A DNA stretch of 64,000 nt. It comes from Oscillospiraceae bacterium. Lineage in GTDB: Bacteria > Bacillota > Clostridia > Oscillospirales > Ruminococcaceae. The position numbers and the translations under genes were made by a program. Numbering within the stretch: the first letter of the stretch is position 1; the number at the start of each line of letters is the position of its first letter. Shown piece after piece: positions 1 through 64,000 of the stretch. Below the pieces are notes generated by a model. It saw only the letters and a program-made list of their open reading frames with translations, ran no database searches and was not told the origin of the DNA. The stretch is taken from positions 4,878 through 68,877 of the forward strand of contig JAZQIL010000183.1 of the NCBI GenBank assembly GCA_045541055.1, read 5' to 3'.

Positions 1-1251
1 GCGGCAACCTCCCCTGTTGAAACTGTAGAAAATCATGTTTCTGCTGAAAAGCAGGATAAAAATAAAAATGTTATCATTGGCAGAACTGTCAGAATTGATA
101 ATACTTCTTATGAAGAAGAAATTCCGGAAGTTCCGGAAGCTCCTGAAACTCCGGCGGAAATCTCCGCTGTTGCTCCTGTAGAAAATTACGTACAGGCACA
201 GGAAACCGCTCCTGCTGTTCAGGAACTGGAAACCATTCAGGAAACAACCCCAAATGCAGAAACTCCTGAACCTCAGCAGTCTACTGCTGTCACTGCAAGA
301 GTTTTTGTAAAATCTAATGTAAGTACAAAAACAACTCCAGAAACAACTGCTGTTCAGGAAACACAAGCTCCTACAGCTCCACAGACAGAAGCTCCTACTG
401 AACTTCCCGTCTCTGAAACAGAACAGCCTCAAACAACTCCCGAAACACAGCCCGCTGAAACTGTAAAGCCGGAAACAACAAATACAACTGCTCCTAAATC
501 ACTTACTGTAAAAGTAACTGTTCCAAGCATTTCTGCTCCTGCTGTTTCTAAAGTGGCTGAAACTACTGCTGAAACCACTACTTCCACCACTGATGAAACA
601 ACAACTACTACTTCAACAACTACTACTTCAACAACGACTACCACAACCACAACTTCCACTTCAACAACAACTACTACCACTACTGAACCTATCCTCACCA
701 CAACTGAAACAACCACTACTATCAGTGAAGCCGAAATTGTAGATGCTTCTGATTTCACTTTAGATGAGCTTTTAAGCGGAAACTTTGAAGAAATGGAAAC
801 TGCACAGGAATATGCTCCTGAAGTTCCTCAGGAAGCTCCTGTTGAAGTAGCTACTGAAAAAGTAGAAGAAACAGAAGCTGTTATAGAAGAAGTAGAGGAA
901 ATTTCTCCTGCTCTCTCTATCTCCAACAGAGAATACATTCTCCTCTGCAACTGTGTAGCACATGAAGCCGGTTCAGATGTCATCACAATCGAAAATAAAG
1001 CCAAAGTAGTAGAAGTAGTTATGAACCGTGTTGCTTCTTCTGAATTCCCGAATACTATTTACGGCGTTATTACACAAAAATATCAGTTCAGCGGTTCTTC
1101 TACCTATGCTGACTGCACTACCTATACAAGAAAAGTAACCGATAATGTAAAGGCTGCTGTAGATTTATACTTCGCTGACCCCTCTGCATTCAACCATGGT
1201 TATAAATATTTCTATGGTGACGGTTCTCAGAATCATTTCAGAGTTTCTTAA
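1..1251 (+). CDS. Cell-wall hydrolase with a C-terminal SleB/CwlJ-type domain; the 5' end lies outside the window
   Basis: Frame 1 is open from base 1 to the TAA at 1249-1251; the ORF track only begins at an internal GTG (553). The C-terminal ~110 aa (NREYILLCNCVAHEAGSD...VMNRVASSEFPNTIYGVITQKYQFS) fits the SleB/CwlJ Hydrolase_2 signature. A long Thr/Pro/Glu-rich low-complexity region precedes it. Confidence 0.75.
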   Translation, partial: AATSPVETVENHVSAEKQDKNKNVIIGRTVRIDNTSYEEEIPEVPEAPETPAEISAVAPVENYVQAQETAPAVQELETIQETTPNAETPEPQQSTAVTARVFVKSNVSTKTTPETTAVQETQAPTAPQTEAPTELPVSETEQPQTTPETQPAETVKPETTNTTAPKSLTVKVTVPSISAPAVSKVAETTAETTTSTTDETTTTTSTTTTSTTTTTTTTSTSTTTTTTTEPILTTTETTTTISEAEIVDASDFTLDELLSGNFEEMETAQEYAPEVPQEAPVEVATEKVEETEAVIEEVEEISPALSISNREYILLCNCVAHEAGSDVITIENKAKVVEVVMNRVASSEFPNTIYGVITQKYQFSGSSTYADCTTYTRKVTDNVKAAVDLYFADPSAFNHGYKYFYGDGSQNHFRVS

Positions 1252-1275
1252 TTTACTCTCTTTTGCAAATTTCTA

Positions 1276-1308
1276 ACAGAGTATTGCTGATGCAGTACTC
1301 TGTTTTTA
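1276..1308 (+). terminator. Intrinsic terminator after the SleB-like gene
   Basis: Hairpin ACAGAGTA(1276-1283)/TACTCTGT(1296-1303) followed by a T-run. Confidence 0.6.
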
Positions 1309-1378
1309 TTATTTCCGACAAAATTTATGTTTCTTTTTGTTTTTTTTAGAATTCTTTAAAATAATAACAAGATTTTAC

Positions 1379-1407
1379 TTGACGAATACTGAAAAATTCA
1401 GTATAAT
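1379..1407 (+). promoter_or_regulatory. Sigma-A-type promoter of the aroB-aroA-aroC unit
   Basis: TTGACG (1379-1384), 17-nt spacer, TATAAT (1402-1407), about 50 nt upstream of the aroB start. Confidence 0.55.
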
Positions 1408-1460
1408 ATAAGAGTAAGTTTTTTTTCATTTCCAGAAATTACAAAATGCAGGAGGTTCTT

Positions 1461-2510
1461 ATGCAAACAATTCATGTGCCTGTCAACGATGCTTATGATG
1501 TGCTTGTCGAACGTGGCATTCTCCAAAAATCCGGAGATATTATTCAAAAACTTGTTTCCGCTGAAACTTGTGTGATTATCACAGATGATAATGTAGATAA
1601 ATTCTATTCTCAAACTGTCGAACAGTCTCTCCAAAATTCCGGCTTTCGTACTGCTAAATTCGTTTTCCCTCACGGTGAAACTTCTAAAAATGCTGAAACG
1701 CTTCTTAAAATTTATACTTTCCTCTGTCAGCATGAAATTACCCGTTCCGATTGCTTAATTGCACTTGGCGGAGGTGTTGTCGGTGATATTACCGGATTCG
1801 CAGCAGCTACTTTCCTCAGAGGTCTCCCCTATATTCAAATTCCTACTTCTTTATTAGCGCAGGTAGACTCTTCTGTCGGCGGTAAAACAGCCATTGACCT
1901 CCCAGAAGGGAAAAATCTTGTCGGTGCATTCAAACAGCCTGTTGCTGTCCTCTGTGACCCCGATACCCTTAAAACACTCCCTGAACCTTTCCTGATTGAC
2001 GGTATGGGCGAAGTCATTAAATACGGCATGATTGCTGATGCAGAACTTTTCCAGAAATTATCTTCCTATGACCTGCATTCCGTTCATGAACATTTTGACG
2101 AAATTATACCTGCCTGCATTGCAATTAAACGTGATGTCGTTGCTGAAGATGAACTCGATACCGGTCTCAGAATGATTCTGAATTTTGGCCATACACTTGG
2201 CCATGCCATTGAAGCTTATTATCATTATGAAACTTACACACACGGCTGTGCAGTCGCTGCCGGTATGTGCTTAATTACGAAAATACTCGGCAATGAACAA
2301 GACTACCTCAAATTAAAAGCCTGTGCAGAACGCTATCACCTCCCTACAGATGTGCCTGCACCTCTCCCTGCACTTGCTGCACTCTGCGGAAATGACAAAA
2401 CACGCTCCGGTAAAAAACTCCGCTACATCATTTGTGACCCTATTGGAACTGCTGACATCAGAAGCGATTCTCTCTCTGACTTCCGAAATCATTTCGCTTC
2501 CCCGACCTGA
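1461..2510 (+). CDS. aroB: 3-dehydroquinate synthase
   Basis: Motifs GGGVVGDITGFAAATFLRGLPYIQIPTSLLAQVDSSVGGKTAIDLPEGKNLVGAFKQP and NFGHTLGHAIE. Start moved to the ATG at 1461, which follows GCAGGAGG; the ORF-track ATG at 1446 lies inside that RBS. Confidence 0.93.
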   Translation: MQTIHVPVNDAYDVLVERGILQKSGDIIQKLVSAETCVIITDDNVDKFYSQTVEQSLQNSGFRTAKFVFPHGETSKNAETLLKIYTFLCQHEITRSDCLIALGGGVVGDITGFAAATFLRGLPYIQIPTSLLAQVDSSVGGKTAIDLPEGKNLVGAFKQPVAVLCDPDTLKTLPEPFLIDGMGEVIKYGMIADAELFQKLSSYDLHSVHEHFDEIIPACIAIKRDVVAEDELDTGLRMILNFGHTLGHAIEAYYHYETYTHGCAVAAGMCLITKILGNEQDYLKLKACAERYHLPTDVPAPLPALAALCGNDKTRSGKKLRYIICDPIGTADIRSDSLSDFRNHFASPT

Positions 2511-2523
2511 AAGGATAATTTAC

Positions 2524-3759
2524 ATGAATATACAAATTCAACCTCATAAACTAAGGGGAAGAGTCAAAGTCCCCTCTTCTAAAAGCATTGCTCACAGAAT
2601 GTTAATCTGCGCTGCACTCAGCAAAGGTACTTCTGAAATTTCCGGCATCAGCTTTTCCAAAGATATTGAAGCCACTATTTCCGTCATGAAAGCCCTTGGA
2701 GCAGAAATTTCCATTCAGGAAGATACCGTTTTCGTCACTGGGCTGACGGAACGTCCAAAAAAGGCTCTTGCAGACTGCTGTGAAAGCGGTTCAACTTTAC
2801 GTTTCTTAATCCCTGTTGCTGCCGCTCTCGGTGCAGAAACCACCTTCACAGGACAGGGAAGACTCCCTCAGCGTCCCATTACCCCCTACTTGAGAGAACT
2901 CTCTCAAAAAGGCATTGCTTTCGACTACCAAAATACAATGCCTTTCACTATCAAAGGGCAGCTGCAAAGTGGTAAATTTCAGCTGGAAGGCGACATTTCT
3001 TCTCAATTTGTCACAGGTCTGCTGCTTGCACTCCCCCTCCTGAAAGAAGATTCTGAAATTTTTCTAACTTCCCCTTTAGAGTCACGCCCTTATGCGGATA
3101 TGACAGTACATTGTATGGAACAGTTCGGTGTATGTGTCAAAGAACTTCCGAACAGCTGGCATATTTTCGGCAATCAGCACTATCATGCAAAAACCCTCTC
3201 CGTAGAAGGCGATTTCTCTCAGGCTGCCTTTTTCTACGTTGCAAATGCAATCGGCAATCAAATTGTTCTTGAAAATATTCCTCCCAAATCCGTTCAGGGT
3301 GACAGAAAAATTGTGGAACTTATCGAAAAAATATGCTACCAGAAAAATGACAATCAGGATAAATTTCTAATTGATGCTAAAAATATTCCTGATTTAGTTC
3401 CCATTCTTGCTGTTCTTGCCACGTTCGGCCAAAAGCCTACTATTATCTGTAATGCACAAAGGCTCTGCATAAAAGAAAGTAATCGTCTTGAATCCACTGC
3501 TCACATGCTTAACGCACTCGGCGGAAAAGTTAAAATTCTCCCCGATGGTTTGGAAATTTACCCAGCTACTTTGCATGGCGGCACAGTCGACAGCGCAGGC
3601 GACCATAGAATCGCAATGTGTGCAGCAATTGCTGCTTCCCGTGCTTCTGAACCAGTAACCATTCAAGGCGCAGAATGCGTAGAAAAATCTTATCCAACAT
3701 TTTTTCAGGACTATCAGAATTTAGGAGGTATTATTCATGGCGTCCATTTGGAATCATAA
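2524..3759 (+). CDS. aroA: 3-phosphoshikimate 1-carboxyvinyltransferase (EPSP synthase)
   Basis: N-terminus MNIQIQPHKLRGRVKVPSSKSIAHRMLICAAL and later GDHRIAMCAAIAA are typical EPSPS motifs. The ORF-track start at 2323 lies inside aroB; the ATG at 2524 follows AAGGA. Confidence 0.93.
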   Translation: MNIQIQPHKLRGRVKVPSSKSIAHRMLICAALSKGTSEISGISFSKDIEATISVMKALGAEISIQEDTVFVTGLTERPKKALADCCESGSTLRFLIPVAAALGAETTFTGQGRLPQRPITPYLRELSQKGIAFDYQNTMPFTIKGQLQSGKFQLEGDISSQFVTGLLLALPLLKEDSEIFLTSPLESRPYADMTVHCMEQFGVCVKELPNSWHIFGNQHYHAKTLSVEGDFSQAAFFYVANAIGNQIVLENIPPKSVQGDRKIVELIEKICYQKNDNQDKFLIDAKNIPDLVPILAVLATFGQKPTIICNAQRLCIKESNRLESTAHMLNALGGKVKILPDGLEIYPATLHGGTVDSAGDHRIAMCAAIAASRASEPVTIQGAECVEKSYPTFFQDYQNLGGIIHGVHLES

Positions 3760-4813
3760 CATTTCTGTTTCTGTATTCGGCGAATCACAAGGACCTGCTA
3801 TCGGTGTGACAATTGACAATCTCCCCCCAGGTGAATATATTGATTCAAATCAACTTTCTCAGTTCATGGAACGGCATGGCACAGATGAAAATGGTCACCC
3901 TGCTTTAAGTCAGGTGATGTCCGGCATTCTGAATCACAGAACAACCGGTTCGCCCTTATGCGCTTTCATTCAAAATACTAGTCAACCCGTCCAAAACCTT
4001 TCACAAATTAACCGTCTCCCCCGCCCCGGCCATGCTGATTATACCGGCACGCTCCGTTATAAAGGCTTTAATGATATCCGTGACGGCGGTCATGTCTCTT
4101 ACTCTATGATGACCCCCTTATGCTTTGCCGGTGCAGTCTGCGCTCAAATCTTGGAACGAAGAGGCATTTACACAGGGGCGCATATTGAAGAAGTACACGG
4201 CATTCATGACAGAACATTCAATCATGTCTCCGTTACAAAAGAAGATATCCTTGCTGTACGCTATAAACAATTCCCCGTCATTCAAAACGCTCAGGGCGAG
4301 AAAATGCTTGCAGATATTCAGGCGGCTGCTAACGGCGGTGAAACCCTTGGTGGTGCAATTGAATGTGTTTCTGTCAATGTTCCGGCTGGTATCGGTTCTC
4401 CCGTCTTTAACGGTCTCGAAAATACCATTGCACAATTATTATTTGCTCTTCCTGATATTCGTGGCTTGGAATTCGGTGCTGGCTTCGATGTCACTGAAAT
4501 GACAGGCAGTCAATGCAACGATTCTTACTATGTAGACAAACACGGCCATATTAAAACCGCTTCCAATACACATGGCGGTATCCTTGGCGGTATCTCCTCC
4601 GGTATGCCCATTACGCTCAAAGTCGCTTTCCGTCCGCCTGCTTCCGTTGGAAAAGCACAGAAAACAATTAACCTTTCCAGCATGGAAACAGAAACACTTC
4701 CGCAACCTTCCGCTCCTGAATCCTGTATTCTTCCTAAACTAGTTCCCTGTGTGGAAGCTGCTGTCAATATCGCTTTACTTTCCCACATGCTGGAATATCC
4801 GCATTTCTGCTGA
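3737..4813 (+). CDS. aroC: Chorismate synthase
   Basis: FGESQGPAIGVTIDNLPPG, RPGHADYTG and GGISSGMPI motifs. AGGAGG lies 9 nt upstream. Overlaps the aroA stop by 23 nt. Confidence 0.93.
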   Translation: MASIWNHNISVSVFGESQGPAIGVTIDNLPPGEYIDSNQLSQFMERHGTDENGHPALSQVMSGILNHRTTGSPLCAFIQNTSQPVQNLSQINRLPRPGHADYTGTLRYKGFNDIRDGGHVSYSMMTPLCFAGAVCAQILERRGIYTGAHIEEVHGIHDRTFNHVSVTKEDILAVRYKQFPVIQNAQGEKMLADIQAAANGGETLGGAIECVSVNVPAGIGSPVFNGLENTIAQLLFALPDIRGLEFGAGFDVTEMTGSQCNDSYYVDKHGHIKTASNTHGGILGGISSGMPITLKVAFRPPASVGKAQKTINLSSMETETLPQPSAPESCILPKLVPCVEAAVNIALLSHMLEYPHFC

Positions 4814-4836
4814 TATCACTCAGAAAGGCCTACATC

Positions 4837-5406
4837 ATGCGTGATGAAAATTTACACAAAATTTCCGAACTTGCTGACCGTACTATTTCCGACCCCGTCA
4901 CTGCAAATATTCTGCTTTGTTATCTCATGCAGCAAATCGCAAAACCTCTTGATGCAGATATGCTTTACGATATTGCCGTTACCAATGGCATTATTAACTA
5001 TTTCGCATTTCAGGACGCTTTGCAGACAATGGAAGAAACAAATGCTATTTCCTGCGTGCAGAAAGATGACGGAAAATATTATTCCTTAACTGAAAAAGGT
5101 ATCGAACATGCTGAACACTTTCACCATCTTATCGGAAAATCTTACCGTGAACGTATTACTGAAATTGCTCAGTCTGCAGTAAAACGGCGTAAATTAGAAG
5201 AACAACTCAAAATTTCTTACGAACCGTTAGAACAAGGCTGTCATTTACACGTCCGCTTAGTTGACCATACACTTGTTCTTTTAGAATTAACCCTCTTTAC
5301 CCCCGATGAACATCAAGCTCACCTTCTGGGAGATAAAATTCTTTCCAATCCGACTGCGGTCTATCATAAAATTCTCCGTGCAGTCATACCAGAACAACAA
5401 GCTTAA
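4837..5406 (+). CDS. Small cytoplasmic protein, DUF4364-like (putative winged-helix)
   Basis: 189 aa with no signal peptide. The family call comes from overall resemblance recalled from memory only. Confidence 0.45.
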   Translation: MRDENLHKISELADRTISDPVTANILLCYLMQQIAKPLDADMLYDIAVTNGIINYFAFQDALQTMEETNAISCVQKDDGKYYSLTEKGIEHAEHFHHLIGKSYRERITEIAQSAVKRRKLEEQLKISYEPLEQGCHLHVRLVDHTLVLLELTLFTPDEHQAHLLGDKILSNPTAVYHKILRAVIPEQQA

Positions 5407-5408
5407 TC

Positions 5409-5446
5409 AAAAACTCTGCAATTTTTCATGCAGAGTTTTTCTTTTT
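5409..5446 (+). terminator. Intrinsic terminator of the aro/DUF4364 unit
   Basis: CTCTGCA(5414-5420)/TGCAGAG(5429-5435) hairpin followed by TTTTTCTTTTT. Confidence 0.6.
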
Positions 5447-5460
5447 GCATCATAAAAATA

Positions 5461-5492
5461 AGAAAAACCTCCTTTTTACGGGAGGTTTTTCA
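5461..5492 (-). terminator. Intrinsic terminator ending the scaffoldin locus
   Basis: On the minus strand, AAAACCTCC/GGAGGTTTT hairpin followed by a U-run, 23 nt after the stop of the 2249-aa gene. Confidence 0.65.
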
Positions 5493-5514
5493 GATATCAC
5501 TGTAAATTTACAGA

Positions 5515-8500
5515 TTATTCCTTACCAGTCATACCATTAAATTCGCCAATTTCCTTTGTATACTTCGGAAGCGGGCTTGTTAATGTGTCATACCAGTTCG
5601 GGTCGTTACCAGCACCCTGGTTAGCAGCGTATACGAGCATGAAGCCAGCATCGTTTGCACGCAGAGGTGAGTTCACGGTTTCGGAAATTGCATCAACTGC
5701 ACCATTGGAAGTAGCACCATGGTCTTCAGATTCGCCGTTGACATCGCTCAGGAAGTATACGAAATCTTCCAGAACAATCTTAGCATTTACTGCTTCTTCC
5801 AGTTCAGATAATTTCAGCTCTTCTTCTGTAATATCTTCAGCAAGAATCTTTGCTTCATTACCTGCACCGAAGTTCGCAGCATATACCAGAACGGATGCAG
5901 CATCCTTGGAGTTTACAACACCGTTCAGCGTTGTATCGCCCTTTACACCGATGTAAACAGTTCCTGTTACAGCTGCTGCATCATCTGCAAGCTCTTCTGT
6001 TACATTGCCGTTTTCATCTACATTGACAAACTTCCAGTCAGGTGCATTTTCCATGTTAGCATAATCTGCATTCACAGGAACAAATTTCAGTGTACTCTTG
6101 AAGTATGCATCATGTTTATTGCTGTTTGCATTGGCAACGATATAATCTCTGTACTTATCGGGTACCATTTCAGGGAATTCGTTTTCAAAGACAGCCTTCG
6201 GATTATTCAGGTCTTTATTCACCAGTTCAAAATCAACCAGTTCATTGACAGTAGACCAGTCGCTGACATGCGGATTTTCAGCAGTATTATCACTGTAGAT
6301 TTCACGTCTCTTCAGTGTACCTACTTCAATCAGGTCATTCTTCAGGTCAAACGGTCTGTTGTCATGTGAGAAGTAGAACTTCTTCTTGCCCTGAATATTG
6401 TACTGATACTGAACAACGGTAGGAACAACGTCTTCCGCCAGAACTTCAATATAGCCATCTACTTCAGTAACAGCAACTTTATTGTCGTTGACTTTGATTG
6501 CTTCTACTGTGTCGTTTACACCAGGTTCTTTGAAGGTGATTTTGTAGACATCAGCTGCTGTACCTTCTGGAACGTCAAAGTTCAGATATACAAGAATAGA
6601 GTTATTTGCAGCCTGTTCTTCATCTGCTGCACCAGCAAGTGTACCTGCAAACTGATTTTCAGTACCTTCTGTGATGTTCATCAACTTGTAAGAAGTACCA
6701 AGCGTAAAGCCAGTATACTTCGGACCTTCTTCGCCAAACTGGAAGTCAATATCAAACTTGAAGGAGTTCAGTTTCAAAGCTTCCAAATCTTCAGCAGTAA
6801 TTGTAATCGGAACGGAAACAGATGTGCCAGCATGTGTACTCTTGTTACCAATTTCCCATGTTGCTGTAAGGTCGCTGATTACTGGAGGCAATGTGTCAGA
6901 TTCAGTAGGAACTGTTTCAGAGCTGTCTTGTGTCGGCTCTACAGAAGGCTCAATGCTTTCATTTGTCTGGTCAGCAGTTTCGGAAGTATCTTCTGTAGAT
7001 TCAGAAGCCGGTTCACTGGAGGGTTCTGTAGATTCAGAAGCCGGTTCACTGGAAGGTTCTGTAGATTCAGAAACCGGTTCGCTGGAAGGTTCTGTAGATT
7101 CAGAAGCCGGTTCACTGGAAGGTTCTGTAGATTCAGAAGCCGGTTCACTGGAAGGTTCTGTAGATTCAGAAGCCGGTTCGCTGGAAGGTTCTGTAGATTC
7201 AGAAGCCGGTTCGCTGGAAGGTTCTGTAGATTCAGAAACCGGTTCGCTGGAAGGTTCTGTAGATTCAGAAACCGGTTCACTGGAAGGTTCTTCAGAAGAA
7301 GGAGCAATGACTTCAATCCAGCCAGGCTGCTTTTCAGGTGTCAGTTCAGCCATGTTAATGTCATAAACAGACAGGTCTGCAAAGGTCAGGTCATACTTGC
7401 CCGGTTCCATCGGAGCTGTGAAGGTTACATCAAATACAGTTGCGCCATCTTTGGAAAGTGCAATATTTTCTTTTACAGTTGTATTTGTCGCTGCAAAAGT
7501 CATGTTGTCAAGATTGGATACAAATTCCAGACCAGCATAAGCATCACCGTTTGCTGCTGCTGTACCATTGGTTAAGCCGGCAGCCAGACCCATCTTCATG
7601 ATGTAGCTGTTAATACCGTTCTTGTCACCCTTTACAGTAACAGGAATTGTAACGGTTGCACCAGGCTCTACAGTTGCTGTACCAATAATCCACATACCAG
7701 CATCGCCGATTTCAATTGATTCTTCTGTGCTTTCGGTAGGAGCTTCTGTACTTTCGGTGGGCTTTTCTGTGCTTTCAGCAGGAGCTTCTGTACTTTCAGT
7801 AGGAGCTTCTGTACTTTCAGTAGGAGCTTCTGTACTTTCTTCAGTAGCTTCACTGGTAGGAGCAATAACTTCAATCCAGCCAGGCTGCTTTTCAGGTGTC
7901 AGTTCAGACATGTTAATATCATAAACAGACAGGTCTGCAAAGGTCAGGTCATACTTGCCAGGTTCCATCGGAGCTGTGAAGGTTACATCAAATACAGTTG
8001 CACCGTCCTTGGAAAGTGCAATATTTTCTTTTACAGTTGTGTTTGTACCTGCAAAGGACATGTTGTCAAGATTGGATACAAATTCCAGACCAGCATAAGC
8101 ATCGCCGTTTGCTGCTGCTGTACCATTTGTTAAGCCATCAGCCAGACCCATCTTCATGATGTAGCTGTTAATACCGTTCTTATCACCAATTACAGTAACA
8201 GGAATAGTGACAGTTGCACCAGGTTCTACGGTTGCTGTGCCAATTACCCACAGACCAGCATCACTAACTTCACTAGGTAAAACTTGTTCACTGGTTTTTT
8301 CAGTAGTTTCAGTGGGCTTTTCTGTGGTTTCAGTAGGCTTTTCAGTAGGAACTTCTGTGCTGTCCGCAATCTTTTCAGTAGACCTTTCTGTAGTTTCAGT
8401 AGGAGCTTCTGTACTTTCTTCAGTAGCTTCACTGGTAGGAGCGATAACTTCAATCCAGCCGTTCTGCTTTTCAGGTGTCAACTCAGACATGTTAATGTCA

Positions 8501-11500
8501 TAAACAGACAAGTCTGCAAAGGTCAGGTCATACTTGCCAGGTTCCATCGGAGCTGTGAAGGTTACATCAAATACAGTTGCACCGTCTTTAGAAAGAGCAA
8601 CATTTTCTTTCACAGTTGTATTTGTACCGCCAAATGTCATGTTGTCAAGATTGGATACAAATTCCAGACCAGCATAAGCATCACCGTTTGCTGCTGCTGT
8701 ACCATTTGTCAGACCGGCAGCCAGACCCATCTTCATGATGTAGCTGTTAATACCGTTCTTGTCGCCCTTTACAGTAACAGGAATGGTGACAGTTGCACCA
8801 GGTTCTACGGTTGCTGTGCCAATAATCCACATACCAGCATCGCCGATTTCAATCGTTTCTGCTTCTGAAGTTTCTTCACTGGAAGGAGCGATAACTTCAA
8901 TCCAGCCGTTCTGCTTTTCAGGTGTCAGTGCAGACATGTTAATGTCATAAACAGACAGGTCATCAAATGTCAGGTCATACTTGCCCGGCTTTGTCGGTGC
9001 TGTGAAGGTTACATCAAATACAGTTGCGCCGTCTTTAGAAAGAGCAACATTTTCTTTCACAGTTGTGTTTGTACCGCCAAATGTCATGTTGTCAAGATTG
9101 GATACAAATTCCAGGCCAGCATAAGCATCGCCATTTGCTGCGGCTGTGCCGTTTGTCAAACCAGCTGCCAGACCCATCTTCATGATGTAGCTGTTAATAC
9201 CGTTCTTGTCGCCTTCTACAGTAACAGGAATGGTGACAGTTGCACCAGGTTCTACAGTTGCTGTACCGATAATCCACTTGCCAGCATCACCAACTTCAAC
9301 TGGAATTGACTCAGTTGTATCATCTACAACTTCAATCCAGCCGTTCTGCTGTTCAGGTGTCAGTGCAGACATGTTAATGTCATAAACAGACAAGTCATCA
9401 AATGTTAAGTCATACTTGCCCGGCTTTGTCGGTGCTGTAAATGTAACATCAAATACAGTTGCGCCGTCCTTGGAAAGGGCAACATTTTCTTTCACAGTTG
9501 TATTTGTACCGCCAAATGTCATGTTGTCAAGATTGGATACAAATTCCAGACCAGCATATGCATTGCCATTTGCTGCGGCTGTACCGTTTGTCAGACCAGC
9601 TGCCAGACCCATCTTCATGATGTAGCTGTTAATACCGTTCTTGTCGCCTTCTACAGTAACAGGAATGGTGACAGTTTCACCCGGTTTTACAGTTGCTGTA
9701 CCGATAATCCACTTGCCGGCACTTTCTGTAGTCGGAGTTTCATCTACAACTTCAATCCAACCATTTTCCTTTTCAGGAGTCAGTTCAGACATGTTAATGT
9801 CATAAACAGACAGGTCATCAAATGTTAAATCATACTTGCCAGGTGCTGTCGGTGCTGTAAATGTAACATCAAATACAGTTGCGCCGTCCTTGGAAAGTGC
9901 AATATTTTCCTTCACGCTGAAGTTTGTACCACCAAATGTCATGTTGTCAACATTGGAAGTAAAGTCAACAGAAGCATACGCATCTCCGCCGGAAGCAGCA
10001 GTTGCATTTGTCAGTCCTTCTGCTAAGCCCATCTTCATGATGTAGCTGTTAATACCGTTCTTATCCCCTTCTACAGTAACAGGAATGGTAACAGTTGCAC
10101 CGGGTTTCACGGTCTTTTTACCGATAATCCACTTACCAGCATCACCGACTTCAGGCTTATTTTTCACCTGAATCCAGCCATCTTCCTTGGAAGGAATCAG
10201 CTGATTCATATCAATGTCTTCGAGGTCAATATCTGCAAACTTCAGGTTATACTTTGTACCTGGTGCAGCATCGGACGGAACTTCAAATTCCATATAGAAT
10301 ACATCGCCGTCAGCAGCAACAATATTCTTCTTCTGGTCGGAATTTGTACCGCCAAATGTCAGATTATCTTTATTTGCCTGGAAGCTGAGTTCAGAATAAG
10401 CAGAGCCAGCAGTTGCACCAGTAGCTTTCGGACCAGCGTCCTGTGTAATCTTTACAAGGTAGCTGTTCAAACCGTCTTTATCGCCTTCAACAGATACCGG
10501 AACTTTTACAGTTTCGCCGGGTTCTGCTTCTACCTTGCCGATAACCCACTTTGCAGCAGTATCTTTCTGATTGTGAACGAATTCTTCGTCAACAACTTCA
10601 ATATAGCCATTTGTTGTCTTTGGAACAAGCTTGGTCATATCAATGTCATAAACAGAAAGGTCAGCAAATGTTAAATCATATTTGCCGGGAGCTGTCGGAG
10701 CTGTAAAGGTTACTTCAAATACAACTGCATCATCTGCTGCAACAATATTCTGTTTTTTGCTGTTATTTGTACCAGCAAAAGACATATTGTCAGTATTGGA
10801 TACAAAGGCTAAGTCAGCGTATGCACTGCCGGCAGCAGCAGCTGTGGCATTAGATAAGCCCTTTGCCAAGCCCATCTTCATGATATAGCTGTTAATGCCG
10901 TCTTTATCGCCCTTTACAGTAACAGGAATGGTAACAGTTTCGCCCGGTTTTACAGTCTTATTACCAATAATCCATTCAGCATCAATTTCTTTCTGCTGTT
11001 CTGTGAATTCAGTTGTTTTCTGAGTTTCGGTCTGCTTCTGAGTTTCGGTCTGCTTCTGGGTTTCAGTTGGCTTTTCTGTAGATTCGGTTGTCTGACCACC
11101 AGGAATTGTGATAGAACCAGCAGTTAAAGTAATGTCTTTATAAACATTCTTTTCATAGTCAGCGAACTTATAACCTGTAGAAGCAAATGTAATCTTATAA
11201 GTAGTGCCAGGGACAAATGTATCTATTGTTGTGCCTTCTTTTGGAATAAACTGAAGCTGAACAGCAGATGCACCATCAGCAGCTTTGTCATTGCCTTCGC
11301 CATTGAAAGAGATAGCAATGTCACCAGTTTCCAGATTCGGCTGAAGTGTACCAATCTTAGCATAACCGCCGCCGTCTACTACATCATAGAGTTCAAACGG
11401 ACAGCTTGGGTCAGAAATTTCCTTGCCATCAACTAAAATCTGGAACTGCGCACCATAGAGACCAGGGTCATTATTTACAAAAATATCAACATCAACTTCA

Positions 11501-12264
11501 TCTTTAGAAAGGTCTTTGGGAGTATATTCCACATCTGCAATATCCCATTCATAACCCTTGGAAGCGGCAGGTTCTGTTTTATCAGTTGTTTTCTGAGTTT
11601 CAGTTTGCTTCTGAGTTTCAGTCTGCTTCTGTGTTTCAGTCGGCTTTTCCGTAGATTCGGTTGTCTGACCACCAGGAATCGTGATAGAACCAGCTGTCAG
11701 AATAATATCTTTGTAAACATTCTTGTCATAGTCAGCGAACTTATAGCCTGTAGAAGCAAAGGTTACTTTATAAGTTGTACCCGGTACATAGTCTACACCT
11801 TCCTTAGGAATCAGCTGGAGCTGTACAGCAGCTGTACCATTTGCAGCCTTATCATTGCCTTCACCAGTGAAGGAGATAGCAACATCACCTGTGTCAAGGT
11901 TTGGCTGAAGTGTGCTAATTTTGGCATAACCGCCACCGTCTACTACATCATAGAGTTCAAACGGGCAGTCTGGGTCAGAAAAGTCCTTGCCGTCAATCAG
12001 AATTTTGAACTGTACGCCATAAGTACCAGGGTCGTTGTAAACGTTAATATCAAGGTCGACTTCGTCCTTAGCGATATCCACAGGTGTATATTCTACATCT
12101 GCGATGTCCCATTCGTAACCCTTGTCATGTGCAGAAGTGTCATTTGCAGCTGCAATCACTGTATCCACTGGTGTCAGGGCATTCAAAGCCGAAGCCGGAA
12201 GTACACCAGTCGCCATGGAAGCACACATGCACAACGCTGTCAATGCAGATAATATTTTCTTCAT
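5515..12264 (-). CDS. Giant cellulosomal scaffoldin (ScaB-like): signal peptide, 11 cohesin modules, X module, C-terminal dockerin
   Basis: 2249-aa ORF starting with signal peptide MKKILSALTALCMCASMATGVLPASA. Contains 2 modules starting GYEWDIADVEYTP, 8 modules starting W(I/V)IG...PG.TVT(I/V)PV and 1 divergent module starting TWEIGNKSTHAGTSVSVPI. The C-terminus has paired Ca-binding-like segments (NGVVNSKDAASVLVYAANFGAG ... ANDAGFMLVYAANQGAGN). Confidence 0.9.
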   Translation of the reverse strand: MKKILSALTALCMCASMATGVLPASALNALTPVDTVIAAANDTSAHDKGYEWDIADVEYTPVDIAKDEVDLDINVYNDPGTYGVQFKILIDGKDFSDPDCPFELYDVVDGGGYAKISTLQPNLDTGDVAISFTGEGNDKAANGTAAVQLQLIPKEGVDYVPGTTYKVTFASTGYKFADYDKNVYKDIILTAGSITIPGGQTTESTEKPTETQKQTETQKQTETQKTTDKTEPAASKGYEWDIADVEYTPKDLSKDEVDVDIFVNNDPGLYGAQFQILVDGKEISDPSCPFELYDVVDGGGYAKIGTLQPNLETGDIAISFNGEGNDKAADGASAVQLQFIPKEGTTIDTFVPGTTYKITFASTGYKFADYEKNVYKDITLTAGSITIPGGQTTESTEKPTETQKQTETQKQTETQKTTEFTEQQKEIDAEWIIGNKTVKPGETVTIPVTVKGDKDGINSYIMKMGLAKGLSNATAAAAGSAYADLAFVSNTDNMSFAGTNNSKKQNIVAADDAVVFEVTFTAPTAPGKYDLTFADLSVYDIDMTKLVPKTTNGYIEVVDEEFVHNQKDTAAKWVIGKVEAEPGETVKVPVSVEGDKDGLNSYLVKITQDAGPKATGATAGSAYSELSFQANKDNLTFGGTNSDQKKNIVAADGDVFYMEFEVPSDAAPGTKYNLKFADIDLEDIDMNQLIPSKEDGWIQVKNKPEVGDAGKWIIGKKTVKPGATVTIPVTVEGDKNGINSYIMKMGLAEGLTNATAASGGDAYASVDFTSNVDNMTFGGTNFSVKENIALSKDGATVFDVTFTAPTAPGKYDLTFDDLSVYDINMSELTPEKENGWIEVVDETPTTESAGKWIIGTATVKPGETVTIPVTVEGDKNGINSYIMKMGLAAGLTNGTAAANGNAYAGLEFVSNLDNMTFGGTNTTVKENVALSKDGATVFDVTFTAPTKPGKYDLTFDDLSVYDINMSALTPEQQNGWIEVVDDTTESIPVEVGDAGKWIIGTATVEPGATVTIPVTVEGDKNGINSYIMKMGLAAGLTNGTAAANGDAYAGLEFVSNLDNMTFGGTNTTVKENVALSKDGATVFDVTFTAPTKPGKYDLTFDDLSVYDINMSALTPEKQNGWIEVIAPSSEETSEAETIEIGDAGMWIIGTATVEPGATVTIPVTVKGDKNGINSYIMKMGLAAGLTNGTAAANGDAYAGLEFVSNLDNMTFGGTNTTVKENVALSKDGATVFDVTFTAPMEPGKYDLTFADLSVYDINMSELTPEKQNGWIEVIAPTSEATEESTEAPTETTERSTEKIADSTEVPTEKPTETTEKPTETTEKTSEQVLPSEVSDAGLWVIGTATVEPGATVTIPVTVIGDKNGINSYIMKMGLADGLTNGTAAANGDAYAGLEFVSNLDNMSFAGTNTTVKENIALSKDGATVFDVTFTAPMEPGKYDLTFADLSVYDINMSELTPEKQPGWIEVIAPTSEATEESTEAPTESTEAPTESTEAPAESTEKPTESTEAPTESTEESIEIGDAGMWIIGTATVEPGATVTIPVTVKGDKNGINSYIMKMGLAAGLTNGTAAANGDAYAGLEFVSNLDNMTFAATNTTVKENIALSKDGATVFDVTFTAPMEPGKYDLTFADLSVYDINMAELTPEKQPGWIEVIAPSSEEPSSEPVSESTEPSSEPVSESTEPSSEPASESTEPSSEPASESTEPSSEPASESTEPSSEPASESTEPSSEPVSESTEPSSEPASESTEPSSEPASESTEDTSETADQTNESIEPSVEPTQDSSETVPTESDTLPPVISDLTATWEIGNKSTHAGTSVSVPITITAEDLEALKLNSFKFDIDFQFGEEGPKYTGFTLGTSYKLMNITEGTENQFAGTLAGAADEEQAANNSILVYLNFDVPEGTAADVYKITFKEPGVNDTVEAIKVNDNKVAVTEVDGYIEVLAEDVVPTVVQYQYNIQGKKKFYFSHDNRPFDLKNDLIEVGTLKRREIYSDNTAENPHVSDWSTVNELVDFELVNKDLNNPKAVFENEFPEMVPDKYRDYIVANANSNKHDAYFKSTLKFVPVNADYANMENAPDWKFVNVDENGNVTEELADDAAAVTGTVYIGVKGDTTLNGVVNSKDAASVLVYAANFGAGNEAKILAEDITEEELKLSELEEAVNAKIVLEDFVYFLSDVNGESEDHGATSNGAVDAISETVNSPLRANDAGFMLVYAANQGAGNDPNWYDTLTSPLPKYTKEIGEFNGMTGKE
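5518..6420 (-). other. X module plus atypical dockerin with a long insert (approximate bounds)
   Basis: The region from VVQYQYNIQGKKKFYF to the C-terminus has two dockerin repeat segments separated by about 60 aa. This resembles the X-dockerin arrangement described for R. flavefaciens ScaB/CttA. Confidence 0.6.
6426..6875 (-). other. Eleventh, divergent cohesin-like module (approximate bounds)
   Basis: LTATWEIGNKSTHAGTSVSVPITI...NSFKFDIDFQF...FAGT...LVYLNFDVPEGTAADVYKITF...VDGYIEVL keeps the cohesin strand pattern. It is clearly unlike the other ten modules. Confidence 0.6.
7001..7290. repeat. 33-bp in-frame tandem repeat, about 9 copies, encoding the PSSEP(A/V)SESTE linker
   Basis: The unit ttctgtagattcagaagccggttcactggaagg recurs head to tail. 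The translation shows nine PSSEP[AV]SESTE units. Confidence 0.95.
7305..10985 (-). repeat. Array of eight B-type cohesin modules; the five nearest the C-terminus (about 7305-9715) are near-identical at the DNA level
   Basis: The landmark atgttaat(g/a)tcataaacagaca(g/a)gtc recurs near 7352, 7911, 8491, 8937, 9372 and 9792. Aligned by eye, the units differ by scattered substitutions only. Confidence 0.9.
11100..12130 (-). other. Two A-type cohesin modules separated by a TETQKQ-repeat linker (approximate bounds)
   Basis: Two copies of GYEWDIADVEYTP...DPG.YG.QF.IL(I/V)DGK...CPFELYDVVDGGGYAKI...GTTYK(V/I)TFASTGYKFADY.KNVYKDI.LTAGSITIPGG. The same module occurs once in the 641-aa protein. Confidence 0.7.
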
Positions 12265-12311
12265 TGCACGTATTTCCTTTCTGAAATATAAATTTTCAGG
12301 ACTTTAAAACC

Positions 12312-12338
12312 GTGTTCAGACGGAATCCGCCTGAACAC
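12312..12338 (-). terminator. Weak hairpin between the ScaA-like and ScaB-like genes (possible partial terminator or processing site)
   Basis: GTGTTCAG(12312-12319)/CTGAACAC(12331-12338). On the minus strand it is followed only by GGTTTTAAAG. Confidence 0.35.
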
Positions 12339-12372
12339 AGTTCGTAATTTTTGGAAAAATCCTGTAGGGTAA

Positions 12373-14298
12373 TTAAGCAGTCGGGAGGGAAGCAACCAGA
12401 CCAATCAGGTACTTCAGAATTTCAACGGAGTCAGCACCAGTCAGGTCAGCCTTCTTGGTATCAACAACGTCTTTGGTCTTATTACCAGCGCAGTTTGCAA
12501 CTTCCATCTGGTTTTCATTCAGAGTCTGGTTGTCATAACCTGTGAGATATCTGTTGAGCATAACGATATCAACGAGTTCAACCTTGCCGTTCTGGTTTAC
12601 GTCACCGTAGAGGAGGTCACCATCATCTCCTGATGCAGGAGCCTTGGTTTCTGTAGGTGTTTCCTTGGTTTCTGTAGGTGTTTCCTTAGTTTCAGTAGGT
12701 GTTTCCTTGGTTTCTGTAGGAGTTTCCTTAGTTTCTGTAGGTGTTTCCTTAGTTTCTGTAGGCTTGGTTTCTTCTGTAGCTTCTGTTGTATCTTCGCCGC
12801 CCGGAATCTTGATAGAACCAGCTGTCAGAACGATATCCTTGTAAACGTTCTTGTCATAGTCAGCGAACTTGTAGCCTTCTGTTGCAAATGTAACCTTGTA
12901 AGTAGTGCCAGGTACAAATGTTTCAGCTGTTACGCCTTCCTTCGGAATGAACTGTAACTGTACAGCAGCTGTACCATCAGCAGCCTTGTCATTGCCTTCA
13001 CCGTTGAAGGAAATAGCAATGTCACCAGTGTCGAGGTTCGGCTGAAGTGTACCAATCTTAGCATAACCGCCGCCGTCTACTACATCATAGAGTTCAAACG
13101 GGCAGCTCGGGTCAGAAATTTCCTTGCCATCAATCAGAACCTTGAACTGTACACCATAAGTACCAGGGTCATTGTAAACGTTGATATCAACGTCAACTTC
13201 GTCCTTGCTCATATCAACAGGTGTATATTCTACATCAGCGATATCCCATTCATAGCCCTTGTCATGGCTTGCTTCTGAAGGCTCTACCTTTTCAGTAGGA
13301 GTTTCCTTGGTTTCTGTAGGAGTTTCCTTGGTTTCTGTAGGTGTTTCCTTGGTTTCAGTAGGAGTTTCCTTGGTTTCTGTAGGTGTTTCCTTGGTTTCTG
13401 TAGGTGTTTCCTTGGTTTCTGTAGGAGTTTCTTTAGTTTCTGCCTGAGCATCGCCAACTACGATAGTGATACCAGACATGCTAGCAGGAACAACAACATC
13501 CTTTGTACCTACGTTTACGAAGGAAGAAGTAGTTTTGCCATACTGCTGATGGTCATAGGATTCAGCATAATCTACAGTGTAAACACCGTCTTTGATATCC
13601 TTGTCGAGTTCAATTGTAAATTCTGTTACAGGGAAATCATCGGACTTTGCACCGAGGAATGCAGCAGTATCCTTTGTTGCACCATCGCCCTTACCGGACA
13701 GATTGTACATCCAAATCCAGAGCAGTACTTCAGGACCTGTGTAAGTATCAGCCCATGCCCATTCAGAGCTGTGAACGTATGTGATAGAGCTTGTATTGTC
13801 AGCATATGTGCCTTTTCTTGAATCAACATAGCCAAATGCACTAACAAAGCGGTCTGCTGTAAAGTCACCGGATTTTGCAGTGTAAGTAGCTTCTGCATCA
13901 CCTGCTACAGCCTTGCTGAGGTTTGCACCACTCTGGCCGTCGCCACTGGGGTCATGCTGAATGTGAACGTTCTTGCCGTCAACTTCTACCAGACCGCCAA
14001 CGGACTGTACAGACGGGCTGGAAACATCTGCTACCATGTAAGCATCAATACCGATTTTTGCACCAGCTGCATCTGCTGCGCTTGCAAATGTGATGGTCTT
14101 GCCATCTTCGGAAACTGTGAACTTAGCATCCTGTGCCTTCTTTGTGATTGTGCCGGATACATCATAATAGGAATCCGGATTCACTCTCATAGTAAAAGCG
14201 ATATCGCTTGGACCATAAACAGCAAACGCAGACATTACGCTTGCAGACATACTTGCTACCATTGTGGCAGCTGTCAGTGCAGAAATTACCTTCTTCAT
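12373..14298 (-). CDS. Scaffoldin (ScaA-like): signal peptide, unassigned ~260-aa N-terminal domain, A-type cohesin, C-terminal dockerin
   Basis: Signal peptide MKKVISALTAATMVASMSASVMSAFA and two KETPTET-repeat linkers. The cohesin module is almost identical in sequence to the first two of the 2249-aa protein. Dockerin: GDVNQNGKVELVDIVMLNRYL...GADSVEILKYLIGLV. Confidence 0.88.
   Translation of the reverse strand: MKKVISALTAATMVASMSASVMSAFAVYGPSDIAFTMRVNPDSYYDVSGTITKKAQDAKFTVSEDGKTITFASAADAAGAKIGIDAYMVADVSSPSVQSVGGLVEVDGKNVHIQHDPSGDGQSGANLSKAVAGDAEATYTAKSGDFTADRFVSAFGYVDSRKGTYADNTSSITYVHSSEWAWADTYTGPEVLLWIWMYNLSGKGDGATKDTAAFLGAKSDDFPVTEFTIELDKDIKDGVYTVDYAESYDHQQYGKTTSSFVNVGTKDVVVPASMSGITIVVGDAQAETKETPTETKETPTETKETPTETKETPTETKETPTETKETPTETKETPTEKVEPSEASHDKGYEWDIADVEYTPVDMSKDEVDVDINVYNDPGTYGVQFKVLIDGKEISDPSCPFELYDVVDGGGYAKIGTLQPNLDTGDIAISFNGEGNDKAADGTAAVQLQFIPKEGVTAETFVPGTTYKVTFATEGYKFADYDKNVYKDIVLTAGSIKIPGGEDTTEATEETKPTETKETPTETKETPTETKETPTETKETPTETKETPTETKAPASGDDGDLLYGDVNQNGKVELVDIVMLNRYLTGYDNQTLNENQMEVANCAGNKTKDVVDTKKADLTGADSVEILKYLIGLVASLPTA
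12645..12775. repeat. 21-bp in-frame tandem repeat (about 6 copies) encoding the KETPTET linker
   Basis: The unit ggtttctgtaggtgtttcctt repeats head to tail. Confidence 0.9.
13294..13440. repeat. 21-bp in-frame tandem repeat (7-8 copies) encoding a second KETPTET linker
   Basis: The unit gtaggagtttccttggtttct repeats head to tail. It is the same repeat family as 12645-12775. Confidence 0.9.
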
Positions 14299-14417
14299 AA
14301 CTAATTAATTCCTTTCTGTTTTAGTGGTCAGACGTTTGTCGCCGTCTGCCAGATAAATAATTTTTTTCCTAAGATGTCTCAACAAAAGATGTCAGAATTG
14401 GCGGACATTTTTTAAAA

Positions 14418-15257
14418 TCAAAGGTCAGCTTCTGTAATCATGCCAACAATCAGTTTCAGAACAGACATAGATTCGCTGGAATCCGGCTTGCTGTTGCCAT
14501 TGAAGTCAATGTTCTTGAGACCTTGTTCAGTCAGATTTTCCTTACCCATGATTGCCTTATTGATACTGATAACGTCAAGAATATCTACTTCACCGTTGCA
14601 GTCAGCATCACCTTTCTTACCTGTAGCAGGAGCTACATCTGTAGGCTTCTGTTCGGTAGTATCTTCAGCCTTACCAACAACAACTGCGCCGTTTGTAGAC
14701 TTTACAGCATAACCTGTAATTGTGCCGTCAGCACTCATTGTACCGATGTTGATATCGCTGTTTGCTTTGCCTGAACCGTCATAGGTTTCACGGCTGATAG
14801 CCTGGAACTTAATGTCGTAAGTACCATCTTTTGTGCCGTCTTTTACTTTACCGTTCAGTGTCAGGAACACACCGTCTTTTGTTACCCAGTAAGTGCTGTC
14901 ATCTAATGCAACACCATAAGTAACAGTAACAGTACCGTCTACGGAATAGTCAGCATCAAAAACGGTAACACCTTCAAAGCCTTCTTTTGCAGAAGCACCA
15001 GTATTTACGATTGCACCAGCTTCTGCACCAGTAATTGCAATTGCAGCAGAATCATAGGTCAGTTCAAATTCAACAGCATTCACACCAGCAGCAGGAACAC
15101 CGCTCAAACTAATTGCCATTGTAAAATCAGAGCCCGCAGTTGCTTTCACCTTTTCTCCGCTTACGGTAACAGTGTCAGCAGCAAAAACATTTTGTGCTGC
15201 GATGGTGGTCAACATGGAAACGGCAGCCAAAGCGGCAGCGATTTTCCTTACTCTCAT
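14418..15257 (-). CDS. Adaptor scaffoldin (ScaC-like): signal peptide, one cohesin, one dockerin
   Basis: MRVRKIAAALAAVSMLTTIAAQNVFA, then the cohesin pattern (VKATAGSDFTMAISLSGVPAAGVNAVEFELTYDSAAIAI...GTYDIKFQ). Dockerin: GDADCNGEVDILDVISINKAIMGKENL...FNGNSKPDSSESMSVLKLIVGMI. Start set at the ATG at 15257, preceded by GAAGGAGG. The ORF-track start at 15410 lies inside the predicted promoter. Confidence 0.88.
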   Translation of the reverse strand: MRVRKIAAALAAVSMLTTIAAQNVFAADTVTVSGEKVKATAGSDFTMAISLSGVPAAGVNAVEFELTYDSAAIAITGAEAGAIVNTGASAKEGFEGVTVFDADYSVDGTVTVTYGVALDDSTYWVTKDGVFLTLNGKVKDGTKDGTYDIKFQAISRETYDGSGKANSDINIGTMSADGTITGYAVKSTNGAVVVGKAEDTTEQKPTDVAPATGKKGDADCNGEVDILDVISINKAIMGKENLTEQGLKNIDFNGNSKPDSSESMSVLKLIVGMITEADL

Positions 15258-15381
15258 AATTGTCTTTCCTCCTTCATTTGTTTGGAAACATAAAATTAAA
15301 TCATACGTGTATATAACGGGTGGAAGAACTTCCTTCCCTATTATATTCTGTGACAGGACTGCCCCACATCTACTTATTGTT

Positions 15382-15410
15382 ATTATAGGACAAAATATCA
15401 CATAAGTCAA
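15382..15410 (-). promoter_or_regulatory. Sigma-A-type promoter of the scaffoldin locus
   Basis: On the minus strand, TTGACT (15410-15405), 17-nt spacer, TATAAT (15387-15382). This implies a 5' UTR of about 120 nt. Confidence 0.6.
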
Positions 15411-15730
15411 GAGAATTTCCTACATTTTGTACAAACTTCCAAAAACTTAATACAGCCTTTGTGCATTATGCCGAAACTCATGAATGGCATTTCAGGAAAT
15501 GGAAAAATTTTACCCATCTCAAACATCATATAAAACGTTTTCTGACATTTTGCGGAACATTTTCTCCTGCAATTATTATTATACACTATAATTTTAAAAA
15601 AGTAAATAGTTTTTTCGTTATTTTTTTAAAATCATTGTTTTATACAAATTTCAAGTCAGTAATTCTAAATTTCTCACAAAGGCTGGGATTTTTTAAGGTT
15701 TTTTCAACCTTTTTTCAAGAAAAGAGCTGT

Positions 15731-17083
15731 TTAATCGTCATCATTCTCATCATCATAATCATCATCGTAATCATCATCGTCTTCGCTGACAGTACCGGCA
15801 TGTCTGGTATAATTTCTCCGGAATTCTTCGGGAACGTTTTCTTCTATAATTGTATCAATGACACCCCAGCTCCATTCTTTGTGCGTACCGCTGGGTGCAT
15901 AGGGAAGGTAATGGTTTTCCACAAGTTCGTCTGTATACATATCATAAGGGTATACACGGACATTTGTCATATCAGAATCATAATGTGTGATAATCGGTGT
16001 CACACCAGCATCTTTAATTGTAATATTGCCTTCGGTATCACGGCAAATATGAAATTCTCCCAGTCCGCCGACTGCATTGAAATTATCTGTCTGACCGGAA
16101 ATGAAATTTCCTAATGAATAAAATACAAAGCCTTGTGTGCCGTCTGCTCTGGTTAAATACTCCATAGACTGGAGTGTGTGAGGCCCTGTGCCAATAATCA
16201 CATCTGCGCCCCAGTCTACCAGCTTCTGAGAAATTTCCTTCACAGAATCTTCAATTTCATGAGTATCTTCTTCGCCCCAGTGCATGGATACCACAACACA
16301 ATCCGTTTGTTCTGCAAGTTCCTGCACCTGTGAACGCATCAGTTCTTCATCTGCCATATACGGAATAATCAGCTCTGTATCTTCCGGCAAAACATAACCG
16401 TTTGTATGGTCTGTATATCCAAGCCAGCCAATTTTTAAGCCTTCTTTTTCTGTAATGCGATAATTATTCATATCTTTCTCATTACGATACGTTCCTAAAA
16501 CAACTACATTTCTGTTAGCTTCCTGAATCTTGTCCCAATAGTCCAGCGTATATTCAATTCCTTCTGTGCCTTTGTCCAGTACATGATTATTCGCCATATT
16601 GAACACATCAAAGCCAATATCTACTAAATTATACCCCAGTTCCACCGGAGAATTGAAATTTAAATTCGAGCCGGATAATTCTAACTTTCCGTCACAAATT
16701 AAAGTTTCCTGATTCACAAATGCTAAATCTGCTGCGGCAATTCTGTTTGCAATGTTCTGATAGCAATAGTGAAAATCATAAACAATTCCGTCTGCTGCAT
16801 ATTTAGAAGCCGTTTTATAAACACAGGTATGAATTAAATTATCTCCCGCTGCAACAACGCTTACTTCTGCCGGCTGAAACAATGGTTCTGTAGGCGGTTC
16901 TGTTTCTGTTGGAATCCCCACTGACTCCATATCAATTACATTATAACTTTCCTTTGTCTTATCCAATGCCGGTGCAGCTGGTGCAGAATAATTCCCTGAC
17001 TGCATCGGAATACTGCTGGAACAGCCAGCAAGCGAAACCATCAAAACAGCTGCTGTCAATATCATTGTTTTACGAAATTTCAT
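15731..17083 (-). CDS. CapA-family (PGA_cap metallophosphatase-like) lipoprotein with a poly-acidic C-terminal tail
   Basis: Lipobox in MKFRKTMILTAAVLMVSLAGCSS. Motifs VVAAGDNLIH, FVNQE, FNMANNH and VSMHWGEE. C-terminus EDDDDYDDDYDDENDDD. An ATG two codons upstream (17089) is an alternative start. Confidence 0.8.
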   Translation of the reverse strand: MKFRKTMILTAAVLMVSLAGCSSSIPMQSGNYSAPAAPALDKTKESYNVIDMESVGIPTETEPPTEPLFQPAEVSVVAAGDNLIHTCVYKTASKYAADGIVYDFHYCYQNIANRIAAADLAFVNQETLICDGKLELSGSNLNFNSPVELGYNLVDIGFDVFNMANNHVLDKGTEGIEYTLDYWDKIQEANRNVVVLGTYRNEKDMNNYRITEKEGLKIGWLGYTDHTNGYVLPEDTELIIPYMADEELMRSQVQELAEQTDCVVVSMHWGEEDTHEIEDSVKEISQKLVDWGADVIIGTGPHTLQSMEYLTRADGTQGFVFYSLGNFISGQTDNFNAVGGLGEFHICRDTEGNITIKDAGVTPIITHYDSDMTNVRVYPYDMYTDELVENHYLPYAPSGTHKEWSWGVIDTIIEENVPEEFRRNYTRHAGTVSEDDDDYDDDYDDENDDD

Positions 17084-17231
17084 ATTCATTTCCCTTCTAA
17101 TTTTGAAAAATTTTAATTATTTATATTATACCACAAATTATGATAAAATGCAACTATTTTTTTCACATTCTTGGCGAAAGAACTGCATAATTTTTAAAAA
17201 GCCGGACATGCTAATTCAGGAGGTGAACCGC

Positions 17232-18680
17232 ATGACAAAAAATCTTTCCGGCACATTGGAAGAAATGCTTGCTGATGTCCGTACTATCTGTGCAAACAGT
17301 TCAGATATTTTAATCAACAGAATTACAATAGGAGGGATTTCCTGTGCTTTACTTGGCTGTGAGGGCATGTTGTCCACTGCCATTATGACAGATTTAATTA
17401 TCCGGCCATTAATAGAAACTCCTCCCCAAAAAGACAGCAATCATTTATTTCAACATATCCAGCAACATTTATTATTATCTCTTGACAGACCTGTTGTCAG
17501 AAACTACGATGATTTATTTTGTTTTTTATACTCTGGCTTTGCAGTACTTCTGGCGGAAGGTCAGAATATTGCCCTTGCCTACGGTGTACAAGGCTATGAT
17601 AAAAAAAGTATCAGCGAACCTTCCGGAGAAGCCAATTTATTCGGCGCACATGACGGCTTAACAGAAACCGTCCGTACAAATATGTCTCTTCTCCGCAGAA
17701 GAATGAAAACGCCCCTCTTGAAATTTGAACTTTCCAAAGCTGGAAAATTAAGTCAGACAGATATTTGTCTTTGCTGGCTGACAGACAGAGTTCCTCCGCA
17801 ATTACTGTTCCAAATTAAAAAAGAATTAACCTCTACTGAACTGGATACAATTCTTTCTACAGGCTATTTACAGCCGTTTCTTGAAAAGTGCAGAGGGAGT
17901 TTGTTTGACAGTGTCAGCTTAAGTCAGCGACCTGATGTCCTTTGTTCAAAACTTCTGGAAGGCAGAGTCATTCTGTTAATAGACGGCACACCATTTGCTT
18001 TGGTCATTCCCAAATTATTTATTGAAAATTTTCAGACTTTAGACGATTATAATCACAAGCCTTACTATGCTGCATTCAGCAGATGGGTGAAATACAGTGC
18101 ATTTTTTATTGCTGTCTTATTACCAGCTTTATATATTGCTGTCAGTATGCACCATCCGGAACTTTTAAACAGCACTTTACTTTTTATCTTAACAGATGCA
18201 GAACAGAAAGCACCTCTTTCACTGCCCACTGAAACAATTTTTGTTTTGCTTATGTATGAAATCATTCGGGAAGCAGGGCTTCGCCTTCCGAAATCTGTCG
18301 GCGGTGCAGTCAGCATTGTATCTGGTTTAATTATTGGTGATGCGGCTGTCAGTTCAGGTCTTATCAGCACACCAATGCTCACCGTCACGGCTATTTCAGT
18401 AATTGCCGGATTTGTGACACCTGATTTAAATGCACCTGTTACAATTATGAGATTATTATTTATTCTGACGGGCGGTTTATGGGGGCTATTTGGAATCGGA
18501 CTGCTTGGCATGGCAATGCTTTATAATCTTTGTGCAACGGAAACATTCGGCTTTCCGGTCACTGCACCATTAGCACCTTTTTACAGCCGTGCCATGCGTG
18601 ATGTCGCTACCAGAGTTAATTTTCACAGAATGCAGCTTGGTAATTTCACTGTGGAGGAATATCATGAGCAAAATTCATAA
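17232..18680 (+). CDS. Spore germination protein, GerA family (A subunit)
   Basis: LLEGRVILLIDGTPFALVIPKLFIENFQTLDDYN and the C-terminal TM block are typical of GerAA/GerKA. Start at the ATG at 17232 after AGGAGG. Confidence 0.85.
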   Translation: MTKNLSGTLEEMLADVRTICANSSDILINRITIGGISCALLGCEGMLSTAIMTDLIIRPLIETPPQKDSNHLFQHIQQHLLLSLDRPVVRNYDDLFCFLYSGFAVLLAEGQNIALAYGVQGYDKKSISEPSGEANLFGAHDGLTETVRTNMSLLRRRMKTPLLKFELSKAGKLSQTDICLCWLTDRVPPQLLFQIKKELTSTELDTILSTGYLQPFLEKCRGSLFDSVSLSQRPDVLCSKLLEGRVILLIDGTPFALVIPKLFIENFQTLDDYNHKPYYAAFSRWVKYSAFFIAVLLPALYIAVSMHHPELLNSTLLFILTDAEQKAPLSLPTETIFVLLMYEIIREAGLRLPKSVGGAVSIVSGLIIGDAAVSSGLISTPMLTVTAISVIAGFVTPDLNAPVTIMRLLFILTGGLWGLFGIGLLGMAMLYNLCATETFGFPVTAPLAPFYSRAMRDVATRVNFHRMQLGNFTVEEYHEQNS

Positions 18681-19683
18681 TCATCAGCTGACTGCAATTT
18701 TATTTCTTTCTGGTGCGTGGTCAGTGATTTGTATCCCCTCACTTTACGGAAACGGGCAAATGACCGGAACAGCTTTCGCCTGTCTGCTTCAAATTTTATT
18801 ATGTCTGCCCATGTTAGCACTTCATTCAGGCACTTTCACAAACCAGATTCAAAAGCATAAATTATTAGGCATTCTTTATATTTTATTTTTCCTGATTTGT
18901 GGTGCAAATGGTTTCGCTCAGTTATGGGAAGCTGCACCGCCTCAGCTTCTGCCCTCTTCCGGAAAATTAACAGCTGCTGTGTTAATCGCTCTGACCTGTT
19001 TTTATACAAGTTCTGCCGGATTAAGAGCCACTGCAAGAGCCGCCCCCATTGTCATGGGATTATTTATCATTTCACTGCTTGTTTTAATTCTAGGAGCTTG
19101 GAAAAGAGCTGATTTAAGCCGTATTTCCTTTCAAACAGAAAACTTTCTCCCCAGTATCAAAACTTATTTTTCTTTAAGCGGTGAACTTGCTGCTGTCTGG
19201 ATTTTAACAGACCATATCCGCAATCATCATAAATTCAGTGCTGTAAATTTCTATTTAATTGCAAAAGCTTTATTTTGCATTTTCATTTTATTTTTCAGTA
19301 TCAGCGCAGGCGGAAGGCTGATTCATTTAAATGGCTATCCATTTTTCACGCTGACAGCCCTTTCCCAGCCTTTACAAGGTCAGAGAGCAGATGCCTTATA
19401 TATTTTAGTATTTGTCATGCTTCACATTATGCATACAACTTTACAAACCGGCATCGTGGAGCATATCGCTGAACAAATGTATCCTATTGCTGAAAAATGG
19501 TCTGCTCCTGTTTCTTTAATCTTCATGTTAATTCCGGCTTACTTCTTTAAAAGTGACATGCTGGAAAATATCATTTTCTGGTCACTGCCAGTTTTTATAT
19601 TTTTCATTCCCCTATACCTCAGAATCCGGCAGTTTTTCCGGAGTATTCAGAAAAAGGAGCAAACGCACTATGAAATGTCTTAA
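18664..19683 (+). CDS. Spore germination protein, B subunit (spore permease family)
   Basis: About 10 predicted TM helices. The ATG at 18664 follows GGAGGA and overlaps the preceding stop. Position is between the A and C subunits. Confidence 0.75.
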   Translation: MSKIHNHQLTAILFLSGAWSVICIPSLYGNGQMTGTAFACLLQILLCLPMLALHSGTFTNQIQKHKLLGILYILFFLICGANGFAQLWEAAPPQLLPSSGKLTAAVLIALTCFYTSSAGLRATARAAPIVMGLFIISLLVLILGAWKRADLSRISFQTENFLPSIKTYFSLSGELAAVWILTDHIRNHHKFSAVNFYLIAKALFCIFILFFSISAGGRLIHLNGYPFFTLTALSQPLQGQRADALYILVFVMLHIMHTTLQTGIVEHIAEQMYPIAEKWSAPVSLIFMLIPAYFFKSDMLENIIFWSLPVFIFFIPLYLRIRQFFRSIQKKEQTHYEMS

Positions 19684-20572
19684 ATTTTTACTGCCTTGTA
19701 TTTGTATATTCTTCACTGGATGCAGTTCTGAAATGATTTCCGACAGACTTTACACACAGTCTGTCGGGTTCACCTGTGACGGGGAAAATTTAAGCTTTTA
19801 CACAGAAGACTTTCATCAAACAGTTTCTTTTCCTGTGGAAGGGGTCAGCATTTCAGAAGTTTTAAGACAGGAAGAAGCCTCTAATGGCGGAAAAGTGTTC
19901 ATTGGGCATACAGAATTATTATGCCTTGACGGTACTTGCACTTTAAATCCGGCAGAAGAATTGCTTTTTGATAACGGTCTTTCCCCTGCCTGCAAAGTCC
20001 TTTATGCGAAACCGGAAGAATTCTTTCAAAATCCGGATAATGCTTCTTTCATTCATGTCATTCGCATGTCAGAACAAAATGGTTTGCTCAGTACAACTGA
20101 ATTAGCTTCCGCTTTAAGCGAATGGCATGGCATCTGGGAAACTGCTTTGCTTCCCATGCAGAAAAAACAGCAAACTGTTCCGGCTTTGGTATTTCTTCAT
20201 AAAGACGGCAATTTTAAAGAATTATCCGATTCTGCTTCCAAAGGCATGTACTGGCTGAGAAGAAATTCCGGCAACTTTCATAAAACCCTTCAAACTCCTG
20301 ACGGCGAAAAAGATATTTTAATCAGAAGCTGCCGTATCGAAAAATCAATTCAGAATCAAGAATTATTTTATCACGTCATTGTCAGAACTGGTACTCCTGC
20401 ATTAAATACACTCCTTCAGGAAGAAATCGAAATGCAATGCCAAGCTGCTATCTTTGAAATGCTTTCCGCTAAAGCAGACGTTATCGGAATGCAGGATTTA
20501 TTTGAAAGTCACGGCATTCAGCCAGATAAAGAAATGAACCTGAAAATCAATTTAACAGTTACTGTAAATTAA
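19670..20572 (+). CDS. Spore germination lipoprotein, Ger(x)C family
   Basis: MKCLKFLLPCICIFFTGCSS lipobox. It is the third gene of the gerA-type operon and overlaps the B-subunit stop. RBS AAGGAG. Confidence 0.75.
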   Translation: MKCLKFLLPCICIFFTGCSSEMISDRLYTQSVGFTCDGENLSFYTEDFHQTVSFPVEGVSISEVLRQEEASNGGKVFIGHTELLCLDGTCTLNPAEELLFDNGLSPACKVLYAKPEEFFQNPDNASFIHVIRMSEQNGLLSTTELASALSEWHGIWETALLPMQKKQQTVPALVFLHKDGNFKELSDSASKGMYWLRRNSGNFHKTLQTPDGEKDILIRSCRIEKSIQNQELFYHVIVRTGTPALNTLLQEEIEMQCQAAIFEMLSAKADVIGMQDLFESHGIQPDKEMNLKINLTVTVN

Positions 20573-21186
20573 AATAATTCTTTTTTCAGATAAACAGAAT
20601 CCTGTTCAGTAATTTTCCGAATCACTTTACAAGGATTTCCAGCTGCAAGCACTCCAGCCGGAATGTCCCTCGTCACAACGCTTCCAGCCCCTATAATAGA
20701 ACCTGCTCCAATTGTCACCCCTCCGCAAATCGTCACATTACTTGCTATCCAGCAATTGTCCCCGATGGTAATCGGCTTCGCATATTCTAAATCATATAAA
20801 TCCCCGTTTTCACGGTATTTCATATTTCTTTCTTCAAAAAGAAATGGGTGCATCGGTGTTGCAAGCGTACAGTTTGGCGCAAAAAATACGTCATTTCCAA
20901 TTTTCACAGGCGCACAGTCCAGCACTGTTAAATTAAAATTCGCAAAACATCTGTCCCCAAACCATGTGAATTCCCCATAATCAAACTGTATCGGTGACTG
21001 TAAATACAATTCCTTCCCAGCATGTGGAATTAACTCTTTTAAAATTTGCGCTCTTTTCTCGAATTCGTCTTCATAAGTATCATTATAATCTTTTGAAAGT
21101 TTATGTGCCTTTCTTCTCATCAAAGTAAGTTCTTCCCCAGAAGCATCATAAAGCTTTCCAGCAATCATTTTTTCCTTTTCAGTCAT
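20569..21186 (-). CDS. maa: Maltose/galactoside O-acetyltransferase (hexapeptide-repeat family)
   Basis: N-terminus MTEKEKMIAGKLYDA and IGDNCWIASNVTICGGVTIGAGSIIGAGSVVTRDIPAGVLAAGNPCKVIR. Start at 21186 follows GGAAGGAG. The longer ORF-track start would overlap the upstream terminator. Confidence 0.85.
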   Translation of the reverse strand: MTEKEKMIAGKLYDASGEELTLMRRKAHKLSKDYNDTYEDEFEKRAQILKELIPHAGKELYLQSPIQFDYGEFTWFGDRCFANFNLTVLDCAPVKIGNDVFFAPNCTLATPMHPFLFEERNMKYRENGDLYDLEYAKPITIGDNCWIASNVTICGGVTIGAGSIIGAGSVVTRDIPAGVLAAGNPCKVIRKITEQDSVYLKKELF

Positions 21187-21202
21187 TTCAAAAACTCCTT
21201 CC

Positions 21203-21233
21203 AAAAAAGACACCCCAGAAAGTCCGGAGTGTC
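21203..21233 (-). terminator. Intrinsic terminator after the zinc-ribbon/Sel1-like gene
   Basis: On the minus strand, GACACUCC/GGGGUGUC hairpin (one G-U pair) followed by UUUUUU. Confidence 0.5.
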
Positions 21234-21242
21234 TGAAACTAT

Positions 21243-22292
21243 TTATTTCTGGTTCATGGTATACTTAATATGTTCAATAGCCGCCTGTGCATAATCATTC
21301 ACTTTTTCGGAGCTATTTGCATCAAGGGCTTTCTGATACCATTCTAAAGCCTTTTCCGGCTGCGCTCTCATACCGCCGCTGCCGTTCAGATAAATTTCAC
21401 CAATGGCAAGCTGTGACAATACCAAACCTCTGTTAGAAGCTTCTGTATGCCATGCAATCGCTCTGTCAGGATTCTGTGGGAATGGATATGTTCCATTCTT
21501 GTAGCTGTCTGCTACTTGGAACATAACATGCAGCAGCACTTCACGTTCTTTCTGTTCAAGTGTGTCAATCTGCCCTTTAATTTCACGGAGGAAACTCAGC
21601 ATACTAATCATGTAATTCTTTGTTCTGGGCTTGCCTAAGAATGTCCAGCTTCCCATTTCGTCCATTTCGGAAACGGTGAAAATTGCATAGTCTACTAAAT
21701 CGTCCAGATTATCACGAACTGGTGCAGGTGCAGGCTTGGGAGCTTCTGCCTGCTGTACCTTTTCCGGAGGCGGAAGTGTAGATGCTAAAGAAGATGTTTC
21801 AGCTGCCGGAGCTTCTTCGGGAGCTGGTGCAGGTGCAGGCTTTGGCGCATTTACTTTTTCAGTTGTATGTGCTTTTTCCATGCGTTCATAAACCAGATTG
21901 TCTTTTGCATTTGTAATCTGATTCATCAATTCTCTGTAACGAGCCTGTCTTCTTTCATCTCCTAAGAAACTTGCACGGCGTTCCTGCATGAGAATATAAT
22001 CCAGCATATGAATGCATCTTTCCATAGGTTCAATTGCTTCCATTTTCGGTGCCATGTAAGCAATTTTTTCAACGATGATAGAATATAAGAACATAGATTT
22101 TTCCATATGTCTGTTATGTTCTTCACTTGTGCCGAGTCTGCCCTGACGGTATTCTTCGTCAGCGAGTTCTTTGAGCTTATCCACGCTCATTTTATCTGTG
22201 CCTTTGCGCCACTGATGTGCGCCGCAGTTTTTGCAGCTAATCTGATTATTTGCCAGTCTTGCGCCGCAGCTGTAACAAACTTTCTGTGCCAT
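21243..22292 (-). CDS. Hypothetical protein: N-terminal zinc ribbon, Pro/Ala-rich spacer, C-terminal Sel1/TPR-like repeat
   Basis: CYSCGARLANNQISCKNCG (CxxC-N10-CxxC), KPAPAPAP stretches, and AIAWHTEASNRGLVLSQLAIGEIYLNGSGGMRAQPEKALEWYQKA, which resembles a Sel1 repeat. Confidence 0.6.
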   Translation of the reverse strand: MAQKVCYSCGARLANNQISCKNCGAHQWRKGTDKMSVDKLKELADEEYRQGRLGTSEEHNRHMEKSMFLYSIIVEKIAYMAPKMEAIEPMERCIHMLDYILMQERRASFLGDERRQARYRELMNQITNAKDNLVYERMEKAHTTEKVNAPKPAPAPAPEEAPAAETSSLASTLPPPEKVQQAEAPKPAPAPVRDNLDDLVDYAIFTVSEMDEMGSWTFLGKPRTKNYMISMLSFLREIKGQIDTLEQKEREVLLHVMFQVADSYKNGTYPFPQNPDRAIAWHTEASNRGLVLSQLAIGEIYLNGSGGMRAQPEKALEWYQKALDANSSEKVNDYAQAAIEHIKYTMNQK

Positions 22293-22355
22293 ATTTTGGA
22301 CTCCTTTACATAGGATACGTAAAAAACGTTGTACCCTGAAAATTTTATTATTTTA

Positions 22356-22384
22356 ATTATAACACAGCTACCGAAAAATTGCAA
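22356..22384 (-). promoter_or_regulatory. Sigma-A-type promoter of the zinc-ribbon/Sel1-like gene
   Basis: On the minus strand, TTGCAA (22384-22379), 17-nt spacer, TATAAT (22361-22356). Confidence 0.5.
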
Positions 22385-22445
22385 TCCCCTAAATAGATTT
22401 TGTAAATTTCACACAAAAGAAAATTCTGTTTTTCAGCATAATTTA

Positions 22446-22476
22446 CAAAAAAATCTGCTTCCCTGAGCAAAGCAGA
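22446..22476 (-). terminator. Intrinsic terminator after the 541-aa LRR-dockerin gene
   Basis: On the minus strand, CTGCTT/AAGCAG hairpin (22455-22475) followed by AUUUUUUU. Confidence 0.55.
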
Positions 22477-22491
22477 GGAGCAGAGGGGATT

Positions 22492-24117
22492 TTAAGCGTT
22501 AAAGTCCGTAATGATACCAACAATATATTTCAGGAGGGTGAGTGCTTCATCAGAATCGGGCTTGCCGTTGCCGTTAAAGTCGATTGCTTTCAAGCCGTTT
22601 TCTGAGAGGTTTTCTTTTCCGAGGATAGCCTTATTGATGGTGATAACGTCTAAGATGTCAATTTCTCCGTTTCCGTCAGCGTCACCTTGTTTGAGTTCTT
22701 CTGTTTTGGGTTCTGAGCCGATTAACTCAAATTTCCGGTTATATTTTTCAGCGTATGCCTGAGCGGTGGAATTTTCATAGCCGTAGATTGTACCGTCAAA
22801 TGTAAGTACAGTAAAACCATTTTCATATTTAAAGCTATTATAAATGCTATCATTCTGAGTACTTTCAATTTCACAGTCAGGATTTTCAAAAGTGACAGCC
22901 TTTAAATCAGGGCAGGAAACAAATGTTAATCCGCCAACTTTTGTCACTGATTTTGGAATGGTCACAGAGGTTAAGTTAGAACACTGAAAAGCATGTACAC
23001 CAATTCTTGTAACACTTTCCGGAATGGTGATTTCTTTTAAAAGACAACTGCTAAAAGAACCAGCCTGAATATTTGTCACAGAATCCGGAATAGTATAGGA
23101 ATCGCCTTCTTTTCCGCAGGGATAGCTAATCAATTCCGTCTTGTCCTTATTGAACAGTACACCATTTTCACTGGAAAGACCTGTATTATTTTCTGAAACA
23201 TGTATTTCCTTTAGATTAAGGCAATTCACGAAAGCATGTACGGCAATACCATATGAAGTCCCCCCTGTTATAGCTATAGTATAAGCTACATACACAGGGT
23301 ATCTGGTAGTCCAAAATATATCGCCTGAAACTTTTGTGATTGTATCTGGAATGGTAACAGAAGTTAAATTCTGGCAATTTTGAAAAGCTGAAGTTTGAAC
23401 TGATTGCACACTGTCAGGAATCCTATATTCTGTTCTCTCACTATTTGGCGGATAAAACAGCAATTCTGTTTTATCTTTGCTGAATAAGACACCATCTTCA
23501 CTTGCGTAAACAGGATTATTTTCAGAAACTTTCACAGAAGCCAGCACGGAATCAACAAATGTATCAGCAAATGCAGTATTACTGATAAATATCACACTGT
23601 CTGGAATTGTCACAGAAGTTAATTTAGAACTAGTAAGTGCTTTACTGCTGATTCTTTTTACAGTATCCGGAATAATGACATCTCCTGTACAGGCTGAACC
23701 ATCAATTAAAATTCCATTCACAATAACAAAAGGATTTTCTTCTTGTTTCGCTTTCAGCCACGGAGTACCAAAAAAAGCTCCTGCTTCAATGGTTGTGATA
23801 CTGTCTGGAAATGTAACAGAAATCAGGTTAGAACAGCGGGAAAAAGCATTCCAGCCAATTTTTGTAACAGGCAACCCATCAATTTCTGCTGGAATTATAA
23901 TTTCTGTCACAGAAGTATCTTTCACACCAGAAATCCAGATACTTTCTATCCGCTCATTTTCAATAGTGCGTTCCCATTGCTTAGAGTAATTGAAAAGTTC
24001 TGTACTATCTTCTGCACTTGCTTCAATGCAAGCACTTTCCTGAACAGGAAGCACAGGAAGAACTGACCCCACCATGCATAAAGCAGATACAAAAGCAAGT
24101 ATTTTTTTCATTTTCAC
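22492..24117 (-). CDS. Secreted BspA-type leucine-rich-repeat protein with a C-terminal dockerin
   Basis: Signal peptide MKMKKILAFVSALCMVGSVLPVLP. Repeated IP.SVT.I...AF..C..LTSVTIP units (LRR_5-like). Dockerin: GDADGNGEIDILDVITINKAILGKENL...FNGNGKPDSDEALTLLKYIVGII. GTG start 7 nt after AGGAGG; an ATG two codons downstream is the alternative. Confidence 0.85.
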   Translation of the reverse strand: MKMKKILAFVSALCMVGSVLPVLPVQESACIEASAEDSTELFNYSKQWERTIENERIESIWISGVKDTSVTEIIIPAEIDGLPVTKIGWNAFSRCSNLISVTFPDSITTIEAGAFFGTPWLKAKQEENPFVIVNGILIDGSACTGDVIIPDTVKRISSKALTSSKLTSVTIPDSVIFISNTAFADTFVDSVLASVKVSENNPVYASEDGVLFSKDKTELLFYPPNSERTEYRIPDSVQSVQTSAFQNCQNLTSVTIPDTITKVSGDIFWTTRYPVYVAYTIAITGGTSYGIAVHAFVNCLNLKEIHVSENNTGLSSENGVLFNKDKTELISYPCGKEGDSYTIPDSVTNIQAGSFSSCLLKEITIPESVTRIGVHAFQCSNLTSVTIPKSVTKVGGLTFVSCPDLKAVTFENPDCEIESTQNDSIYNSFKYENGFTVLTFDGTIYGYENSTAQAYAEKYNRKFELIGSEPKTEELKQGDADGNGEIDILDVITINKAILGKENLSENGLKAIDFNGNGKPDSDEALTLLKYIVGIITDFNA

Positions 24118-24130
24118 ACATTTTCCTCCT

Positions 24131-24159
24131 AAAAAATAAGCCCTGCCGAAACAGGGCTT
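24131..24159 (-). terminator. Intrinsic terminator after pck
   Basis: On the minus strand, AAGCCCUG/CAGGGCUU hairpin followed by AUUUUUU. Confidence 0.65.
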
Positions 24160-24170
24160 TTTATGAAAAA

Positions 24171-26018
24171 TTACTTATTCAGATTTGCTTCAATCTTGTC
24201 TAATACATCTCTGAGAGCCTGCGGAACACGACCGCCCTTTGCTGCAATGTCTTCATCATAATATCTGCGCATTTCAGCAATTTCTTTCTTCCAGAGGTCA
24301 GCATCTACATCAAGCAGCTTGTCCATGATTTCAGGTGTGACTTCATCTTCAATGCCTTCTGTGTTGATGTCGCCCTTCTTCGGCAGATAGCCAATAGCAG
24401 TTTCATCAGCGTCTACAGCATCTTCACATCTCTTGAGAATCCAGTCAAGTACTCTCATGTTGTCGCCAAAGCCCGGCCAGATAAAGTTGCCGTTTTCGTC
24501 CTGCTTAAACCAGTTTACATTGAAAATCTTCGGTGCTTTGTCGCCAAGCTTTTCGCCCATTTCCAGCCAGTGAGCCCAGTAATCGCCTACATTGTAGCCA
24601 ATGAACGGCTTCATAGCCATCGGGTCATGTCTTAAAACACCTACTGCACCTGTTGCTGCTGCTGTTGTTTCAGAAGATACAGCAGAACCCATGTAAGTAC
24701 CATGTGTCCAGTCAAAAGACTGATATACCAGTGGTGTGGTAGAAGCTCTTCTTCCGCCAAATACAATTGCAGAAATCGGCACACCATCAGGATTATTGAA
24801 TTCCGGTGACAGACAAGGACAATTTTCAGCCGGTGCTGTAAATCTGGAATTCGGATGTGCTAAAGTCTTTTTCTTACCGGTCTTTTCGTCAACTTCGTTT
24901 GTATATTCTACACCATTGACTTTTTTTCCAGTCCATTCAGTAGCGTTTACAGGCGGTTCTTTTGTCAGCTTTTCCCACCAAACTGTATTATCATCATTAT
25001 TTAATGCAACGTTTGTGAAAATAGCATTTTTCTTAGTTGCTGCTAAAGCGTTGAAATTAGACTTTTCATTTGTACCCGGTGCAACACCGAAGAAACCATT
25101 TTCAGGGTTAATCGCATACAGTCTGCCGTCTTTGCCCGGTTTCAGCCATGCAATGTCATCACCGACAGTAAATACTTTATAGCCCTTCTTTGTGTAAACT
25201 TCCGGCGGAATCAGCATAGCCAGATTGGTTTTACCGCAAGCAGACGGGAATGCTGCACAAACATACTTTGTATCGCCGTCAGGCTTCTGAACGCCTAAAA
25301 TTAACATATGTTCAGCCATCCAGCCTTCATTCTTGCCCTGGAAAGATGCAATTCTTAAAGCAAAGCACTTTTTGGAAAGAATAACATTTCCGCCGTACGC
25401 AGAATTGATAGACCAGATTGTATTATCTTCAGGGAACTGTACAATATAACGCTTTTCAGGGTCAACGTCAGCCTTGGAGTGCAGACCTCTTACGAAGTCA
25501 TTGGAATCGCCGAGCTTGTCAAAAGCAGCCTTGCCCATTCTGGTCATAATATTCATGTTCAGTACGACATAGATAGAATCTGTCAATTCAACACCGACTT
25601 TAGAAATCGGAGAAGTAACAGGACCCATGCTGTAAGGGATAACATACATTGTCTGACCCTTCATAGCACCATCATACATAGGTGTCAGCTTTGCATACAT
25701 TTCTTTGGGGTCCATCCAGTTATTTGTAGGACCAGCATCTTCTTTTGTTCTGGTGCAGATGAAAGTTCTGTCTTCTACACGAGCCACGTCATTGACAGCG
25801 GTTCTATGATACAGACAGCCGGGGAGTTTTTCCTCGTTTAAGTGCCACATTTTATTGGGGTCGCCGTCCGGAAGAGAAGTTACTTCCTTGATAAGTTCGT
25901 CAAGCTGTTCCTGAGAACCGTCAATCCAAACTACCTTGTCGGGTTTACACAGGTCAATGCATTCCTGTACCCAGTCGAGAACTTTCTGATTGGTGGTCAG
26001 TGCGCCTTCTAATGCCAT
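24171..26018 (-). CDS. pck: Phosphoenolpyruvate carboxykinase (GTP)
   Basis: FPSACGKTNLAML, GDDIAWLKPG and HPNSRFTAPA are typical of GTP-PEPCK. Start at the ATG at 26018 after AAGGAGG. Confidence 0.93.
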   Translation of the reverse strand: MALEGALTTNQKVLDWVQECIDLCKPDKVVWIDGSQEQLDELIKEVTSLPDGDPNKMWHLNEEKLPGCLYHRTAVNDVARVEDRTFICTRTKEDAGPTNNWMDPKEMYAKLTPMYDGAMKGQTMYVIPYSMGPVTSPISKVGVELTDSIYVVLNMNIMTRMGKAAFDKLGDSNDFVRGLHSKADVDPEKRYIVQFPEDNTIWSINSAYGGNVILSKKCFALRIASFQGKNEGWMAEHMLILGVQKPDGDTKYVCAAFPSACGKTNLAMLIPPEVYTKKGYKVFTVGDDIAWLKPGKDGRLYAINPENGFFGVAPGTNEKSNFNALAATKKNAIFTNVALNNDDNTVWWEKLTKEPPVNATEWTGKKVNGVEYTNEVDEKTGKKKTLAHPNSRFTAPAENCPCLSPEFNNPDGVPISAIVFGGRRASTTPLVYQSFDWTHGTYMGSAVSSETTAAATGAVGVLRHDPMAMKPFIGYNVGDYWAHWLEMGEKLGDKAPKIFNVNWFKQDENGNFIWPGFGDNMRVLDWILKRCEDAVDADETAIGYLPKKGDINTEGIEDEVTPEIMDKLLDVDADLWKKEIAEMRRYYDEDIAAKGGRVPQALRDVLDKIEANLNK

Positions 26019-26043
26019 AATAAAAAACCTCCTTAAAATATAT

Positions 26044-26060
26044 GTATTTCTGAGAAATAC
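26044..26060. promoter_or_regulatory. Perfect 8-1-8 inverted repeat in the pck leader (candidate operator)
   Basis: GTATTTCT-G-AGAAATAC lies between the predicted pck promoter and its RBS. Confidence 0.35.
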
Positions 26061-26084
26061 ACCTGTCAATTTTCTGACATATTT

Positions 26085-26113
26085 ATTTTAACATAAACCG
26101 AAAAATTTGTCAA
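26085..26113 (-). promoter_or_regulatory. Sigma-A-type promoter of pck
   Basis: On the minus strand, TTGACA (26113-26108), 17-nt spacer, TAAAAT (26090-26085). Confidence 0.55.
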
Positions 26114-26161
26114 TAGCCTGTTAGCCATTACACAAAAAATACACAAAAGTTTCCGGAACAC

Positions 26162-26190
26162 GAAAAAAAGAAAAGCCCTCCGGAGAGGAC
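26162..26190 (-). terminator. Intrinsic terminator after the 406-aa LRR-dockerin gene
   Basis: On the minus strand, GUCCUC-UCCG-GAGGGC hairpin followed by UUUUCUUUUUUU. Confidence 0.55.
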
Positions 26191-26199
26191 TTTTTTAGA

Positions 26200-27420
26200 T
26201 TAAGCATGAAAATCTGTAATTAGACCGACAATATATTTCAGGAGGGTGAGGGCTTCACTGGAATCGGGCTTGCCGTTGCCGTTAAAGTCGATAGCTTTCA
26301 AGCCGTTTTCTGAGAGGTTTTCTTTTCCCATGATGGCTTTATTGATGGTGATAACGTCCAAAATATCAATTTCTCCGTTGCCGTCAGCGTCACCCTGTTT
26401 GAGTTCTTCTGTTTTGGGTTCTGAGCCGATAAGGGCGAATTGATAGCCATATTTTTCGGCATAAGCCTGAGCAGTTGAGCCTTCATAGCCATAAAGTGTG
26501 CCAGTGAATTCACGTTTTTTTGTTTCATTATTCCATCTGTTTGAAAATGTATCTCCATCACCATGCTCATCAATATTACAATCTGGATTTTTTATTATAA
26601 TAGAATCCAAATTTTCACATGTTGAAAATGCACTATACCCAATTTTATTTACGCTTTCTGGAATAGTAATAGAGGTTAAACTAGAACAGTTATCGAATGC
26701 CATTGCTCCAATACTTGTCACATTATCTGGAATTATTATAGAAGTTAAATTAGAACACCCATTGAATGACTCATCTCCAATATTTATTACACTTTCAGGA
26801 ATTGTAATAGAAGTTAAGTTAGAACATCTGGCAAATGCACCAGCTTCAATGCTTATTACACTATTTGGAATAGTATATTCTTTTTCAGCTTTTTTGAGAG
26901 AATACCATACTAATGAAGTTTTATCTTTATTAAATAAAATGTCATCTTCAACAATATAAGCAGTATTATTTTCAGAAACTGTAATAGTTAAATTGGGACA
27001 GTTAGAAAACGCACATCTCCAAATACTTACCACACTATCTGGAATCGTTATAGAAGTCAATTCAGAACAAAATCTGAATGCACCACTTTTAATACCTATC
27101 ACACTATCTGGAATAACTACAGAAGTCAAATTTGAACAATACGCAAATGCATTATATCCGATATTTGTCACAGGAAAGCCATCAATTTCAGCTGGAATGA
27201 CTGCTTCTGTGATTTTCTTATCTGTCACACCAGAAATTTCTACATAATCTGCATATTTTTCATACTTCAGGTTTTCATATGTACCTTCTGTATATTCTAC
27301 ATCTTCTCCCTCTGCATTCGCTGAAATGACAGCACTTTCCTGCACCGGAAGCACCGGCACAACAGCCCCCATCATACATAAAGCCACTAACCCTGCACAA
27401 AATCTTTTGAGTTTCATCAT
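26200..27420 (-). CDS. Secreted BspA-type leucine-rich-repeat protein with a C-terminal dockerin (paralogue of 22492-24117)
   Basis: Signal peptide MMKLKRFCAGLVALCMMGAVVPVLP. Repeated IP.SV..I...AF..CS.LTSI.IP units. The dockerin GDADGNGEIDILDVITINKAIMGKENL...FNGNGKPDSSEALTLLKYIVGLI is almost identical to that of the 541-aa paralogue. Confidence 0.85.
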   Translation of the reverse strand: MMKLKRFCAGLVALCMMGAVVPVLPVQESAVISANAEGEDVEYTEGTYENLKYEKYADYVEISGVTDKKITEAVIPAEIDGFPVTNIGYNAFAYCSNLTSVVIPDSVIGIKSGAFRFCSELTSITIPDSVVSIWRCAFSNCPNLTITVSENNTAYIVEDDILFNKDKTSLVWYSLKKAEKEYTIPNSVISIEAGAFARCSNLTSITIPESVINIGDESFNGCSNLTSIIIPDNVTSIGAMAFDNCSSLTSITIPESVNKIGYSAFSTCENLDSIIIKNPDCNIDEHGDGDTFSNRWNNETKKREFTGTLYGYEGSTAQAYAEKYGYQFALIGSEPKTEELKQGDADGNGEIDILDVITINKAIMGKENLSENGLKAIDFNGNGKPDSSEALTLLKYIVGLITDFHA

Positions 27421-27543
27421 ACATTCTCCTTTTTCAACAAAGTTTCAACATTTCAAATGTTGAATGTTTAAAACCTATTATACTCAAAAAAAAAAAATAC
27501 AATACTTTCCGGAAAATTTCTCCTAAAAACCTATTTTTTCAAC

Positions 27544-27569
27544 AAAAAAGCCCTGCCGAAACAGAGCTT
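27544..27569 (-). terminator. Intrinsic terminator after the 255-aa-frame CAP-dockerin gene
   Basis: The sequence is nearly the same as the pck terminator (AAGCCCTGCCGAAACAGAGCTT), with a U-run on the minus strand. Confidence 0.5.
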
Positions 27570-27574
27570 TTTGT

Positions 27575-28294
27575 TTATTTTCTTAAATACGTTTCAATAT
27601 CTTCTTCTCCCCCTGCCCCTGCAAAAGCAGCATATCTTAAAATTCCTGCTGCATCAGAAGCATTCACAAAACTGTCATGATTCACATCTGCATAATATTT
27701 TTGCATTCGGTTCAGAATTTCTTCACTTCCTGCACCCTGACAGGCCGCATTCACCAGCACTAATGCCGCATCTTGTGCATTTGTGCTTATGTCCCTGTTG
27801 ATATTTCCGTAAGTATACAATGGCATTAAATCTTTCCCGTCTGTAAATATCTGCACCCAGTAAATACCATCTGTACCCTGTGCAACCCCTATTCCAATCG
27901 CTCCAAACGATTCGTGAAGAATGTTGTCACGATGATGTTCTGAATTCATCCAGCCATTTACAACTGCTTGCTCATTCTTAAAACCAGCAGCAATATTTTC
28001 GCCTACTTCCCAGTAAGTACCGCCTAAATCTGTCACTACTGTAAAACCTCTTCTGCCGTCCGGCCGTTCATGAGAAAAATTTTTTACAATTTCCTCCGCC
28101 CGAATCTGTGCAGCCTGATTCAGCAATTCCGATTCAGAAAGCGCATTCAAGCCGTATAAAGCCCTTTGTTCATTGACAAGCATCACAACTTCATCTTTTT
28201 GATTCTGATAAGAATCTTCTGCTTTTACAGGCATCACTGCCAAGCCTGAAAAAAGTACAGCAATCACTGCAATGGCAGCTTGCTTTTTTTTCAT
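27575..28294 (-). CDS. Secreted CAP/SCP-domain protein with a C-terminal dockerin-like module
   Basis: Signal peptide MKKKQAAIAVIAVLFSGLAVMPVKA. CAP-like motifs (VNEQRALYGLNAL, GENIAAGF, VNGWMNSEHHRDNIL, FGAIGIG). C-terminal paired segments: NAQDAALVLVNAACQGAG and DVNHDSFVNASDAAGILRYAAFAGAG. Start set at 28294 after AGGGGTGA. Confidence 0.75.
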   Translation of the reverse strand: MKKKQAAIAVIAVLFSGLAVMPVKAEDSYQNQKDEVVMLVNEQRALYGLNALSESELLNQAAQIRAEEIVKNFSHERPDGRRGFTVVTDLGGTYWEVGENIAAGFKNEQAVVNGWMNSEHHRDNILHESFGAIGIGVAQGTDGIYWVQIFTDGKDLMPLYTYGNINRDISTNAQDAALVLVNAACQGAGSEEILNRMQKYYADVNHDSFVNASDAAGILRYAAFAGAGGEEDIETYLRK

Positions 28295-28338
28295 AGTCAT
28301 CACCCCTGATAAATTACAAACCACAGCCAGCAAATATC

Positions 28339-29409
28339 TCAATATCCAAATGCATAATTTGGCGGATTTGTTTCTGTCTCTTTGGTTGTGTCGCCAGTGT
28401 CTGTTTCTTTTTCTTTCAAATATGCTTCTAATGTTCCGTTAAAAGCACCTGAACCATATTCAGCAGCATACTGTAAAACGATAGCTGCATCTTTGGAATT
28501 GACAACATTATCCTGATTCAAGTCAGCAAGATTTCTGATTTTATCCTGTTCTTCCCAGCTAATTTCATAAAGTGTTCCTGCACCGGCATGAGCGGCATAT
28601 ACAAGGATTCTAGCAGCATCTGAGGCATTTACATTACCGTTGCTGTCCACATCGCCCCAGTTTTTAGTTTGAACTGGTTCAGTTGTTTCTTCTGTCGTGG
28701 TTGTTGTTTCTTCTGTTGTGGAAGTCGTTGTAGTTGTAGTCGTTTCTGGTGTCGTGGAAGTCGTTGTAGTAGTTGTTGTTTCCGGTGTTGTGGAAGTCGT
28801 TGTAGTTGTGGTCGTTTCCTCTGTTGTAGTTGTTGTTTCTTCTGTTGTAGTTGTGGTTGTTTCCTCTGTAGTAGTTGTTGTTTCTTCCGGTGTAGTTTCT
28901 GTATATGTTGGTTCAACGTCCTCCCCTGTCGCATCTGCAAAAAGTAAAGCCGCATAATAAAGCCCATTTGAAGCCTTTGTCACACCAACCCCCATGAAAT
29001 TAAATCTCGCATTTATCATTTTGGATTTTTCGGTGGACTGCCCTGCTAAAAAATTATACATCTGGTCAATTGTAGAACACTGCCCCGCAATACTACAAGC
29101 TCCTGCTCCATAATTGATGCCATAATCTTTCATAATAGTCGCACCTATCTGACCATTCGGACGCTTGCTCGAAAATAATTGTAATGCTTCCTGCACTCTT
29201 GCATCTGCCGCTTCCTGCATCAGCGGTGTTGTCTGAAAAGGTGTTAAACCATTCTGTTGACGCAGCTCATTTATCAGTGAAAGCATCTGCTCTTCTTCTG
29301 ATTCATACGCTGCACTGACTGCTAACGGCTCATAAACTGGTGTCATGCTCATGCCAACACTGGAAAGCAATATCCCTGCTGAAAGTAATACAGCTAATTG
29401 TTTCTTCAT
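28339..29409 (-). CDS. Secreted CAP/SCP-domain protein with a Thr-rich linker and a C-terminal dockerin
   Basis: Signal peptide MKKQLAVLLSAGILLSSVG. CAP-like N-domain (LINELRQQNGLTPF..., FMGVGV), then an (E)TTTTT linker. Dockerin: GDVDSNGNVNASDAARILVYAAHAGAG ... DLNQDNVVNSKDAAIVLQYAAEYGSG. ATG at 29409 lies 10 nt after AGGAGG; a TTG two codons upstream is the ORF-track start. Confidence 0.78.
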   Translation of the reverse strand: MKKQLAVLLSAGILLSSVGMSMTPVYEPLAVSAAYESEEEQMLSLINELRQQNGLTPFQTTPLMQEAADARVQEALQLFSSKRPNGQIGATIMKDYGINYGAGACSIAGQCSTIDQMYNFLAGQSTEKSKMINARFNFMGVGVTKASNGLYYAALLFADATGEDVEPTYTETTPEETTTTTEETTTTTTEETTTTTEETTTTTTTSTTPETTTTTTTSTTPETTTTTTTSTTEETTTTTEETTEPVQTKNWGDVDSNGNVNASDAARILVYAAHAGAGTLYEISWEEQDKIRNLADLNQDNVVNSKDAAIVLQYAAEYGSGAFNGTLEAYLKEKETDTGDTTKETETNPPNYAFGY

Positions 29410-29550
29410 TTTCAAAAACCTCCTGTATATTTGAAATAATTACTAATTTTATCATAGCAGATATTTCCGGAAAACACAAGCATTTTTTCTGTTCAAAAAA
29501 AAAATCAGCTGTCTGCACAAATTGGCTTTTTAAAATTTTTGCATATCTTA

Positions 29551-29579
29551 CAAAAATCCCCTGCTGTTACACAGGGGAT
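29551..29579 (-). terminator. Intrinsic terminator after the 493-aa dockerin gene
   Basis: ATCCCCTG/CAGGGGAT hairpin with a U-run on the minus strand. Confidence 0.6.
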
Positions 29580-29600
29580 TTCAAGTTCAAATTATATATA

Positions 29601-31082
29601 TTATAATGTATCATTCACACCGACAATATATTTCAGTACTTCCAAAGAGTCTCCAGCATCCGGCGCACCGTTTTTATTCACATCCGCAGAACTGCATTGT
29701 GCTTCTGAAAGTGTTTCCTTGCCGAGGCAAGCTTTATTCAAAACGACTACATCTAAAATGTCTACATTTCCGTCTGTCATGACATCCCCAGGGGCAACTC
29801 CAAGACAGATAAAATAACCAATAGCACTGTGTACAGGGAAATCTTTCAGCTGTTCAGGCGTGACTTCTGCATAAATCTTTCCATTGATGATGTTTCTAAT
29901 TTCAATGCCGTTTTCTCTAAGGCGGTCAGGTTCTGCCTGTGTGAGTTCTTCTCTTAATACGTTGAAATATTTACTTTGTTCCTGCACAATCTGCTGAACC
30001 TGATTTCCAAGTTCTTTGCTGATAGGAGTTTGATTTCTGTCGGCTTCATAGAACATTTCCATAATTTGCGCATAAGTCTGACCGTCCATTTCATGTGAAT
30101 TCAAGAACTGTTCTCTTTCTTCCTGATAGGCTTCACTGTATTCTACATCAGGATACATCTGAATGACAACACCAATTTTCACTTCCGGAAATTCTTCCAT
30201 AATGCCGTTGACAAGTTCACTGCAATCAAATGTCCCAGCATTCGGCACATATTCAGCTGCAATGAAATCATCTATTAAACGTCCGTCATCTGTGATGTAA
30301 GTGCTGTAAGCTGTATTGTTAATAATGCCATATTTGCCCTCATAGTCTCTGAGGTCAGCTACACCCTGATTAAATGTATGTTTTGCTTCTTCCACAGGGT
30401 CATATATTAAAACTGGTGCAAGGGCAATTAAATAGCAAAAATGCGAATTCGCTGGGAAATTTTTAAGCTGTTCTGCTGTGATGTAAGCTTGCTTTTCATA
30501 TAGTCCGGGTTTGGATTCCAGCATTTCAAAGCCATTTTCTTTAAGGCGGTTTTCTTCCTCTGAAAGTTCTTCGCTGATAATATGATTGACATAATTTTTT
30601 GTTTCCTGAAGAACAAATCTTCTTTGAATGGACATTTCTTTATAATTGTCTTCAAATGCCTGTTCTCCTACAGAATTTCTGATTGCTTCTGCTTCCGCCA
30701 TAAATTCCGCATAAGTTTTCCCCTCAATGGTATGTTCCTGCTGGTAAGCGTCTGTTAATTTCTGACGTTCTTCATTGGAATAGTGATAACTTATCCGAAC
30801 AGAAAACTTTGCATCCGGATATAATTCCATAACCTTTTCCAGCAAAGGGGTGAGTTCATAAGTTCCGCCCTTTGCATCAGCGTTTGGAAATCCGCCGTCA
30901 CGACAAGTTTTCAAAGAAAAATATACTAAATTATCTTCCGTGACAGCATGAGATTCTTCCAGCGTGTAGCGATTGTTTACAAGATACTCTGTACTGCTTT
31001 CTGCATCTGCAAAAGTTTTCACATTTGGCATACTGCAAGTTATGAGTGCTAATGCACATAAAACAGAAATGATTTTTTTCAT
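29601..31082 (-). CDS. Secreted dockerin protein of unknown function with an internally duplicated ~190-aa module
   Basis: Signal peptide MKKIISVLCALALITCSMPNVKTFA; AAAGGAGG RBS before the ATG at 31082. Two related modules, for example ...EHTIEGKTYAEFM...RLKENGFEM...ITAEQLKNFP versus ...SHEMDGQTYAQIM...RLRENGIEI...VTPEQLKDFP. Dockerin: GDVMTDGNVDILDVVVLNKACLGKETL...VNKNGAPDAGDSLEVLKYIVGVNDTL. Confidence 0.8.
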   Translation of the reverse strand: MKKIISVLCALALITCSMPNVKTFADAESSTEYLVNNRYTLEESHAVTEDNLVYFSLKTCRDGGFPNADAKGGTYELTPLLEKVMELYPDAKFSVRISYHYSNEERQKLTDAYQQEHTIEGKTYAEFMAEAEAIRNSVGEQAFEDNYKEMSIQRRFVLQETKNYVNHIISEELSEEENRLKENGFEMLESKPGLYEKQAYITAEQLKNFPANSHFCYLIALAPVLIYDPVEEAKHTFNQGVADLRDYEGKYGIINNTAYSTYITDDGRLIDDFIAAEYVPNAGTFDCSELVNGIMEEFPEVKIGVVIQMYPDVEYSEAYQEEREQFLNSHEMDGQTYAQIMEMFYEADRNQTPISKELGNQVQQIVQEQSKYFNVLREELTQAEPDRLRENGIEIRNIINGKIYAEVTPEQLKDFPVHSAIGYFICLGVAPGDVMTDGNVDILDVVVLNKACLGKETLSEAQCSSADVNKNGAPDAGDSLEVLKYIVGVNDTL

Positions 31083-31167
31083 AATGATTCCTCCTTTAAA
31101 AGCGTTTAGAGTTGTTTTTCTGCTTCTACTCATAAAGACGGAATTTTATTGCATTTCTGACAGCTTT

Positions 31168-32142
31168 TTAAAAATTTTTTAAAAATTCTTCTGCCATTTT
31201 CTGTGCTTCTTCGTAAGAGTTTAACTGATAGCATTTTGAGCGGAAACTTGCAGCATTTTTCATTCCGGTCAAATACCATGAAGCATGTTTTCTTGCTTCT
31301 CGAATGGCTAACTGAGGGGGTTTCTGGCTATGGTCAATTATCATTTTAATATGTCTTAACATCAGATTCATACGTTCTTCTGGAGTTGGCGGTGTGTAAG
31401 GCTGATTTTCATAAAATGCTGTAATCTCTTTAAAAATCCAAGGATTTCCATAAGTTGCCCTGCCGATTGCTACTAAATCCACACCGGTTTGTTCGTACAT
31501 AGCCTGACAATCCTGTATATTTTTGACATCTCCGTTTCCAATGACTGGAATTTTCACAGCATGTTTCACTTGCTGAATCACGTTCCAATCTGCATGACCA
31601 GAATATAACTGCTGTCTTGTTCTGCCGTGAACTGTTAATAAAGATGCGCCTGCTGATTCGCATAACTGAGCGAATTCAACAGCGTTAATCTCTTCTTTAT
31701 CCCAGCCGATACGCATTTTGACTGTGACGGGAACACTGGATTCTTTCACAGCCGTCTGAATACAAATTTTCGCTAATTCCGGTGTTTTCATCAAAGCAGA
31801 CCCTGCGCCGGTATTGACGACTTTCGGGACGGGACAGCCCATATTTAAATCAATCCAGTCGGGCTGATATTCCTGCAACAAATTCACAGCCTTTGCAATA
31901 AATTCCGGTTCACTGCCGAATAATTGCAGTCCCATCGGTCTTTCTTCTGGTGTAATCCGGCAAAGTTCCGCACTGCCTTTGCTGTCGTAGCATAAGCCCT
32001 TAGCGGAAATCATTTCGCTGACGGTCATCACTGCGCCCATTTCAGCACAAAGCGTTCTGTAAGAAGTATCTGCTACTCCTGCCATTGGTGCAAGGCAAGC
32101 GGTCTGATTCAATTCAAAATTCAATAATTTTATTTTCTTCAT
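31168..32142 (-). CDS. dusB: tRNA-dihydrouridine synthase
   Basis: LAPMAGVADTSYR, IDLNMGCP, VTVKMRIGWD, LTVHGRTR and NGD motifs; 324 aa. Confidence 0.9.
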   Translation of the reverse strand: MKKIKLLNFELNQTACLAPMAGVADTSYRTLCAEMGAVMTVSEMISAKGLCYDSKGSAELCRITPEERPMGLQLFGSEPEFIAKAVNLLQEYQPDWIDLNMGCPVPKVVNTGAGSALMKTPELAKICIQTAVKESSVPVTVKMRIGWDKEEINAVEFAQLCESAGASLLTVHGRTRQQLYSGHADWNVIQQVKHAVKIPVIGNGDVKNIQDCQAMYEQTGVDLVAIGRATYGNPWIFKEITAFYENQPYTPPTPEERMNLMLRHIKMIIDHSQKPPQLAIREARKHASWYLTGMKNAASFRSKCYQLNSYEEAQKMAEEFLKNF

Positions 32143-32252
32143 GATGTAAATCTCCTGTTTTCAGTTATTTCTATTTTGACACAAAATTCAGGATTTGTCA
32201 AGCTTTTTGTAAAACTGGAATAAATTTGTTCACTTGTTCTAACAAAAAATCA

Positions 32253-32281
32253 TTGACAAATATTGTTCTTAGTGCTATAAT
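32253..32281 (+). promoter_or_regulatory. Consensus sigma-A promoter of the 256-aa dockerin gene
   Basis: TTGACA (32253-32258), 17-nt spacer, TATAAT (32276-32281). Confidence 0.6.
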
Positions 32282-32311
32282 ATAGAAAATATCAAAAAGG
32301 AGGGTATTGTT

Positions 32312-33082
32312 ATGAAAAAATTAACATTGGTAACTGCTCTTACAACAGCAGTAGTGTGCTTGTCTGCTTCTGTTACTGTTTTCGCAGTCGGATATGGTGT
32401 TTATCCTGATGACGGTTATACAGTAGAAACGGAAACTTTCAAGTATTGGACTGAAAATGACACAACATATGGAAATTATGGAATGAGATTGGAAACCCTT
32501 GACAACTCAATAGATTTCAAAACTTCTGATGTCGTGACAGAAGGGGTTTATTATATGGTAGCTGGTGTTTTCTATCAAAATGATATGCCGTATTCTTATG
32601 TGTTGTCTCCTATCAATACAACATGGACTGACAGAACAGATGTTTTACATGAATATATTGTACCTTTCCTGAAAGAAAATCAAATATTACAGCTTGGAGA
32701 TATTCTCCGTGCACCTCTCGCTGCTTTGGAAAGTGATGAGCTAATCTTGAGTACTGATGCTGATGTAGAATTTGCCGGAAATGGTGTAGATTTCTTTGGT
32801 GATGAATTTATAAAAGTGATTCGCCATGAGTTAATCACAAAATCTAATTTCGGAACACTAACTCCAAATATGACCGGAATAACTACGATAAAAGGCGATG
32901 CTACCGAAGACGAAGACGTTAATATCGTAGATGTCATTGCTGTCAACAAGAATGTCCTCGGCAAAGAAAAAATGTCCGCTTATGCACAGTATGTCTCTGA
33001 TGTCAACCAGAACGGCACAGTAGATTCTGGTGACTCTCTCGAAATTCTCAAATATGTTGTCGGTCTGAATGAAACCCTTTAA
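32312..33082 (+). CDS. Small secreted dockerin protein of unknown function
   Basis: Signal peptide MKKLTLVTALTTAVVCLSASVTVFA, then an N-domain of about 170 aa with no motif I recognise. Dockerin: GDATEDEDVNIVDVIAVNKNVLGKEKM...VNQNGTVDSGDSLEILKYVVGLNETL. Confidence 0.8.
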   Translation: MKKLTLVTALTTAVVCLSASVTVFAVGYGVYPDDGYTVETETFKYWTENDTTYGNYGMRLETLDNSIDFKTSDVVTEGVYYMVAGVFYQNDMPYSYVLSPINTTWTDRTDVLHEYIVPFLKENQILQLGDILRAPLAALESDELILSTDADVEFAGNGVDFFGDEFIKVIRHELITKSNFGTLTPNMTGITTIKGDATEDEDVNIVDVIAVNKNVLGKEKMSAYAQYVSDVNQNGTVDSGDSLEILKYVVGLNETL

Positions 33083-33098
33083 AATAATTCCATAACAT

Positions 33099-33126
33099 AT
33101 CCCCTGTTCCGGCAGGGGATTTTTTG
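33099..33126 (+). terminator. Intrinsic terminator
   Basis: ATCCCCTG/CAGGGGAT hairpin followed by TTTTT. Confidence 0.65.
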
Positions 33127-33178
33127 TATTTTTTCCTTTTTTCAGGAGATACTACTCAGGAAGAAAGGAGTGCTGTAC

Positions 33179-33859
33179 ATGACCATTGTGTTAATTCGTT
33201 CATTTATTTTGTATCTGGTTGTGATGTTTTCTATCCGGCTTATGGGAAAACGTCAGCTCGGTGAACTCCAGCCCGCTGAACTCGTTGTGACAATTTTAAT
33301 TTCTAATATTGCAACGCTCGCCCTTGAAGATATTGAAATCCCCCTGCTTCATGGCATTCTGCCGATTTTAGCCTTAGTCTGCTATGAAGTTATCGCTTCT
33401 TGGATTTCTTTAAAATCTGTCAAGTTCAGAAGATGGATTTCCGGCAGTCCGAAAATTATCATTCAAAACGGCATTATCGACCAGAATATGATGAAAATTT
33501 TAAGATTCTCTGTCGATGATTTAATGACCGCTTTAAGAATGAGCGGTGTATTTTTTATTGAAGATGTGCAATTTGCTGTTGTCGAAACAAATGGCAGTGT
33601 TTCCGTTTATCAGAAATCTGCTGTCCAGCCTGCCGAAAAACAGGATTTAAATGCTGTTCAGCCCTGCAATGACCCTCCTCAGACTGTCATTGCTGACGGT
33701 AAATTAAGAGAACCTGTGCTTTCTGCACTTGGTCTTGACAGACAATGGCTGGATACTGTTTTGCAACAGAAACAGTTAAATATTAAAGATATTTTTATCC
33801 TCACTGCGGATACTTCCCGTCAGTATCAGCTTATCCCAAAAGGGGTGAATGCTTCATGA
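33179..33859 (+). CDS. DUF421 (YetF-like) membrane protein
   Basis: The N-terminus IVLIRSFILYLVVMFSIRLMGKRQLGELQPAELVVTILI is characteristic of DUF421/YetF proteins. ATG at 33179 lies 9 nt after AGGAG. Confidence 0.75.
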   Translation: MTIVLIRSFILYLVVMFSIRLMGKRQLGELQPAELVVTILISNIATLALEDIEIPLLHGILPILALVCYEVIASWISLKSVKFRRWISGSPKIIIQNGIIDQNMMKILRFSVDDLMTALRMSGVFFIEDVQFAVVETNGSVSVYQKSAVQPAEKQDLNAVQPCNDPPQTVIADGKLREPVLSALGLDRQWLDTVLQQKQLNIKDIFILTADTSRQYQLIPKGVNAS

Positions 33860-34233
33860 ACCGCTGTAAAATCAGTATTTTTGTGCTGTTAAGCTTAATT
33901 TTCATCTGTATTTTTTCGCTGTTTGAACTGCATCAGCAGTGTGAAAATTATTTATCTCTGACAGAACAAGTTTCACAAGCCTTTGAAAGCGGTGATACGC
34001 TTCAAGCCTTATCCGCCTTTGACGAACTGGAACGGAATTGGAAACCCTATCACGATATTGCAGGAATTTTCGTCAATGGCAGTGAATTGGATTCCATTCG
34101 GGAAATCATGTCCGGTATGCGCCCCATGATAGAACAGCATCACCCTGAAACCATTTCCGAACTGCTGAAAATGAAAAATTTCATTCTTTCCGTCTATGAA
34201 GAAGAACTCCCTGAATTATGGCATATTCTGTAA
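33856..34233 (+). CDS. DUF4363-like small membrane protein
   Basis: 125 aa with an N-terminal TM helix and an ATGA start/stop overlap with the DUF421 gene. The DUF421-DUF4363 pairing is recalled from other Clostridia. Confidence 0.5.
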   Translation: MNRCKISIFVLLSLIFICIFSLFELHQQCENYLSLTEQVSQAFESGDTLQALSAFDELERNWKPYHDIAGIFVNGSELDSIREIMSGMRPMIEQHHPETISELLKMKNFILSVYEEELPELWHIL

Positions 34234-34259
34234 AAAAATCACCCCTTTTTCAGGGGTGA
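34232..34259 (-). terminator. Intrinsic terminator after the HD-domain gene
   Basis: TCACCCCT/AGGGGTGA hairpin with a U-run on the minus strand. Confidence 0.6.
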
Positions 34260-34266
34260 ACAAAAT

Positions 34267-34815
34267 TTAAGCATATACCGGTTCAAATTCCAGTTCCGGA
34301 ATTTCTCTGTGAATTCTGCCTTCCAGCATATGAATCACTTTCTCTAATGAGTAAAAATGCCAGATTTCGCTTGCTGCACAACATTTATCAGCAATTGTAA
34401 TAATATAACTTTCCCGATATTTCGGCAACGGAAAACATAATGGAAACATATGCTTCCGAATAATATCACGTTCAATTTGATTCAGTTCAAATTCTTGTTC
34501 AGCGTTTTTTAAAGCAACTATCGGGTGCATGAGCGTGTGAAATTTACAAGCCGTTTTCTTATCATGCCAGTCATACAGAAAAAAATCATGCAATAAGCAC
34601 CCACGCACCAAACTTTTTTTATCAATTTTTTTTATATGTAATACTTCTGCGACTTTTAACGCCATATAAGCCACACAAATAGAATGCGTGAAACAGTCTG
34701 TTGTACCGTGCTGCATAAAGTTCCGTTCTGCCTGCATATTAGAAGAACGAAGAATATCTGCACCGTATTTCAGTACCTGTTCTGCTAATGTTTTATCTGC
34801 CTTAATATACCACAT
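34267..34815 (-). CDS. HD-domain phosphohydrolase
   Basis: H...HSICVAYMA...LLHDFFLYDWHD motifs. Start set at the ATG at 34815; the ORF-track start at 34839 is a TTG with no RBS. Confidence 0.7.
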   Translation of the reverse strand: MWYIKADKTLAEQVLKYGADILRSSNMQAERNFMQHGTTDCFTHSICVAYMALKVAEVLHIKKIDKKSLVRGCLLHDFFLYDWHDKKTACKFHTLMHPIVALKNAEQEFELNQIERDIIRKHMFPLCFPLPKYRESYIITIADKCCAASEIWHFYSLEKVIHMLEGRIHREIPELEFEPVYA

Positions 34816-34881
34816 GCCCTTATATCCTTTCTTTTTCAAGGTTCATTTCTGACTATATTATACACCCATCTATTAAATTTG

Positions 34882-36087
34882 TCAAGTTTGTGTTTCAGGG
34901 GTTTCTGGCATTTCCTCCGGTTCTTCCGGAAGCGGTTCAGGAAGCTGTGCTAATTTCCGTTCCTGCTTTTTCTTCTGAAGCCATGGCAAAAGCCGTTCTC
35001 CGTAAAGCATATCCGCCACAGCCACAACCGGAATTGCTAACAAAATTCCTAATATGCCAAACATTTTACCGCCTAATATAATCGATACCAGCGTCAGCAC
35101 AGGTGACAACCCCAGCGAATTACTAAACAGTTTCGGCTTAATCACATAACCGTCCATCGCTTGCAGTATCACTGTGAAAATTAAAAAATACAATGCATGT
35201 ACCGGATTCGTTAAAAGCAGAAACACTGCTCCTAATGCACCACCGATTAAAGGGCCAAATGTCGGAATTAAATTCGTAATGCCTACTATTAAAGAAATTA
35301 AAGTAATATTCTGCATCCCCACAATTGCCATGAAAACTGCATTCGATACACCAATAATACATGCATCTAACAGACTGCACCCAATATATTGAATGAAAAT
35401 ACTATTACACCGACTCCAGAATTTATTCCCTGCTTCAATCCTTTCTTCATCTATTACGGCATTTCGCAAACGACAAAAAGCATTTTTTAAATTCTTCTTT
35501 GCCATCAGGAAATAAACCGCTAATACAAAACCAATTACAATATTAAAAAAAGATGACCCAATGTCTCCGATTTTCCCCATTAAAGAAGTTAATATATTTT
35601 TTAACCCAGTAAATACTGACCCGATTAACTGGTCAATATAGGCTGAAATCTGTGACTGTTCAATCTGTATTCCCTGCTTCATCAAGAATGCATTGACATT
35701 CTTGATTAAATTCAATACATTCTTATAATATACATCATAATTTGCTACAATTCCGGTAATACTTCCCGTAATTGCCGGTACAACCATCAAAATTAAAAGC
35801 GTCAGCAATAAAATTACACAGCCTACTGTCAATATCACAGAACATGCATGACTGCTTTCTGCTTTTTTAATTTTTTTAAAAATCGTCCGCTCAAAATAAT
35901 TCGCAACCGGATTCATCAGGTAGCAGACAATCAGTCCAATCATAATCGGTGAAAAAATTGTCCATAATCCTCCCACCCATTTGAAGAAAATCCCAATATT
36001 GGCTAATATCATATATAATACTACTGCTGAACAAGTTGCTATCGTATAAGCTGCCCATTTCTGCTTGAACAATTCTTTTAATTTCAT
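34882..36087 (-). CDS. AI-2E family transporter (UPF0118/PerM-like)
   Basis: Polytopic membrane protein containing NLIPTFGPLIGGALGAVFLL...ILQAMDGYVIKPKLFSNSLGLSPVLTLVSII. Confidence 0.8.
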   Translation of the reverse strand: MKLKELFKQKWAAYTIATCSAVVLYMILANIGIFFKWVGGLWTIFSPIMIGLIVCYLMNPVANYFERTIFKKIKKAESSHACSVILTVGCVILLLTLLILMVVPAITGSITGIVANYDVYYKNVLNLIKNVNAFLMKQGIQIEQSQISAYIDQLIGSVFTGLKNILTSLMGKIGDIGSSFFNIVIGFVLAVYFLMAKKNLKNAFCRLRNAVIDEERIEAGNKFWSRCNSIFIQYIGCSLLDACIIGVSNAVFMAIVGMQNITLISLIVGITNLIPTFGPLIGGALGAVFLLLTNPVHALYFLIFTVILQAMDGYVIKPKLFSNSLGLSPVLTLVSIILGGKMFGILGILLAIPVVAVADMLYGERLLPWLQKKKQERKLAQLPEPLPEEPEEMPETPETQT

Positions 36088-36159
36088 AAAATACCTTCTT
36101 TACAGAATTATTTCAAGTGTATTATATCATAGAATCTTTTCTCTGTCAAGTGCTGAAAT

Positions 36160-36192
36160 CAAAAACGTCCTGACAGAAATTCTATCAGGACG
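36160..36192 (-). terminator. Intrinsic terminator after groEL
   Basis: CGTCCTGA/TCAGGACG hairpin with a U-run on the minus strand. Confidence 0.65.
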
Positions 36193-36220
36193 CTGAATTC
36201 TTTTTCTAAACAGAGCAGAA

Positions 36221-37864
<1,644 letters not shown>

Positions 37865-37874
37865 TTAAACTCAA

Positions 37875-38165
<291 letters not shown>

Positions 38166-38185
38166 TCATTTCCTCCTTTAGGATT

Positions 38186-38212
38186 TTAGCACTCTCTGTC
38201 TTTGAGTGCTAA
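38186..38212 (-). promoter_or_regulatory. CIRCE operator (HrcA binding site)
   Basis: Exact match to the consensus TTAGCACTC-N9-GAGTGCTAA, 24 nt upstream of groES. Confidence 0.9.
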
Positions 38213-38216
38213 TTCT

Positions 38217-38244
38217 ATTTTATCAGCTTTCTGAAAAAAATCAA
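38217..38244 (-). promoter_or_regulatory. Sigma-A-type promoter of groES-groEL
   Basis: On the minus strand, TTGATT (38244-38239), 16-nt spacer, TAAAAT (38222-38217), directly upstream of CIRCE. Confidence 0.5.
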
Positions 38245-38495
38245 GTCTATTTTGAAAATTTCTCAAAAAATCAGCTTTCTGCACAATTTTGTTGATAATT
38301 TTAATACAATCATCACAAAATTTTACAAAGCGTTGCTTTTCTGTTTCGCCTGATTTTTACGATTTATTCACAATTTATTCACATTGTGTTCATATAATAA
38401 ATGCATAAATCATGTATAATTATTATGAGAGATTTTCTTATTTTTTAAATTTCTGAATTTTTACGTGAATCATCAAACAAAGGAGTGTGTGCTTT

Positions 38496-39194
38496 ATGGC
38501 TCTAGAAAAAGTATTAGTCGTAGATGACGACCAGAATATTTGTGACCTGTTAAGAATGTACCTCGAAAAAGAAGGGTATAGTGTTATTATCTCAAATGAC
38601 GGAAAAGAAGCTGTCGTGAAATTTAATGCACTTAATCCGGATATTGTGCTTTTAGATGTGATGCTTCCCTCTATGGACGGCCGTGGCGTTTGCCGTGAAA
38701 TCCGTAAAAGTTCCAATGTTCCGATTATTATGATTTCCGCCAAAAATGAAACGTTTGATAAAGTGCTTGGTCTGGAACTCGGCGCAGATGATTACATTTC
38801 CAAGCCGTTCGATGCAAAGGAAGTTATCGCCAGAATTAAAGCCGTTGCCAGACGTATGGGCGGTGGCACTGTTGAACCGGAAACCAAAGAAGTCCGCTAT
38901 GATAAACTGGTTGTCAATATGACACGCTATGAACTTCGGGTGAATGACAAAGTACTGGATACCCCTCCTAAAGAACTGGAATTATTATTCTATTTAGCAT
39001 CTAATCCCAATCATGTTTATACCCGTGACCAGCTTCTGGACGAAGTCTGGGGCTTTGAATACTACGGTGACTCCAGAACCATTGATGTGCATATTAAAAG
39101 ACTGCGTGAAAAACTTGCTGATGTCTCCCCGCACTGGGCTTTAAAAACTGTCTGGGGGGTCGGCTACAAATTTGAAGCAGATGAAGAATCTTAA
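38496..39194 (+). CDS. OmpR-family response regulator
   Basis: Receiver domain (VLVVDDD...DIVLLDVMLP...ISAK) plus a winged-helix output (RTIDVHIKRLREKL...VWGVGYKF). ATG at 38496 after AGGAG. Confidence 0.9.
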   Translation: MALEKVLVVDDDQNICDLLRMYLEKEGYSVIISNDGKEAVVKFNALNPDIVLLDVMLPSMDGRGVCREIRKSSNVPIIMISAKNETFDKVLGLELGADDYISKPFDAKEVIARIKAVARRMGGGTVEPETKEVRYDKLVVNMTRYELRVNDKVLDTPPKELELLFYLASNPNHVYTRDQLLDEVWGFEYYGDSRTIDVHIKRLREKLADVSPHWALKTVWGVGYKFEADEES

Positions 39195-39196
39195 TC

Positions 39197-40642
39197 ATGA
39201 AACTGTTTAAAAAACAAAAAAACAGTGCAATTTCTCAAAGTTATCTGAAATTATCCGGCGGATTGCTCCTGTTTGGAATTCTTCTGACAGGTGTGATTAT
39301 GATATGCAGTGCTGTCGCTTCTTATCGTGAAACGATTCAAACTGTAATCCGCCAGAATTGTGATGCACTTGTTTCTAATATCAAAGAAAATTATCATCTT
39401 CCAGATGATATTTCCAATACAGGAATCCGCCGTCTTGTCCGAAATGCAGAAATAGAATATGGTTATCATATCTTTATGTATGATGAATCCGGAAAAGAAC
39501 TTTACCCTGGAGAAAGTCACGAAAATAATATTTTAACCCCGACTGTGCGTTCCCACATTTCCAGAGATGATTTTATTCAAATCGGCTATTATACATCAGA
39601 TGCCACAGAAGCGCAAATCTGTTGTGCAATCCGTTTTTATCTCGAAGACAAAGACGGCAATGTTTCGCAGTATTATTTAGCTTCTGTCAGCAATGCCGGA
39701 ATGGTACAGGAATACAGCTTTATGCTGACAAGAAATTTAATTCTTTGTCTGCTGGCTGTGACAATTATTTTCATGGTTATCTTTCATCTGGGTGCAGGCC
39801 GTCTTGACAATCAGCTGGACGAAATTACAAAAGTTGCCAATCAGTACGCAGAGGGAGAATTTTCTGCCCGTGTCAATCTTCCTGAACAGGCGAATTTATA
39901 CCCCTTAGGCCATACCCTCAACCGCATGGCCGAATTTATTGAACAAAATGAAACCTCCAGACGAAATTTCGTTGCAAATGTTTCACATGAACTCCGTACT
40001 CCTATGACCACAATCGCTGGCTTTGCTGATGGTATCCTTGACGGCACGATTCCCCCTCAGCAACATAAAAAATATTTAAAAATTATCACAGAAGAAATTC
40101 ATCGTCTTAAAACGCTTGTACAGTCTATGCTGAATTTAACCAAATTTGAAGCCGGTGAAATGCAGATTCATCTCGCTGAAATTGATATTGCACAGCTGTT
40201 AATCCGGACTGTTCTCATGTTTGAAAAACGCATTACAGATAAAAAAGTAGATGTCGAAGGTCTGGAAGATATTTCTTTAACCGTCCGTGCAGATGAAGAT
40301 TTAATGTTTCAAGTGTTGTATAACTTAATTGAAAACGCTGTCAAATTCGTGAATCAGGGCGGTGTTATCAGTTTTCAGCTTTATACAGAAGACGATACCG
40401 CACATATTTGTATTAAAAATACTGGTGAAGGTCTGGCAAATGATGAACTTCCAAGAATTTTTGACCGCTTCTATAAAACAGATGCTTCCCGCAGTCAGGA
40501 TAAAACCGGTCTTGGCTTAGGCCTTTCCATTTCAAGAAAAATTGTGCATCTGCATCAGGGACATATTGTCGTGAAAAGCGTCAAAGGTGAATATACTTCT
40601 TTTGAAGTGCAGATTCCTGTTGCACTCAGCAATGAAACTTAA
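39197..40642 (+). CDS. Sensor histidine kinase (TM, HAMP, HisKA, HATPase_c)
   Basis: H-box FVANVSHELRTPMTTIAGF, N-box NLIENAVKF and G-boxes KNTGEG...GLGLGLSI. There are two TM segments flanking an extracytoplasmic region of about 130 aa. Confidence 0.9.
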   Translation: MKLFKKQKNSAISQSYLKLSGGLLLFGILLTGVIMICSAVASYRETIQTVIRQNCDALVSNIKENYHLPDDISNTGIRRLVRNAEIEYGYHIFMYDESGKELYPGESHENNILTPTVRSHISRDDFIQIGYYTSDATEAQICCAIRFYLEDKDGNVSQYYLASVSNAGMVQEYSFMLTRNLILCLLAVTIIFMVIFHLGAGRLDNQLDEITKVANQYAEGEFSARVNLPEQANLYPLGHTLNRMAEFIEQNETSRRNFVANVSHELRTPMTTIAGFADGILDGTIPPQQHKKYLKIITEEIHRLKTLVQSMLNLTKFEAGEMQIHLAEIDIAQLLIRTVLMFEKRITDKKVDVEGLEDISLTVRADEDLMFQVLYNLIENAVKFVNQGGVISFQLYTEDDTAHICIKNTGEGLANDELPRIFDRFYKTDASRSQDKTGLGLGLSISRKIVHLHQGHIVVKSVKGEYTSFEVQIPVALSNET

Positions 40643-40651
40643 GGTGATTTT

Positions 40652-42115
40652 ATGGAAGAAAATAACTTCAATCCGCATCCGCCCTCTGAACCGGAAATTC
40701 CAGAAACTTCTGAAATTCCGAAAATTCCGTCTTTTTCCAATCAGGAACAGCCTCATTATTCTGCTCCGCCTCCTCCGGTGTATCCGCAGAATTATCCTCC
40801 GCCTTACTACGGAAATCAAAATTATACAAGCTATCCTCCGAATTATCCTCAATATCAGAATCAATATCCGATGTATTACCAGATTTCTCCCTATCCGCCA
40901 AATTATATGCCCCCACCTCCGCAGAAAACAGCTCCGCCACCTCCACCGGCTGAACCAATCCCCATGAACCGGAAAATTTTTACCATGTGCGGTGTGATGG
41001 CTGCAATGATTTTTCTGCTTTGCATGTACTGTATTATTTCAGATGTCATGCACGGCGCACTTTCAGGCACTTCAGGTGATATTTCTCCTACAGTTGTTTT
41101 ACAGATGCAGGAAAAGCCTGACCTTGACCCCGATGATGAAAACGTCACCGCTGACGGAGAATATACCGTTCACGGCGTGGCAGAACTTGTAAAACCTTCT
41201 ATTGTAGAAGTTCTTGTATATGATGAAGCCCATTCCCTCAACGGCAAAGGCTCAGGCATTATTGCTTCAGAAGACGGCTATATCATTACAAATGCACACG
41301 TTGTACAGGGCAATGATTTTTCCGTTATGCTAGACGATGAAACAGAATATACTGCACAGCTCATTGGCAGTGACAACAAAACAGATTTAGCTATCTTAAA
41401 AATCAATGCTTCTGGTCTGACACCGGCTGTACTGGGCGATTCTGATAAAACTTATGTCGGTGAAACGGTTATTGCAATCGGCAATCCGGCAGGGCTTACC
41501 AATTCCGTGACACAAGGCATTGTTTCCGCTGTAAATCGTCAGATTCGTGCGCAAAGCAGCAGCTTTCGCATGGAGTGCATTCAGACAGATGCTGCTATCA
41601 GCCCCGGAAATTCCGGCGGAGCTTTAGTCAATATGTATGGTCAAGTCATTGGCATTACTTCTTCTAAATACGCTTCTCAGTATGAAGCTACTTATGAAGG
41701 CCTTGGCTTTGCCATTACCACCAAGCAGGCTCTCCCCATTATTCAGGACTTAATTAAAAACGGCTATGTTTCTGGCCGTTACAGAATCGGTATCGTCTTT
41801 ATGCCGTCTGCTTACGCTGGAGAACAATTCCAGAATACCTTCCATGAAGAAATTCCGGAAGAACTGAAAAATGCACTCTGGATTACAGAAATCAGCCCTG
41901 ACTGTGATATTTCCAATACTGACCTGAAAGCAAATGATTTCATTTTATCCATGAACGACCATTCCGTTTCTGATTATGACAGCGTACTGGATGCGCTTGA
42001 AGGTTGCCAAGGCGGTGACACTGTTACAGCTCACTGCGCACGCTATGAAAAAGGCAAAATCGTTTATTTTGATATTACCTTCAAACTGGAAGAAGACACT
42101 TCCGGAAATTATTGA
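40652..42115 (+). CDS. HtrA/DegP-family (S1C) serine protease with a Pro/Tyr-rich N-terminal region, a TM anchor and a PDZ-like C-terminus
   Basis: Catalytic motifs ITNAHVV, TDLAILKI and GNSGGALVN. The N-terminal ~95 aa are rich in PPxY/NYP repeats. Confidence 0.85.
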   Translation: MEENNFNPHPPSEPEIPETSEIPKIPSFSNQEQPHYSAPPPPVYPQNYPPPYYGNQNYTSYPPNYPQYQNQYPMYYQISPYPPNYMPPPPQKTAPPPPPAEPIPMNRKIFTMCGVMAAMIFLLCMYCIISDVMHGALSGTSGDISPTVVLQMQEKPDLDPDDENVTADGEYTVHGVAELVKPSIVEVLVYDEAHSLNGKGSGIIASEDGYIITNAHVVQGNDFSVMLDDETEYTAQLIGSDNKTDLAILKINASGLTPAVLGDSDKTYVGETVIAIGNPAGLTNSVTQGIVSAVNRQIRAQSSSFRMECIQTDAAISPGNSGGALVNMYGQVIGITSSKYASQYEATYEGLGFAITTKQALPIIQDLIKNGYVSGRYRIGIVFMPSAYAGEQFQNTFHEEIPEELKNALWITEISPDCDISNTDLKANDFILSMNDHSVSDYDSVLDALEGCQGGDTVTAHCARYEKGKIVYFDITFKLEEDTSGNY

Positions 42116-42201
42116 TTCGTTTTTATCCCTGTATTTCGGTACAGGGATTGTTGTTTTCTACAAAAAATGCAATATTTTTTATAAAAAAATTTCCGTTTTT
42201 A

Positions 42202-42230
42202 TTGACTTTTTTCAAAAAAAGAAGTATAAT
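42202..42230 (+). promoter_or_regulatory. Sigma-A-type promoter of the GGDEF-EAL gene
   Basis: TTGACT (42202-42207), 17-nt spacer, TATAAT (42225-42230). This leaves a leader of about 90 nt. Confidence 0.55.
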
Positions 42231-42325
42231 AAAACTATAAGCTCTGCGATTCAATGCGGCTGAATGCACTGCTGTGTTTAAGTTCAGATAATGGGAGGTA
42301 ATCACTGCGCCGCCGGTGTATTTTT

Positions 42326-44632
42326 ATGCAAAATAATAAAAACTTGATTTTATGGGTAGAATTACTTTTTGCGCTTCTTTCATTTTGGGTACTGCTGATT
42401 GTTCCCTCTTATCCGGAATATACAATGATGGTACTGCGCATTTATATTTTAAGCATGATTATTTTAACTGTCTCTCTGGTGTTAGTTGTCAGAAGATACC
42501 AAAGTCAGCACAGTTCCGTCGATATGAACCGGATTTTCGATATGGTTGACCGGATTGATGAGCCGGCTTTTATCTGGTCTTCTGATTTATCCATGATGTA
42601 CGGCAACCATGCTATGAATGAATTGCTTAATATTGCAGAAGAAGATAACAGCAGCCACGCACTTGAATTAAATAAATTTTTCCATAATATCGGACTTAGC
42701 CCTAAAAATGCCGCTGAAATTATGAGCAGCCGGACTTATCCTACAGGCTTGCAGGTCTCCGCTGATAAAAAACGTTATATTAACTGGTCAACTTCCCTGA
42801 TGATGAAAAATGATGTCACTTCACTTTATTTTTCTATCGGCTTTGAAACAACCAAGTTTGAAGAAGCAAAACAATCCCTCAGCGAAAAAACAGAAACTTT
42901 AGCCGTTTCTGAAAACCGCTATGCACTTTCCATGAAGCTTTCCGGTGTCGGCTTTTTACTCTGCGAAACAATTCACAACGGCTGTTATGATGAATACTAC
43001 GTTTCCAAAGAAGCACAGGAATTTCTGGGAATTGAAAAAGACCATATTTCTTTTCATGAATTCCGGAAAAAAATTTATTCAGATGACCGCTATAAATTTG
43101 ATAATTACATTCATGAACTGGAACACCCTGACCCGAATGCAGAAGCTGTCCCCCGTGTCATGGAACTCAGAATTCACCCTGAAATGAGTAAACCCTTTGT
43201 CTGGTATGCTTATCATTATCATGCAAATCTTTTCGATAAAAGCGGTATCCCCATTGTCGGCGGTGCGCTCGTCAATATCGCTCAGGAAAAAGAAAAAGAT
43301 GCTTTACTCGAAAAATACGCTTATCAGGACGAAATTACTGAAATTTCCAACCGTAAAAAACTGATTGAATACGGCAAGGAATGCTATGCTGCTTACGAAA
43401 AAGAACATAAGCCTTACTGGGTCATGGTACTGGATATTGACCGTTTTCATTTAATTAACGATTCCTGCGGTTATGCAAGCGGTAATAAAGTCCTCAGAGA
43501 ATTCGCTTCTATCTTATCCAAATACCAAGACCAAGGCAAACAGGACAAACCCGGACTTGCTGCCCGTCTGGGTGCAGACAATTTCGCACTCCTGATGCAT
43601 GATTATGAAGATGAAGCACTCCCGAAACATAAACTTGACCTTATCCGCAAAGATTTTGCAAAGCTCGAATCCGGTGAATTTGCTTCCCTTTCTTTAACCT
43701 GTTCTGCCGGTGTTGCACATCTTCCGAGAGACGGCAAAACGTTTGAAGAAGTTCTGGAACATGCAGAATTTGCACTCACAATCTGCAAGGGCGAACTTGC
43801 TTATATGATGGGCTATGATGCAGAAATGCATCAGGAAATCTTACATCAGGGCGAAATGGAAAAAGCTCTCTCCGATGCAATTGAAAATCATCATCTTCAG
43901 CTTTATTATCAGCCGAAATTTGACCTGCATACTGAAAAAATTATGGGTGCAGAAGCCCTTATCCGCTGGATTAAGCCTGACGGCACAATGATTTCTCCGA
44001 ATGTCTTTATTCCGATTGCTGAAAAATCAGGCATGATTTCAGATATCAGCAATTTTGTACTTCGTGAAGCGTGTCAGCAAACCGGCTTATGGCAGAAAGA
44101 AGGCCTTTCTCCGATTGTCATGTCTATCAATTTCGCTTCCGGCGACTTTTATCAGGCGAATGTTTGTGAAGTCGTACAGCATGAACTTGACGCTGCCGGA
44201 TTAGAACCAAAATATCTCGAACTTGAACTGACAGAACGTCTTGCACTTGGAGACATTAACTATACAATTGAGCAGATGAATGCGCTCCGTGCAATGGGTG
44301 TTTTACTGGCAATGGACGATTTCGGCACAGGCTATTCTTCTTTGAGCTATATTCAAAGACTGCCTCTGACGCTTTTAAAGCTTGACCGTTCATTTATCAT
44401 TGAAATTGAAACCGATTCTGTTGCACAAGTAATTGTTTCCGCTGTTATTCAAATTGCAAAATCTATGAATATGGAAACAATTGCAGAAGGCGTAGAATAT
44501 GAAAAACAGTCTCAAATCCTGAAAGATATGGGCTGTGATTATATTCAGGGCTATCTTTACGGAAAGCCTATGCCGGCGGAACAGTTCCATAAACGTCTTG
44601 AAATTAACACTTACGGGAAGGAAGTGTCTTAA
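42326..44632 (+). CDS. Membrane-anchored PAS / degenerate-GGDEF / EAL protein (probable c-di-GMP phosphodiesterase)
   Basis: Two N-terminal TM helices. The GGDEF position reads GADNF. EAL-domain motifs are intact (EALIRW, DDFGTGYSSL, KLDRSFI, AEGVE, QGY). There is no strong RBS at the ATG at 42326, so the start is uncertain. Confidence 0.8.
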   Translation: MQNNKNLILWVELLFALLSFWVLLIVPSYPEYTMMVLRIYILSMIILTVSLVLVVRRYQSQHSSVDMNRIFDMVDRIDEPAFIWSSDLSMMYGNHAMNELLNIAEEDNSSHALELNKFFHNIGLSPKNAAEIMSSRTYPTGLQVSADKKRYINWSTSLMMKNDVTSLYFSIGFETTKFEEAKQSLSEKTETLAVSENRYALSMKLSGVGFLLCETIHNGCYDEYYVSKEAQEFLGIEKDHISFHEFRKKIYSDDRYKFDNYIHELEHPDPNAEAVPRVMELRIHPEMSKPFVWYAYHYHANLFDKSGIPIVGGALVNIAQEKEKDALLEKYAYQDEITEISNRKKLIEYGKECYAAYEKEHKPYWVMVLDIDRFHLINDSCGYASGNKVLREFASILSKYQDQGKQDKPGLAARLGADNFALLMHDYEDEALPKHKLDLIRKDFAKLESGEFASLSLTCSAGVAHLPRDGKTFEEVLEHAEFALTICKGELAYMMGYDAEMHQEILHQGEMEKALSDAIENHHLQLYYQPKFDLHTEKIMGAEALIRWIKPDGTMISPNVFIPIAEKSGMISDISNFVLREACQQTGLWQKEGLSPIVMSINFASGDFYQANVCEVVQHELDAAGLEPKYLELELTERLALGDINYTIEQMNALRAMGVLLAMDDFGTGYSSLSYIQRLPLTLLKLDRSFIIEIETDSVAQVIVSAVIQIAKSMNMETIAEGVEYEKQSQILKDMGCDYIQGYLYGKPMPAEQFHKRLEINTYGKEVS

Positions 44633-44634
44633 TC

Positions 44635-45303
44635 ATGACAACGATTCAAGAGAAAAAATTCAAGCCTGCACCTGTTTACACGCTTGGAGAAGAAATTTTT
44701 AATTCCGTTTCTCATGGTGTGGGCGCACTGCTTGCCATTGCGGGCTGTGTGGTGTTAATTGTTTTCTGCGCTTTGAACAGAGGCGCAAAAGAAATTGTTT
44801 CTGCCTCTATTTTTGGTGCATCTATGATTATTCTCTATACCATGTCCACACTCTATCATGCTTTAACCAATCAAAAAGCAAAGCATATTTTCCGGATTTT
44901 CGACCATGCAACAATTTTTCTGCTGATTGCCGGAACATATACCCCTTATGCGCTTTGCTGTATTAAGCCGTTATGGTTAGGCATTACCATTTTAAGTTCC
45001 ATCTGGGCAGCGGCTGCCATTGGCATTATGTTCACTTCGGTCAATCTTGAAAAATTCAGTAAACTTTCGACAATATGTTATATTTTAATGGGCTGGGCGA
45101 TAGTTTTTGCGATTAAACCCTTATATGAACAGCTTCCCATGATTAGCTTTATTATGCTTTTTGCTGGTGGTCTGATGTATTCAGGCGGTGTTTACTTCTA
45201 CAAGAAAAAATCTGTGAAATATTTTCATTCTATCTGGCATTTATTCGTATTAGCCGGAACAGTAATGCATTTCTTTTCTATTTTCTATGCAATCGGATTT
45301 TAA
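44635..45303 (+). CDS. Hemolysin III / PAQR-family membrane protein
   Basis: Seven TM segments with HGVGALLA, YHA, DHATIFLLIAGTYTP and HSIWHLFVLAG motifs. Confidence 0.85.
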   Translation: MTTIQEKKFKPAPVYTLGEEIFNSVSHGVGALLAIAGCVVLIVFCALNRGAKEIVSASIFGASMIILYTMSTLYHALTNQKAKHIFRIFDHATIFLLIAGTYTPYALCCIKPLWLGITILSSIWAAAAIGIMFTSVNLEKFSKLSTICYILMGWAIVFAIKPLYEQLPMISFIMLFAGGLMYSGGVYFYKKKSVKYFHSIWHLFVLAGTVMHFFSIFYAIGF

Positions 45304-45346
45304 AAATATTATTTAAATTTATTAAATTCTAAGGAGGAATTTTATT

Positions 45347-46423
45347 ATGAAAAAACGTATTGGCATTTTAACCAGCGGTGGAGACTGCCCCGGACTGAAT
45401 GCAACCATCAGAGGTGTTGTAAAAGCTTGCTATGAACGCTTCGGAGAAGACAATATTCAAATAGTCGGTATTTCCAACGGCTATTATGGATTGATTCACG
45501 GACTTTGCAGAGATATGCAGCCTTCTGAATTTTCCGGCATTCTCACACAGGGCGGTACAATCTTAGGTACAAAGCGTCAGCCGTTCAAAATGATGACTGT
45601 CATTGGAGAAGATAACATTGACAAAGTCAAAAGTATGAAAGAAACTTACAAAAAACAAAAGCTTGACTGTCTGCTGACACTCGGCGGAAACGGCACACAT
45701 AAAACTTCTCATCTGCTTGCAAATGAAGGTTTAAATGTAATTGGACTTCCCAAAACGATTGATAATGACCTTTATGGTACAGATGTCACTTTCGGATTTC
45801 ATACTGCTGTAGATATTGCAACAGATGCCCTTGACAGACTGCACACCACTGCTGCAAGCCATTCCAGAATTATTGTCTGTGAAATTATGGGCAATAAAGC
45901 CGGCTGGCTGACACTTTACTCAGGAATTGCCGGCGGTGCAGATATTATCCTGCTCCCTGAAATCCCTTACGATATTGACAAAGTTTGTGATGCTGTCGTC
46001 AAAAGAGCGCAAAAAGGCAAGACTTTCTCTATTCTTGCTGTTGCAGAAGGTGTCTTTGACACAGAAACTGCTAAACTCAAAAAGAAAGAACGTGAAAAGT
46101 ATCGTGTTGAAAACGGAAATGATACTTCTCGCATTGCCGCTCAGATTCAGGCAAACACCGGCATTGAAGCCCGTGTTTGTGTTCCGGGTCATATGCTTCG
46201 TGGCGGTTCTCCAAGTGCTTACGACAGACTGCTTGCAACACAGTTTGGTGTACACGCTGCGGAACTCATTGCACAGGAAAAATTCGGCCGTACCGTTGCT
46301 TATGTCAATGGTCAGGTAACTTCCAACAAGCTGGAGGACATCGCCGGAAAGAAAAAACTGGTTGACCCCAAAGGACAGGAAGTACAAACTGCCCGTGATT
46401 TAGGCATTTCCTTCGGTGACTAA
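45347..46423 (+). CDS. pfk: 6-phosphofructokinase-family enzyme (atypical active-site motifs)
   Basis: GGDCPGLNA, GLPKTIDNDL and PGHMLRGG motifs. It has GGNGT where GGDGS is expected and MGNKAG where MGR is expected. Confidence 0.85.
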   Translation: MKKRIGILTSGGDCPGLNATIRGVVKACYERFGEDNIQIVGISNGYYGLIHGLCRDMQPSEFSGILTQGGTILGTKRQPFKMMTVIGEDNIDKVKSMKETYKKQKLDCLLTLGGNGTHKTSHLLANEGLNVIGLPKTIDNDLYGTDVTFGFHTAVDIATDALDRLHTTAASHSRIIVCEIMGNKAGWLTLYSGIAGGADIILLPEIPYDIDKVCDAVVKRAQKGKTFSILAVAEGVFDTETAKLKKKEREKYRVENGNDTSRIAAQIQANTGIEARVCVPGHMLRGGSPSAYDRLLATQFGVHAAELIAQEKFGRTVAYVNGQVTSNKLEDIAGKKKLVDPKGQEVQTARDLGISFGD

Positions 46424-46440
46424 TATTTCATTCTCATTTA

Positions 46441-46478
46441 ACAGGCTTTCTGTGTGAATACAGAAAGCCTGTTTTTTT
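46441..46478 (+). terminator. Intrinsic terminator after pfk
   Basis: 12-bp stem ACAGGCTTTCTG/CAGAAAGCCTGT followed by TTTTTT. Confidence 0.75.
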
Positions 46479-46566
46479 ACTTCAAATATTCCACAGATGT
46501 TTCTTTTCAGCCGATATGTACAAAAATTATATCAATTTTTAGTTTGTTCCCCCTATGCATAAATGG

Positions 46567-46595
46567 TTGACAATTCTAAAAAAGTATGCTATACT
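46567..46595 (+). promoter_or_regulatory. Sigma-A-type promoter of the DegV gene
   Basis: TTGACA (46567-46572), 17-nt spacer, TATACT (46590-46595). Confidence 0.55.
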
Positions 46596-46633
46596 GGTAA
46601 AAGAATGATTTGACGTGAGAGGAGTTTGTTCCC

Positions 46634-47485
46634 ATGGAAGAAAAAATTGTCATTACTTACGACAGCGGTCTTGATGTTGACCCTGAAATTGTAAAAAAAT
46701 ATGGTATCAAAAAATTACCTATTATCCTTAAATTAGGCGTAAATGAAAGCCTTGATGATGGCAGTGTGACTCCAGATGATATTATTGAATATTTCAAAAA
46801 AGAAAATGAACTGGCAATTACTGCGCCTCCAACTGTGCAGGATTTATTCCGTTTCTTTACAAAATTCGTACATATGGGCTATACTGTCATTCATATTGCA
46901 ACTTCTTCAAAATTATCCTCTGCATATGACTATGCAAAAGCCGCTGCGGAAAGTTTTAATCGAATTCATATTATTAACAGTAAAGCTTACTCCATCGGCG
47001 GTATGCCAATTGTTTTAAAAGCGGCTGAAATGCTGGAAGAAGGCAAATCTACTGAAGAAATCGTGAAATACTGCACAAATATGGCTGACAGAATCCGAAT
47101 GCATGTTCTAATCAGCAATCTGAACTATATTCACTCCGGCGGACATATTAACATCAGCCAGAAACTGCTGCTTTCTGTATTCGGCATGGTGCCTACTGTT
47201 GCGGTAGAAGATGGCTATTTCTATGTGAAAAAAAGCTATCGTGGTCATCTGGATAAATCTTCTATTAAGTTCATTGATGATATTATGAAAACTGCTAAAG
47301 GCGTGGACAGAAAAAATTTCTTCCTTGGTCATACTGGGCTTCCAAACTCTATTCTGGAAGATGCAAGAAAAGAAATCAATCAGGTTTCAGACTTTGACCA
47401 TATCATTACAACAAGATGCGGCTGTAGTGTCACAACGCATTATGGTGACGGCGGTCTGTTGCTTTGCTGGGTGTCACAAGAATAA
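46634..47485 (+). CDS. DegV-family fatty-acid-binding protein
   Basis: 283 aa. N-terminus IVITYDSGLDVDPEI, and the overall length and pattern are typical of DegV. RBS GAGAGGAG. Confidence 0.8.
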   Translation: MEEKIVITYDSGLDVDPEIVKKYGIKKLPIILKLGVNESLDDGSVTPDDIIEYFKKENELAITAPPTVQDLFRFFTKFVHMGYTVIHIATSSKLSSAYDYAKAAAESFNRIHIINSKAYSIGGMPIVLKAAEMLEEGKSTEEIVKYCTNMADRIRMHVLISNLNYIHSGGHINISQKLLLSVFGMVPTVAVEDGYFYVKKSYRGHLDKSSIKFIDDIMKTAKGVDRKNFFLGHTGLPNSILEDARKEINQVSDFDHIITTRCGCSVTTHYGDGGLLLCWVSQE

Positions 47486-47489
47486 TTAA

Positions 47490-47528
47490 AAATACTCCGG
47501 AGAGATTTCCCTCCGGAGTTTGCTTTTT
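47490..47528. terminator. Bidirectional intrinsic terminator between the DegV and DUF1846 genes
   Basis: CTCCGGAG...CTCCGGAG hairpin (47495-47518) flanked by an A-run and a T-run. Confidence 0.6.
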
Positions 47529-48996
47529 AAGAAAATTTCGGCTCACAAGTTAAATTCACACCTAACCGCTTGAAAATTCTTTCATCTACTGCGGATAAAA
47601 TAACCGTAGAATGCACTTCACACCCCCAAAGCTTAGAAATTTGCTCCATTGCTTTTTTTGCATTTTCATCTGTATTGGCACATATGGAAAGTGCAAGCAA
47701 AGTTTCATCTGTATGCAGGCGGGGATTCTGATTTCCTAAATGCTGAATCTTTAAATTTTGAATCGGTTCAATGACATGCGGAGACATCAGTAAAATTTCA
47801 TCTTTCAGACCGGCGAAATGTTTCAGTGCATTCAAAAGCAGTGCAGAACATGCGCCTAATAAATCGGAAGTTCTTCCGGTTAAAATTGTTCCGTCCGGTA
47901 ATTCCATTGCGGCAGCTGGTTCACCAGTTTGTTTTTCACGTTCTAATGCAGGTGCAACGACTTTTCTGTCCTCAGGTTTAACACCAGCCTGTTTCATTAA
48001 AAGCTCCAGCTTATAAATTTCTTCTTCTGTGGAAGTGCCTTTTTTTCTGCCGCATAACGCTGTATAATAACGGCGGATAATTTCATCACTTGCGGCTTCA
48101 CAAACGGCTGTATTGTCTACAATGCAGTTACCAGCCATATTGACTCCCATATCTGTGGGGGATTTATAAGGCGATTCTCCTAAAATCTTTTCAAACATTG
48201 CATTCAGTACCGGAAAGATTTCAATATCACGGTTATAATTCACAGTTGTTTTATTATACGCTTCCAAATGAAACGGGTCAATCATATTCACATCATTCAG
48301 GTCAGAAGTTGCTGCTTCATAAGCAATATTGACCGGATGTCTTAACGGCAGATTCCAGATTGGAAATGTTTCAAATTTCGCATAGCCGGCATTCACGCCT
48401 CTTTTATGCTCATGATAAATTTGTGAAAGGCAGGTAGCCATTTTACCGCTTCCCGGCCCTGGAGCGGTCACAACGACTAATTTTCTGGAAGTCTGGATAT
48501 AATCATTTCTTCCATAACCTTCTTCACTCATAATCAGTTCTAAATTAGATGGATATCCTTTAATAGAATAATGATGATATACTTTCACGCCCAATGCTTC
48601 CAGACGGCTCTGAAATGCATCTGCTGTCGGCTGATGTTCATATCTGGTCAAAACTACACTGCTGACATATAAGCCGATTTTCGTGAAAACGTGAAATAAA
48701 CGAATCACATCAACATCGTAAGTAATTCCCAAATCTCCACGGGTTTTATTTTTTTCAATATCTCCGGCATTGATGACAATGACAATTTCCGCTTCATCTT
48801 TCAGCTGTAACAGCATTTGCAGTTTGCTGTCCGGTTTAAATCCCGGCAACACTCTGGAAGCGTGATAATCATCAAACAGCTTTCCTCCGAATTCCAGATA
48901 AAGCTTATCCCCGAAATGGGTGATTCTTTCCCGAATATGTTCGGACTGCATCTGTAAATACTTTTGGTTATCAAAACCGATTTTTCCTGAACTCAT
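47527..48996 (-). CDS. DUF1846 (UPF0371) family protein
   Basis: MSSGKIGFDNQKYLQMQSEHIRERI...KLYLEFGGKLFDDYHASRVLPGF matches the conserved DUF1846 N-terminus. The ORF-track start at 49185 would overlap pyrG by more than 100 nt. Confidence 0.8.
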   Translation of the reverse strand: MSSGKIGFDNQKYLQMQSEHIRERITHFGDKLYLEFGGKLFDDYHASRVLPGFKPDSKLQMLLQLKDEAEIVIVINAGDIEKNKTRGDLGITYDVDVIRLFHVFTKIGLYVSSVVLTRYEHQPTADAFQSRLEALGVKVYHHYSIKGYPSNLELIMSEEGYGRNDYIQTSRKLVVVTAPGPGSGKMATCLSQIYHEHKRGVNAGYAKFETFPIWNLPLRHPVNIAYEAATSDLNDVNMIDPFHLEAYNKTTVNYNRDIEIFPVLNAMFEKILGESPYKSPTDMGVNMAGNCIVDNTAVCEAASDEIIRRYYTALCGRKKGTSTEEEIYKLELLMKQAGVKPEDRKVVAPALEREKQTGEPAAAMELPDGTILTGRTSDLLGACSALLLNALKHFAGLKDEILLMSPHVIEPIQNLKIQHLGNQNPRLHTDETLLALSICANTDENAKKAMEQISKLWGCEVHSTVILSAVDERIFKRLGVNLTCEPKFS

Positions 48997-49078
48997 GATA
49001 GCTAATTCCCTTCTTAAAAAATTCTCATCTTCTATCATAGCATAATTTTTATAAAATTGCAAGAGAAAATCGAAAAAA

Positions 49079-50719
<1,641 letters not shown>

Positions 50720-50747
50720 TTATAAATTTTAAATATATATAAAAAGC

Positions 50748-50789
50748 AAGCTTCACACAGCCTGAAATCATTCAGACTGCATGAAGCTT
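50748..50789 (-). terminator. Hairpin plus U-run between the ROK gene and pyrG (terminator and/or pyrG leader attenuator)
   Basis: On the minus strand, AAGCUUCA...UGAAGCUU with an inner CUGAA/UUCAG stem, followed by GCUUUUUA. It lies 20 nt after the ROK stop and 46 nt before the pyrG ATG. Confidence 0.55.
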
Positions 50790-50808
50790 CATTGCTTCTT
50801 TTATGAAA

Positions 50809-52056
50809 TTATAACTTCATCATATTCTGTTCAGGAATACCGCCGTTCATATAAAAGTTTTTCAGTAAAACTAATGAACACCCGCCTAAAAAATCCGTTT
50901 TGCCTTCCACACTGCTGCAAACTAAACGTTCTGCAATATCATCACCAGCAAACTGCTTGATATAACGCCTGAATACGCCAAAGCCCTTTTCTGTCAGTTC
51001 AAAATGATGCAATACAATCTGTTGTGCCTGAAAACAACATACTAAATTATGCAACAGCACACTCCAGTCCTGCATAATTTCATTCACAACAGATTCACAG
51101 CGCACATCTCCGGAAGAAACTGCCTGATACATCTGTTCCAATGTGACCCGTTCAATATAGCCGTCAGTGGCTGTATATAAAAATGGTGTGCGCTCTCTGC
51201 TGTAAACTTCTGCAATTCTTGCCTGCATTGCCTGTACAGATAACTGCGCCCTGACTGAACCAGCCGGATAACCGTCCTGTTGCCTTCCACCTGGGTGTAC
51301 AATACAACGTTCTGTTAAATAACTGTAAGTTAAATAATCCCGTTCAGATTTTTCAGCTTTCAAAAGGGCAATGTGAATATGACTGCCTAAATGCAGATAA
51401 ATCTGATTTGCAGTCGGAACACCGTTTCTCTGTAAATCTGCATTGGCAAGTGCCTGAAGCCAGACTGCATTTCCACAAAATACAGGGGGCATCTGCGGAA
51501 AGGCAGAAAGTGCTTTTTTCAGTTCTGTGAAATCTAAAATACCATCTTTATAAAATACTCTCATTCTGCCAATCATAATTGGCATAACGCCTACGCCTAA
51601 GCCAAGTACTTCCTGTTTTGTCAGACAGCTGTCAGCCATCATCTGTTCAGAAGATGCAATAATAAATTGAATAATTTCTTTTCTGCTGGTATGCTCATTA
51701 CAAGTCAGACAAGCTTTATCCAGAATATCCATATGCATGGTACAAAGACCAACAGTCACTTCCTGTTCGCTGATAACCGCACCAAGTACAAATTTATAAT
51801 TTGCATTGACATCTAGAAGAATTTTTCTTCTGCCTTTTGGAAGTCTGTTATCCTGATTCTGATAAGGTGCTTCTCCGATTTCCATGAGAATCCCTTCTTC
51901 AATCATTGCATTTGTAATTTGTGTTACAGAAGCACGGGTAATCTGCAACTGCTGTGACAAATCCACTCTGGAGACAGGACCAGCCTCCCAAACAGTACGG
52001 AGTACCTGCATTCTGTTAATTCTTTTCAGGTCTAATTTACTGATACCACTCTGCAT
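50809..52056 (-). CDS. ROK-family transcriptional regulator (N-terminal winged HTH)
   Basis: LKRINRMQVLRTVWEAGPVSRVDLSQQLQITRASVTQITNAMIEEGIL followed by a ROK-like sugar-kinase fold. Start set at the ATG at 52056 after GGAAAGGAAG. Confidence 0.8.
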   Translation of the reverse strand: MQSGISKLDLKRINRMQVLRTVWEAGPVSRVDLSQQLQITRASVTQITNAMIEEGILMEIGEAPYQNQDNRLPKGRRKILLDVNANYKFVLGAVISEQEVTVGLCTMHMDILDKACLTCNEHTSRKEIIQFIIASSEQMMADSCLTKQEVLGLGVGVMPIMIGRMRVFYKDGILDFTELKKALSAFPQMPPVFCGNAVWLQALANADLQRNGVPTANQIYLHLGSHIHIALLKAEKSERDYLTYSYLTERCIVHPGGRQQDGYPAGSVRAQLSVQAMQARIAEVYSRERTPFLYTATDGYIERVTLEQMYQAVSSGDVRCESVVNEIMQDWSVLLHNLVCCFQAQQIVLHHFELTEKGFGVFRRYIKQFAGDDIAERLVCSSVEGKTDFLGGCSLVLLKNFYMNGGIPEQNMMKL

Positions 52057-52136
52057 AAACACCTTCCTTTCCAGAGAGAAAATTTCTATTTTTATTATAA
52101 CACATTCCTGCTAAAAATGCAAGCATGATTTTCAAG

Positions 52137-53027
52137 TTATTTGGGGTTGACATGTATCATAATATGCTTGACATCTGGAATTTCCTGTTCTACTTTATCA
52201 TGCACCTGATGGGCGATTTGATGCGCTTCTGCAAGCGTCATCTGCCCATCAGCAGAAATTTCAAGGTCTACATAAATCCGATTAGCAAACGTTCTTGTTT
52301 TCAGCAGGTCAATACTTAATACACCATCTTGCTTTAAAATACATTCTTTGATACGGGATTCTGTTTCTTTGTCACATGCCTTGTCAACCATCTGATTGAC
52401 CGCATCTCTGAAAATTTCATAAGCTGCTTTGAAAATAAATACACAAATTATCAGACAGGCTATCGGGTCAAGAATCTGTAAACCGTGTCTTGCACCTAAA
52501 ATGCCCAGCAACGCCCCAACAGAAGAAAGTGAATCGCTTCGGTGATGCCATGCATCTGCCATCAATGCGCCGGAATGAATTCTTAATGCATAGTATCTTG
52601 TATACCAATACATGGCTTCTTTTGCCAGAATGGACAAAATAACCACTATCAGCGAGAAAATACCTGGTTGCACCAAATCCTGAGCATTCTGTGATGTAAT
52701 GTCCGAAAATGCCTGATATCCAATAAAAATTCCTGTTATCAGCAGTAAAACAGATAATATAATTGCTGCTGCACATTCTAAACGCTCATGTCCGTAAGGG
52801 TGGTCAGCATCTTCTTCCTTGGCAGAAAGTTTCACACCAATTACAACAACTGCTGAACTGATTAAATCAGAGGCGGAATGAATGCCATCACTCACCAGTG
52901 CAGAAGAATGTGAAAAAATTCCTGCAACAATTTTCAATACAGAAAGCATTAAATTTCCGATAATACTGACAGCAGCGGTTCTGACCGCAATTTTTGCATG
53001 ATATTCTTGATTCTGTTGGATATCCAT
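52137..53027 (-). CDS. Cation diffusion facilitator (CDF) transporter
   Basis: Six TM helices with SALVSDGIHSASD and DAWHHRSD motifs and a C-terminal cytoplasmic domain. Confidence 0.88.
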   Translation of the reverse strand: MDIQQNQEYHAKIAVRTAAVSIIGNLMLSVLKIVAGIFSHSSALVSDGIHSASDLISSAVVVIGVKLSAKEEDADHPYGHERLECAAAIILSVLLLITGIFIGYQAFSDITSQNAQDLVQPGIFSLIVVILSILAKEAMYWYTRYYALRIHSGALMADAWHHRSDSLSSVGALLGILGARHGLQILDPIACLIICVFIFKAAYEIFRDAVNQMVDKACDKETESRIKECILKQDGVLSIDLLKTRTFANRIYVDLEISADGQMTLAEAHQIAHQVHDKVEQEIPDVKHIMIHVNPK

Positions 53028-53061
53028 ACAATCACCTCGGTACAGGAATTAAATCAGATTT

Positions 53062-53094
53062 TTAAAAATTTCCCCCCGAATAAATCAGGGGGAA
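53062..53094 (-). terminator. Intrinsic terminator after the FN3 surface-protein gene
   Basis: On the minus strand, UUCCCCC/GGGGGAA hairpin followed by AUUUUU. Confidence 0.55.
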
Positions 53095-53129
53095 ACAGAT
53101 ATTTTTGTTTATGAGAAACGATTTAGAAA

Positions 53130-54029
53130 TTACTTTTTCTTTCTCTGTACAGCAACACCTGCAAGCAATGCAACGGCTGCTGCACCTGCTACAGCTGGGA
53201 TATTTGCAGAATCAGCAGTTTTCGGGGATTCTGTTTTACCAGTTTCTGTTTTCTTCGCTGTAGTTGTTTCCTGTTTTTTCGTAGTAGATTTCGTAGTTGC
53301 TGTAGTAGCTTTTGTTTCTTCGGGCTTCATGCCGTTCAGGTAAACTGTTCTTTCAGCCCATGCGCCCTTTTCGCCGTCTTTCAAGGCTCTGACTTTCACA
53401 GTTGCTTTGAGGGGGTCTTTGCCGAAATCAAACTGGAAAGCAGTTTTTGTAGTAGACGGGATAGAAGTAGAAGTTGCCTTTCCATTGGAAGGGGTCTGAA
53501 CTAACTGAATTTCGTAGCCAGTCGCACCTTCTACAGCAGTCCATGAAATCACGGCACTGGAAGAACTTTCACCGTTTGTGACGATAAAATCACCTAATTT
53601 CGGAACAGCAATGTTTTTGTTAATGGATTCGGCAGTAGTAGCAGCAGTTTCCTTTTCTGTTGTAGTAGTAGCAGTTTCTGACGCACTAGATGCACTTTCT
53701 GCTGTTGTCTGTGTACCTTCAGTAGAGACAATTGTTTCAGGAGCAACAGTAGCAGGAGCGGCTGTTTCTACAGGAGCGGCTGTTTCCACAGGAGCAGTTG
53801 TTTCCACAGGAGCGGCTGTTTCCACAGGAGCAGCTGTTTCCACAGGAGCAGGAGCTTCTGTTTCAACCGGTGCAGGAGCTTCTGTTTCAACTGGTGCAGG
53901 AGCTTCTGTTTCAACTACTACAGGTTCTTGTTCAGAATTTTCTGTATCTTCTGCATTTACAGAAATTGCTGTCATACTTGCAGCCATAGCCAATGCCATT
54001 AAAGCAGATGTAATCTTTTTATAAGTCAT
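53130..54029 (-). CDS. Cell-surface protein: signal peptide, Ala/Pro/Glu/Thr repeats, FN3-like domain, C-terminal sorting-signal-like tail
   Basis: MTYKKITSALMALAMAASMTAISVNA, then ETEAPAPV x3 and ETAAPV repeats. AVISWTAVEGATGYEIQL is FN3-like. The C-terminus reads SPKTAD-hydrophobic stretch-QRKKK. ATG at 54029 after GAAGGAGG. Confidence 0.75.
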   Translation of the reverse strand: MTYKKITSALMALAMAASMTAISVNAEDTENSEQEPVVVETEAPAPVETEAPAPVETEAPAPVETAAPVETAAPVETTAPVETAAPVETAAPATVAPETIVSTEGTQTTAESASSASETATTTTEKETAATTAESINKNIAVPKLGDFIVTNGESSSSAVISWTAVEGATGYEIQLVQTPSNGKATSTSIPSTTKTAFQFDFGKDPLKATVKVRALKDGEKGAWAERTVYLNGMKPEETKATTATTKSTTKKQETTTAKKTETGKTESPKTADSANIPAVAGAAAVALLAGVAVQRKKK

Positions 54030-54214
54030 AAGAAATCCTCCTTCTGTTATGCATACGACCAAAATAAAAAGCTTTCGTATGTTTACATAATATTATAGCA
54101 AACTCAAATCCAAATTACAAGACCTTTTTTATGAACATTCTTAAAATATTAAAAAAATTGTCGCTTATGCATAAAATTTCATTTGAAAATTCTACATATT
54201 TCATAAAAAAATTT

Positions 54215-55129
54215 TTATAACCGCTCGTATAAAATCATCATTAAGGGCATTGTTCCAATGGAAAAAAGCGTTGTCACTCCAAACAATTCCGATGCATAAG
54301 CCGCATTTCTGTGATAATTCAAGCACTGCATTGTACAAATTGCAGCACTTGGCGCAGCTGCTGCCGCTAACACTGTCATTTCCACTGTCTTTTCAAACGG
54401 GAATGCTTGAAACGCTAAAATTGTCAATACAGGAATTAACAGCAGTTTCAGAAAGCAAATATAAAATACTCTCGGCTTTTGAAATACTTTTAATAAATCT
54501 GTCTGTATAATAGTTGCGCCAGCTACAATCATTGCAAGCGGTGTGTTCAGACTGCCGATTTCTTTTAATGTTTCAGCCAGTACTTCCGGCAAGGTGATGC
54601 CTGCAAAAAATAATATCATTCCCAGAAAAATGGCAATAATCGCCGGTGAACGCAATACTTTTCCTAATGATTTCAAAGATTTCTCTCCTGACATCTGCAT
54701 AACACCGTGTGACCATACTAATGTATTGAATACTGTCAGAAATGCCGTTAAATAAAATACCCCTTCATAACCAAACATCGCCTGTACTAACGGAATTCCC
54801 ATAAATCCACAATTTGAATAAATACAGGAAAACCGTTCTATTACAGTTTCTCTGCCTTCTTTGTCCCGTATGCAAAGATATGCAATCAGCATGGCAATGA
54901 TGTATGCTGTAACAGATAAAATAAATGTGAATCCTAAATTTCTGACTAAATCCTCCCTGAATTCCCTCTGATAAGCCATTAAAATTACTATTGGATTTAC
55001 GACTTTCAAGACGAATCCTGAAATCTGACTGACTGTTTCTTTTGATAGCAATTTCAATTTGAAGCATAACGCCCCTACCAAAATCAGAATAAACATGATA
55101 ATTGCCTGATGTAATACAATTTCTGCCAT
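54215..55129 (-). CDS. AEC-family (auxin efflux carrier-like) transporter
   Basis: 304-aa polytopic membrane protein whose N- and C-terminal halves are typical of AEC permeases. Confidence 0.75.
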   Translation of the reverse strand: MAEIVLHQAIIMFILILVGALCFKLKLLSKETVSQISGFVLKVVNPIVILMAYQREFREDLVRNLGFTFILSVTAYIIAMLIAYLCIRDKEGRETVIERFSCIYSNCGFMGIPLVQAMFGYEGVFYLTAFLTVFNTLVWSHGVMQMSGEKSLKSLGKVLRSPAIIAIFLGMILFFAGITLPEVLAETLKEIGSLNTPLAMIVAGATIIQTDLLKVFQKPRVFYICFLKLLLIPVLTILAFQAFPFEKTVEMTVLAAAAAPSAAICTMQCLNYHRNAAYASELFGVTTLFSIGTMPLMMILYERL

Positions 55130-55491
55130 ATGAAAAACACCTCATGTTACATGATACCACACCTCTAAAAAAAACGCAATTGACAAATTTCACAAAAAAG
55201 AAACAGCAAAAACTATGCTGAACTTTTCCGAAATTTATTTCAGAAAAATGAATTTTTTATGAATGAGTGCAAAATTTTACTATTTTTATCAAAAAAATGA
55301 TATTATTTTATGCTTCTTTCTGGTATAATCATAACTGTAAACAGAGAATTTTCATAACATTCCCCTGAAAATTTCTTCATATAAGCCGCATTAGAAGCAA
55401 TGTCAGATAACTGCCCCTTTACATCTGGCAGGCTTCTTTTGCCATACATAGAAAAAACTGCATTTTGTCCACCAATTATGCATAATATGAG

Positions 55492-55520
55492 TTGATTTCC
55501 CTTACATAATAAAGTATAAT
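55492..55520 (+). promoter_or_regulatory. Sigma-A-type promoter of the xylanase gene
   Basis: TTGATT (55492-55497), 17-nt spacer, TATAAT (55515-55520). Confidence 0.5.
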
Positions 55521-55588
55521 ATGTATAATTTGTGAATAAGTAATGTACGAGTTTTTATATTTTATTTTTAACAATAGGAGGGTTCTCT

Positions 55589-58500
55589 ATGAAATTTAAG
55601 AAAATTTTAGCTGGAATGACTGCTTTACTGTGCTGTACCGGCGCATTGGCTTTCTTCCCTGAATTTACTGAAACCGCTCAGGCCAAAGAAGTTGTAAATA
55701 ATGATTTTGAAATCAGCTATGGCGGCTGGTATGCAAATGAAGATTATATGAATCTTGAAGCTGTCGAACATGCTGGTGTTGACGCTTCTCGTGGTATGCT
55801 CGTAACAGGCCGTCAGAAAGTTTCCGATGGTGCAAGCTCTTCCAAAGGTCTCTATTTATACGGCGGTGTGAATTATCACTACTCTGTGAAAGTGTTCAGC
55901 GAACAAGCTGAAAATTTTAAGCTTTCCCTGTTATGCATCGATGAAAATACCGGTGAAGAAACTGTTACAGAATTAGCTGCTGTTTCTTCCAATGCAGGCG
56001 AATGGACAGAACTTTCCGCTGATTTTAAAGCTCCTAAAAACAGCTATGAATTTAAATTAACCATTACTGCTGACAGTACAAATGATTTCATGTTCGATAA
56101 TGTACAGATTTCTTCTGAAGATTATGAAAGTTTAACTGCTGTTGCTGCTACAACTGAAGCAGGCTTGAAAGACAAGTTTGGAAACTATTTCAGAGTTGGT
56201 AATATTCTCAACGGCGGTACTGTCAAAAATAGTGCTATTATCGCTAATATTCTGAAAGACTGCAATTCCGTGGAATGCGAAAATGAAACAAAACCAGATG
56301 CTACTTTAAACCGCTCTCAGTGCAATGGAACAAATATTGCAGTTTCTTTAAACAGTGCAGCTGCGATTATGGACTTCTGCTCACAGAATGGCATTGGTAT
56401 GAGAGGACATACTTTTGTATGGCACAGCCAGACCCCCGGCTGGTTCTTTAAAGAAAATTTCAGCGATAACGGAAACTGGGTTGACAAAAATACAATGGAT
56501 GCCCGTATGGAAAGCTATATCAAAAACATGTTCGGCGCAATTAAAACACAGTATCCGAATCTGGATTTGTACGCTTATGACGTTTGTAACGAATGCGTTT
56601 CTGACAATGACCAGAGAACCGCCAACAACGGCGGCGCAAGAGAACCCGGCGACAATAACGTAGAAGGCGGTAAATCTGCTTGGGTACAAGTTTATGGTGA
56701 TAACAGCTTTGTGGAAAAAGCGTTTACTTATGCAAGAAAATATGCTCCTGCTGGCTGTGACTTGTATTATAATGACTACAACGAATACTGGGACCATAAA
56801 AGAGATTGCATTTATAATATGTGTAAATCTCTTTACCAGAAAGGCTTATTGGACGGCGTTGGTATGCAGTCCCATGTACCTGCAAATGCTACTGGTTTCG
56901 CCGGAACAGATTCCTATATTGAAGCAATGCATAAATATTTATCTATCGGCTGTGATGTCCAGATTACAGAGTTAGATATTTCCCTCGAAAACGGCAAATA
57001 CAGTCTGCAAGACCAGGCAAACAAGTATAAAGCCATTTTCCAAGCTGCTATGGACTGGAATGCAAATCCCAAATCTGACGGCCGTGTGACTGCTGTCTGC
57101 ATCTGGGGTCCTAATGATGCAAACTCTTGGCTGAAAGCTGGCTCTGATGCATTACTTTATGATAAAAATAATCAGCCTAAATTAGCATATACTACTTTAA
57201 TGAACATGGAAGTAGACGGAAGCACATCTGTAGAAGTAAAACCTGTTGAGCCTAATCAGTATGGCTGGTATTTTGCTGACGGATTTGAAGGCGATTTATG
57301 CGACTGGCAAGGTAGAGGCGCAGCAGATGTTTTAACAAGCGGAAGAACTGCTTTTGTGGGAAATGAATCTTTATTAGTAGAAAATCGTACTGCTGCTTGG
57401 AACGGTGCAGCTAAATCTTTAAGCCCGAGAGTTTTCGTTCCGGGTAATGAATACAGTTTCAGTGCAATTGTCAGCTATTTTGACGGCGACCCCACAGATA
57501 CATTCTATCTGAAATTACAGTATACTGATGCTAACGGCGATACACAATACGCTACTGTAGCAGAAGGCACTGGTGTACAGGGCAAATGGGTTCAGCTTGC
57601 AAATACAAATTATTTAATTCCTTCTGATGCTTCCAATATGCAGCTTTATGTTGAAACTGCTGAAACAACAAATAATTTCTATATTGATGAAGTCATTGGT
57701 GCAGTTGCCGGAACTGGAATTAAAGGTCCTGACCCTGTAGAAATTCCTTCTGCAACAGAAGCCGTTACACCTTCCGGAGACTCCCATAAAGGTGATGTCA
57801 ATCATGATGGTGTTATCAACGTTTATGATTTAATCCTTGCAAAACGTGCATTGCTTAAAGGCGAAAATAATGCTGCTGCTGATGTTGACGAAAGCGGTAA
57901 ACTTGAAGTCGCTGATATTGTTCAGATTCAGAAATTCCTGCTTGGTCAAATTAAAACTTTCACTGTTGTGGAAAAACCTGTGAATCAGGTAGATACTGCT
58001 AAAATGGCACAGTTATTCTCTTCTGTCAGCCCTGTGGCAAGCTACAAAAAAGACGGCGAAGGAAATCCGCTTTACACACAGCGTTTCGGTGCTGACCCTG
58101 GTGTTATGGAATATAACGGCCGTGTTTATGTTTACATGACAGATGACACTATTGAATATGATTCCAATGGTAAGGTAAAAGAAAATGGCTATGGCTTAAT
58201 TAACAGAATTAACTGCATTTCTTCTGATGATATGGTGAACTGGACTGACCATGGTGCAATTCCGGTCGCTGGTAAAAATGGCATTGCAAAATTTGCCAAT
58301 AATTCATGGGCTCCCTGTGCAGCTCACAAAACAATTAACGGAAAAGAAAAATTCTTCTTATACTTCTGCAACGGCGGAAATGGTGTATGCGTTCTGACAG
58401 CAGATTCTCCTACAGGTCCTTGGAGTGACCCGCTTGGAAAAGAATTAGTTACCAGAGCTGTTCCGAACTGCGGTAATATTCCGTGGCTGTTTGACCCAGC

Positions 58501-59395
58501 AGTATTTGTAGATAAAGACGGTACAGGCTATTTAACATTTGGCGGTGGTGTTCCGGACGGAAAACAGGCTATGCCTTCTACTACAAGAGTTGTAAAACTC
58601 AGCAGTGATATGATTCATTTAGACGGTACACCAGCTACAATTGATGCACCTTATGTATTTGAAGATTCCGGCATTAACAGAATCGGCAACAAATATTATT
58701 ATACTTACTGCTCCAACTGGAGTACAGGCGGTAATCAGTACGGCTTATCCAATGCAGGCATTCAATACATGGTATCTGATAATCCTCTTGGTCCGTACAC
58801 TTACGGCGGTGAATTCTTCAAGAATCAGGGTAATTTCTTCCCTGGCATGACTGGAAACAATCATCATTCTATCGTAGAATTAAATAATCAGCTGTATCTG
58901 TTCTATCATTCCCGCCCTGTAGAAAAAGCTATGGGCATTGACGGCAACTACAGAAGCCCTCAGGTTGATAAAATTACCATGAACGGCGATAAAATTGCTT
59001 CTGTCACAGGTACAATGGCTGGTATCGCTCAACTGAAAAAAGTAAATCCTTACGCTGTAAATCAGGCTGAAGCAATGTCTAATCAGTCCAAAGATATTTC
59101 TGTATTCGGTTTAGGTGATACTACTGTGAACTTCAAGAAGGGCAGCTGGATGAAAGTTTCCGGTGTAGACTTCTCCAAGGGCGCAAAAACTTTAACTATT
59201 AAAGCTTCTTCCACAAGCGGTGCAGCTGTGAAGGTTTGCACAAAGCTTACTGGTGATGCAGTCGCTTATGCTGAAATTCCTGCTGGTGGTATGACTGAAA
59301 TTTCCGTACCAGTAACAGGTTCTATCAGCGGAAGCAATGACTTATACTTCTTGTTCAGCGGAGACGCTGCATTTGATGCATGGTCTTTTTCATAA
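55589..59395 (+). CDS. Multidomain cellulosomal xylanase/arabinofuranosidase-type enzyme: CBM22-like, GH10, CBM22-like, dockerin, GH43, CBM6-like
   Basis: Signal peptide. GH10 motifs GHTFVWHSQTPGWF, YDVCNE and ITELDI. Internal dockerin GDVNHDGVINVYDLILAKRALL...VDESGKLEVADIVQIQKFLLG (about 57791-57950). GH43 motifs FGADPGVMEYNGRVYVY, WAPCA and FEDSGI. C-terminal CBM6-like module ending DAWSFS. Confidence 0.9.
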   Translation: MKFKKILAGMTALLCCTGALAFFPEFTETAQAKEVVNNDFEISYGGWYANEDYMNLEAVEHAGVDASRGMLVTGRQKVSDGASSSKGLYLYGGVNYHYSVKVFSEQAENFKLSLLCIDENTGEETVTELAAVSSNAGEWTELSADFKAPKNSYEFKLTITADSTNDFMFDNVQISSEDYESLTAVAATTEAGLKDKFGNYFRVGNILNGGTVKNSAIIANILKDCNSVECENETKPDATLNRSQCNGTNIAVSLNSAAAIMDFCSQNGIGMRGHTFVWHSQTPGWFFKENFSDNGNWVDKNTMDARMESYIKNMFGAIKTQYPNLDLYAYDVCNECVSDNDQRTANNGGAREPGDNNVEGGKSAWVQVYGDNSFVEKAFTYARKYAPAGCDLYYNDYNEYWDHKRDCIYNMCKSLYQKGLLDGVGMQSHVPANATGFAGTDSYIEAMHKYLSIGCDVQITELDISLENGKYSLQDQANKYKAIFQAAMDWNANPKSDGRVTAVCIWGPNDANSWLKAGSDALLYDKNNQPKLAYTTLMNMEVDGSTSVEVKPVEPNQYGWYFADGFEGDLCDWQGRGAADVLTSGRTAFVGNESLLVENRTAAWNGAAKSLSPRVFVPGNEYSFSAIVSYFDGDPTDTFYLKLQYTDANGDTQYATVAEGTGVQGKWVQLANTNYLIPSDASNMQLYVETAETTNNFYIDEVIGAVAGTGIKGPDPVEIPSATEAVTPSGDSHKGDVNHDGVINVYDLILAKRALLKGENNAAADVDESGKLEVADIVQIQKFLLGQIKTFTVVEKPVNQVDTAKMAQLFSSVSPVASYKKDGEGNPLYTQRFGADPGVMEYNGRVYVYMTDDTIEYDSNGKVKENGYGLINRINCISSDDMVNWTDHGAIPVAGKNGIAKFANNSWAPCAAHKTINGKEKFFLYFCNGGNGVCVLTADSPTGPWSDPLGKELVTRAVPNCGNIPWLFDPAVFVDKDGTGYLTFGGGVPDGKQAMPSTTRVVKLSSDMIHLDGTPATIDAPYVFEDSGINRIGNKYYYTYCSNWSTGGNQYGLSNAGIQYMVSDNPLGPYTYGGEFFKNQGNFFPGMTGNNHHSIVELNNQLYLFYHSRPVEKAMGIDGNYRSPQVDKITMNGDKIASVTGTMAGIAQLKKVNPYAVNQAEAMSNQSKDISVFGLGDTTVNFKKGSWMKVSGVDFSKGAKTLTIKASSTSGAAVKVCTKLTGDAVAYAEIPAGGMTEISVPVTGSISGSNDLYFLFSGDAAFDAWSFS

Positions 59396-59412
59396 GATAA
59401 CCTTTCTTAATT

Positions 59413-59447
59413 AAAAAATTCTCCTGAATCATTCAGGAGAATTTTTT
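59413..59447. terminator. Bidirectional intrinsic terminator between the xylanase and transglutaminase-like genes
   Basis: TTCTCCTGA/TCAGGAGAA hairpin flanked by an A-run and a T-run. Confidence 0.65.
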
Positions 59448-59448
59448 A

Positions 59449-60453
59449 TCATGTATTGACTTGAAATAAAATTCTTAAAATAAATAAATCTTCATCTGTC
59501 TGATACTGAAATGAACCGCCTTTTCTGCCGTTTTTGGCTTCAAAGATTTTGGCATTCCAGAACGCTTTCTTTTCAAAAAGGTCTTTCACAGCCGTCTGAA
59601 AAGATTTTTTATCATCAAACATCAGTTCTATTCTGCCGTCTTTCAAATGTGCTGTGAAAAGCTTGTCTATCTCAGAAAACTGATAATTTTTAAAATAAAG
59701 CTTATTTTTCACGAAATAATTTTCTTTCAGCGAGTGGCAGGCAGGTATGAACGCATCTGATTTAGAAAGTTTTCTGGTACGGAACAGAAGTTCATCATTG
59801 ATTAAAAAATAATTATGCTGTACCCACTTTTCAAAACCGTTGCTTCTGCCGTGATAAACAGGGTCGTCCCAAGTAACATCTATCCAGTAGTAAGACATAC
59901 CCAGTTTCACATAATTCCAAGCGTGAGACTCTTTTCGGGCGATTCCTGAACAGATGCCACATTCAATATGCAAATGCTTCATCAAAAGCTGAAAGGCTTT
60001 GGAGTAGCCTTCACAAACAGCTTTTCCCTCTGCAAGACAGCCATAAGCTGTATGCTGTAAAGTTTTATTTTTAGAAACCGGCTTCTGATAGTCCGTATGC
60101 AATACAAGATAATCATGCACTGCTAAAATTTTTTCATAAGCTGTAGGTTTATTGACTGTTTTCAGAACTGCCTGTACTTTTTGCTTTAATGTGTTCTGCA
60201 TTTTCCGGAGTGCGTCCTGACGGTAATGATTTAAAATTTTAAAAGTCACTTCTGCAAAAGTTTTGTTATAGCTGACAGAGTAGCCTTCCAGCCAGAAAAT
60301 TTCAGGATAATTTCTTTCCAGCATTTCAAAGGCACTGGAAATATTTTTAATATCTACTTTTTTCTGAAATGTAATCCCATTCTGAAACTGAGCAAGTGCC
60401 TGATAAAATTCTTCACATAATACTTGTACTTCCAAATTATTTTTAGAAATCAT
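59449..60453 (-). CDS. Transglutaminase-like (Cys-His-Asp core) protein without a signal peptide
   Basis: GKAVCEGYSKAFQLLM...ESHAWNYVKL...IDVTWDDP. AGGAGG RBS. Paralogue of the upstream gene. Confidence 0.75.
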   Translation of the reverse strand: MISKNNLEVQVLCEEFYQALAQFQNGITFQKKVDIKNISSAFEMLERNYPEIFWLEGYSVSYNKTFAEVTFKILNHYRQDALRKMQNTLKQKVQAVLKTVNKPTAYEKILAVHDYLVLHTDYQKPVSKNKTLQHTAYGCLAEGKAVCEGYSKAFQLLMKHLHIECGICSGIARKESHAWNYVKLGMSYYWIDVTWDDPVYHGRSNGFEKWVQHNYFLINDELLFRTRKLSKSDAFIPACHSLKENYFVKNKLYFKNYQFSEIDKLFTAHLKDGRIELMFDDKKSFQTAVKDLFEKKAFWNAKIFEAKNGRKGGSFQYQTDEDLFILRILFQVNT

Positions 60454-60464
60454 AAATCCTCCTG

Positions 60465-61631
60465 TTATGCATTGACGTTAAAATATAATCTCAAAATACA
60501 CATTTCGTCATCTGTCTGATAGTTAATTGTTCCGCCGGCTTCCTGAAAAACATCTGCTGTCCAGACGGTTTCACTTGTAAACAAGTCATTGATTGCCATT
60601 TCGTAAGCTTCTGGTGTGGAAAACATTACTTCAATTCTGCCTTCTTCCGCATGTTCAGACAGTCGGCTGTTAATTTCAGAAAAATAATACTGTGTCAGAT
60701 AATTCTGATTCTGAATGAAATAATTCTGTTCAAGTGAGTCGCAGATTGGCACAAAATCATTATTTTCATCAAATGTTCTGCTTCTGGAAAGCATTGCATC
60801 ATCTATTAAAAAATAATCATGATGAATCCAGTCATTATTATTTTCTGAAACAGGGTCGTCCCAAGTCACGTCCAGCCAATAATATTTCTGATTTAACTGA
60901 ATGTAATTCCATGCATGTGCTTCTCCTTTGGCATCGCCGGAACAAATGCCACATTCTATTCCCAGCCGGTTCATTAAAATCTGATAAGCCTGTGAATAGC
61001 CCTGACAGACAGCTGAACCGTTAATTAAACAGCCATAAGCAGTACTCCAGATACCTTTTCCCAGATTGACAGCAGACTGGTCATATTCTGTATTTGCTAC
61101 AAGATAATCATGAATGTATAATGCCTTTTCATAATCAGAACTGTTCTGGCTGATGGTACGGCAAATTTCTTCTGCTTTGGCAAACATTTCATCTGACATC
61201 TGCCGGAGTGTATCTGGATTATACTCGTTAATCACTTTAAACGTAATCTGTGCAGAAACGTCATTATATTGCAGGGAATAGCCGTTAATCCAGAAAATTT
61301 CAGGATGTGTCCGTTCAATTTTATTGACAGCAGCCGAAATTTCTTCTGTATCAATTTTCTTATGAAACTGGATAATATTATGAAACTGACTGAGTTCTGT
61401 ATAAATTTCATCATAAATGGAAAGTTCCGGAACAGTTTCTTTCACTTGAGGGAACGTTTCTTTATGTTTTGGAGCAGTATTTTTCATTTCTGAAACAGAA
61501 GCTTCCGTTTCAGAACCCATCGTTGCAGCAGGAACAGTATTTAAATCTGCTGTGTCATAGTTTTTATAGGAACATGCTGACAGCAGTATTGTCATACAAA
61601 ACGGAATTATCATAGCAGGCTTTTTTTTCAA
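60465..61631 (-). CDS. Transglutaminase-like lipoprotein
   Basis: GSAVCQGYSQAYQILM...EAHAWNYIQL...LDVTWDDP. A TTG at 61631 lies 9 nt after AGGAGG and gives (M)KKKPAMIIPFCMTILLSAC with a lipobox. The ORF-track ATG at 61724 has no RBS, and an ATG at 61613 is the alternative. Confidence 0.7.
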   Translation of the reverse strand: MKKKPAMIIPFCMTILLSACSYKNYDTADLNTVPAATMGSETEASVSEMKNTAPKHKETFPQVKETVPELSIYDEIYTELSQFHNIIQFHKKIDTEEISAAVNKIERTHPEIFWINGYSLQYNDVSAQITFKVINEYNPDTLRQMSDEMFAKAEEICRTISQNSSDYEKALYIHDYLVANTEYDQSAVNLGKGIWSTAYGCLINGSAVCQGYSQAYQILMNRLGIECGICSGDAKGEAHAWNYIQLNQKYYWLDVTWDDPVSENNNDWIHHDYFLIDDAMLSRSRTFDENNDFVPICDSLEQNYFIQNQNYLTQYYFSEINSRLSEHAEEGRIEVMFSTPEAYEMAINDLFTSETVWTADVFQEAGGTINYQTDDEMCILRLYFNVNA

Positions 61632-61780
61632 TTTGGTTTTCCTCCTGTCATAGATAAAAGCAATCACTACTGTTTTTAATATAACATATTTTTCAGCAAT
61701 TGTCAAGAGAATTTCAGACAGCATTTACAATGTGAAACATGTCTTTTTTTGTCGGATAAAGAAAACTTTTTCCGGAGTAC

Positions 61781-61809
61781 TTGCATTTTTTTTGAAGTCA
61801 TGCTATAAT
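61781..61809 (+). promoter_or_regulatory. Sigma-A-type promoter of pth-mfd
   Basis: TTGCAT (61781-61786), 17-nt spacer, TATAAT (61804-61809). Confidence 0.5.
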
Positions 61810-61881
61810 AATAGAAACAAAAGGCGGTGCTGAAACAAGTACCGTCTGAATCTGTTATGCCTGAAAGGAGTACTTGACAAT

Positions 61882-62505
61882 ATGGGAATCATGGAAATTT
61901 TTGCACAGCTGGAAAATCAAAAACACTCTGCCGGAAAGCCGGAATGGTTAATTGTCGGCTTAGGAAACCCCGGCATGGTCTACGAAACAACTCGTCATAA
62001 TGCCGGCTTTATGGCAATGGACTATTTAGCGAAACAGGAACAAATTGATATTAACCGTATGAAATTTAAATCTTACTGTACAGATGTGACTTTGGAAGGA
62101 AAACGCTGTCTGATTTTAAAGCCTCAGACTTACATGAATAACAGTGGTGAAGCGGTCGTACAGGCAATGCAGTTTTATAAGCTGGATATTCAGCATGTGA
62201 TTGTCGTATTTGATGATATTTCTCTTTCTGCCGGAAAGCTTAGAATCAGAAGAAAAGGCAGTGCCGGCGGTCATAACGGCATCAAAAGCATTATTGAATT
62301 AACCGGTTCAGAAGAATTCAGCAGAATTAAACTCGGTGTCGGTCAGAAACCTCATAAAAATATGAATCTCGCCGACTGGGTGTTAAGCAAATTCACAGAA
62401 CAGGAACTCCAAGAAATGCAAACAGCCTGCGCCCATGCTTATGAAGCTTTGAAACTTATGGTAAATGAGAAAACTGACCAAGCTATGAATTTATATAATG
62501 CCTGA
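61882..62505 (+). CDS. pth: Peptidyl-tRNA hydrolase
   Basis: WLIVGLGNPGMVYETTRHNAGF and GGHNGIKSI motifs. Confidence 0.93.
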   Translation: MGIMEIFAQLENQKHSAGKPEWLIVGLGNPGMVYETTRHNAGFMAMDYLAKQEQIDINRMKFKSYCTDVTLEGKRCLILKPQTYMNNSGEAVVQAMQFYKLDIQHVIVVFDDISLSAGKLRIRRKGSAGGHNGIKSIIELTGSEEFSRIKLGVGQKPHKNMNLADWVLSKFTEQELQEMQTACAHAYEALKLMVNEKTDQAMNLYNA

Positions 62506-62519
62506 CAGGAGCTGTAGCT

Positions 62520-64000
62520 ATGAATTTTTTTACAGATACATTTGAAGAATTACCCGATTGGAAACGCTTAACAGAAGCACTCAGGACAAGAGAAACCCCT
62601 GTATGTGTCACAGGTTTGTCTTTGATTCACAAGGCACAGCTTGCTTTAACAGCTTCTAAAAACAGTACAGAACCGATTTTACTGCTGACTGGCTCAGAAG
62701 CTGAAGCAATGAAATTATGTGCTGATATGAACGCAATGGCTGGCGAAACTGTTGCTTTGCACTACCCTGCTAAAGAAATGCTTTTCACTTCCGCTGAAAG
62801 CAAATCTAAAGAATATGAACATGAGCGTTTACATGTATTAAATGCCGTCATCCAAAATCAAATTAAAATTATTGTTTCCGGTACGGAAGCCGTATTACAG
62901 CCGACTATCCCTCCTGAAACACTTAAAAATGCATACCAGATACTGCATCATGAAGATACAATTATATTAAATGATTTTATTCAAAAGATGATTCATGCAG
63001 GCTATATACGCTGTGAAACGGTGGAGGGAAAAGGTCAGTTCTCTGTCAGAGGTGCTATTATAGACATTTACCCTGTGCAGATGCTCCAGCCGGTCAGAAT
63101 AGAACTCTGGGGTGATGAAATTGACAGCATTTCCTATTTCGATACCGAAACACAGAGAAGAACTGAAAAATTAGATTCTGTTATCATTTCTCCGGCTTCT
63201 GAATTATTATATAACCCTCAGGAACTCAAAGAAAAAATTCTCACCCTTTCTTCTAAAGTCCGTGGAAAATATAAAGACCTCATTCAAGCAAATTTTCAGC
63301 ACGATATTGACCGTCTTGAAGCCGGCTTGGAATTGATTAACACAGATAAATATTACAGCTTAATCTATGAGAAAAATTATTATTTAACCGATTATGTTTC
63401 AGGACTGGTAATTTTATGCGAATATGCAGACATTCACCGCCATGCACAGGCATTAAGCGCACAGCACAGGGAAGATTTGCAAATGCTTTATGAACAGGGC
63501 ATTTTATACAGAAACCTTCCTGACGGTATTCTTGCATTTTCAGAATTTCAAGCGCAGATTGCAGAAAGAAACTGCATTTATCTCAGTCAGTTCTTACAAG
63601 GCAGTGAAAGAATCGCTTTCAGAAAAATTATCAGTATGCAAACAATGCAAAATGCTCCTTGGGGCGGTGAAATCCGTCAGCTTCTGGAAGATTTGCAGGA
63701 ATATATTTCTCATAATTACAGAGTTGTCTTAGCAGTCGGCAGTGAAAAAACACTCCCCATTTTAGTCAACGACTTGCAGGAAAGCGGTATCCGGTGCAGT
63801 ATCGCTCAGGAACAGGATACTTGTCCGGAAGGCTTCGTTCTTGTCACAGCTAAAAGTATTTCAGGCGGTTTTTCTTATCCTGAAAATAAAACTGCTTTAA
63901 TCGTTCAGACAAAAATGCACAGCTCCAGAAAACGCCGTCATAAACATAAGGCCGGTATGGAAATTCAAACACTTTCCGACTTGCATACAGGAGATTTAGT
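62520..64000 (+). CDS. mfd: Transcription-repair coupling factor, N-terminal part; the 3' end lies outside the window
   Basis: This ORF is not in the ORF track. The frame is open from the ATG at 62520 (AGGAG 9 nt upstream) to the window end. FSVRGAIIDIYPVQMLQPVRIELWGDEIDSISYFDTETQRR is the UvrB-homology region of Mfd, and pth-mfd synteny is conserved in Firmicutes. Confidence 0.88.
   Translation, partial: MNFFTDTFEELPDWKRLTEALRTRETPVCVTGLSLIHKAQLALTASKNSTEPILLLTGSEAEAMKLCADMNAMAGETVALHYPAKEMLFTSAESKSKEYEHERLHVLNAVIQNQIKIIVSGTEAVLQPTIPPETLKNAYQILHHEDTIILNDFIQKMIHAGYIRCETVEGKGQFSVRGAIIDIYPVQMLQPVRIELWGDEIDSISYFDTETQRRTEKLDSVIISPASELLYNPQELKEKILTLSSKVRGKYKDLIQANFQHDIDRLEAGLELINTDKYYSLIYEKNYYLTDYVSGLVILCEYADIHRHAQALSAQHREDLQMLYEQGILYRNLPDGILAFSEFQAQIAERNCIYLSQFLQGSERIAFRKIISMQTMQNAPWGGEIRQLLEDLQEYISHNYRVVLAVGSEKTLPILVNDLQESGIRCSIAQEQDTCPEGFVLVTAKSISGGFSYPENKTALIVQTKMHSSRKRRHKHKAGMEIQTLSDLHTGDL

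Follow-up and report, generated by a model that had tools for sequence, protein, structure and literature searches.

The five-gene sca cluster is treated as a signature of Ruminococcus flavefaciens-type cellulosomes, and scaC is used as a phylotyping marker. In the 64-kb stretch of DNA analyzed here (the window), which comes from an uncultured relative of Ruminococcus in the ruminant gut (Oscillospiraceae, G+C content about 40%), a scaC-scaA-scaB cluster ends at a terminator, and cttA and scaE do not follow. How would a scaffold encoded in this way be attached to the cell? The three minus-strand open reading frames called in the first-pass annotation are all present and intact, each with a signal peptide and a ribosome-binding site (AAGGAGG 5' of the scaC ATG).

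14418-15257, minus strand: scaC-like adaptor scaffoldin gene (279 aa); signal peptide, cohesin (14658-15176), dockerin (14421-14621)
12373-14298, minus strand: scaA-like scaffoldin gene (641 aa); signal peptide, N-domain (13444-14220), class I cohesin (12802-13278), dockerin (12376-12621)
5515-12264, minus strand: scaB-like scaffoldin gene (2249 aa); signal peptide, 11 cohesins, X module, dockerin
11674-12141 and 11101-11577, minus strand: ScaB cohesins B1 and B2 (class I)
7309-10989, minus strand: ScaB cohesins B3-B10 (class II)
6442-6873, minus strand: ScaB cohesin B11
5995-6441, minus strand: ScaB X module
5518-5994, minus strand: ScaB dockerin

Pfam recognized cohesins in ScaC and ScaB. 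The ScaC-like protein matches Cohesin at 1.9e-14 and Dockerin_1 at 5.5e-5, and its best PDB match is the R. flavefaciens "Scaffoldin C" (5LXV_A, 1.5e-28). The ScaC dockerin groups with the cargo dockerins of the window and is 73-76% identical to those of two LRR-dockerin proteins encoded there. In ScaA the dockerin is the only Pfam match; its best PDB match is the R. flavefaciens ScaA dockerin (5N5P_B, 3.9e-6). Judged by comparison with validated cohesins (hhalign probability 98%, E 2.7e-13), the internal class I module of ScaA is a cohesin although it is missed by Pfam, as are the proven FD-1 ScaA and ScaE cohesins. The N-domain of ScaA (aa 27-285) had been left unassigned. This description holds for its fold, since a profile search of the PDB gave no match, but not for its ancestry: its profile gives matches of 2e-11 to 5e-8 at the N-terminus of ScaA from flavefaciens-type loci. 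Cohesin homology was not detected by hhalign against three cohesin profiles (4%, 7% and 1.5% probability), and a single-sequence AF2 model was unusable (pLDDT 32). The domain may still be a very divergent cohesin.

ScaB contains the predicted 11 cohesins, X module and dockerin. Seven stretches match Pfam Cohesin, and membership in the cohesin family was found for all 11 modules, and for the ScaA module, through Pfam, PDB matches, hhalign and a model of B11. An all-against-all BLAST comparison separates the ScaB cohesins into three classes: B1-B2 (79-85% identity to the ScaA cohesin), B3-B10, and the unique B11. B3 matches ScaB cohesin 5 of R. flavefaciens (5N5P_A) at 4e-6, and in strain FD-1 this cohesin binds the ScaA dockerin. 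The succession of ScaA-like cohesins and ScaA-dockerin-binding cohesins mirrors FD-1 ScaB (PMC4081043, PMC5934362). Among B6-B10, identities are 88-97%; a 435-447-nt tandem array spans 8427-10153 (cohesins B5-B8), and short-read contigs of the same species break within scaB. Exactly how many class II cohesins there are therefore depends on the assembly. B11 is divergent, specific to the clade, and joined without a linker to the X-dockerin. Its AF2 model (pLDDT 86-94) has 5N5P_A as the nearest fold (TM 0.82), and cohesins dominate the top 50 fold matches; in its predicted fold B11 resembles ScaB cohesin 5, not the ScaE cohesin.

The C-terminal dockerin of ScaB matches 4IU2_B, 4IU3 and 4WKZ at about 2e-6. 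4IU2 and 4IU3 describe the CttA X-dockerin in complex with the ScaE cohesin (PMC5934362; the entry titles agree). Profiles of the R. flavefaciens CttA and ScaB X-dockerins match window ScaB at about 1e-27, and the FYFSHD and IGVKGDT motifs are kept. Pfam CttA_N (PF18244) gave no match to the window X module at E 0.01 or below. The AF2 model of ScaB is of moderate quality for the X module and unreliable for the dockerin (pLDDT 30-50). By these sequence comparisons, the X-dockerin is of the CttA/ScaB type (group 4), with an X module and an enlarged dockerin that carries inserts. The claim that the first three genes keep the R. flavefaciens order is borne out by module-specific PDB matches, the shared ScaA N-domain and an upstream PGA_cap gene, and this homology supports reading them as orthologues of scaC, scaA and scaB. 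The locus is a true scaC-scaA-scaB cellulosome scaffold operon.

Downstream of scaB, two hairpins of opposite orientation face each other.

5462-5491, minus strand: intrinsic-terminator-like hairpin and U-run, 24 nt 3' of the scaB stop codon
5409-5440, plus strand: terminator-like hairpin of the converging aroB-aroA-aroC-DUF4364 unit (12-bp stem and T-run, directly after DUF4364)

The expected terminator after scaB has an 11-bp stem with a U-run. Its folding energy of -19.6 kcal/mol (z -4.2) was not reached by any of 200 shuffled sequences. The aroB-aroA-aroC-DUF4364 unit converges on the locus as had been proposed, and it stands with the terminator where cttA and scaE had been reported missing. 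With iterated profiles of the FD-1 proteins CttA and ScaE, both genes are recovered from 16-18 flavefaciens-type loci, and there is no match in the window or in window-type loci. Cohesin and sorting signal are not united in any protein of the window, again as claimed; five cohesin profiles, applied to its open reading frames of at least 50 aa, gave no match at E<1 beyond the scaffoldins. The protein encoded at 53130-54032 has a ScaE-style sorting-signal-like tail (SPKTA), but no cohesin.

Could cttA and scaE in truth come after scaB, hidden by a misassembly at about 5461-5515? Repetitive scaB, with its tandem arrays, cohesins of up to 97% identity and contigs ending inside it, would invite such an error. 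However, these repeats lie upstream of the junction and not at it. The scaB 3' end, terminator and DUF4364 recur together in four independent contigs of the same species (L069, L070, L072 and L073, from two MAGs and two other assemblies), and at least 15 other lineages, the X-dockerins of which are only 34-58% identical, share this junction. The junction is real, and an assembly artefact, by now scarcely credible, is effectively refuted. The convergent aro layout is found in 13 species-representative genomes (L012-L016, L018-L023, L025, L027) and in metagenome contigs L007 and L010. It is the standard for the whole clade and not peculiar to this genome, which makes it less of a surprise.

The first-pass annotation had left the anchoring partner of the X-dockerin as either encoded elsewhere or of a different kind. 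Relatives point to the first option, with ScaE-like and X-dockerin genes 9-10 kb off or on other contigs. In L007 and L025, which have the window-type layout but represent a different sub-clade, the contig that carries scaCAB also holds the ScaE-like gene, at a distance of 9-10 kb. After its signal peptide, the ScaE-like protein has one cohesin and a linker rich in Thr and Ser, and it ends in a sortase signal of the SPKTG type, an architecture read directly from the sequences of relatives (L029, L007, L025, P0091, P0104, L079-L090) and from no window protein. This family aligns to cohesins with a probability of 96.7% (hhalign), and its tails match that of FD-1 ScaE. With NCBIfam Rumino_NPXTG, FD-1 ScaE passes at 32 bits and P0104 stays below the cut-off at 18.8 bits. 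In L029, assigned to the same MAG as the scaB locus L020 by metagenomic binning only, the ScaE-like gene directly follows a second X-dockerin gene, the product of which is sister to the window-type ScaB X-dockerins.

A conserved module recurs in about 20 further loci, where X-dockerin and ScaE-like genes are combined with a convergent rex-icd-PARG-acn block. Metagenome loci sharing the conserved tail are ScaE-like in 12 of 12 cases; the X-dockerin gene precedes in all nine with upstream sequence, and all four with downstream sequence face rex-icd-PARG-acn. Three metagenome contigs of low G+C content (L079, L080 and L087, 41-42%) carry ScaE-like genes as well, placed directly after an X-dockerin gene in L079 and L080. 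In L080 this block does not adjoin the aro genes, as expected for the sub-clade of the window. In the relatives, the anchor is displaced and not lost. The operon ends at the terminator after scaB because the anchoring module lies outside the operon in this lineage.

A different reading is that the window's sub-clade lost the ScaE-type anchor and that its X-dockerin uses another receptor, such as a membrane-anchored cohesin or the B11 of a second ScaB, the latter linking scaffoldins into chains. ScaE-like or cttA-like genes of the species itself were found neither in the 64-kb window nor in the 2.9 kb further left, and no match came from its two MAGs; since both are fragmented, the missing match is weak evidence. 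The divergence of B11 and its direct fusion to the X-dockerin would fit such a role, and transmembrane-anchored cohesins have been described in other rumen Ruminococcus species (PMC13463774). Against this stands the conservation of the X-dockerin itself, clearly homologous to its ScaE-binding counterparts in CttA and ScaB, along with the B11 fold and the ScaE-like genes on the low-G+C contigs. Furthermore, two CAP proteins of the window carry X-less dockerins that resemble the ScaB dockerin and ScaE-binding dockerins, which implies a matching cohesin. We consider loss of the anchor unlikely, and return to a displaced ScaE-like anchor as the preferred reading.

The signals that may govern expression of the operon are the following.

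15382-15410, minus strand: promoter-like site TTGACT-17 nt-TATAAT upstream of scaC
15310-15347, minus strand: conserved leader block with ATATAAT, a variable hairpin and GTTATATA, about 50-90 nt 5' of the scaC start codon
12307-12343, minus strand: 17-bp stem-loop in the scaA-scaB spacer, followed by a U-run

The promoter claimed upstream of scaC is present and matches 11 of 12 consensus positions. Promoter-like matches in the region as a whole are not above chance (21 found, 23.3 expected). At this particular site, the -35 box, spacer and -10 box are nearly invariant in 10 divergent lineages of window and intermediate type, while the flanks diverge; flavefaciens-type loci do not have it. The leader block is common to window-type and flavefaciens-type loci and may represent either another -10 box or a structured leader; a consensus-structure test gave a weak signal (-3 kcal/mol). 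The scaA-scaB spacer folds at -36.5 kcal/mol (z -5.9), more strongly than the terminator after scaB. Every window-type and intermediate locus checked has a hairpin at this position, and RNAalifold finds 17 pairs, five of them with compensatory double changes. By its structure, this hairpin is a candidate leaky terminator, attenuator or transcript stabilizer. One promoter and one terminator had been proposed for the locus. Both sites exist, but the proposal is too simple, because a conserved hairpin stronger than the terminator argues against a simple single transcript.

Conservation of the promoter and the intergenic hairpin also bears on the idea that the locus is the decaying remnant of a cellulosome and builds no surface complex now. 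Nothing specific speaks for this beyond the missing anchor genes; the reading frames with their signal peptides and ribosome-binding sites are intact, the window codes for seven more dockerin proteins, and the architecture is conserved across many species. We regard decay as highly improbable. We would also give little credence to a combined scenario for the sub-clade, in which the ScaE anchor is absent or bypassed, the linkerless B11-X-dockerin serves another mode of attachment or assembly (for example head-to-tail ScaB chaining or a cell-proximal docking site that takes one particular dockerin protein), and the scaA-scaB hairpin controls stoichiometry.

Taken together, these comparisons make it probable that the cellulosome is of R. 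flavefaciens type, with its scaffold half encoded by this locus and its anchor module outside the operon. All cohesin-dockerin pairings in the following model are carried over from R. flavefaciens by low-identity homology, with E around 1e-6 for several modules. Transcription of the operon probably starts at the conserved TTGACT/TATAAT promoter. The class I cohesins, one on ScaA and two on ScaB, would bind cargo proteins that carry the common dockerin type as well as ScaC, whose own dockerin belongs to this type. The ScaC cohesin is predicted to receive a second class of dockerins such as that of the GH10/GH43 xylanase of the window, the nearest ruminococcal match of which is the ScaC-bound 5LXV_B. 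The ScaA dockerin would occupy the eight class II cohesins of ScaB, a specificity suggested by the matches of both partners to 5N5P. The X-dockerin of ScaB is predicted to bind a small ScaE-like protein (cohesin, Thr-rich linker, SPKTG sortase signal) linked to the cell wall. The anchoring module, a cttA-like X-dockerin gene and then a scaE-like gene, would lie outside the operon in this lineage: 9-10 kb away and inverted in some relatives, unlinked in others. Judging only from its shape and conservation, the hairpin after scaA probably lowers the scaB transcript relative to scaA, and less ScaB would fit up to eight ScaA per ScaB.

In a sizeable clade of uncultured ruminococci from ruminant and other guts (more than 15 species-level genomes), the system is split into two modules, scaC-scaA-scaB on the one hand and the cttA-like and scaE-like genes with the convergent rex-icd-PARG-acn block on the other. 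Genome mining that expects scaE beside scaB would wrongly score these organisms as anchorless. A single inversion of about 10 kb relates both arrangements and suggests an evolutionary link. The terminal Coh-X-Doc unit and the conserved intergenic hairpin, which may set the ScaA:ScaB ratio, are testable features.

Among known systems, CipA of Acetivibrio (Clostridium) thermocellus shares the terminal cohesin followed directly by an X module and anchoring dockerin (CohI9-X-DocII). The CipA C-terminus with its anchoring cohesin (PDB 4FL4 and 3KCP) is among the fold matches, with a poor overall fit (rmsd above 15 Å) and mainly through the cohesin part of the model. The systems differ in dockerin type and in the anchor, which in C. 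thermocellus relies on SLH domains instead of sortase. The sca-like cluster of R. callidus type, described in an AlphaFold-based survey (PMC13463774), likewise holds ScaC-like and ScaB-like genes; the same paper proposes an LPXTG-type ScaE-like anchor in its text without listing it in the cluster. The complete R. callidus genome (L059) has no sorting-signal gene in the 10 kb that follow the X-dockerin match. In contrast to the window, callidus-type loci have no scaA between scaC and scaB, their cohesin groups are undetectable by sequence searches, and their X-dockerins form a separate branch.

The closest likeness is to R. flavefaciens, even though protein identities are low. Unlike the R. flavefaciens cluster, the window type has cttA and scaE outside, a longer scaA-scaB spacer with a conserved 17-bp hairpin, and a distinct conserved promoter upstream of scaC. 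Window ScaA has one recognizable cohesin instead of two or three, and window ScaB has the extra B11, linkerless to the X module, where flavefaciens-type ScaBs have a gap of 160-480 aa. Shared are the adjacent and co-oriented scaC-scaA-scaB order (also seen in the FD-1 control, L054), PGA_cap upstream of scaC in both types of loci, ScaC as a cohesin-dockerin adaptor, a homologous ScaA N-domain and dockerin, and a ScaB in which ScaA-type cohesins are followed by cohesins of the ScaB-cohesin-5 type and an X-dockerin of the ScaE-binding type. Dockerins fall into comparable groups, and the anchor of the relatives follows the same design of cohesin, Thr-rich linker and SPKTG. The layout is a lineage-typical variant of this known system and reveals no new attachment mechanism.

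The first-pass annotation had placed three consecutive scaffoldin genes on the minus strand, and open reading frames were recovered at exactly these positions:

15257-14418, minus strand: ScaC-like protein, 279 aa; Pfam Cohesin (1.9e-14) and Dockerin_1
14298-12373, minus strand: ScaA-like protein, 641 aa; Pfam match to a dockerin only
12264-5515, minus strand: ScaB-like protein, 2249 aa; Pfam matches to seven cohesin stretches

The proposed Pfam check therefore returned cohesin and dockerin in ScaC, dockerin in ScaA and cohesin in ScaB. Sequence comparison with proteins of known structure in the PDB gave the following best matches:

ScaC-like cohesin: 5LXV_A, "Scaffoldin C", E 1.5e-28
ScaA-like dockerin: 5N5P_B, ScaA dockerin, E 3.9e-6
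ScaB module B3: 5N5P_A, ScaB cohesin 5, E 4e-6
ScaB dockerin: 4IU2_B, 4IU3 and 4WKZ (CttA X-dockerin), E about 2e-6

These are specific matches to R. flavefaciens modules. The entry 5N5P is the complex of ScaB cohesin 5 with the ScaA dockerin, and binding of the CttA X-dockerin to the ScaE cohesin has also been described (PMC5934362).

Reading the translation of ScaB and comparing all modules bore out the annotated count of 11 cohesins (B1-B11, N- to C-terminal), which fall into three classes. B1 and B2 (class I) share 79-85% identity with the internal module of the ScaA-like protein (641 aa). B3-B10 form the second class, with B4 as an outlier at ~50%. B11 is unique (21-27% identity to the remaining modules) and is followed by an X module and an enlarged dockerin. 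The class I modules have no Pfam match; profile-profile comparison identifies them as cohesins (hhalign probability 98%, E 2.7e-13), and the experimentally proven ScaA and ScaE cohesins of the reference strain R. flavefaciens FD-1, used as a control, are likewise missed by Pfam. In-frame tandem DNA repeats with periods of 33 nt and 21 nt encode linkers at 6991-7291, 12642-12762 and 13290-13442 (for example, a TETKETP repeat), and an array of near-identical cohesins with a 435-447-nt period spans 8427-10153. Copy-number variation and breaks in short-read assemblies are likely at both. For the N-terminal domain of ScaA, a PDB profile search and hhalign were both negative as to fold, and a single-sequence AF2 model was unusable. 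Since its profile matches the N-terminus of ScaA proteins from R. flavefaciens-type loci (2e-11 to 5e-8), this domain is a conserved ScaA feature that supports orthology.

The annotated end of the locus also withstood scrutiny. The terminator at 5491-5462 combines an 11-bp stem with a U-run (-19.6 kcal/mol, z -4.2), and aroB, aroA, aroC and a DUF4364 gene run convergently towards the 3' end. These genes adjoin scaB in place of cttA and scaE; since the latter two are not adjacent, the locus lacks one defining feature of the five-gene cluster. Misassembly as the cause is effectively refuted, because the junction between DUF4364 and the 3' end of scaB recurs on four independent same-species contigs with identical AroC, drawn from the two fragmented NCBI MAGs of this species (GCA_017542565.1 and GCA_017518625.1) and two other assemblies. 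The locus end is genuine. Upstream lie PGA_cap and gerA-type spore-germination genes, and the 2.9 kb to the left of the window (contig L069) hold GH26, an NMN transporter and Hydrolase_2. Sporulation and germination genes around the locus (16992-20572 and 553-1251: GerA, GerAC-like, PGA_cap-type and SleB-like Hydrolase_2 with a Thr-rich linker) suggest that the lineage is spore-forming or keeps remnants of sporulation.

An X-dockerin alignment, searched against one genome for each species, retrieved 58 loci, and all their open reading frames were labelled with two sets of profiles, one taken from the window and one from the control locus of FD-1, which reads scaC, scaA, scaB, cttA, scaE. The layouts relevant here are:

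Window-type: PGA_cap, scaC, scaA with N-domain, scaB, convergent DUF4364-aroC-aroA-aroB; 13 species-representative genomes (L012-L016, L018-L023, L025, L027) and metagenome contigs L007 and L010
Window-type variant: scaB, then a convergent GH26-dockerin gene, with the aro genes further off in opposite orientation; L008, L009, L017
Flavefaciens-type: PGA_cap, scaC, scaA, scaB, cttA, scaE; 18 loci

Because PGA_cap precedes scaC in both, window-type and flavefaciens-type loci are orthologous and differ at the 3' end. The X-dockerins of window-type loci form one clade; identity to that of the window is ≤48% in all species representatives. The organisms are recorded as MAGs of Ruminococcus sp. or Oscillospiraceae bacterium, with the guts of goat, deer, buffalo and other hosts as sources. 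An HtrA-based synteny comparison of the window with contig L074 was discarded as uninformative, since the two proteins are just 41% identical.

A ScaE-cohesin profile matched several ScaB-like reading frames, which raised the possibility that B11 is an in-line cohesin of the ScaE type. We rejected this reading: the profile matches are summed weak generic matches across many modules. The alignment-based model of B11 (pLDDT 86-94) has ScaB cohesin 5 as its nearest fold (TM 0.82, rmsd 1.9 Å) and is much more distant from the ScaE cohesin (TM about 0.5), so that the predicted fold also speaks against a ScaE-type cohesin. In window-type ScaBs the gap between this divergent last cohesin and the X module is 0-5 aa, making a linker-less Coh-X-Doc unit; flavefaciens-type ScaBs have 160-480 aa between the last detected cohesin and the X-dockerin.

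Putative transcription signals are conserved as well. The promoter-like site annotated at 15410-15382 agrees with 11 of 12 consensus positions. Since its sequence TTGACTTATGTGATATTTTGTCCTATAAT is nearly invariant across 10 lineages, the promoter call is much stronger than the consensus match alone implies. Two further elements lie within the operon:

15347-15310, minus strand: scaC leader block with ATATAAT, a variable hairpin and GTTATATA, common to window-type and R. flavefaciens-type loci
12343-12307, minus strand: hairpin in the scaA-scaB spacer, 17-bp stem and U-run (-36.5 kcal/mol, z -5.9)

The consensus fold of the leader block is weak; the block may represent either another -10 box or a structured RNA element. 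The spacer hairpin is stronger than the terminal terminator of the operon, recurs at this position in all window-type and intermediate loci checked, and contains five base pairs with compensatory double changes among 10 lineages. In flavefaciens-type loci the spacer is short and lacks this hairpin. Such a structure could act as a leaky terminator or 3'-end stabilizer that holds scaA transcripts above scaB, and a higher level of scaA than scaB transcript would fit eight ScaA sites per ScaB. Rfam has no match within the window.

The question as to where the anchor resides was addressed in relatives, which we scanned for cohesins outside sca genes and for tails like that of FD-1 ScaE (...SPKTGVTGVGVAVAGLAVAVGTAFALKKKED). 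In the window-type loci L007 and L025, a ScaE-like gene on the strand opposite to scaB lies 9-10 kb past it, beyond the aro genes and an acn-PARG-icd-rex block. On contig L029, from the same MAG as scaB locus L020, another X-dockerin gene is immediately followed by a ScaE-like gene that is complete, with signal peptide, cohesin-sized domain, Thr/Ser linker and SPKTG tail, and that faces rex-icd-PARG-acn. The recurring arrangement is:

ScaE-type anchoring module (L029 1238-2416; L007 20549-21190; L025 19977-20795; L079-L090): cttA-like X-dockerin gene, scaE-like gene, convergent rex-icd-PARG-acn

The ScaE-like family is a cohesin family (hhalign probability 96.7%), and further members are preceded by a gene with a CttA-resembling N-terminus and a terminal X-dockerin. 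The cohesin diverges to about 35-45% identity, while the sortase tail SPKTG..(D/S)(I/V)LPIAG.AAAVAVLGGVA shows almost no variation. Searched as a codon-degenerate DNA pattern in metagenomes, this tail retrieved 12 loci (40-58% G+C), all 12 ScaE-like; an X-dockerin gene precedes in 9/9 with upstream sequence, and rex-icd-PARG-acn is faced in 4/4 with downstream sequence. Given this constancy and the placements in L007, L025 and L029, the anchoring pair forms a stable module with variable linkage to scaCAB. If the stretch between DUF4364 and the cttA-like gene, both included, were inverted in L007 or L025, the order would become scaC-scaA-scaB-cttA-scaE followed by convergent rex, so a single inversion of ~10 kb could relate both layouts. 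The database protein P0122 (259 aa) joins a ScaE-like (E29-type) cohesin to a cargo-type dockerin in place of a sorting signal, an arrangement that would make it an adaptor with the type of cohesin used by the anchor.

Of the two options that the annotation had raised for the anchor, the one that it is encoded elsewhere thus holds for relatives (L007, L025, L029), while the window species' own copy was not found. It is absent from the window, as had been claimed, since no remaining open reading frame matches any of five cohesin profiles, and from the 2.9 kb to its left. Database searches found the ScaE-like family, with no member from the two MAGs of this species. Among candidate proteins, P0104, P0105, P0091, P0123 and P0096 were assigned to other organisms because their contigs have 49-53% G+C, and P0052 and P0060 were rejected as callidus-type. 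ScaE-like genes also occur on low-G+C metagenome contigs (L079, L080 and L087; 41-42%), in L079 and L080 directly after an X-dockerin gene and in L080 in a block not adjoining aro genes. This is the pattern that would be expected of the window sub-clade, on contigs not assignable to the window species. One secreted protein within the window was also considered:

53130-54032, minus strand: secreted 300-aa protein with signal peptide, Pro/Thr-rich repeats, linkers, an FN3-like domain of ~100 aa (ISWTAVEGATGYEIQ) and the C-terminus SPKTADSANIPAVAGAAAVALLAGVAVQRKKK

Its SPKTA tail is similar to the SPKTG sortase signal found in ruminococcal ScaE and has no match to NCBIfam Rumino_NPXTG. The protein was rejected as a cohesin anchor, as it matches 0/5 cohesin profiles.

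The window encodes seven further dockerin proteins, whose dockerins group like those of R. flavefaciens:

27575-28342 and 28339-29415, minus strand: adjacent pair of CAP-domain (cysteine-rich secretory protein family) proteins with dockerins
22492-24117, 26200-27420 and 29601-31133, minus strand, and 32312-33082, plus strand: non-enzymatic proteins, two with BspA-type leucine-rich repeats and two without assigned function
55589-59395, plus strand: bifunctional enzyme, 1268 aa; GH10, two CBM4_9, dockerin, GH43 and CBM6

The CAP-protein dockerins are unlike the common cargo type and resemble the anchoring dockerin of ScaB as well as R. flavefaciens dockerins that bind ScaE (8AJY_B, 9GVB_B); both proteins are candidates for direct attachment to the cell surface. 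Among the non-enzymatic proteins, the two with leucine-rich repeats have dockerins 73-76% identical to that of ScaC (41-50% for the other two proteins). The internal dockerin of the bifunctional enzyme has its nearest match among ruminococcal complexes in ScaC-bound 5LXV_B.

In the literature searched we found neither this particular three-gene layout nor the Coh-X-Doc unit at the end of ScaB described, and the same holds for the hairpin between scaA and scaB. Separation of the anchor from the scaffold genes is not without precedent: in a 2026 AlphaFold-based survey of sca-like clusters in R. callidus relatives, the genes named as clustered are limited to ScaB- and ScaC-like ones, and a ScaE-like protein with an LPXTG anchor is proposed (PMC13463774). 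We see no evidence here for a new attachment mechanism. The first three genes are orthologues of R. flavefaciens scaC, scaA and scaB. By homology, the ScaB of the window mirrors the order in FD-1, with ScaA-type cohesins preceding those homologous to the ScaA-dockerin-binding type (PMC4081043, PMC5934362), and the system is predicted to work like the R. flavefaciens cellulosome. The locus is a real, lineage-typical variant of this known system, with a layout of moderate interest to cellulosome specialists and useful in genome mining.

Follow-up and report, generated by a model that had tools for sequence, protein, structure and literature searches.

How many kinds of docking site can a single ruminococcal scaffoldin offer, and to which partners? 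ScaB is the backbone that sets the number and kind of enzymes per ruminococcal cellulosome, and the stretch of DNA analysed here (64 kb in its whole length, hereafter the window) encodes a 2249-aa protein that a sequence-only reading had described as a scaffoldin with eleven cohesins of three classes. Here, we show using Pfam, profile and hhalign comparisons and bootstrapped module trees, complemented with AF2 models and Foldseek searches, that this protein carries eleven cohesin-homologous modules and that these represent four or more sequence classes: an A class made up of c1-c2, a B-repeat class of c5-c10 to which c3 is a diverged relative, and c4 and the terminal c11 each in a class of its own. 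We think it likely, at a probability of about 0.72, that the protein is a ScaB-type primary or anchoring scaffoldin of an R. flavefaciens-like cellulosome in an uncultured rumen or hind-gut Ruminococcus, encoded by the gene that closes a scaC-scaA-scaB operon.

The scaffoldin is read from a single intact ATG-to-stop frame (Table 1). As a whole it matches Pfam Cohesin (E=1.7e-46) and, by phmmer, the PDB chains 5N5P_A and 4IU2_B. A signal peptide, whose cleavage site is placed by the AXA rule and whose N-terminus is also kept in homologues P0001, P0002, P0007 and P0009, is followed by the eleven cohesins, an X-module and a dockerin, with Thr/Glu/Pro/Ser linkers between the cohesin modules; the boundary between X-module and dockerin is approximate. 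The long linker between c10 and c11 contains a 33-bp unit in 9.1 copies with 97% matches (TRF, 6991-7291).

Table 1. Features of the scaffoldin gene and its neighbours, numbered from the first letter of the window.
Feature	Position	Strand	Basis or remark
scaB-like gene, 2249-aa scaffoldin	5515..12264	-	ORF list and translation
Signal peptide, aa 1-26 (MKKILSALTALCMCASMATGVLPASA/LNA)	12187..12264	-	Read from translation
Cohesin 1, A-type, aa 47-198	11671..12126	-	Identity to ScaA-like cohesin, profile, hhalign
Cohesin 2, A-type, aa 235-389	11098..11562	-	Identity to ScaA-like cohesin and c1
Cohesin 3, B-type, related to the repeats but diverged, aa 429-558	10591..10980	-	Pfam Cohesin 41.5 bits
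Cohesin 4, distinct orthologous B-type subclass, aa 571-701	10162..10554	-	Pfam Cohesin 46.5 bits
Cohesins 5-10, tandem B-type repeats with T/E/P/S linkers	7306..10137	-	Identity, TRF, bootstrap
Cohesin 5, aa 710-840	9745-10137	-	
Cohesin 6, aa 850-980	9325-9717	-	
Cohesin 7, aa 995-1125	8890-9282	-	
Cohesin 8, aa 1144-1274	8443-8835	-	
Cohesin 9, aa 1337-1467	7864-8256	-	
Cohesin 10, aa 1523-1653	7306-7698	-	
Long c10-c11 linker, aa 1654-1792	6889..7305	-	9 x 11-aa SEPSSEPxSESTEP repeats; translation
Cohesin 11, terminal C-type, aa 1793-1942, abuts X-module	6439..6888	-	
X-module, aa about 1943-2100	5965..6438	-	Conserved with P0007 and P0012 C-termini
Dockerin with long insertions, ScaB/CttA XDoc type, aa about 2101-2249	5518..5964	-	
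Terminator-like hairpin	5462..5491	-	11-bp stem, then T-run; 24 nt past the scaB stop
scaA-like gene, 641 aa	12373..14298	-	Translation
N-module of ScaA-like protein, probably cryptic cohesin-like	13441-14220	-	AF2 and Foldseek
A-type cohesin of ScaA-like protein, aa 346-500	12799-13263	-	
ScaA-type dockerin of scaA-like gene	12376-12618	-	
scaC-like gene	14418..15410	-	Pfam Cohesin 54 bits (one cohesin) and Dockerin_1

Modules 3-10 had been read as one family of their own. They do share a motif, but they are heterogeneous, and a clade of c3-c10 on their own receives no bootstrap support (0%). Modules c5-c10 are 81-96% identical to each other in amino acids (79-95% in DNA), form a clade with 93% bootstrap and make up a TRF array with a period of about 435-447; by their sequence they are recent tandem copies. 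Module c3 is 69-72% identical to these copies and groups with them at 58% bootstrap, whereas c4 is only 47-53% identical to its own paralogues. The B-type modules submitted to Pfam (c3, c4, c5 and c10) score 27-46 bits on Cohesin (PF00963), over the gathering cutoff of 24.1 bits. On sequence grounds we count c4 as a fourth, cross-species orthologous cohesin class, so that the three classes proposed earlier are an undercount.

Module 11, at 22-28% identity to every other module, is the outlier that it had been taken for, and it scores 23.5 bits on Pfam Cohesin, just under the cutoff. The profile of its family (C-type) matches 5N5P_A with E=1.9e-11, hhalign relates this family to the B-type at 99.5%, and by these sequence comparisons c11 is a true cohesin. 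In trees it falls into a cross-species clade of last cohesins before an X-Doc (95% bootstrap, five species), and it is only 55% identical to its nearest relative, in locus L001. The X-module that follows has a weak Pfam CttA_N match, and aa 2063-2177 match 4IU2_B/4WKZ_A, the XDoc of CttA, by phmmer (E=2.2e-6). The dockerin has repeats of the form NSKDAASVLVYAANFGAG / ANDAGFMLVYAANQGAG, with long insertions between and after its Ca-loops. The eleven modules do not form one clade, and with the frame intact and every class recognised as cohesin by Pfam, profile or hhalign, the description of one 2249-aa scaffoldin with eleven cohesins is borne out.

The scaC-like and scaA-like genes lie immediately upstream of scaB on the same strand, and among the three a terminator is present only after scaB. 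Past this terminator DUF4364 and shikimate genes follow on the other strand, with the same downstream genes in relatives. The ScaA-like dockerin aligns with the FD-1 ScaA dockerin 5N5P_B over its full length, the atypical second half included (E=1.5e-7), and keeps hydrophobic contact positions of FD-1 (V662 as L, V666 as V, V721 as I and N669 as N; positions from PMC5934362). For the N-terminal module of the same protein a PDB profile search gave no matches and hhalign against the A-type only 3%, while the top Foldseek hits of its AF2 model (pLDDT 75) are all cohesins; judging from this model, a second module, cryptic and cohesin-like, is probably present at the N-terminus of the ScaA-like protein. 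The resulting N-A-D architecture is kept in 22 loci, and one further locus (L024) gave only a ScaB-like ORF. The true start of the scaC-like gene is probably downstream of the called TTG; its orthologue in L001 has 279 aa. Dockerins in the window number ten, as had been counted: those of the ScaA-like and ScaC-like proteins, of two LRR and two CAP proteins, of two proteins of unknown kind (29601-31133 and 32312-33082) and of a GH10-GH43 protein, and the XDoc of ScaB.

Is this arrangement peculiar to one genome? Among uncultured Ruminococcus/Oscillospiraceae MAG loci, searched with a full-length ScaA-like alignment, the scaC-scaA-scaB order and an A(1-5)-B(3-11)-[C]-XDoc layout recur in about 23 of 24, and in one metagenome contig besides. 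These loci share with the window the layout, the gene order, the DUF4364/shikimate downstream region and orthologues of c4 and of the terminal cohesin. They differ in copy number and in overall sequence, with at most 50% identity to the window ScaB, and in several the first B-type cohesin forms a class of its own ('first-B'), which is missing from the window, where c3 is of the repeat type. A full-length ScaB search for named homologues returned nine MAG proteins, none of them named, the best at 50% identity. The ScaB of UBA7013 (L021 / P0007) has 14 cohesins in 2844 aa, that of SIG535 (L007) has at least 12, and the ScaB-like ORF of the rabbit MAG Lapin-002 (L005 / P0023) is 1911 aa long. The protein had been called larger and more heterogeneous than the ScaBs of reference strains, which is correct with regard to cultured FD-1 (nine cohesins) and strain 17 (seven) but not within the clade: given the 14 cohesins of UBA7013 and the recurring layout, the window ScaB exceeds the cultured strains and is typical of its own clade. 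The protein is an unexceptional representative of a clade that has been little described, not a new kind of system, and it leaves the concept of cellulosome assembly unchanged.

Among cultured systems, the ScaB of R. flavefaciens FD-1 (5M2O, 5AOZ, 5N5P) resembles the window protein in its signal peptide, tandem type-III-like cohesins and C-terminal X-dockerin, in N-terminal cohesins that resemble those of ScaA, and in the position of scaB downstream of scaC-scaA. That it mixes two kinds of cohesin, as the sequence-only reading stated, is confirmed by the literature: its nine cohesins comprise a ScaA-like set, 1-4, with group-1 dockerins as ligands, and a second set, 5-9, that recognises the ScaA dockerin (PMC5301203, PMC4081043). 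Behind the A-type modules the window ScaB has cohesins homologous to Coh5, a binder of the ScaA dockerin; its B-type cohesins and the dockerin of the 641-aa protein match 5N5P_A and 5N5P_B, and by sequence they are homologues of the FD-1 ScaB-Coh5/ScaA-Doc pair. However, the two ScaBs are only about 25-30% identical, the window protein has eleven cohesins of at least four sequence classes against nine of two classes, and the cttA-scaE genes that lie downstream of scaB in FD-1 are absent from the window. It further adds c4 as a class tied to one position, and its terminal cohesin, which is fused to the X-Doc, is divergent, whereas in FD-1 Coh9 resembles Coh5 (PMC5934362). The A-type cohesins show no specific relation to FD-1 Coh1-4: their profile scores about equally on Coh5 (31.5 bits) and Coh3 (28.9 bits), without preference for Coh3, and orthology with the FD-1 ScaA/ScaB1-4 cohesins is not recognisable. 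Transfer of the FD-1 specificity determinants, for which contacts in 5N5P and the Ala-811/Lys switch were mapped onto the window modules, proved uninformative, only Phe-812 being conserved; position 811 holds a small residue in every cohesin class of the window. The ScaB of R. flavefaciens 17 belongs to the same family, with XDoc anchoring and a sca cluster, but its seven cohesins are of a single subtype and none is ScaA-like (PMC4081043); the window ScaB mixes types as FD-1 does, and goes further.

How might such a scaffold be assembled? Partners are assigned here only by analogy with FD-1, and its cohesins reach no more than about 25-30% identity to those of the window. Modules c1-c2 would bind the same dockerin class as the ScaA-like cohesin, namely enzyme-borne and ScaC-type dockerins, a class that we infer from the evolution of the A-type in concert with the adaptor cohesin: within each species, A-type modules from ScaA and from ScaB group together, as expected if they have one shared partner set. 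Direct docking of enzymes at the A-type modules is suggested by architecture and not by sequence relationship. The B-repeat cohesins, and probably c4, would bind the unique ScaA-type dockerin, and at most seven or eight ScaA-like adaptors could be stacked on each ScaB; since c4 is a separate class, the 'up to eight adaptors' proposed earlier is uncertain for c4. Through its X-Doc the assembly would be attached to a ScaE-like cohesin that is anchored by sortase and whose gene lies outside the window. This anchor is assumed, as the 64-kb window contains no ScaE, CttA, further cohesin or C-terminal LPXTG, and a ScaE-like cohesin or CttA is also absent next to scaB in relatives. For c11, a different, lineage-specific partner or joint action with the anchoring dyad seems most likely.

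Evolutionary rates, taken as mean pairwise distances across 15 genomes, are lowest for the ScaA dockerin (0.37), followed by c4 (0.45) and the B-repeat (0.47), and higher for the ScaB dockerin (0.62), c11 (0.63) and the A-type (0.68); c11 changes as fast as the X-Doc. Compared with the ScaA-dockerin distances, Spearman rho is 0.51 for c4 (partial 0.41), 0.36 for the B-repeat and -0.22 for c11, mirror-tree correlations on best-hit segments that are only suggestive of partners because the pairs are not independent. Taken with the rates, they indicate that c11 is probably not a site for the ScaA dockerin, which evolves slowly.

Two doubts concern whether c1 and c2 are cohesins and whether the array exists as assembled. 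Modules c1 and c2 share 82% identity, and the earlier remark that they are nearly the same as the single cohesin of the neighbouring 641-aa protein is right as to the likeness (88% identity to c1, 86% to c2; one clade of three with 100% bootstrap) but probably not as to 'single', in view of the cryptic N-module. They could be imagined to be some other beta-sandwich common to ScaA and ScaB, such as a CBM or an Ig-like spacer, that binds no dockerin: A-type modules have no Pfam match even at E<=10, a single-sequence phmmer search of the PDB gave no cohesin and antibody noise only, a word-indexed search of 5.8 billion proteins gave one fragment only, and the AF2 model is of medium quality (pLDDT 63.7). 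Their homology was settled only by exhaustive representative search and profiles, and there the picture is different. A profile of 26 A-type modules spans three R. flavefaciens cohesin structures at full length with E=1e-5 to 1e-7 (5N5P_A, 7.8e-7; 5M2O_A, 2.6e-5; 5AOZ_A, 3.7e-5), hhalign relates the A-type to the Pfam-positive B-type with 98% probability, and nine of the ten top Foldseek hits of the model are cohesins, at a TM of only ~0.5. Moreover, the ScaA cohesins of cultured R. flavefaciens likewise escape PF00963 (PMC11557425), and an A-type module is the sole sequence-detectable cohesin in a ScaA-like protein that bears a ScaA-type dockerin. Profile and hhalign evidence shows the A-type modules as divergent cohesins, which the medium-quality model would fit, and a non-cohesin module is extremely improbable. 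Almost as improbable is that misassembly has distorted the number of copies or a stretch of the array, and that the true ScaB has fewer or more cohesins. Draft assemblies do often truncate or collapse repetitive scaffoldin genes (PMC11557425), and the L001 contig has only six B-type modules, with frameshifts; L001, however, belongs to a different species-level lineage, at about 87% DNA identity. In the window the eight B-type copies all differ, the repeats by 5-21% in DNA and c3/c4 being about 61-76% identical to the rest, with more synonymous than non-synonymous differences, varying linkers and a frame that stays intact across 6.7 kb. The eleven-module array is very probably not an assembly artefact.

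Less clear-cut are the roles of c4 and c11. Module c4 may be a dedicated single-copy site for one conserved partner, for example an adaptor or a key enzyme, rather than a site for the ScaA dockerin, which would give ScaB four or more specificities (A, B-repeat, c4 and c11). It is present once, its position is kept in at least seven species, and tandem homogenisation of c5-c10 has bypassed it; it is 64-76% identical to the cohesin that stands second among the B-types in six other species, with 97% bootstrap for this grouping, against 47-52% to its own neighbours. Of 13 interface positions transferred from 5N5P, a mapping that is unreliable at about 28% identity, 7 differ between c4 and c5-c10, and the c4 pattern is found again in its orthologues. 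Yet it is c4 that tracks the ScaA-dockerin distances best, no other profile favours Coh5 over Coh3 as strongly (40.9 against 18.3 bits), and in FD-1 the diverged Coh8 still belongs to the set that binds the ScaA dockerin (PMC5934362), so that we hold a dedicated c4 site to be a tentative idea, and the ScaA dockerin the probable ligand. For c11 the converse may be asked, namely whether it has a ligand of its own at all, or serves structurally within a rigid Coh-X-Doc anchoring unit, comparable to the last cohesin of CipA, or is a degenerate ScaA-dockerin site. It meets the X-module almost without a linker, yet lies 139 aa away from c10; the two also diverge together, the segment 5973-7288 having almost no DNA match to L001 between flanks that are 87% identical; and some relatives do without c11, for instance P0012, which is A2-B3-XDoc. 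On the other hand, most of the complete ScaBs in this group retain a cohesin of the terminal clade, c11 has kept the full cohesin core, which argues for a maintained function, and its fast rate and inverse correlation with the ScaA-dockerin distances speak against a ScaA-dockerin site. A c11 without its own ligand is therefore unlikely, and we prefer a lineage-specific partner or joint action with the anchoring dyad.

A parallel for a cohesin in this position is the Coh9-X-DocII end of CipA (PDB 4FL4), the scaffoldin of Clostridium (Acetivibrio) thermocellum, an entry that is among the Foldseek hits of the A-type and ScaA N-module models. The last cohesin of CipA adjoins an X-dockerin anchoring dyad, as in the window ScaB. 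The cohesin and dockerin types of CipA differ, however, and its last cohesin shares the specificity of the others, whereas that of the window ScaB is the outlier.

What does the locus add to the picture drawn from cultured strains? The mixed-cohesin design of FD-1 appears to be the rule in about twenty uncultured species of the herbivore gut, and in this clade it is extended by two further position-specific cohesin classes. Pfam recognises neither the A-type cohesins nor the ScaA N-module, so that metagenome annotation will undercount the cohesins of such systems. Modules c1, c4, c7 and c11 and the ScaA N-module are concrete reagents for mapping specificities. A special partner for c4, a lineage-specific one for c11 and a cryptic ScaA cohesin would together amount to more specificities than the FD-1 paradigm holds, a combination that we regard as possible but rather doubtful. 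If it were true, the clade would represent a distinct ruminococcal cellulosome archetype beside the flavefaciens-, champanellensis- and callidus-like ones, and candidate partners of c11 would be another ScaB, by chaining, or the XDoc-like dockerins of CAP-domain proteins (27575-29415).

The 2249-aa scaffoldin encoded in the window belongs to the known ScaB kind, within an undescribed clade that has some conserved architectural extras. The ORF list and translation give a single ORF, from ATG to stop, and in it we set module boundaries by anchoring on recurring start and end motifs. Both the intact ORF and the module alignment bear out the eleven modules (c1-c11, from the N-terminus) described by the sequence-only reading, and the C-terminus matches CttA of R. 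flavefaciens in its X-dockerin (4IU2_B, E=2.2e-6). The tandem copies are no assembly artefact, because they differ by 5-21% in DNA, show more synonymous than non-synonymous codon differences (20 vs 6 for c7/c8, for example) and are separated by linkers unlike one another. In the c10-c11 linker, SEPSSEPxSESTEP is encoded by a 33-bp tandem repeat that is almost perfect (9.1 copies with 97% matches), far more regular than the remaining ScaB linkers and likely a hotspot for length variation.

Features of the sca cluster and of dockerin-bearing genes (nucleotides are window positions; aa refer to the ScaB-like protein unless stated)
Feature	Position	Strand	Remark
DUF4364 and shikimate genes	1-5406	opposite to scaB	chorismate, EPSP and DHQ synthases
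Terminator-like hairpin	5491-5462	-	strong
ScaB-like ORF	5515-12264	-	2249 aa
Signal peptide	aa 1-26
c1	aa 47-198		A-type
c2	aa 235-389		A-type
c3	aa 429-558		B-type
c4	aa 571-701		B-type
c5	aa 710-840		B-type
c6	aa 850-980		B-type
c7	aa 995-1125		B-type
c8	aa 1144-1274		B-type
c9	aa 1337-1467		B-type
c10	aa 1523-1653		B-type
c11	aa 1793-1942		C-type
C-terminal region	aa 1943-2249
Divergent segment	5973-7288	-
33-bp linker repeat	6991-7291	-	c10-c11 linker
ScaA-like ORF	12373-14298	-	641 aa
ScaA-like N-terminal domain	13441-14220	-	aa 27-286 of the 641-aa protein, ~260 aa
ScaC-like ORF	14418-15410	-	called from TTG at 15410, 330 aa
Promoter-like site	15410-15382		at called ScaC-like start
BspA-type leucine-rich-repeat (LRR) pair	22492-24117, 26200-27420	-	either side of PEP carboxykinase gene
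CAP (cysteine-rich secretory protein family) proteins, adjacent pair	27575-28342, 28339-29415	-	dockerin repeats NASDAA..YAA..GAG, ScaB X-Doc-like
Bifunctional hemicellulase	55589-59395	+	1268 aa, GH10-CBM4_9(x2)-dockerin-GH43-CBM6, dockerin internal and type-I-like

All eleven modules are cohesin homologues, since Pfam, profile, hhalign and Foldseek results together identify every class. The B-type modules c3-c10 exceed the Pfam Cohesin gathering score (modules scored: c3, c4, c5 and c10), and c11 falls slightly under it (23.5 against 24.1 bits); a profile of seven c11 orthologues matches Coh5 of FD-1 ScaB (5N5P_A, E=1.9e-11) and, by hhalign, the B-type (99.5%). The A-type modules find no Pfam match even at E<=10, and phmmer against the PDB returned antibody noise only; failure of PF00963 on ruminococcal ScaA cohesins is already documented (PMC11557425; PMC13463774). 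This family is tiny, with one fragment in a word-indexed set of 5.8 billion proteins and 22 representatives, three of them spurious repeat proteins, in 1.84 billion. Nevertheless, a profile built from 26 A-type modules aligns full length with three ScaB cohesins of R. flavefaciens whose structures are solved (5N5P_A, E=7.8e-7; 5M2O_A, E=2.6e-5; 5AOZ_A, E=3.7e-5), hhalign relates the A-type to the Pfam-positive B-type (98% probability, E=1.5e-13), and an AF2 model of medium quality (pLDDT 63.7) has cohesins as its best Foldseek matches (4UYQ_A, E=7e-4, TM ~0.5).

How many classes do these cohesins form? Modules c1 and c2 (82% identical) do resemble the cohesin of the adjacent ScaA-like adaptor, as had been noticed (86-88% identity to its aa 346-500), and c11 is indeed an outlier (22-28% to all other modules). 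The proposed family of modules 3-10 holds for c5-c10 (81-96% pairwise), but c3 shares ~70% and c4 47-53% identity with them. In a neighbour-joining tree of 156 modules, with bootstraps on 97, a single tight clade is clearly absent: c5-c10 group at 93%, c3 joins them at 58%, and c3-c10 as one clade obtain 0%. Module c4 groups at 97% with the cohesins that stand second among the B-type ones in six other species, separate from every other window module, in agreement with its identity of 64-76% to orthologues vs 47-52% to its own neighbours; c11 falls into a clade of the last cohesin before the X-Doc (X-module plus dockerin) from five species (95%). The three classes originally counted are thus too few, and by sequence there are at least four. 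All A-type modules unite at 88%, those of the window's ScaA and ScaB at 100%, and they group by species, which indicates that the ScaA copies and the ScaB copies evolve in concert. A distinct 'first-B' class forms its own cross-species clade in the ScaBs of six related loci (L002, L003, L005, L007, L011, L021), so that some relatives would have five classes; c3 and its equivalent in the nearest relative, the ENA metagenome contig L001, lie outside that clade and are of the repeat type.

A ScaA-like alignment, used to scan the species representatives of GTDB, gave 24 loci, all from uncultured Ruminococcus/Oscillospiraceae MAGs and none from a cultured strain, with rumen or hind-gut sources that include roe deer, buffalo, sheep and rabbit. 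Contig L001 runs collinear with the window, at ~87% DNA identity. Local HMMs, one per module class, reveal a common plan in ~23 of the 24 loci and in L001: a ScaC-like protein comes with a ScaA-like one made up of N-domain, A-type cohesin and ScaA dockerin, and with a ScaB-like one laid out as A(1-5)-B(3-11)-[C]-XDoc; L025 gave a dockerin match only. The closest full-length ScaB homologue in the protein database is an unnamed protein at 50% identity. That this ScaB is larger and more heterogeneous is true relative to R. flavefaciens FD-1 (nine cohesins, two subtypes) and 17 (seven, one subtype; PMC4081043; PMC5301203). Within its own clade, however, it is ordinary: cohesins number 14 in L021 (UBA7013; 2844 aa), 11 in L017 (2192 aa) and at least 12 in L007 up to the contig end.

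The neighbouring adaptor, previously credited with a single cohesin, probably has two cohesin-like modules, the second one cryptic. Its N-terminal region is without match in Pfam and PDB sequence searches and reaches 3% in hhalign against the A-type profile, but the top 14 Foldseek matches of its AF2 model (pLDDT 75, pTM 0.78, with a low-confidence insertion of ~90 aa) are without exception cohesins, among them ScaC, ScaE and ScaB Coh3 of R. flavefaciens (E ~1e-4, TM by target 0.41-0.66). Throughout the clade, ScaA-like proteins all keep this domain. The adaptor's dockerin aligns full length, atypical extended second half included, with the unique FD-1 ScaA dockerin (5N5P_B, E=1.5e-7), whose hydrophobic contacts Val-662, Val-666 as well as Val-721 (PMC5934362) are conservatively retained; the remaining PDB dockerins match its first repeat only.

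Upstream of scaA lies a gene with one Pfam cohesin and a dockerin, hence ScaC-like; a promoter-like site overlaps its called start, the L001 orthologue has 279 aa, and the true start is probably a downstream ATG. A strong terminator-like hairpin occurs only after scaB, so that the unit is scaC-scaA-scaB. In R. flavefaciens cttA and scaE come after scaB, whereas the window and its clade lack them from the cluster; the DUF4364 and shikimate genes take this place here and in L005, L006, L010, L011, L014, L017 and L021. Neither a further cohesin nor a C-terminal LPXTG occurs within the 64 kb.

What might each class bind? The sequence-only interpretation is partly supported: its framework holds, and its class count, unusual size and single-cohesin neighbour have to be amended; specificities we infer only, by analogy with FD-1. 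Enzyme-borne and ScaC-type dockerins would dock directly onto A-type sites, and the ScaA dockerin onto B-repeat sites (c5-c10 and the diverged c3) and probably onto c4 too; the X-Doc would attach to a putative ScaE-like anchor, none being seen in the window, and c11 may take a different partner, specific to the lineage, or act jointly with the anchoring dyad. At the level of homology, the B-repeat, c4 and C-type profiles score highest on Coh5, the FD-1 binder of the ScaA dockerin (40-46 bits), and the A-type profile scores about equally on Coh5 (31.5 bits) and the group-1 binder Coh3 (28.9 bits). FD-1 cohesin-side contacts are not conserved in the window modules; at the 13 mapped positions c5-c10 are uniform, c4 differs at seven and c11 at most. 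Mean pairwise distances over 15 genomes mark the ScaA dockerin (0.37), c4 (0.45) and B-repeat (0.47) as slow, and the ScaB dockerin (0.62), c11 (0.63) and A-type (0.68) as fast. Co-variation with ScaA-dockerin distances is highest for c4 (rho 0.51), followed by the B-repeat (0.36), and absent for c11 (-0.22). Between window and L001, c11 is 55% identical in amino acids and the remaining cohesins 84-95%. The divergent segment, comprising the c10-c11 linker, c11, X-module and N-terminal dockerin part, has almost no DNA match to L001 13600-15075 between flanks 87% identical, and is either hypervariable or a recombined anchoring cassette. If c4 and c11, together with the cryptic module of ScaA, prove to be new specificities, specialist interest would be greater.

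Our survey agrees with the ten dockerins reported for the window and sorts them into about five sequence types: the ScaA type, one common to ScaC and the two BspA-LRR proteins, one common to two proteins of no assigned function, an XDoc-like type common to ScaB and the two CAP proteins, and the type-I-like dockerin of the hemicellulase. From their sequence, the CAP-protein dockerins are candidate direct binders of the cell surface (ScaE-type) or of c11. The GH10-GH43 hemicellulase recalls FD-1 group-3/6 enzymes, binders of ScaC. The BspA-type dockerins are almost identical to each other and very like that of the ScaC-like protein (GDADGNGEIDILDV...IDFNGNGKPDS).

What the first reader, a model, noticed from the sequence alone, without database searches (positions are those of the whole stretch)
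12373..59395. Ten dockerins in one window fall into at least four sequence classes, giving a testable wiring diagram
**Classes read from the translations.**
1. GDAD(G/C)NGE(I/V)DILDVI(T/S)INKAI(L/M)GKENL...FNGN(G/S)KPDS: the ScaC-like protein and both LRR proteins.
2. ...DILDVVVLNKACLGKE.. / ..NIVDVIAVNKNVLGKE.., ending LE(V/I)LKY(I/V)VG(V/L)N(D/E)TL: the 493-aa and 256-aa unknowns.
3. N(G/D)..VN(A/S)(S/K)DAA..L.YAA..G(A/S)G pairs: both CAP-domain proteins and the X-dockerin of the giant scaffoldin.
4. Singletons: the ScaA-like protein (GDVNQNGKVELVDIVMLNRYL) and the xylanase (GDVNHDGVINVYDLILAKRALL).

**Established knowledge.** Dockerin sequence groups in R. flavefaciens correlate with cohesin specificity.

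**Inference.**
- Class 1 probably targets the A-type cohesins.
- The ScaA-like dockerin probably targets the B-type cohesins.
- Class 3 cargo would compete with, or sit beside, the giant scaffoldin on the cell-wall anchor.
Basis: partly seen in the sequence, partly recalled or inferred. Interest (0 to 1): 0.6.

Follow-up and report, generated by a model that had tools for sequence, protein, structure and literature searches.

The report
Cellulosome dockerin classes and wiring
The window holds the scaffold genes and seven cargo genes of a Ruminococcus flavefaciens-type cellulosome from an uncultured rumen bacterium; its ten docking modules fall into four genome-wide families whose likely partners follow the known R. 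flavefaciens plan, so it is a divergent but ordinary member of a known system.

Summary
All ten dockerins are real. Nine pass Pfam Dockerin_1. The tenth is the X-dockerin of the 2249-aa scaffoldin at 5593-5940, outside the stated coordinates.

I clustered 138 full-length dockerins (142 dockerin ORFs in the genome); the ten fall into four families.
It also holds the GH48 and all seven GH9 cellulases.
- **Family III** (24 members, symmetric) holds both CAP proteins and the X-dockerin.
- **Family IV** (6 members) holds the xylanase, which is therefore not a singleton.
- **The ScaA-like dockerin** is a true singleton.

Class 1 is a subclade of 29 within Family I. It differs from the rest in the calcium loops and linker, while the consensus of both helices is the same.

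Predicted wiring:
- ScaA dockerin to B-type cohesins. Both modules match the solved complex 5N5P.
- Family III to a ScaE-like anchor found on another contig. The family profile matches the ScaH dockerin of 8AJY.
- Family I to A-type cohesins, whose cohesin fold AlphaFold2 and Foldseek support. This link rests on analogy and elimination.
- Family IV to the ScaC-like cohesin, which is the weakest link.

No binding was tested. Verdict: new member of a known kind, modest interest.

The parts
5593..5940 (-). X-dockerin of the ScaB-like giant scaffoldin (aa 2109-2224). Family III, X-dockerin subtype with a ~50-aa insert. Lies outside the finding's coordinates.
   Evidence: Translation. Matches 4IU2_B CttA X-dockerin at 2.2e-6. 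Clusters in Family III. Coordinates.
5950..6417 (-). X module preceding the ScaB-like dockerin
   Evidence: The match to 4IU2_B/4WKZ_A spans aa 2063-2177. The same NFYFSHD...YIGVKGD motif occurs in the CttA-like ORF on C162.
6439..6870 (-). Terminal, divergent B-related cohesin of the ScaB-like protein
   Evidence: jackhmmer domain at 1812-1955 of the 2262-aa stop-to-stop frame, about aa 1799-1942 of the protein. Pfam Cohesin match below the cut-off (21.8 bits, E 5.6e-4).
7306..10989 (-). Eight tandem B-type cohesins of the ScaB-like protein; predicted sockets for the ScaA-like dockerin
   Evidence: Pfam Cohesin. Eight domains by jackhmmer. Residues 429-550 match 5N5P_A (CohScaB5) at 4.1e-6.
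11086..12144 (-). Two A-type cohesins at the N-terminus of the ScaB-like protein
   Evidence: 80-86% identical to the ScaA-like A-type module. The fold of that module is a cohesin.
12376..12606 (-). ScaA-like dockerin (aa 565-641); singleton in the genome; group-5-like
   Evidence: Pfam 23.4 bits. Matches 5N5P_B at 3.9e-6. Own cluster.
12784..13311 (-). A-type cohesin of the ScaA-like protein; predicted socket for Family I dockerins
   Evidence: AlphaFold2 pLDDT 91.4. The Foldseek top 50 are all cohesins or cohesin-like modules, best 5N5P_A at 1.2e-9. hhalign against B-type gives 98.6%.
13423..14226 (-). Enlarged cohesin-like N-terminal module of the ScaA-like protein (268 aa); partner unknown
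   Evidence: AlphaFold2 pLDDT 91.7. Foldseek top hits are cohesins (5LXV_C at 2.1e-5), but TM is only 0.40/0.59.
14421..14612 (-). Dockerin of the ScaC-like adaptor; Family I, IDFN subclade
   Evidence: Pfam; clustering and tree.
14664..15182 (-). ScaC-like cohesin (type I-like); predicted socket for Family II/IV dockerins
   Evidence: Matches 5LXV_A Scaffoldin C at 2e-28. Pfam Cohesin 54 bits.
22495..22686 (-). Dockerin of the 541-aa BspA-type LRR protein; Family I, IDFN subclade
   Evidence: Pfam LRR_5 plus Dockerin_1; tree.
26203..26394 (-). Dockerin of the 406-aa BspA-type LRR protein; Family I, IDFN subclade; 95% identical to the previous one
27611..27808 (-). Dockerin of the 255-aa CAP-domain protein; Family III (symmetric, group-4-like)
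   Evidence: Pfam CAP plus Dockerin_1; cluster; family profile matches 8AJY_B.
28447..28656 (-). Dockerin of the 358-aa CAP-domain protein; Family III
29604..29789 (-). Dockerin of the 510/493-aa protein of unknown function; Family I, outside the IDFN subclade
   Evidence: Pfam; cluster; tree.
32894..33079 (+). Dockerin of the 256-aa protein of unknown function; Family I, outside the IDFN subclade
57791..57961 (+). Internal dockerin of the CBM4_9-GH10-CBM4_9-Doc-GH43-CBM6 xylanase; Family IV (6 members; repeat order swapped relative to Family II)
   Evidence: Pfam; cluster 4; swap statistic.

Best explanation
The window carries the scaC-scaA-scaB scaffoldin cluster and seven dockerin-bearing cargo genes. 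They belong to an R. flavefaciens-type cellulosome in an uncultured rumen Ruminococcus-like bacterium. The ten dockerins belong to four genome-wide sequence families.

The most likely assembly plan copies the FD-1 plan:
1. **Family I to A-type cohesins.** Family I includes the ScaC-like adaptor, both LRR proteins, both unknowns, and elsewhere the GH48 and all GH9 cellulases. It is predicted to plug into the three A-type cohesins, one on ScaA and two on ScaB.
2. **ScaA dockerin to B-type cohesins.** The single ScaA-like dockerin is predicted to plug into the eight B-type cohesins of ScaB.
3. **Family III to ScaE-like cohesins.** Family III includes both CAP proteins and the ScaB X-dockerin. It is predicted to plug into ScaE-like cohesins: a sortase-anchored one on contig C162 and paralogues on adaptor proteins.
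4. **Family IV to the ScaC-like cohesin.** Family IV (the xylanase) and its repeat-swapped relative Family II are predicted to plug into the ScaC-like cohesin.

Shown here: the families, the cohesin fold of the A-type module, and homology of parts of links 2 and 3 to solved complexes. Inferred: every actual pairing.
For: **Families.** An iterative HMM search found 142 dockerin ORFs. Average-linkage clustering of the 138 full-length ones gave families of 63, about 37, 24 and 6 members, plus the ScaA singleton.

**Cargo.** The GH48 and all 7 GH9 carry Family I (against 39), as do four of the five dockerin-bearing GH5 enzymes. Family IV carries GH10 and GH43 enzymes.

**Link 2.** The ScaA dockerin matches 5N5P_B at 3.9e-6. 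A B-type cohesin matches 5N5P_A at 4.1e-6. Several published contact positions are kept: V666 and N669 are identical, and K670R, V662L, I717L and V721I are conservative. N661E and H722G are changed (alignment against PMC5934362).

**Link 3.** The Family III profile matches 8AJY_B (ScaH dockerin bound to ScaE cohesin) at 1.2e-12. The ScaB X-dockerin matches 4IU2_B. On C162, a CttA-like X-dockerin gene is followed by a protein with a signal peptide, a Thr-rich linker and an SPKTG sorting signal. Paralogues of its domain occur on C133 and C173.

**Link 1.**
- The A-type module folds as a cohesin.
- The ScaC-like adaptor and its orthologues in related rumen MAGs always carry a Family I-type dockerin next to scaA and scaB.
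- With B-type assigned to ScaA, the A-type modules are the only confidently identified cohesins left in the cluster.
- FD-1 precedent: ScaC and the cellulases bind ScaA-type cohesins.

**Link 4.** The ScaC-like cohesin matches 5LXV_A at 2e-28. The best R. flavefaciens hit of the xylanase dockerin is the group-3 dockerin 5LXV_B at 1e-4.

**One partner for classes 1 and 2.** Both helix consensus sequences are identical in the two subclades. Differences sit in the Ca loops and linker, plus one position early in the second helix (T in the IDFN subclade, variable in the rest). ScaC orthologues in relatives show intermediate loop types.
Against: - No binding data exist for any pair.
- Family I does not have the FD-1 group 1 signatures (VxIMQxxxNP, ALxIQKxxL, long linker).
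- Family I's profile does not favour group 1 over group 3 among solved R. flavefaciens dockerins: 5LXV_B 1.9e-6 against 5M2S_B 1.1e-5.
- The A-type cohesin has no sequence match to the FD-1 ScaA-type cohesin 5M2O_A, only fold similarity.
- The ScaE-like domain has no PDB sequence hit, and its hhalign link to cohesins is inconclusive at 58% over a partial match. Its fold was not predicted.
- The IDFN subclade is well supported (97/96) and has a different cargo bias, so a split specificity is possible.
- ScaA has an extra cohesin-like N-terminal module with no assigned partner.
- ScaC cohesins are known to vary strongly between R. flavefaciens strains (PMC4081043), which weakens link 4.
Confidence: 0.65

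Rival explanations
1. The reader's classes 1 and 2 are functionally distinct. Under this reading the IDFN subclade (ScaC-like adaptor, LRR proteins) binds a different socket from the other Family I dockerins (cellulases, the 510-aa and 256-aa proteins). One candidate socket is the enlarged cohesin-like N-terminal module of ScaA.
For: - The IDFN subclade of 29 is monophyletic with UFBoot 97 and SH-aLRT 96.
- Its cargo is biased towards LRR and small proteins, whereas the GH48 and 6 of 7 GH9 lie outside it.
- ScaA has a second, cohesin-like module without a partner.
- That module is conserved across the ScaA-like family (26-87% identity over 29 homologues).
Against: - With the four defining loop columns removed, the subclade is no longer strictly monophyletic (2 changes).
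- The consensus of both helices is the same in both subclades.
- The subclade also holds a GH9 and a GH5.
- ScaC-like orthologues in relatives carry ADxN or GDLN loops, which are intermediates.
- The N-terminal module's cohesin match is weak (TM 0.40, rmsd about 9 A).
- In FD-1 the equivalent ScaA N-terminal module is listed only as UNK.
Confidence: 0.15
2. The roles of Families I and II are swapped relative to my reading. Family I would bind the type I-like ScaC-like cohesin, and Family II/IV would bind the A-type cohesins.
For: - Among solved R. flavefaciens dockerins, the Family I profile scores best against the group-3 dockerin 5LXV_B, the ScaC partner (1.9e-6).
- Family I has canonical type I length.
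- Its best overall PDB hits are type I dockerins (8X39, 1OHZ_B).
Against: - The ScaC-like adaptor itself carries a Family I dockerin, in this genome and in all relatives examined. An adaptor that binds its own kind would not link anything to ScaA or ScaB.
- Every core cellulase carries Family I, as primary-scaffoldin cargo does in FD-1.
- The 5LXV_B match covers only positions 1-48, and the score differences are small.
- The Family II profile is even more type I-like (CelS dockerin at 6e-13).
Confidence: 0.1
3. The xylanase-type Family IV dockerins bind the primary A-type cohesins directly rather than the ScaC-like adaptor.
For: - In FD-1, the internal dockerins of several multidomain xylanases and esterases are group 1a and bind ScaA-type cohesins (Table S3).
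- Two other GH10 enzymes of this genome carry Family I.
- No evidence here ties Family IV specifically to the ScaC-like cohesin beyond weak similarity to 5LXV_B (1e-4).
Against: - Family IV is only 25-30% identical to the Family I dockerins of the window.
- It is a repeat-swapped relative of Family II: 43% identity in swapped order against 31% in the same order.
- In FD-1, hemicellulases with type I-like dockerins go to ScaC.
Confidence: 0.25

Closest known systems
Ruminococcus flavefaciens FD-1 cellulosome and its six dockerin groups (Rincon 2010, PMC2930009; Israeli-Ruimy 2017, PMC5301203)
   Same: - scaC-scaA-scaB gene order.
- ScaC-type Coh-Doc adaptor.
- ScaA with an unassigned N-terminal module, cohesin(s) and a dockerin unique in the genome.
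- ScaB with ScaA-type cohesins first, then a second cohesin type, then X-dockerin.
- A large symmetric dockerin family on non-enzymatic cargo (LRR and others) plus X-dockerins.
- Cellulases and ScaC share one dockerin family.
- Adaptors combine a ScaE-like cohesin with either kind of dockerin.
- Truncated one-repeat relatives of the symmetric family exist.
   Different: - The main enzyme-borne family lacks all group 1 signatures: it has a short linker, a 12-residue second loop and DILDVIT.NKA..GKE helices.
- The A-type cohesin has no sequence match to FD-1 ScaA cohesins.
- ScaA has one cohesin rather than two.
- ScaB has 2 + 8 + 1 cohesins rather than 4 + 5.
- cttA and scaE are not downstream of scaB; they lie at the end of another contig.
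- The sorting signal is SPKTG.
- CAP-domain cargo sits on the symmetric family.
DocScaA-CohScaB5 complex, PDB 5N5P (Bule 2018, PMC5934362)
   Same: Both the ScaA-like dockerin and the B-type cohesins match the respective chains by sequence at about 4e-6. The dockerin shares the atypical second half (ANC...DLT..DS..ILK). Several contact residues are kept (V666, N669, K670R, V662L).
   Different: N661, whose alanine substitution lowered affinity about 100-fold, is Glu here. H722 is Gly. There are eight sockets instead of five.
ScaH dockerin-ScaE cohesin complex (PDB 8AJY) and CttA X-dockerin-ScaE cohesin complex (PDB 4IU2/4IU3); FD-1 group 4
   Same: Symmetric repeats (NA.DAA..L.YAA..GAG). The Family III profile hits 8AJY_B at 1.2e-12. 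The ScaB X-dockerin hits 4IU2_B at 2.2e-6. The X module and a long insert are present in ScaB and in the CttA-like protein.
   Different: The candidate ScaE-like cohesin has no detectable sequence similarity to the FD-1 or strain 17 ScaE cohesin, so the receptor side is inferred from gene context only.
ScaC cohesin-group 3 dockerin complex, PDB 5LXV
   Same: The ScaC-like cohesin matches 5LXV_A at 2e-28. The adaptor architecture is identical.
   Different: Similarity of the candidate partner dockerins (Families II and IV) to 5LXV_B is weak and not specific. Family IV has its two repeats in the opposite order.

Membership tests
Pfam Dockerin_1 (PF00404) | Score above the gathering threshold (22.9 bits) | tested here: met
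   Nine of the ten proteins pass. The ScaB X-dockerin does not reach E 0.01 and is recognised only through 4IU2_B and clustering.
R. flavefaciens-type sca cluster | Gene order scaC-scaA-scaB, with a Coh-Doc adaptor, a Coh-Doc primary scaffoldin and a multi-cohesin X-dockerin scaffoldin | tested here: met
   Genes 14418-15410, 12373-14298 and 5515-12264, all on the minus strand. The same order occurs in related MAG loci L005, L008 and L016.
R. flavefaciens-type sca cluster | cttA and scaE directly downstream of scaB | tested here: not met
   Plus-strand genes follow scaB in the window. A CttA-like X-dockerin ORF and a ScaE-like SPKTG protein lie together at the end of contig C162.
FD-1 dockerin group 1 | VxIMQxxxNP in segment c1, ALxIQKxxL in c2, a 37-45-aa linker and a 13- or 11-residue second Ca loop (PMC2930009) | tested here: not met
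   Family I reads ILDVIT.NKA..GKE and L..LKYIVG. Its repeats are separated by the usual short spacer, so the core fits 62 ungapped columns, and the second loop is canonical. No dockerin in the genome shows the group 1 signatures.
FD-1 dockerin group 1 | Carried by the main cellulases and by ScaC | tested here: met
   The GH48, 7 of 7 GH9 and four of the five dockerin-bearing GH5 enzymes (seven GH5 genes in all), plus the ScaC-like adaptor, carry Family I.
FD-1 dockerin group 1 | Binds ScaA cohesins and ScaA-type cohesins of ScaB | not testable with these tools
   Needs a binding assay or complex prediction.
FD-1 dockerin group 4 | Internal symmetry of the two repeats and similarity to the ScaB, CttA and ScaH dockerins | tested here: met
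   Both repeats read NA.DAA..L.YAA..GAG. The profile matches 8AJY_B at 1.2e-12. The ScaB X-dockerin matches 4IU2_B at 2.2e-6.
FD-1 dockerin group 4 | Binds the ScaE cohesin | not testable with these tools
   A candidate ScaE-like protein exists (C162:10266-11369). Its cohesin nature is unproven: no PDB hit and an inconclusive hhalign result.
FD-1 dockerin group 5 (ScaA dockerin) | Single member per genome, located on ScaA, with an atypical second repeat | tested here: met
   It forms its own cluster at every threshold of 0.65 or below. The best PDB hit is 5N5P_B at 3.9e-6, with the same ANC...DLT..DS layout.
FD-1 dockerin group 5 (ScaA dockerin) | Conservation of the published cohesin-contacting residues (N661, V662, V666, N669, K670, V721, H722) | tested here: inconclusive
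   V666 and N669 are identical. V662L, K670R and V721I are conservative. N661E and H722G are changed (alignment).
FD-1 dockerin groups 3 and 6 | Type I-like dockerins on hemicellulases that bind the ScaC cohesin | tested here: inconclusive
   The xylanase dockerin's best R. flavefaciens hit is 5LXV_B at 1e-4, but C. thermocellum dockerins score higher. The Family II profile is not specific. Binding is not testable here.
Cohesin fold (A-type module) | Nine-stranded jelly-roll superimposable on solved cohesins | tested here: met
   AlphaFold2 pLDDT 91.4. All of the top 50 Foldseek hits are cohesins or cohesin-like modules, best 5N5P_A at 1.2e-9 with TM 0.62/0.77. hhalign against B-type cohesins gives 98.6%.

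The most novel reading that the evidence does not exclude
ScaA of this clade may carry two different sockets. The A-type cohesin would take the cellulase-type Family I dockerins. The enlarged, sequence-unrecognisable cohesin-like N-terminal module would take the IDFN subclade (ScaC-like adaptor, LRR proteins).
Probability: 0.12. Interest if true: 0.6.

Novelty: new member of a known kind. Interest (0 to 1): 0.35.

Why it matters
**A testable map for an unstudied clade.** The result gives a concrete cohesin-dockerin map for an uncultured rumen lineage whose scaffoldins are annotated only as hypothetical proteins.

**The architecture is kept while one pair has diverged.** The overall FD-1 architecture is preserved: adaptor, primary scaffoldin, anchoring route and even the kinds of side adaptors. 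Yet the pair that integrates the main enzymes has diverged beyond sequence recognition. That is useful for understanding how cohesin-dockerin specificities evolve, and for mining orthogonal pairs for designer cellulosomes.

**It is not a new kind of system.** A specialist would expect such a plan in a relative of R. flavefaciens.

Tried and rejected
1. **Single-sequence PDB searches.** Searches with individual dockerins and with Family I and II profiles do not discriminate between FD-1 groups 1, 3 and 6. Only Family III and the ScaA dockerin gave specific matches.
2. **Joint clustering with labelled FD-1 dockerins.** This was not possible. The supplements hold only ORF-to-group assignments and primers, not sequences.
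3. **Sequence proof that the C162 ScaE-like domain is a cohesin.** phmmer against PDB found nothing. hhalign against the other cohesin types gave at most 58% over about 43 residues.
4. **Search for the A-type cohesin across the family.** It was found only in the window's own GTDB genus: 24 of 50 genomes in the genus, and none of the 119 genomes sampled from other genera of the family. I did not pursue co-distribution of cohesin and dockerin types, because presence or absence of a cellulosome in related genomes would confound it.
5. **The idea that the xylanase and ScaA dockerins are both singletons.** This holds for ScaA and is false for the xylanase.
6. **First subclade labelling.** My first labelling was off by one column. 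It was corrected and checked without the defining columns.

Full report
**What is in the window**

The window is contig C183:4878-68877 of a 4.42-Mb draft genome. Three consecutive minus-strand genes form a scaffoldin cluster.
- **ScaC-like adaptor (14418-15410).** It has a cohesin and a dockerin. The cohesin matches R. flavefaciens Scaffoldin C (5LXV_A) at 2e-28.
- **ScaA-like protein (12373-14298, 641 aa).** Pfam sees only its dockerin.
- **ScaB-like protein (5515-12264, 2249 aa).** Pfam sees seven cohesin stretches. Its C-terminus matches the CttA X-dockerin 4IU2_B at 2.2e-6.

Seven further genes carry a Pfam dockerin:
- two BspA-type LRR proteins;
- two CAP-domain proteins;
- two proteins with no other recognisable domain (510 and 256 aa);
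- a 1268-aa xylanase with CBM4_9, GH10, CBM4_9, an internal dockerin, GH43 and CBM6.

The tenth dockerin, on the giant scaffoldin, lies at 5593-5940. That is outside the finding's stated range.

**Is it more than chance?**

An iterative HMM search of all open frames found 142 dockerin-bearing frames in the genome. The Pfam scan found 138 matches. That gives 2.06 expected per 64 kb, so ten has Poisson P of about 6e-5. Contig C183 holds the densest cluster in the genome.

**Genome-wide classes**

I placed 138 full-length dockerins in a common 62-column frame and clustered them by identity.

| Family | Members | Signature | Window members |
|---|---|---|---|
| I | 63 | GD.D..GE.DILDVIT.NKA..GKE ... 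D.N..GKPDS.(D/E)SL..LKYIVG.I | ScaC-like, both LRR proteins, both unknowns |
| II | about 37 | clostridial-like (LQKYL...NIYD..LLKK.LL) | none |
| III | 24 | symmetric (NA.DAA..L.YAA..GAG twice) | both CAP dockerins, ScaB X-dockerin |
| IV | 6 | NIYD..AKR.LL then V.DI..IQKFLLG | xylanase |
| ScaA | 1 | own cluster at every distance threshold of 0.65 or below | ScaA-like |

So 'at least four classes' is correct. Two details are not.
- The xylanase dockerin is not a singleton.

**Structure inside Family I**

A maximum-likelihood tree recovers a subclade of 29 with the second loop reading (I/V)DFN. It contains the ScaC-like and both LRR dockerins, with UFBoot 97 and SH-aLRT 96. The two class 2 dockerins fall in the remaining 34.

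Several observations argue that this split does not mark a change of partner.
- When the four defining columns are removed, the label needs two changes on the tree rather than one.
- The column-by-column differences lie in the two calcium loops and the linker, plus one position early in the second helix. The consensus of both helices is the same.
- In related rumen MAGs, the ScaC-like gene upstream of scaA carries ADxN or GDLN loops, which are intermediate forms.
- The subclade also contains a GH9 and a GH5.

I therefore read classes 1 and 2 as one probable specificity, with about 15% left for a real split.

**Mapping onto the published framework**

In R. flavefaciens FD-1 the binding scheme is as follows (PMC5301203; group definitions in PMC2930009):
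- group 1 dockerins bind ScaA cohesins and ScaB cohesins 2-4;
- groups 3 and 6 bind the ScaC cohesin;
- groups 2 and 4 bind ScaE, and also the ScaH and ScaG cohesins;
- the single group 5 dockerin, on ScaA, binds ScaB cohesins 5-9.

Each family here maps as follows.
- **Family III is group-4-like.** It is internally symmetric. Its profile's best PDB hit by far is the ScaH dockerin solved on the ScaE cohesin (8AJY_B, 1.2e-12).
- **The ScaA-like dockerin is group-5-like.**
  - It is a singleton.
  - It matches 5N5P_B at 3.9e-6 with the same atypical second half.
  - A B-type cohesin matches the partner chain 5N5P_A at 4.1e-6.
  - Of the published contact residues, V666 and N669 are identical. 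V662L, K670R and V721I are conservative. N661E and H722G differ.
- **Family I is not group 1 by sequence.** It lacks the VxIMQxxxNP and ALxIQKxxL motifs and the long linker, and no dockerin in the genome has them. It does occupy the same role: it is on the GH48, all seven GH9, four of the five dockerin-bearing GH5 enzymes, and the ScaC-like adaptor.
- **PDB profile searches do not separate group 1 from groups 3 and 6** for Families I and II.

**The cohesin side**

An AlphaFold2 model of ScaA residues 330-505, built from 30 sequences, reached pLDDT 91.4. Its 50 best Foldseek matches in the PDB are all cohesins or cohesin-like modules, led by 5N5P_A at 1.2e-9. hhalign links A-type and B-type cohesins at 98.6%.

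Cohesin counts in the genome:
- three A-type copies, one on ScaA and two on ScaB;
- eight B-type copies plus one divergent terminal cohesin on ScaB.

The 268-aa N-terminal module of ScaA also models confidently (pLDDT 91.7). It retrieves cohesins first, but with poor superposition (5LXV_C at 2.1e-5, TM 0.40/0.59). In FD-1 the equivalent position is listed as UNK.

**The anchor**

No cttA or scaE follows scaB in the window. At the end of contig C162 there is a truncated ORF with an X-dockerin closely resembling that of ScaB. Directly after it comes a 368-aa protein with a signal peptide, a ~195-aa domain, a Thr-rich linker and an SPKTG sorting signal with a membrane span and a basic tail. This is the expected cttA-scaE pair.

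The ~195-aa domain has paralogues on two other proteins:
- C133, which also carries a Family III dockerin (1e-82);
- C173, which also carries a Family I dockerin (6e-10).

These mirror the FD-1 ScaH-type adaptor and the FD-1 'ScaE-like' adaptor with a group 1b dockerin. Sequence alone could not show that the domain is a cohesin.

**Most likely wiring**

1. **ScaA dockerin to the eight B-type cohesins.** Best supported, because both partners are homologous to a solved pair.
2. **Family III to the ScaE-like cohesins.** This covers the CAP proteins and the ScaB X-dockerin. The dockerin side is supported. The receptor is inferred from gene context.
3. **Family I to the A-type cohesins.** This covers the ScaC-like adaptor, both LRR proteins and both unknowns, along with the cellulases. 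It is inferred from role equivalence with group 1, from ScaC-like orthologues always carrying this dockerin type, and by elimination within the cluster.
4. **Family IV, probably with Family II, to the ScaC-like cohesin.** This is the weakest link. It rests on the cohesin's homology to FD-1 ScaC and on the type I-like character of these dockerins.

Under this plan one ScaB could hold up to eight ScaA molecules. With its own two A-type cohesins, that offers about ten Family I sockets.

**Organism and novelty**

The ScaA-like protein has only unnamed or misnamed homologues from rumen metagenomes. Related loci come from MAGs labelled Ruminococcus sp. UBA3665, UBA7013 and SIG543, and from Oscillospiraceae MAGs sampled from roe deer and water buffalo. 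The A-type cohesin is found in 24 of the 50 genomes of the same GTDB genus and in none of the 119 genomes sampled from other genera of the family.

A 2026 survey already places many such lineages under 'flavefaciens-like' cellulosomes and notes that sequence divergence hides ruminococcal cohesins (PMC13463774). An earlier follow-up in this scan reached the same verdict for the ScaB-like gene.

This is a new, divergent member of a known kind of system. It is of modest interest, chiefly because the enzyme-integrating cohesin-dockerin pair has diverged beyond sequence recognition while the rest of the plan is kept.

Noticed in passing
window 57791-57961; genome C78:11366-14596, C188:1005-4208, C218:6519-9800, C78:22529-25333, C50:51672-54695: Family IV dockerins look like Family II with the two repeats in the opposite order. 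Mean identity to Family II is 43% when repeats are compared crosswise and 31% in the same order. Family II members are 47% identical to each other. All six are internal dockerins. The four whose catalytic domains were mapped here are GH10 and/or GH43 enzymes; the cargo of C78:22529-25333 and C50:51672-54695 was not annotated. A reversed repeat order would present the same helix to a cohesin in a 180-degree rotated orientation.
   Followed up: partly
window 13423-14226 (-): The 268-aa N-terminal module of the ScaA-like protein models confidently (pLDDT 91.7). Its best structural matches are cohesins, but with large insertions (TM 0.40/0.59). It is conserved across the ScaA-like family (26-87% identity over 29 homologues). 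A partial relative occurs in C293:2743-4251, a protein with an X-dockerin-type Family III dockerin.
   Followed up: partly
genome C162:10266-12420 (-), outside the window: A CttA-like X-dockerin ORF, cut by the contig end, is followed by a ScaE-like protein with an SPKTG sorting signal. The cttA-scaE pair therefore exists but is not contiguous with scaB in this assembly. Four other ORFs with a C-terminal sorting-signal layout carry the same motif (C8, C31, C62, C260).
   Followed up: partly
genome C133:22212-25376 (+) and C173:15409-16341 (+): Two adaptor-type proteins combine a ScaE-like domain with a Family III dockerin (C133) or a Family I dockerin (C173). They parallel FD-1 ScaH and the FD-1 'ScaE-like' Coh-Doc protein.
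   Followed up: partly
genome C95:12885-21872 (-): A 2620-aa LRR protein carries a distinct symmetric dockerin (NLKD.VLIRRYI.GGW twice). It sits directly upstream of an LPQTG-anchored protein with a Pfam cohesin related to the ScaC-like cohesin. This looks like a self-contained surface-display pair separate from the cellulosome.
   Followed up: no
genome C50:45633-46922, C287:105923-107278, C16:67205-68683: Three one-repeat dockerins of the Family III type (for example NTKDASWILVYAADLGAGN). They resemble the naturally truncated FD-1 group 2 dockerins, which still bind ScaE.
   Followed up: no
window 24171-26069 (-): A housekeeping-looking gene sits between the two LRR-dockerin paralogues. From the translation it resembles a GTP-dependent phosphoenolpyruvate carboxykinase. 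The dockerin genes therefore do not form one operon. This is my reading of the sequence and was not scanned against a family library.
   Followed up: no
whole genome: At 4.4 Mb in 311 contigs, the genome is much larger than most of the other 49 genomes of its GTDB genus (mostly 1.3-3 Mb; two are 3.4 and 4.2 Mb). Estimated contamination is 3.6%. Some counted dockerins could in principle come from a second organism, although the families are internally coherent.
   Followed up: no
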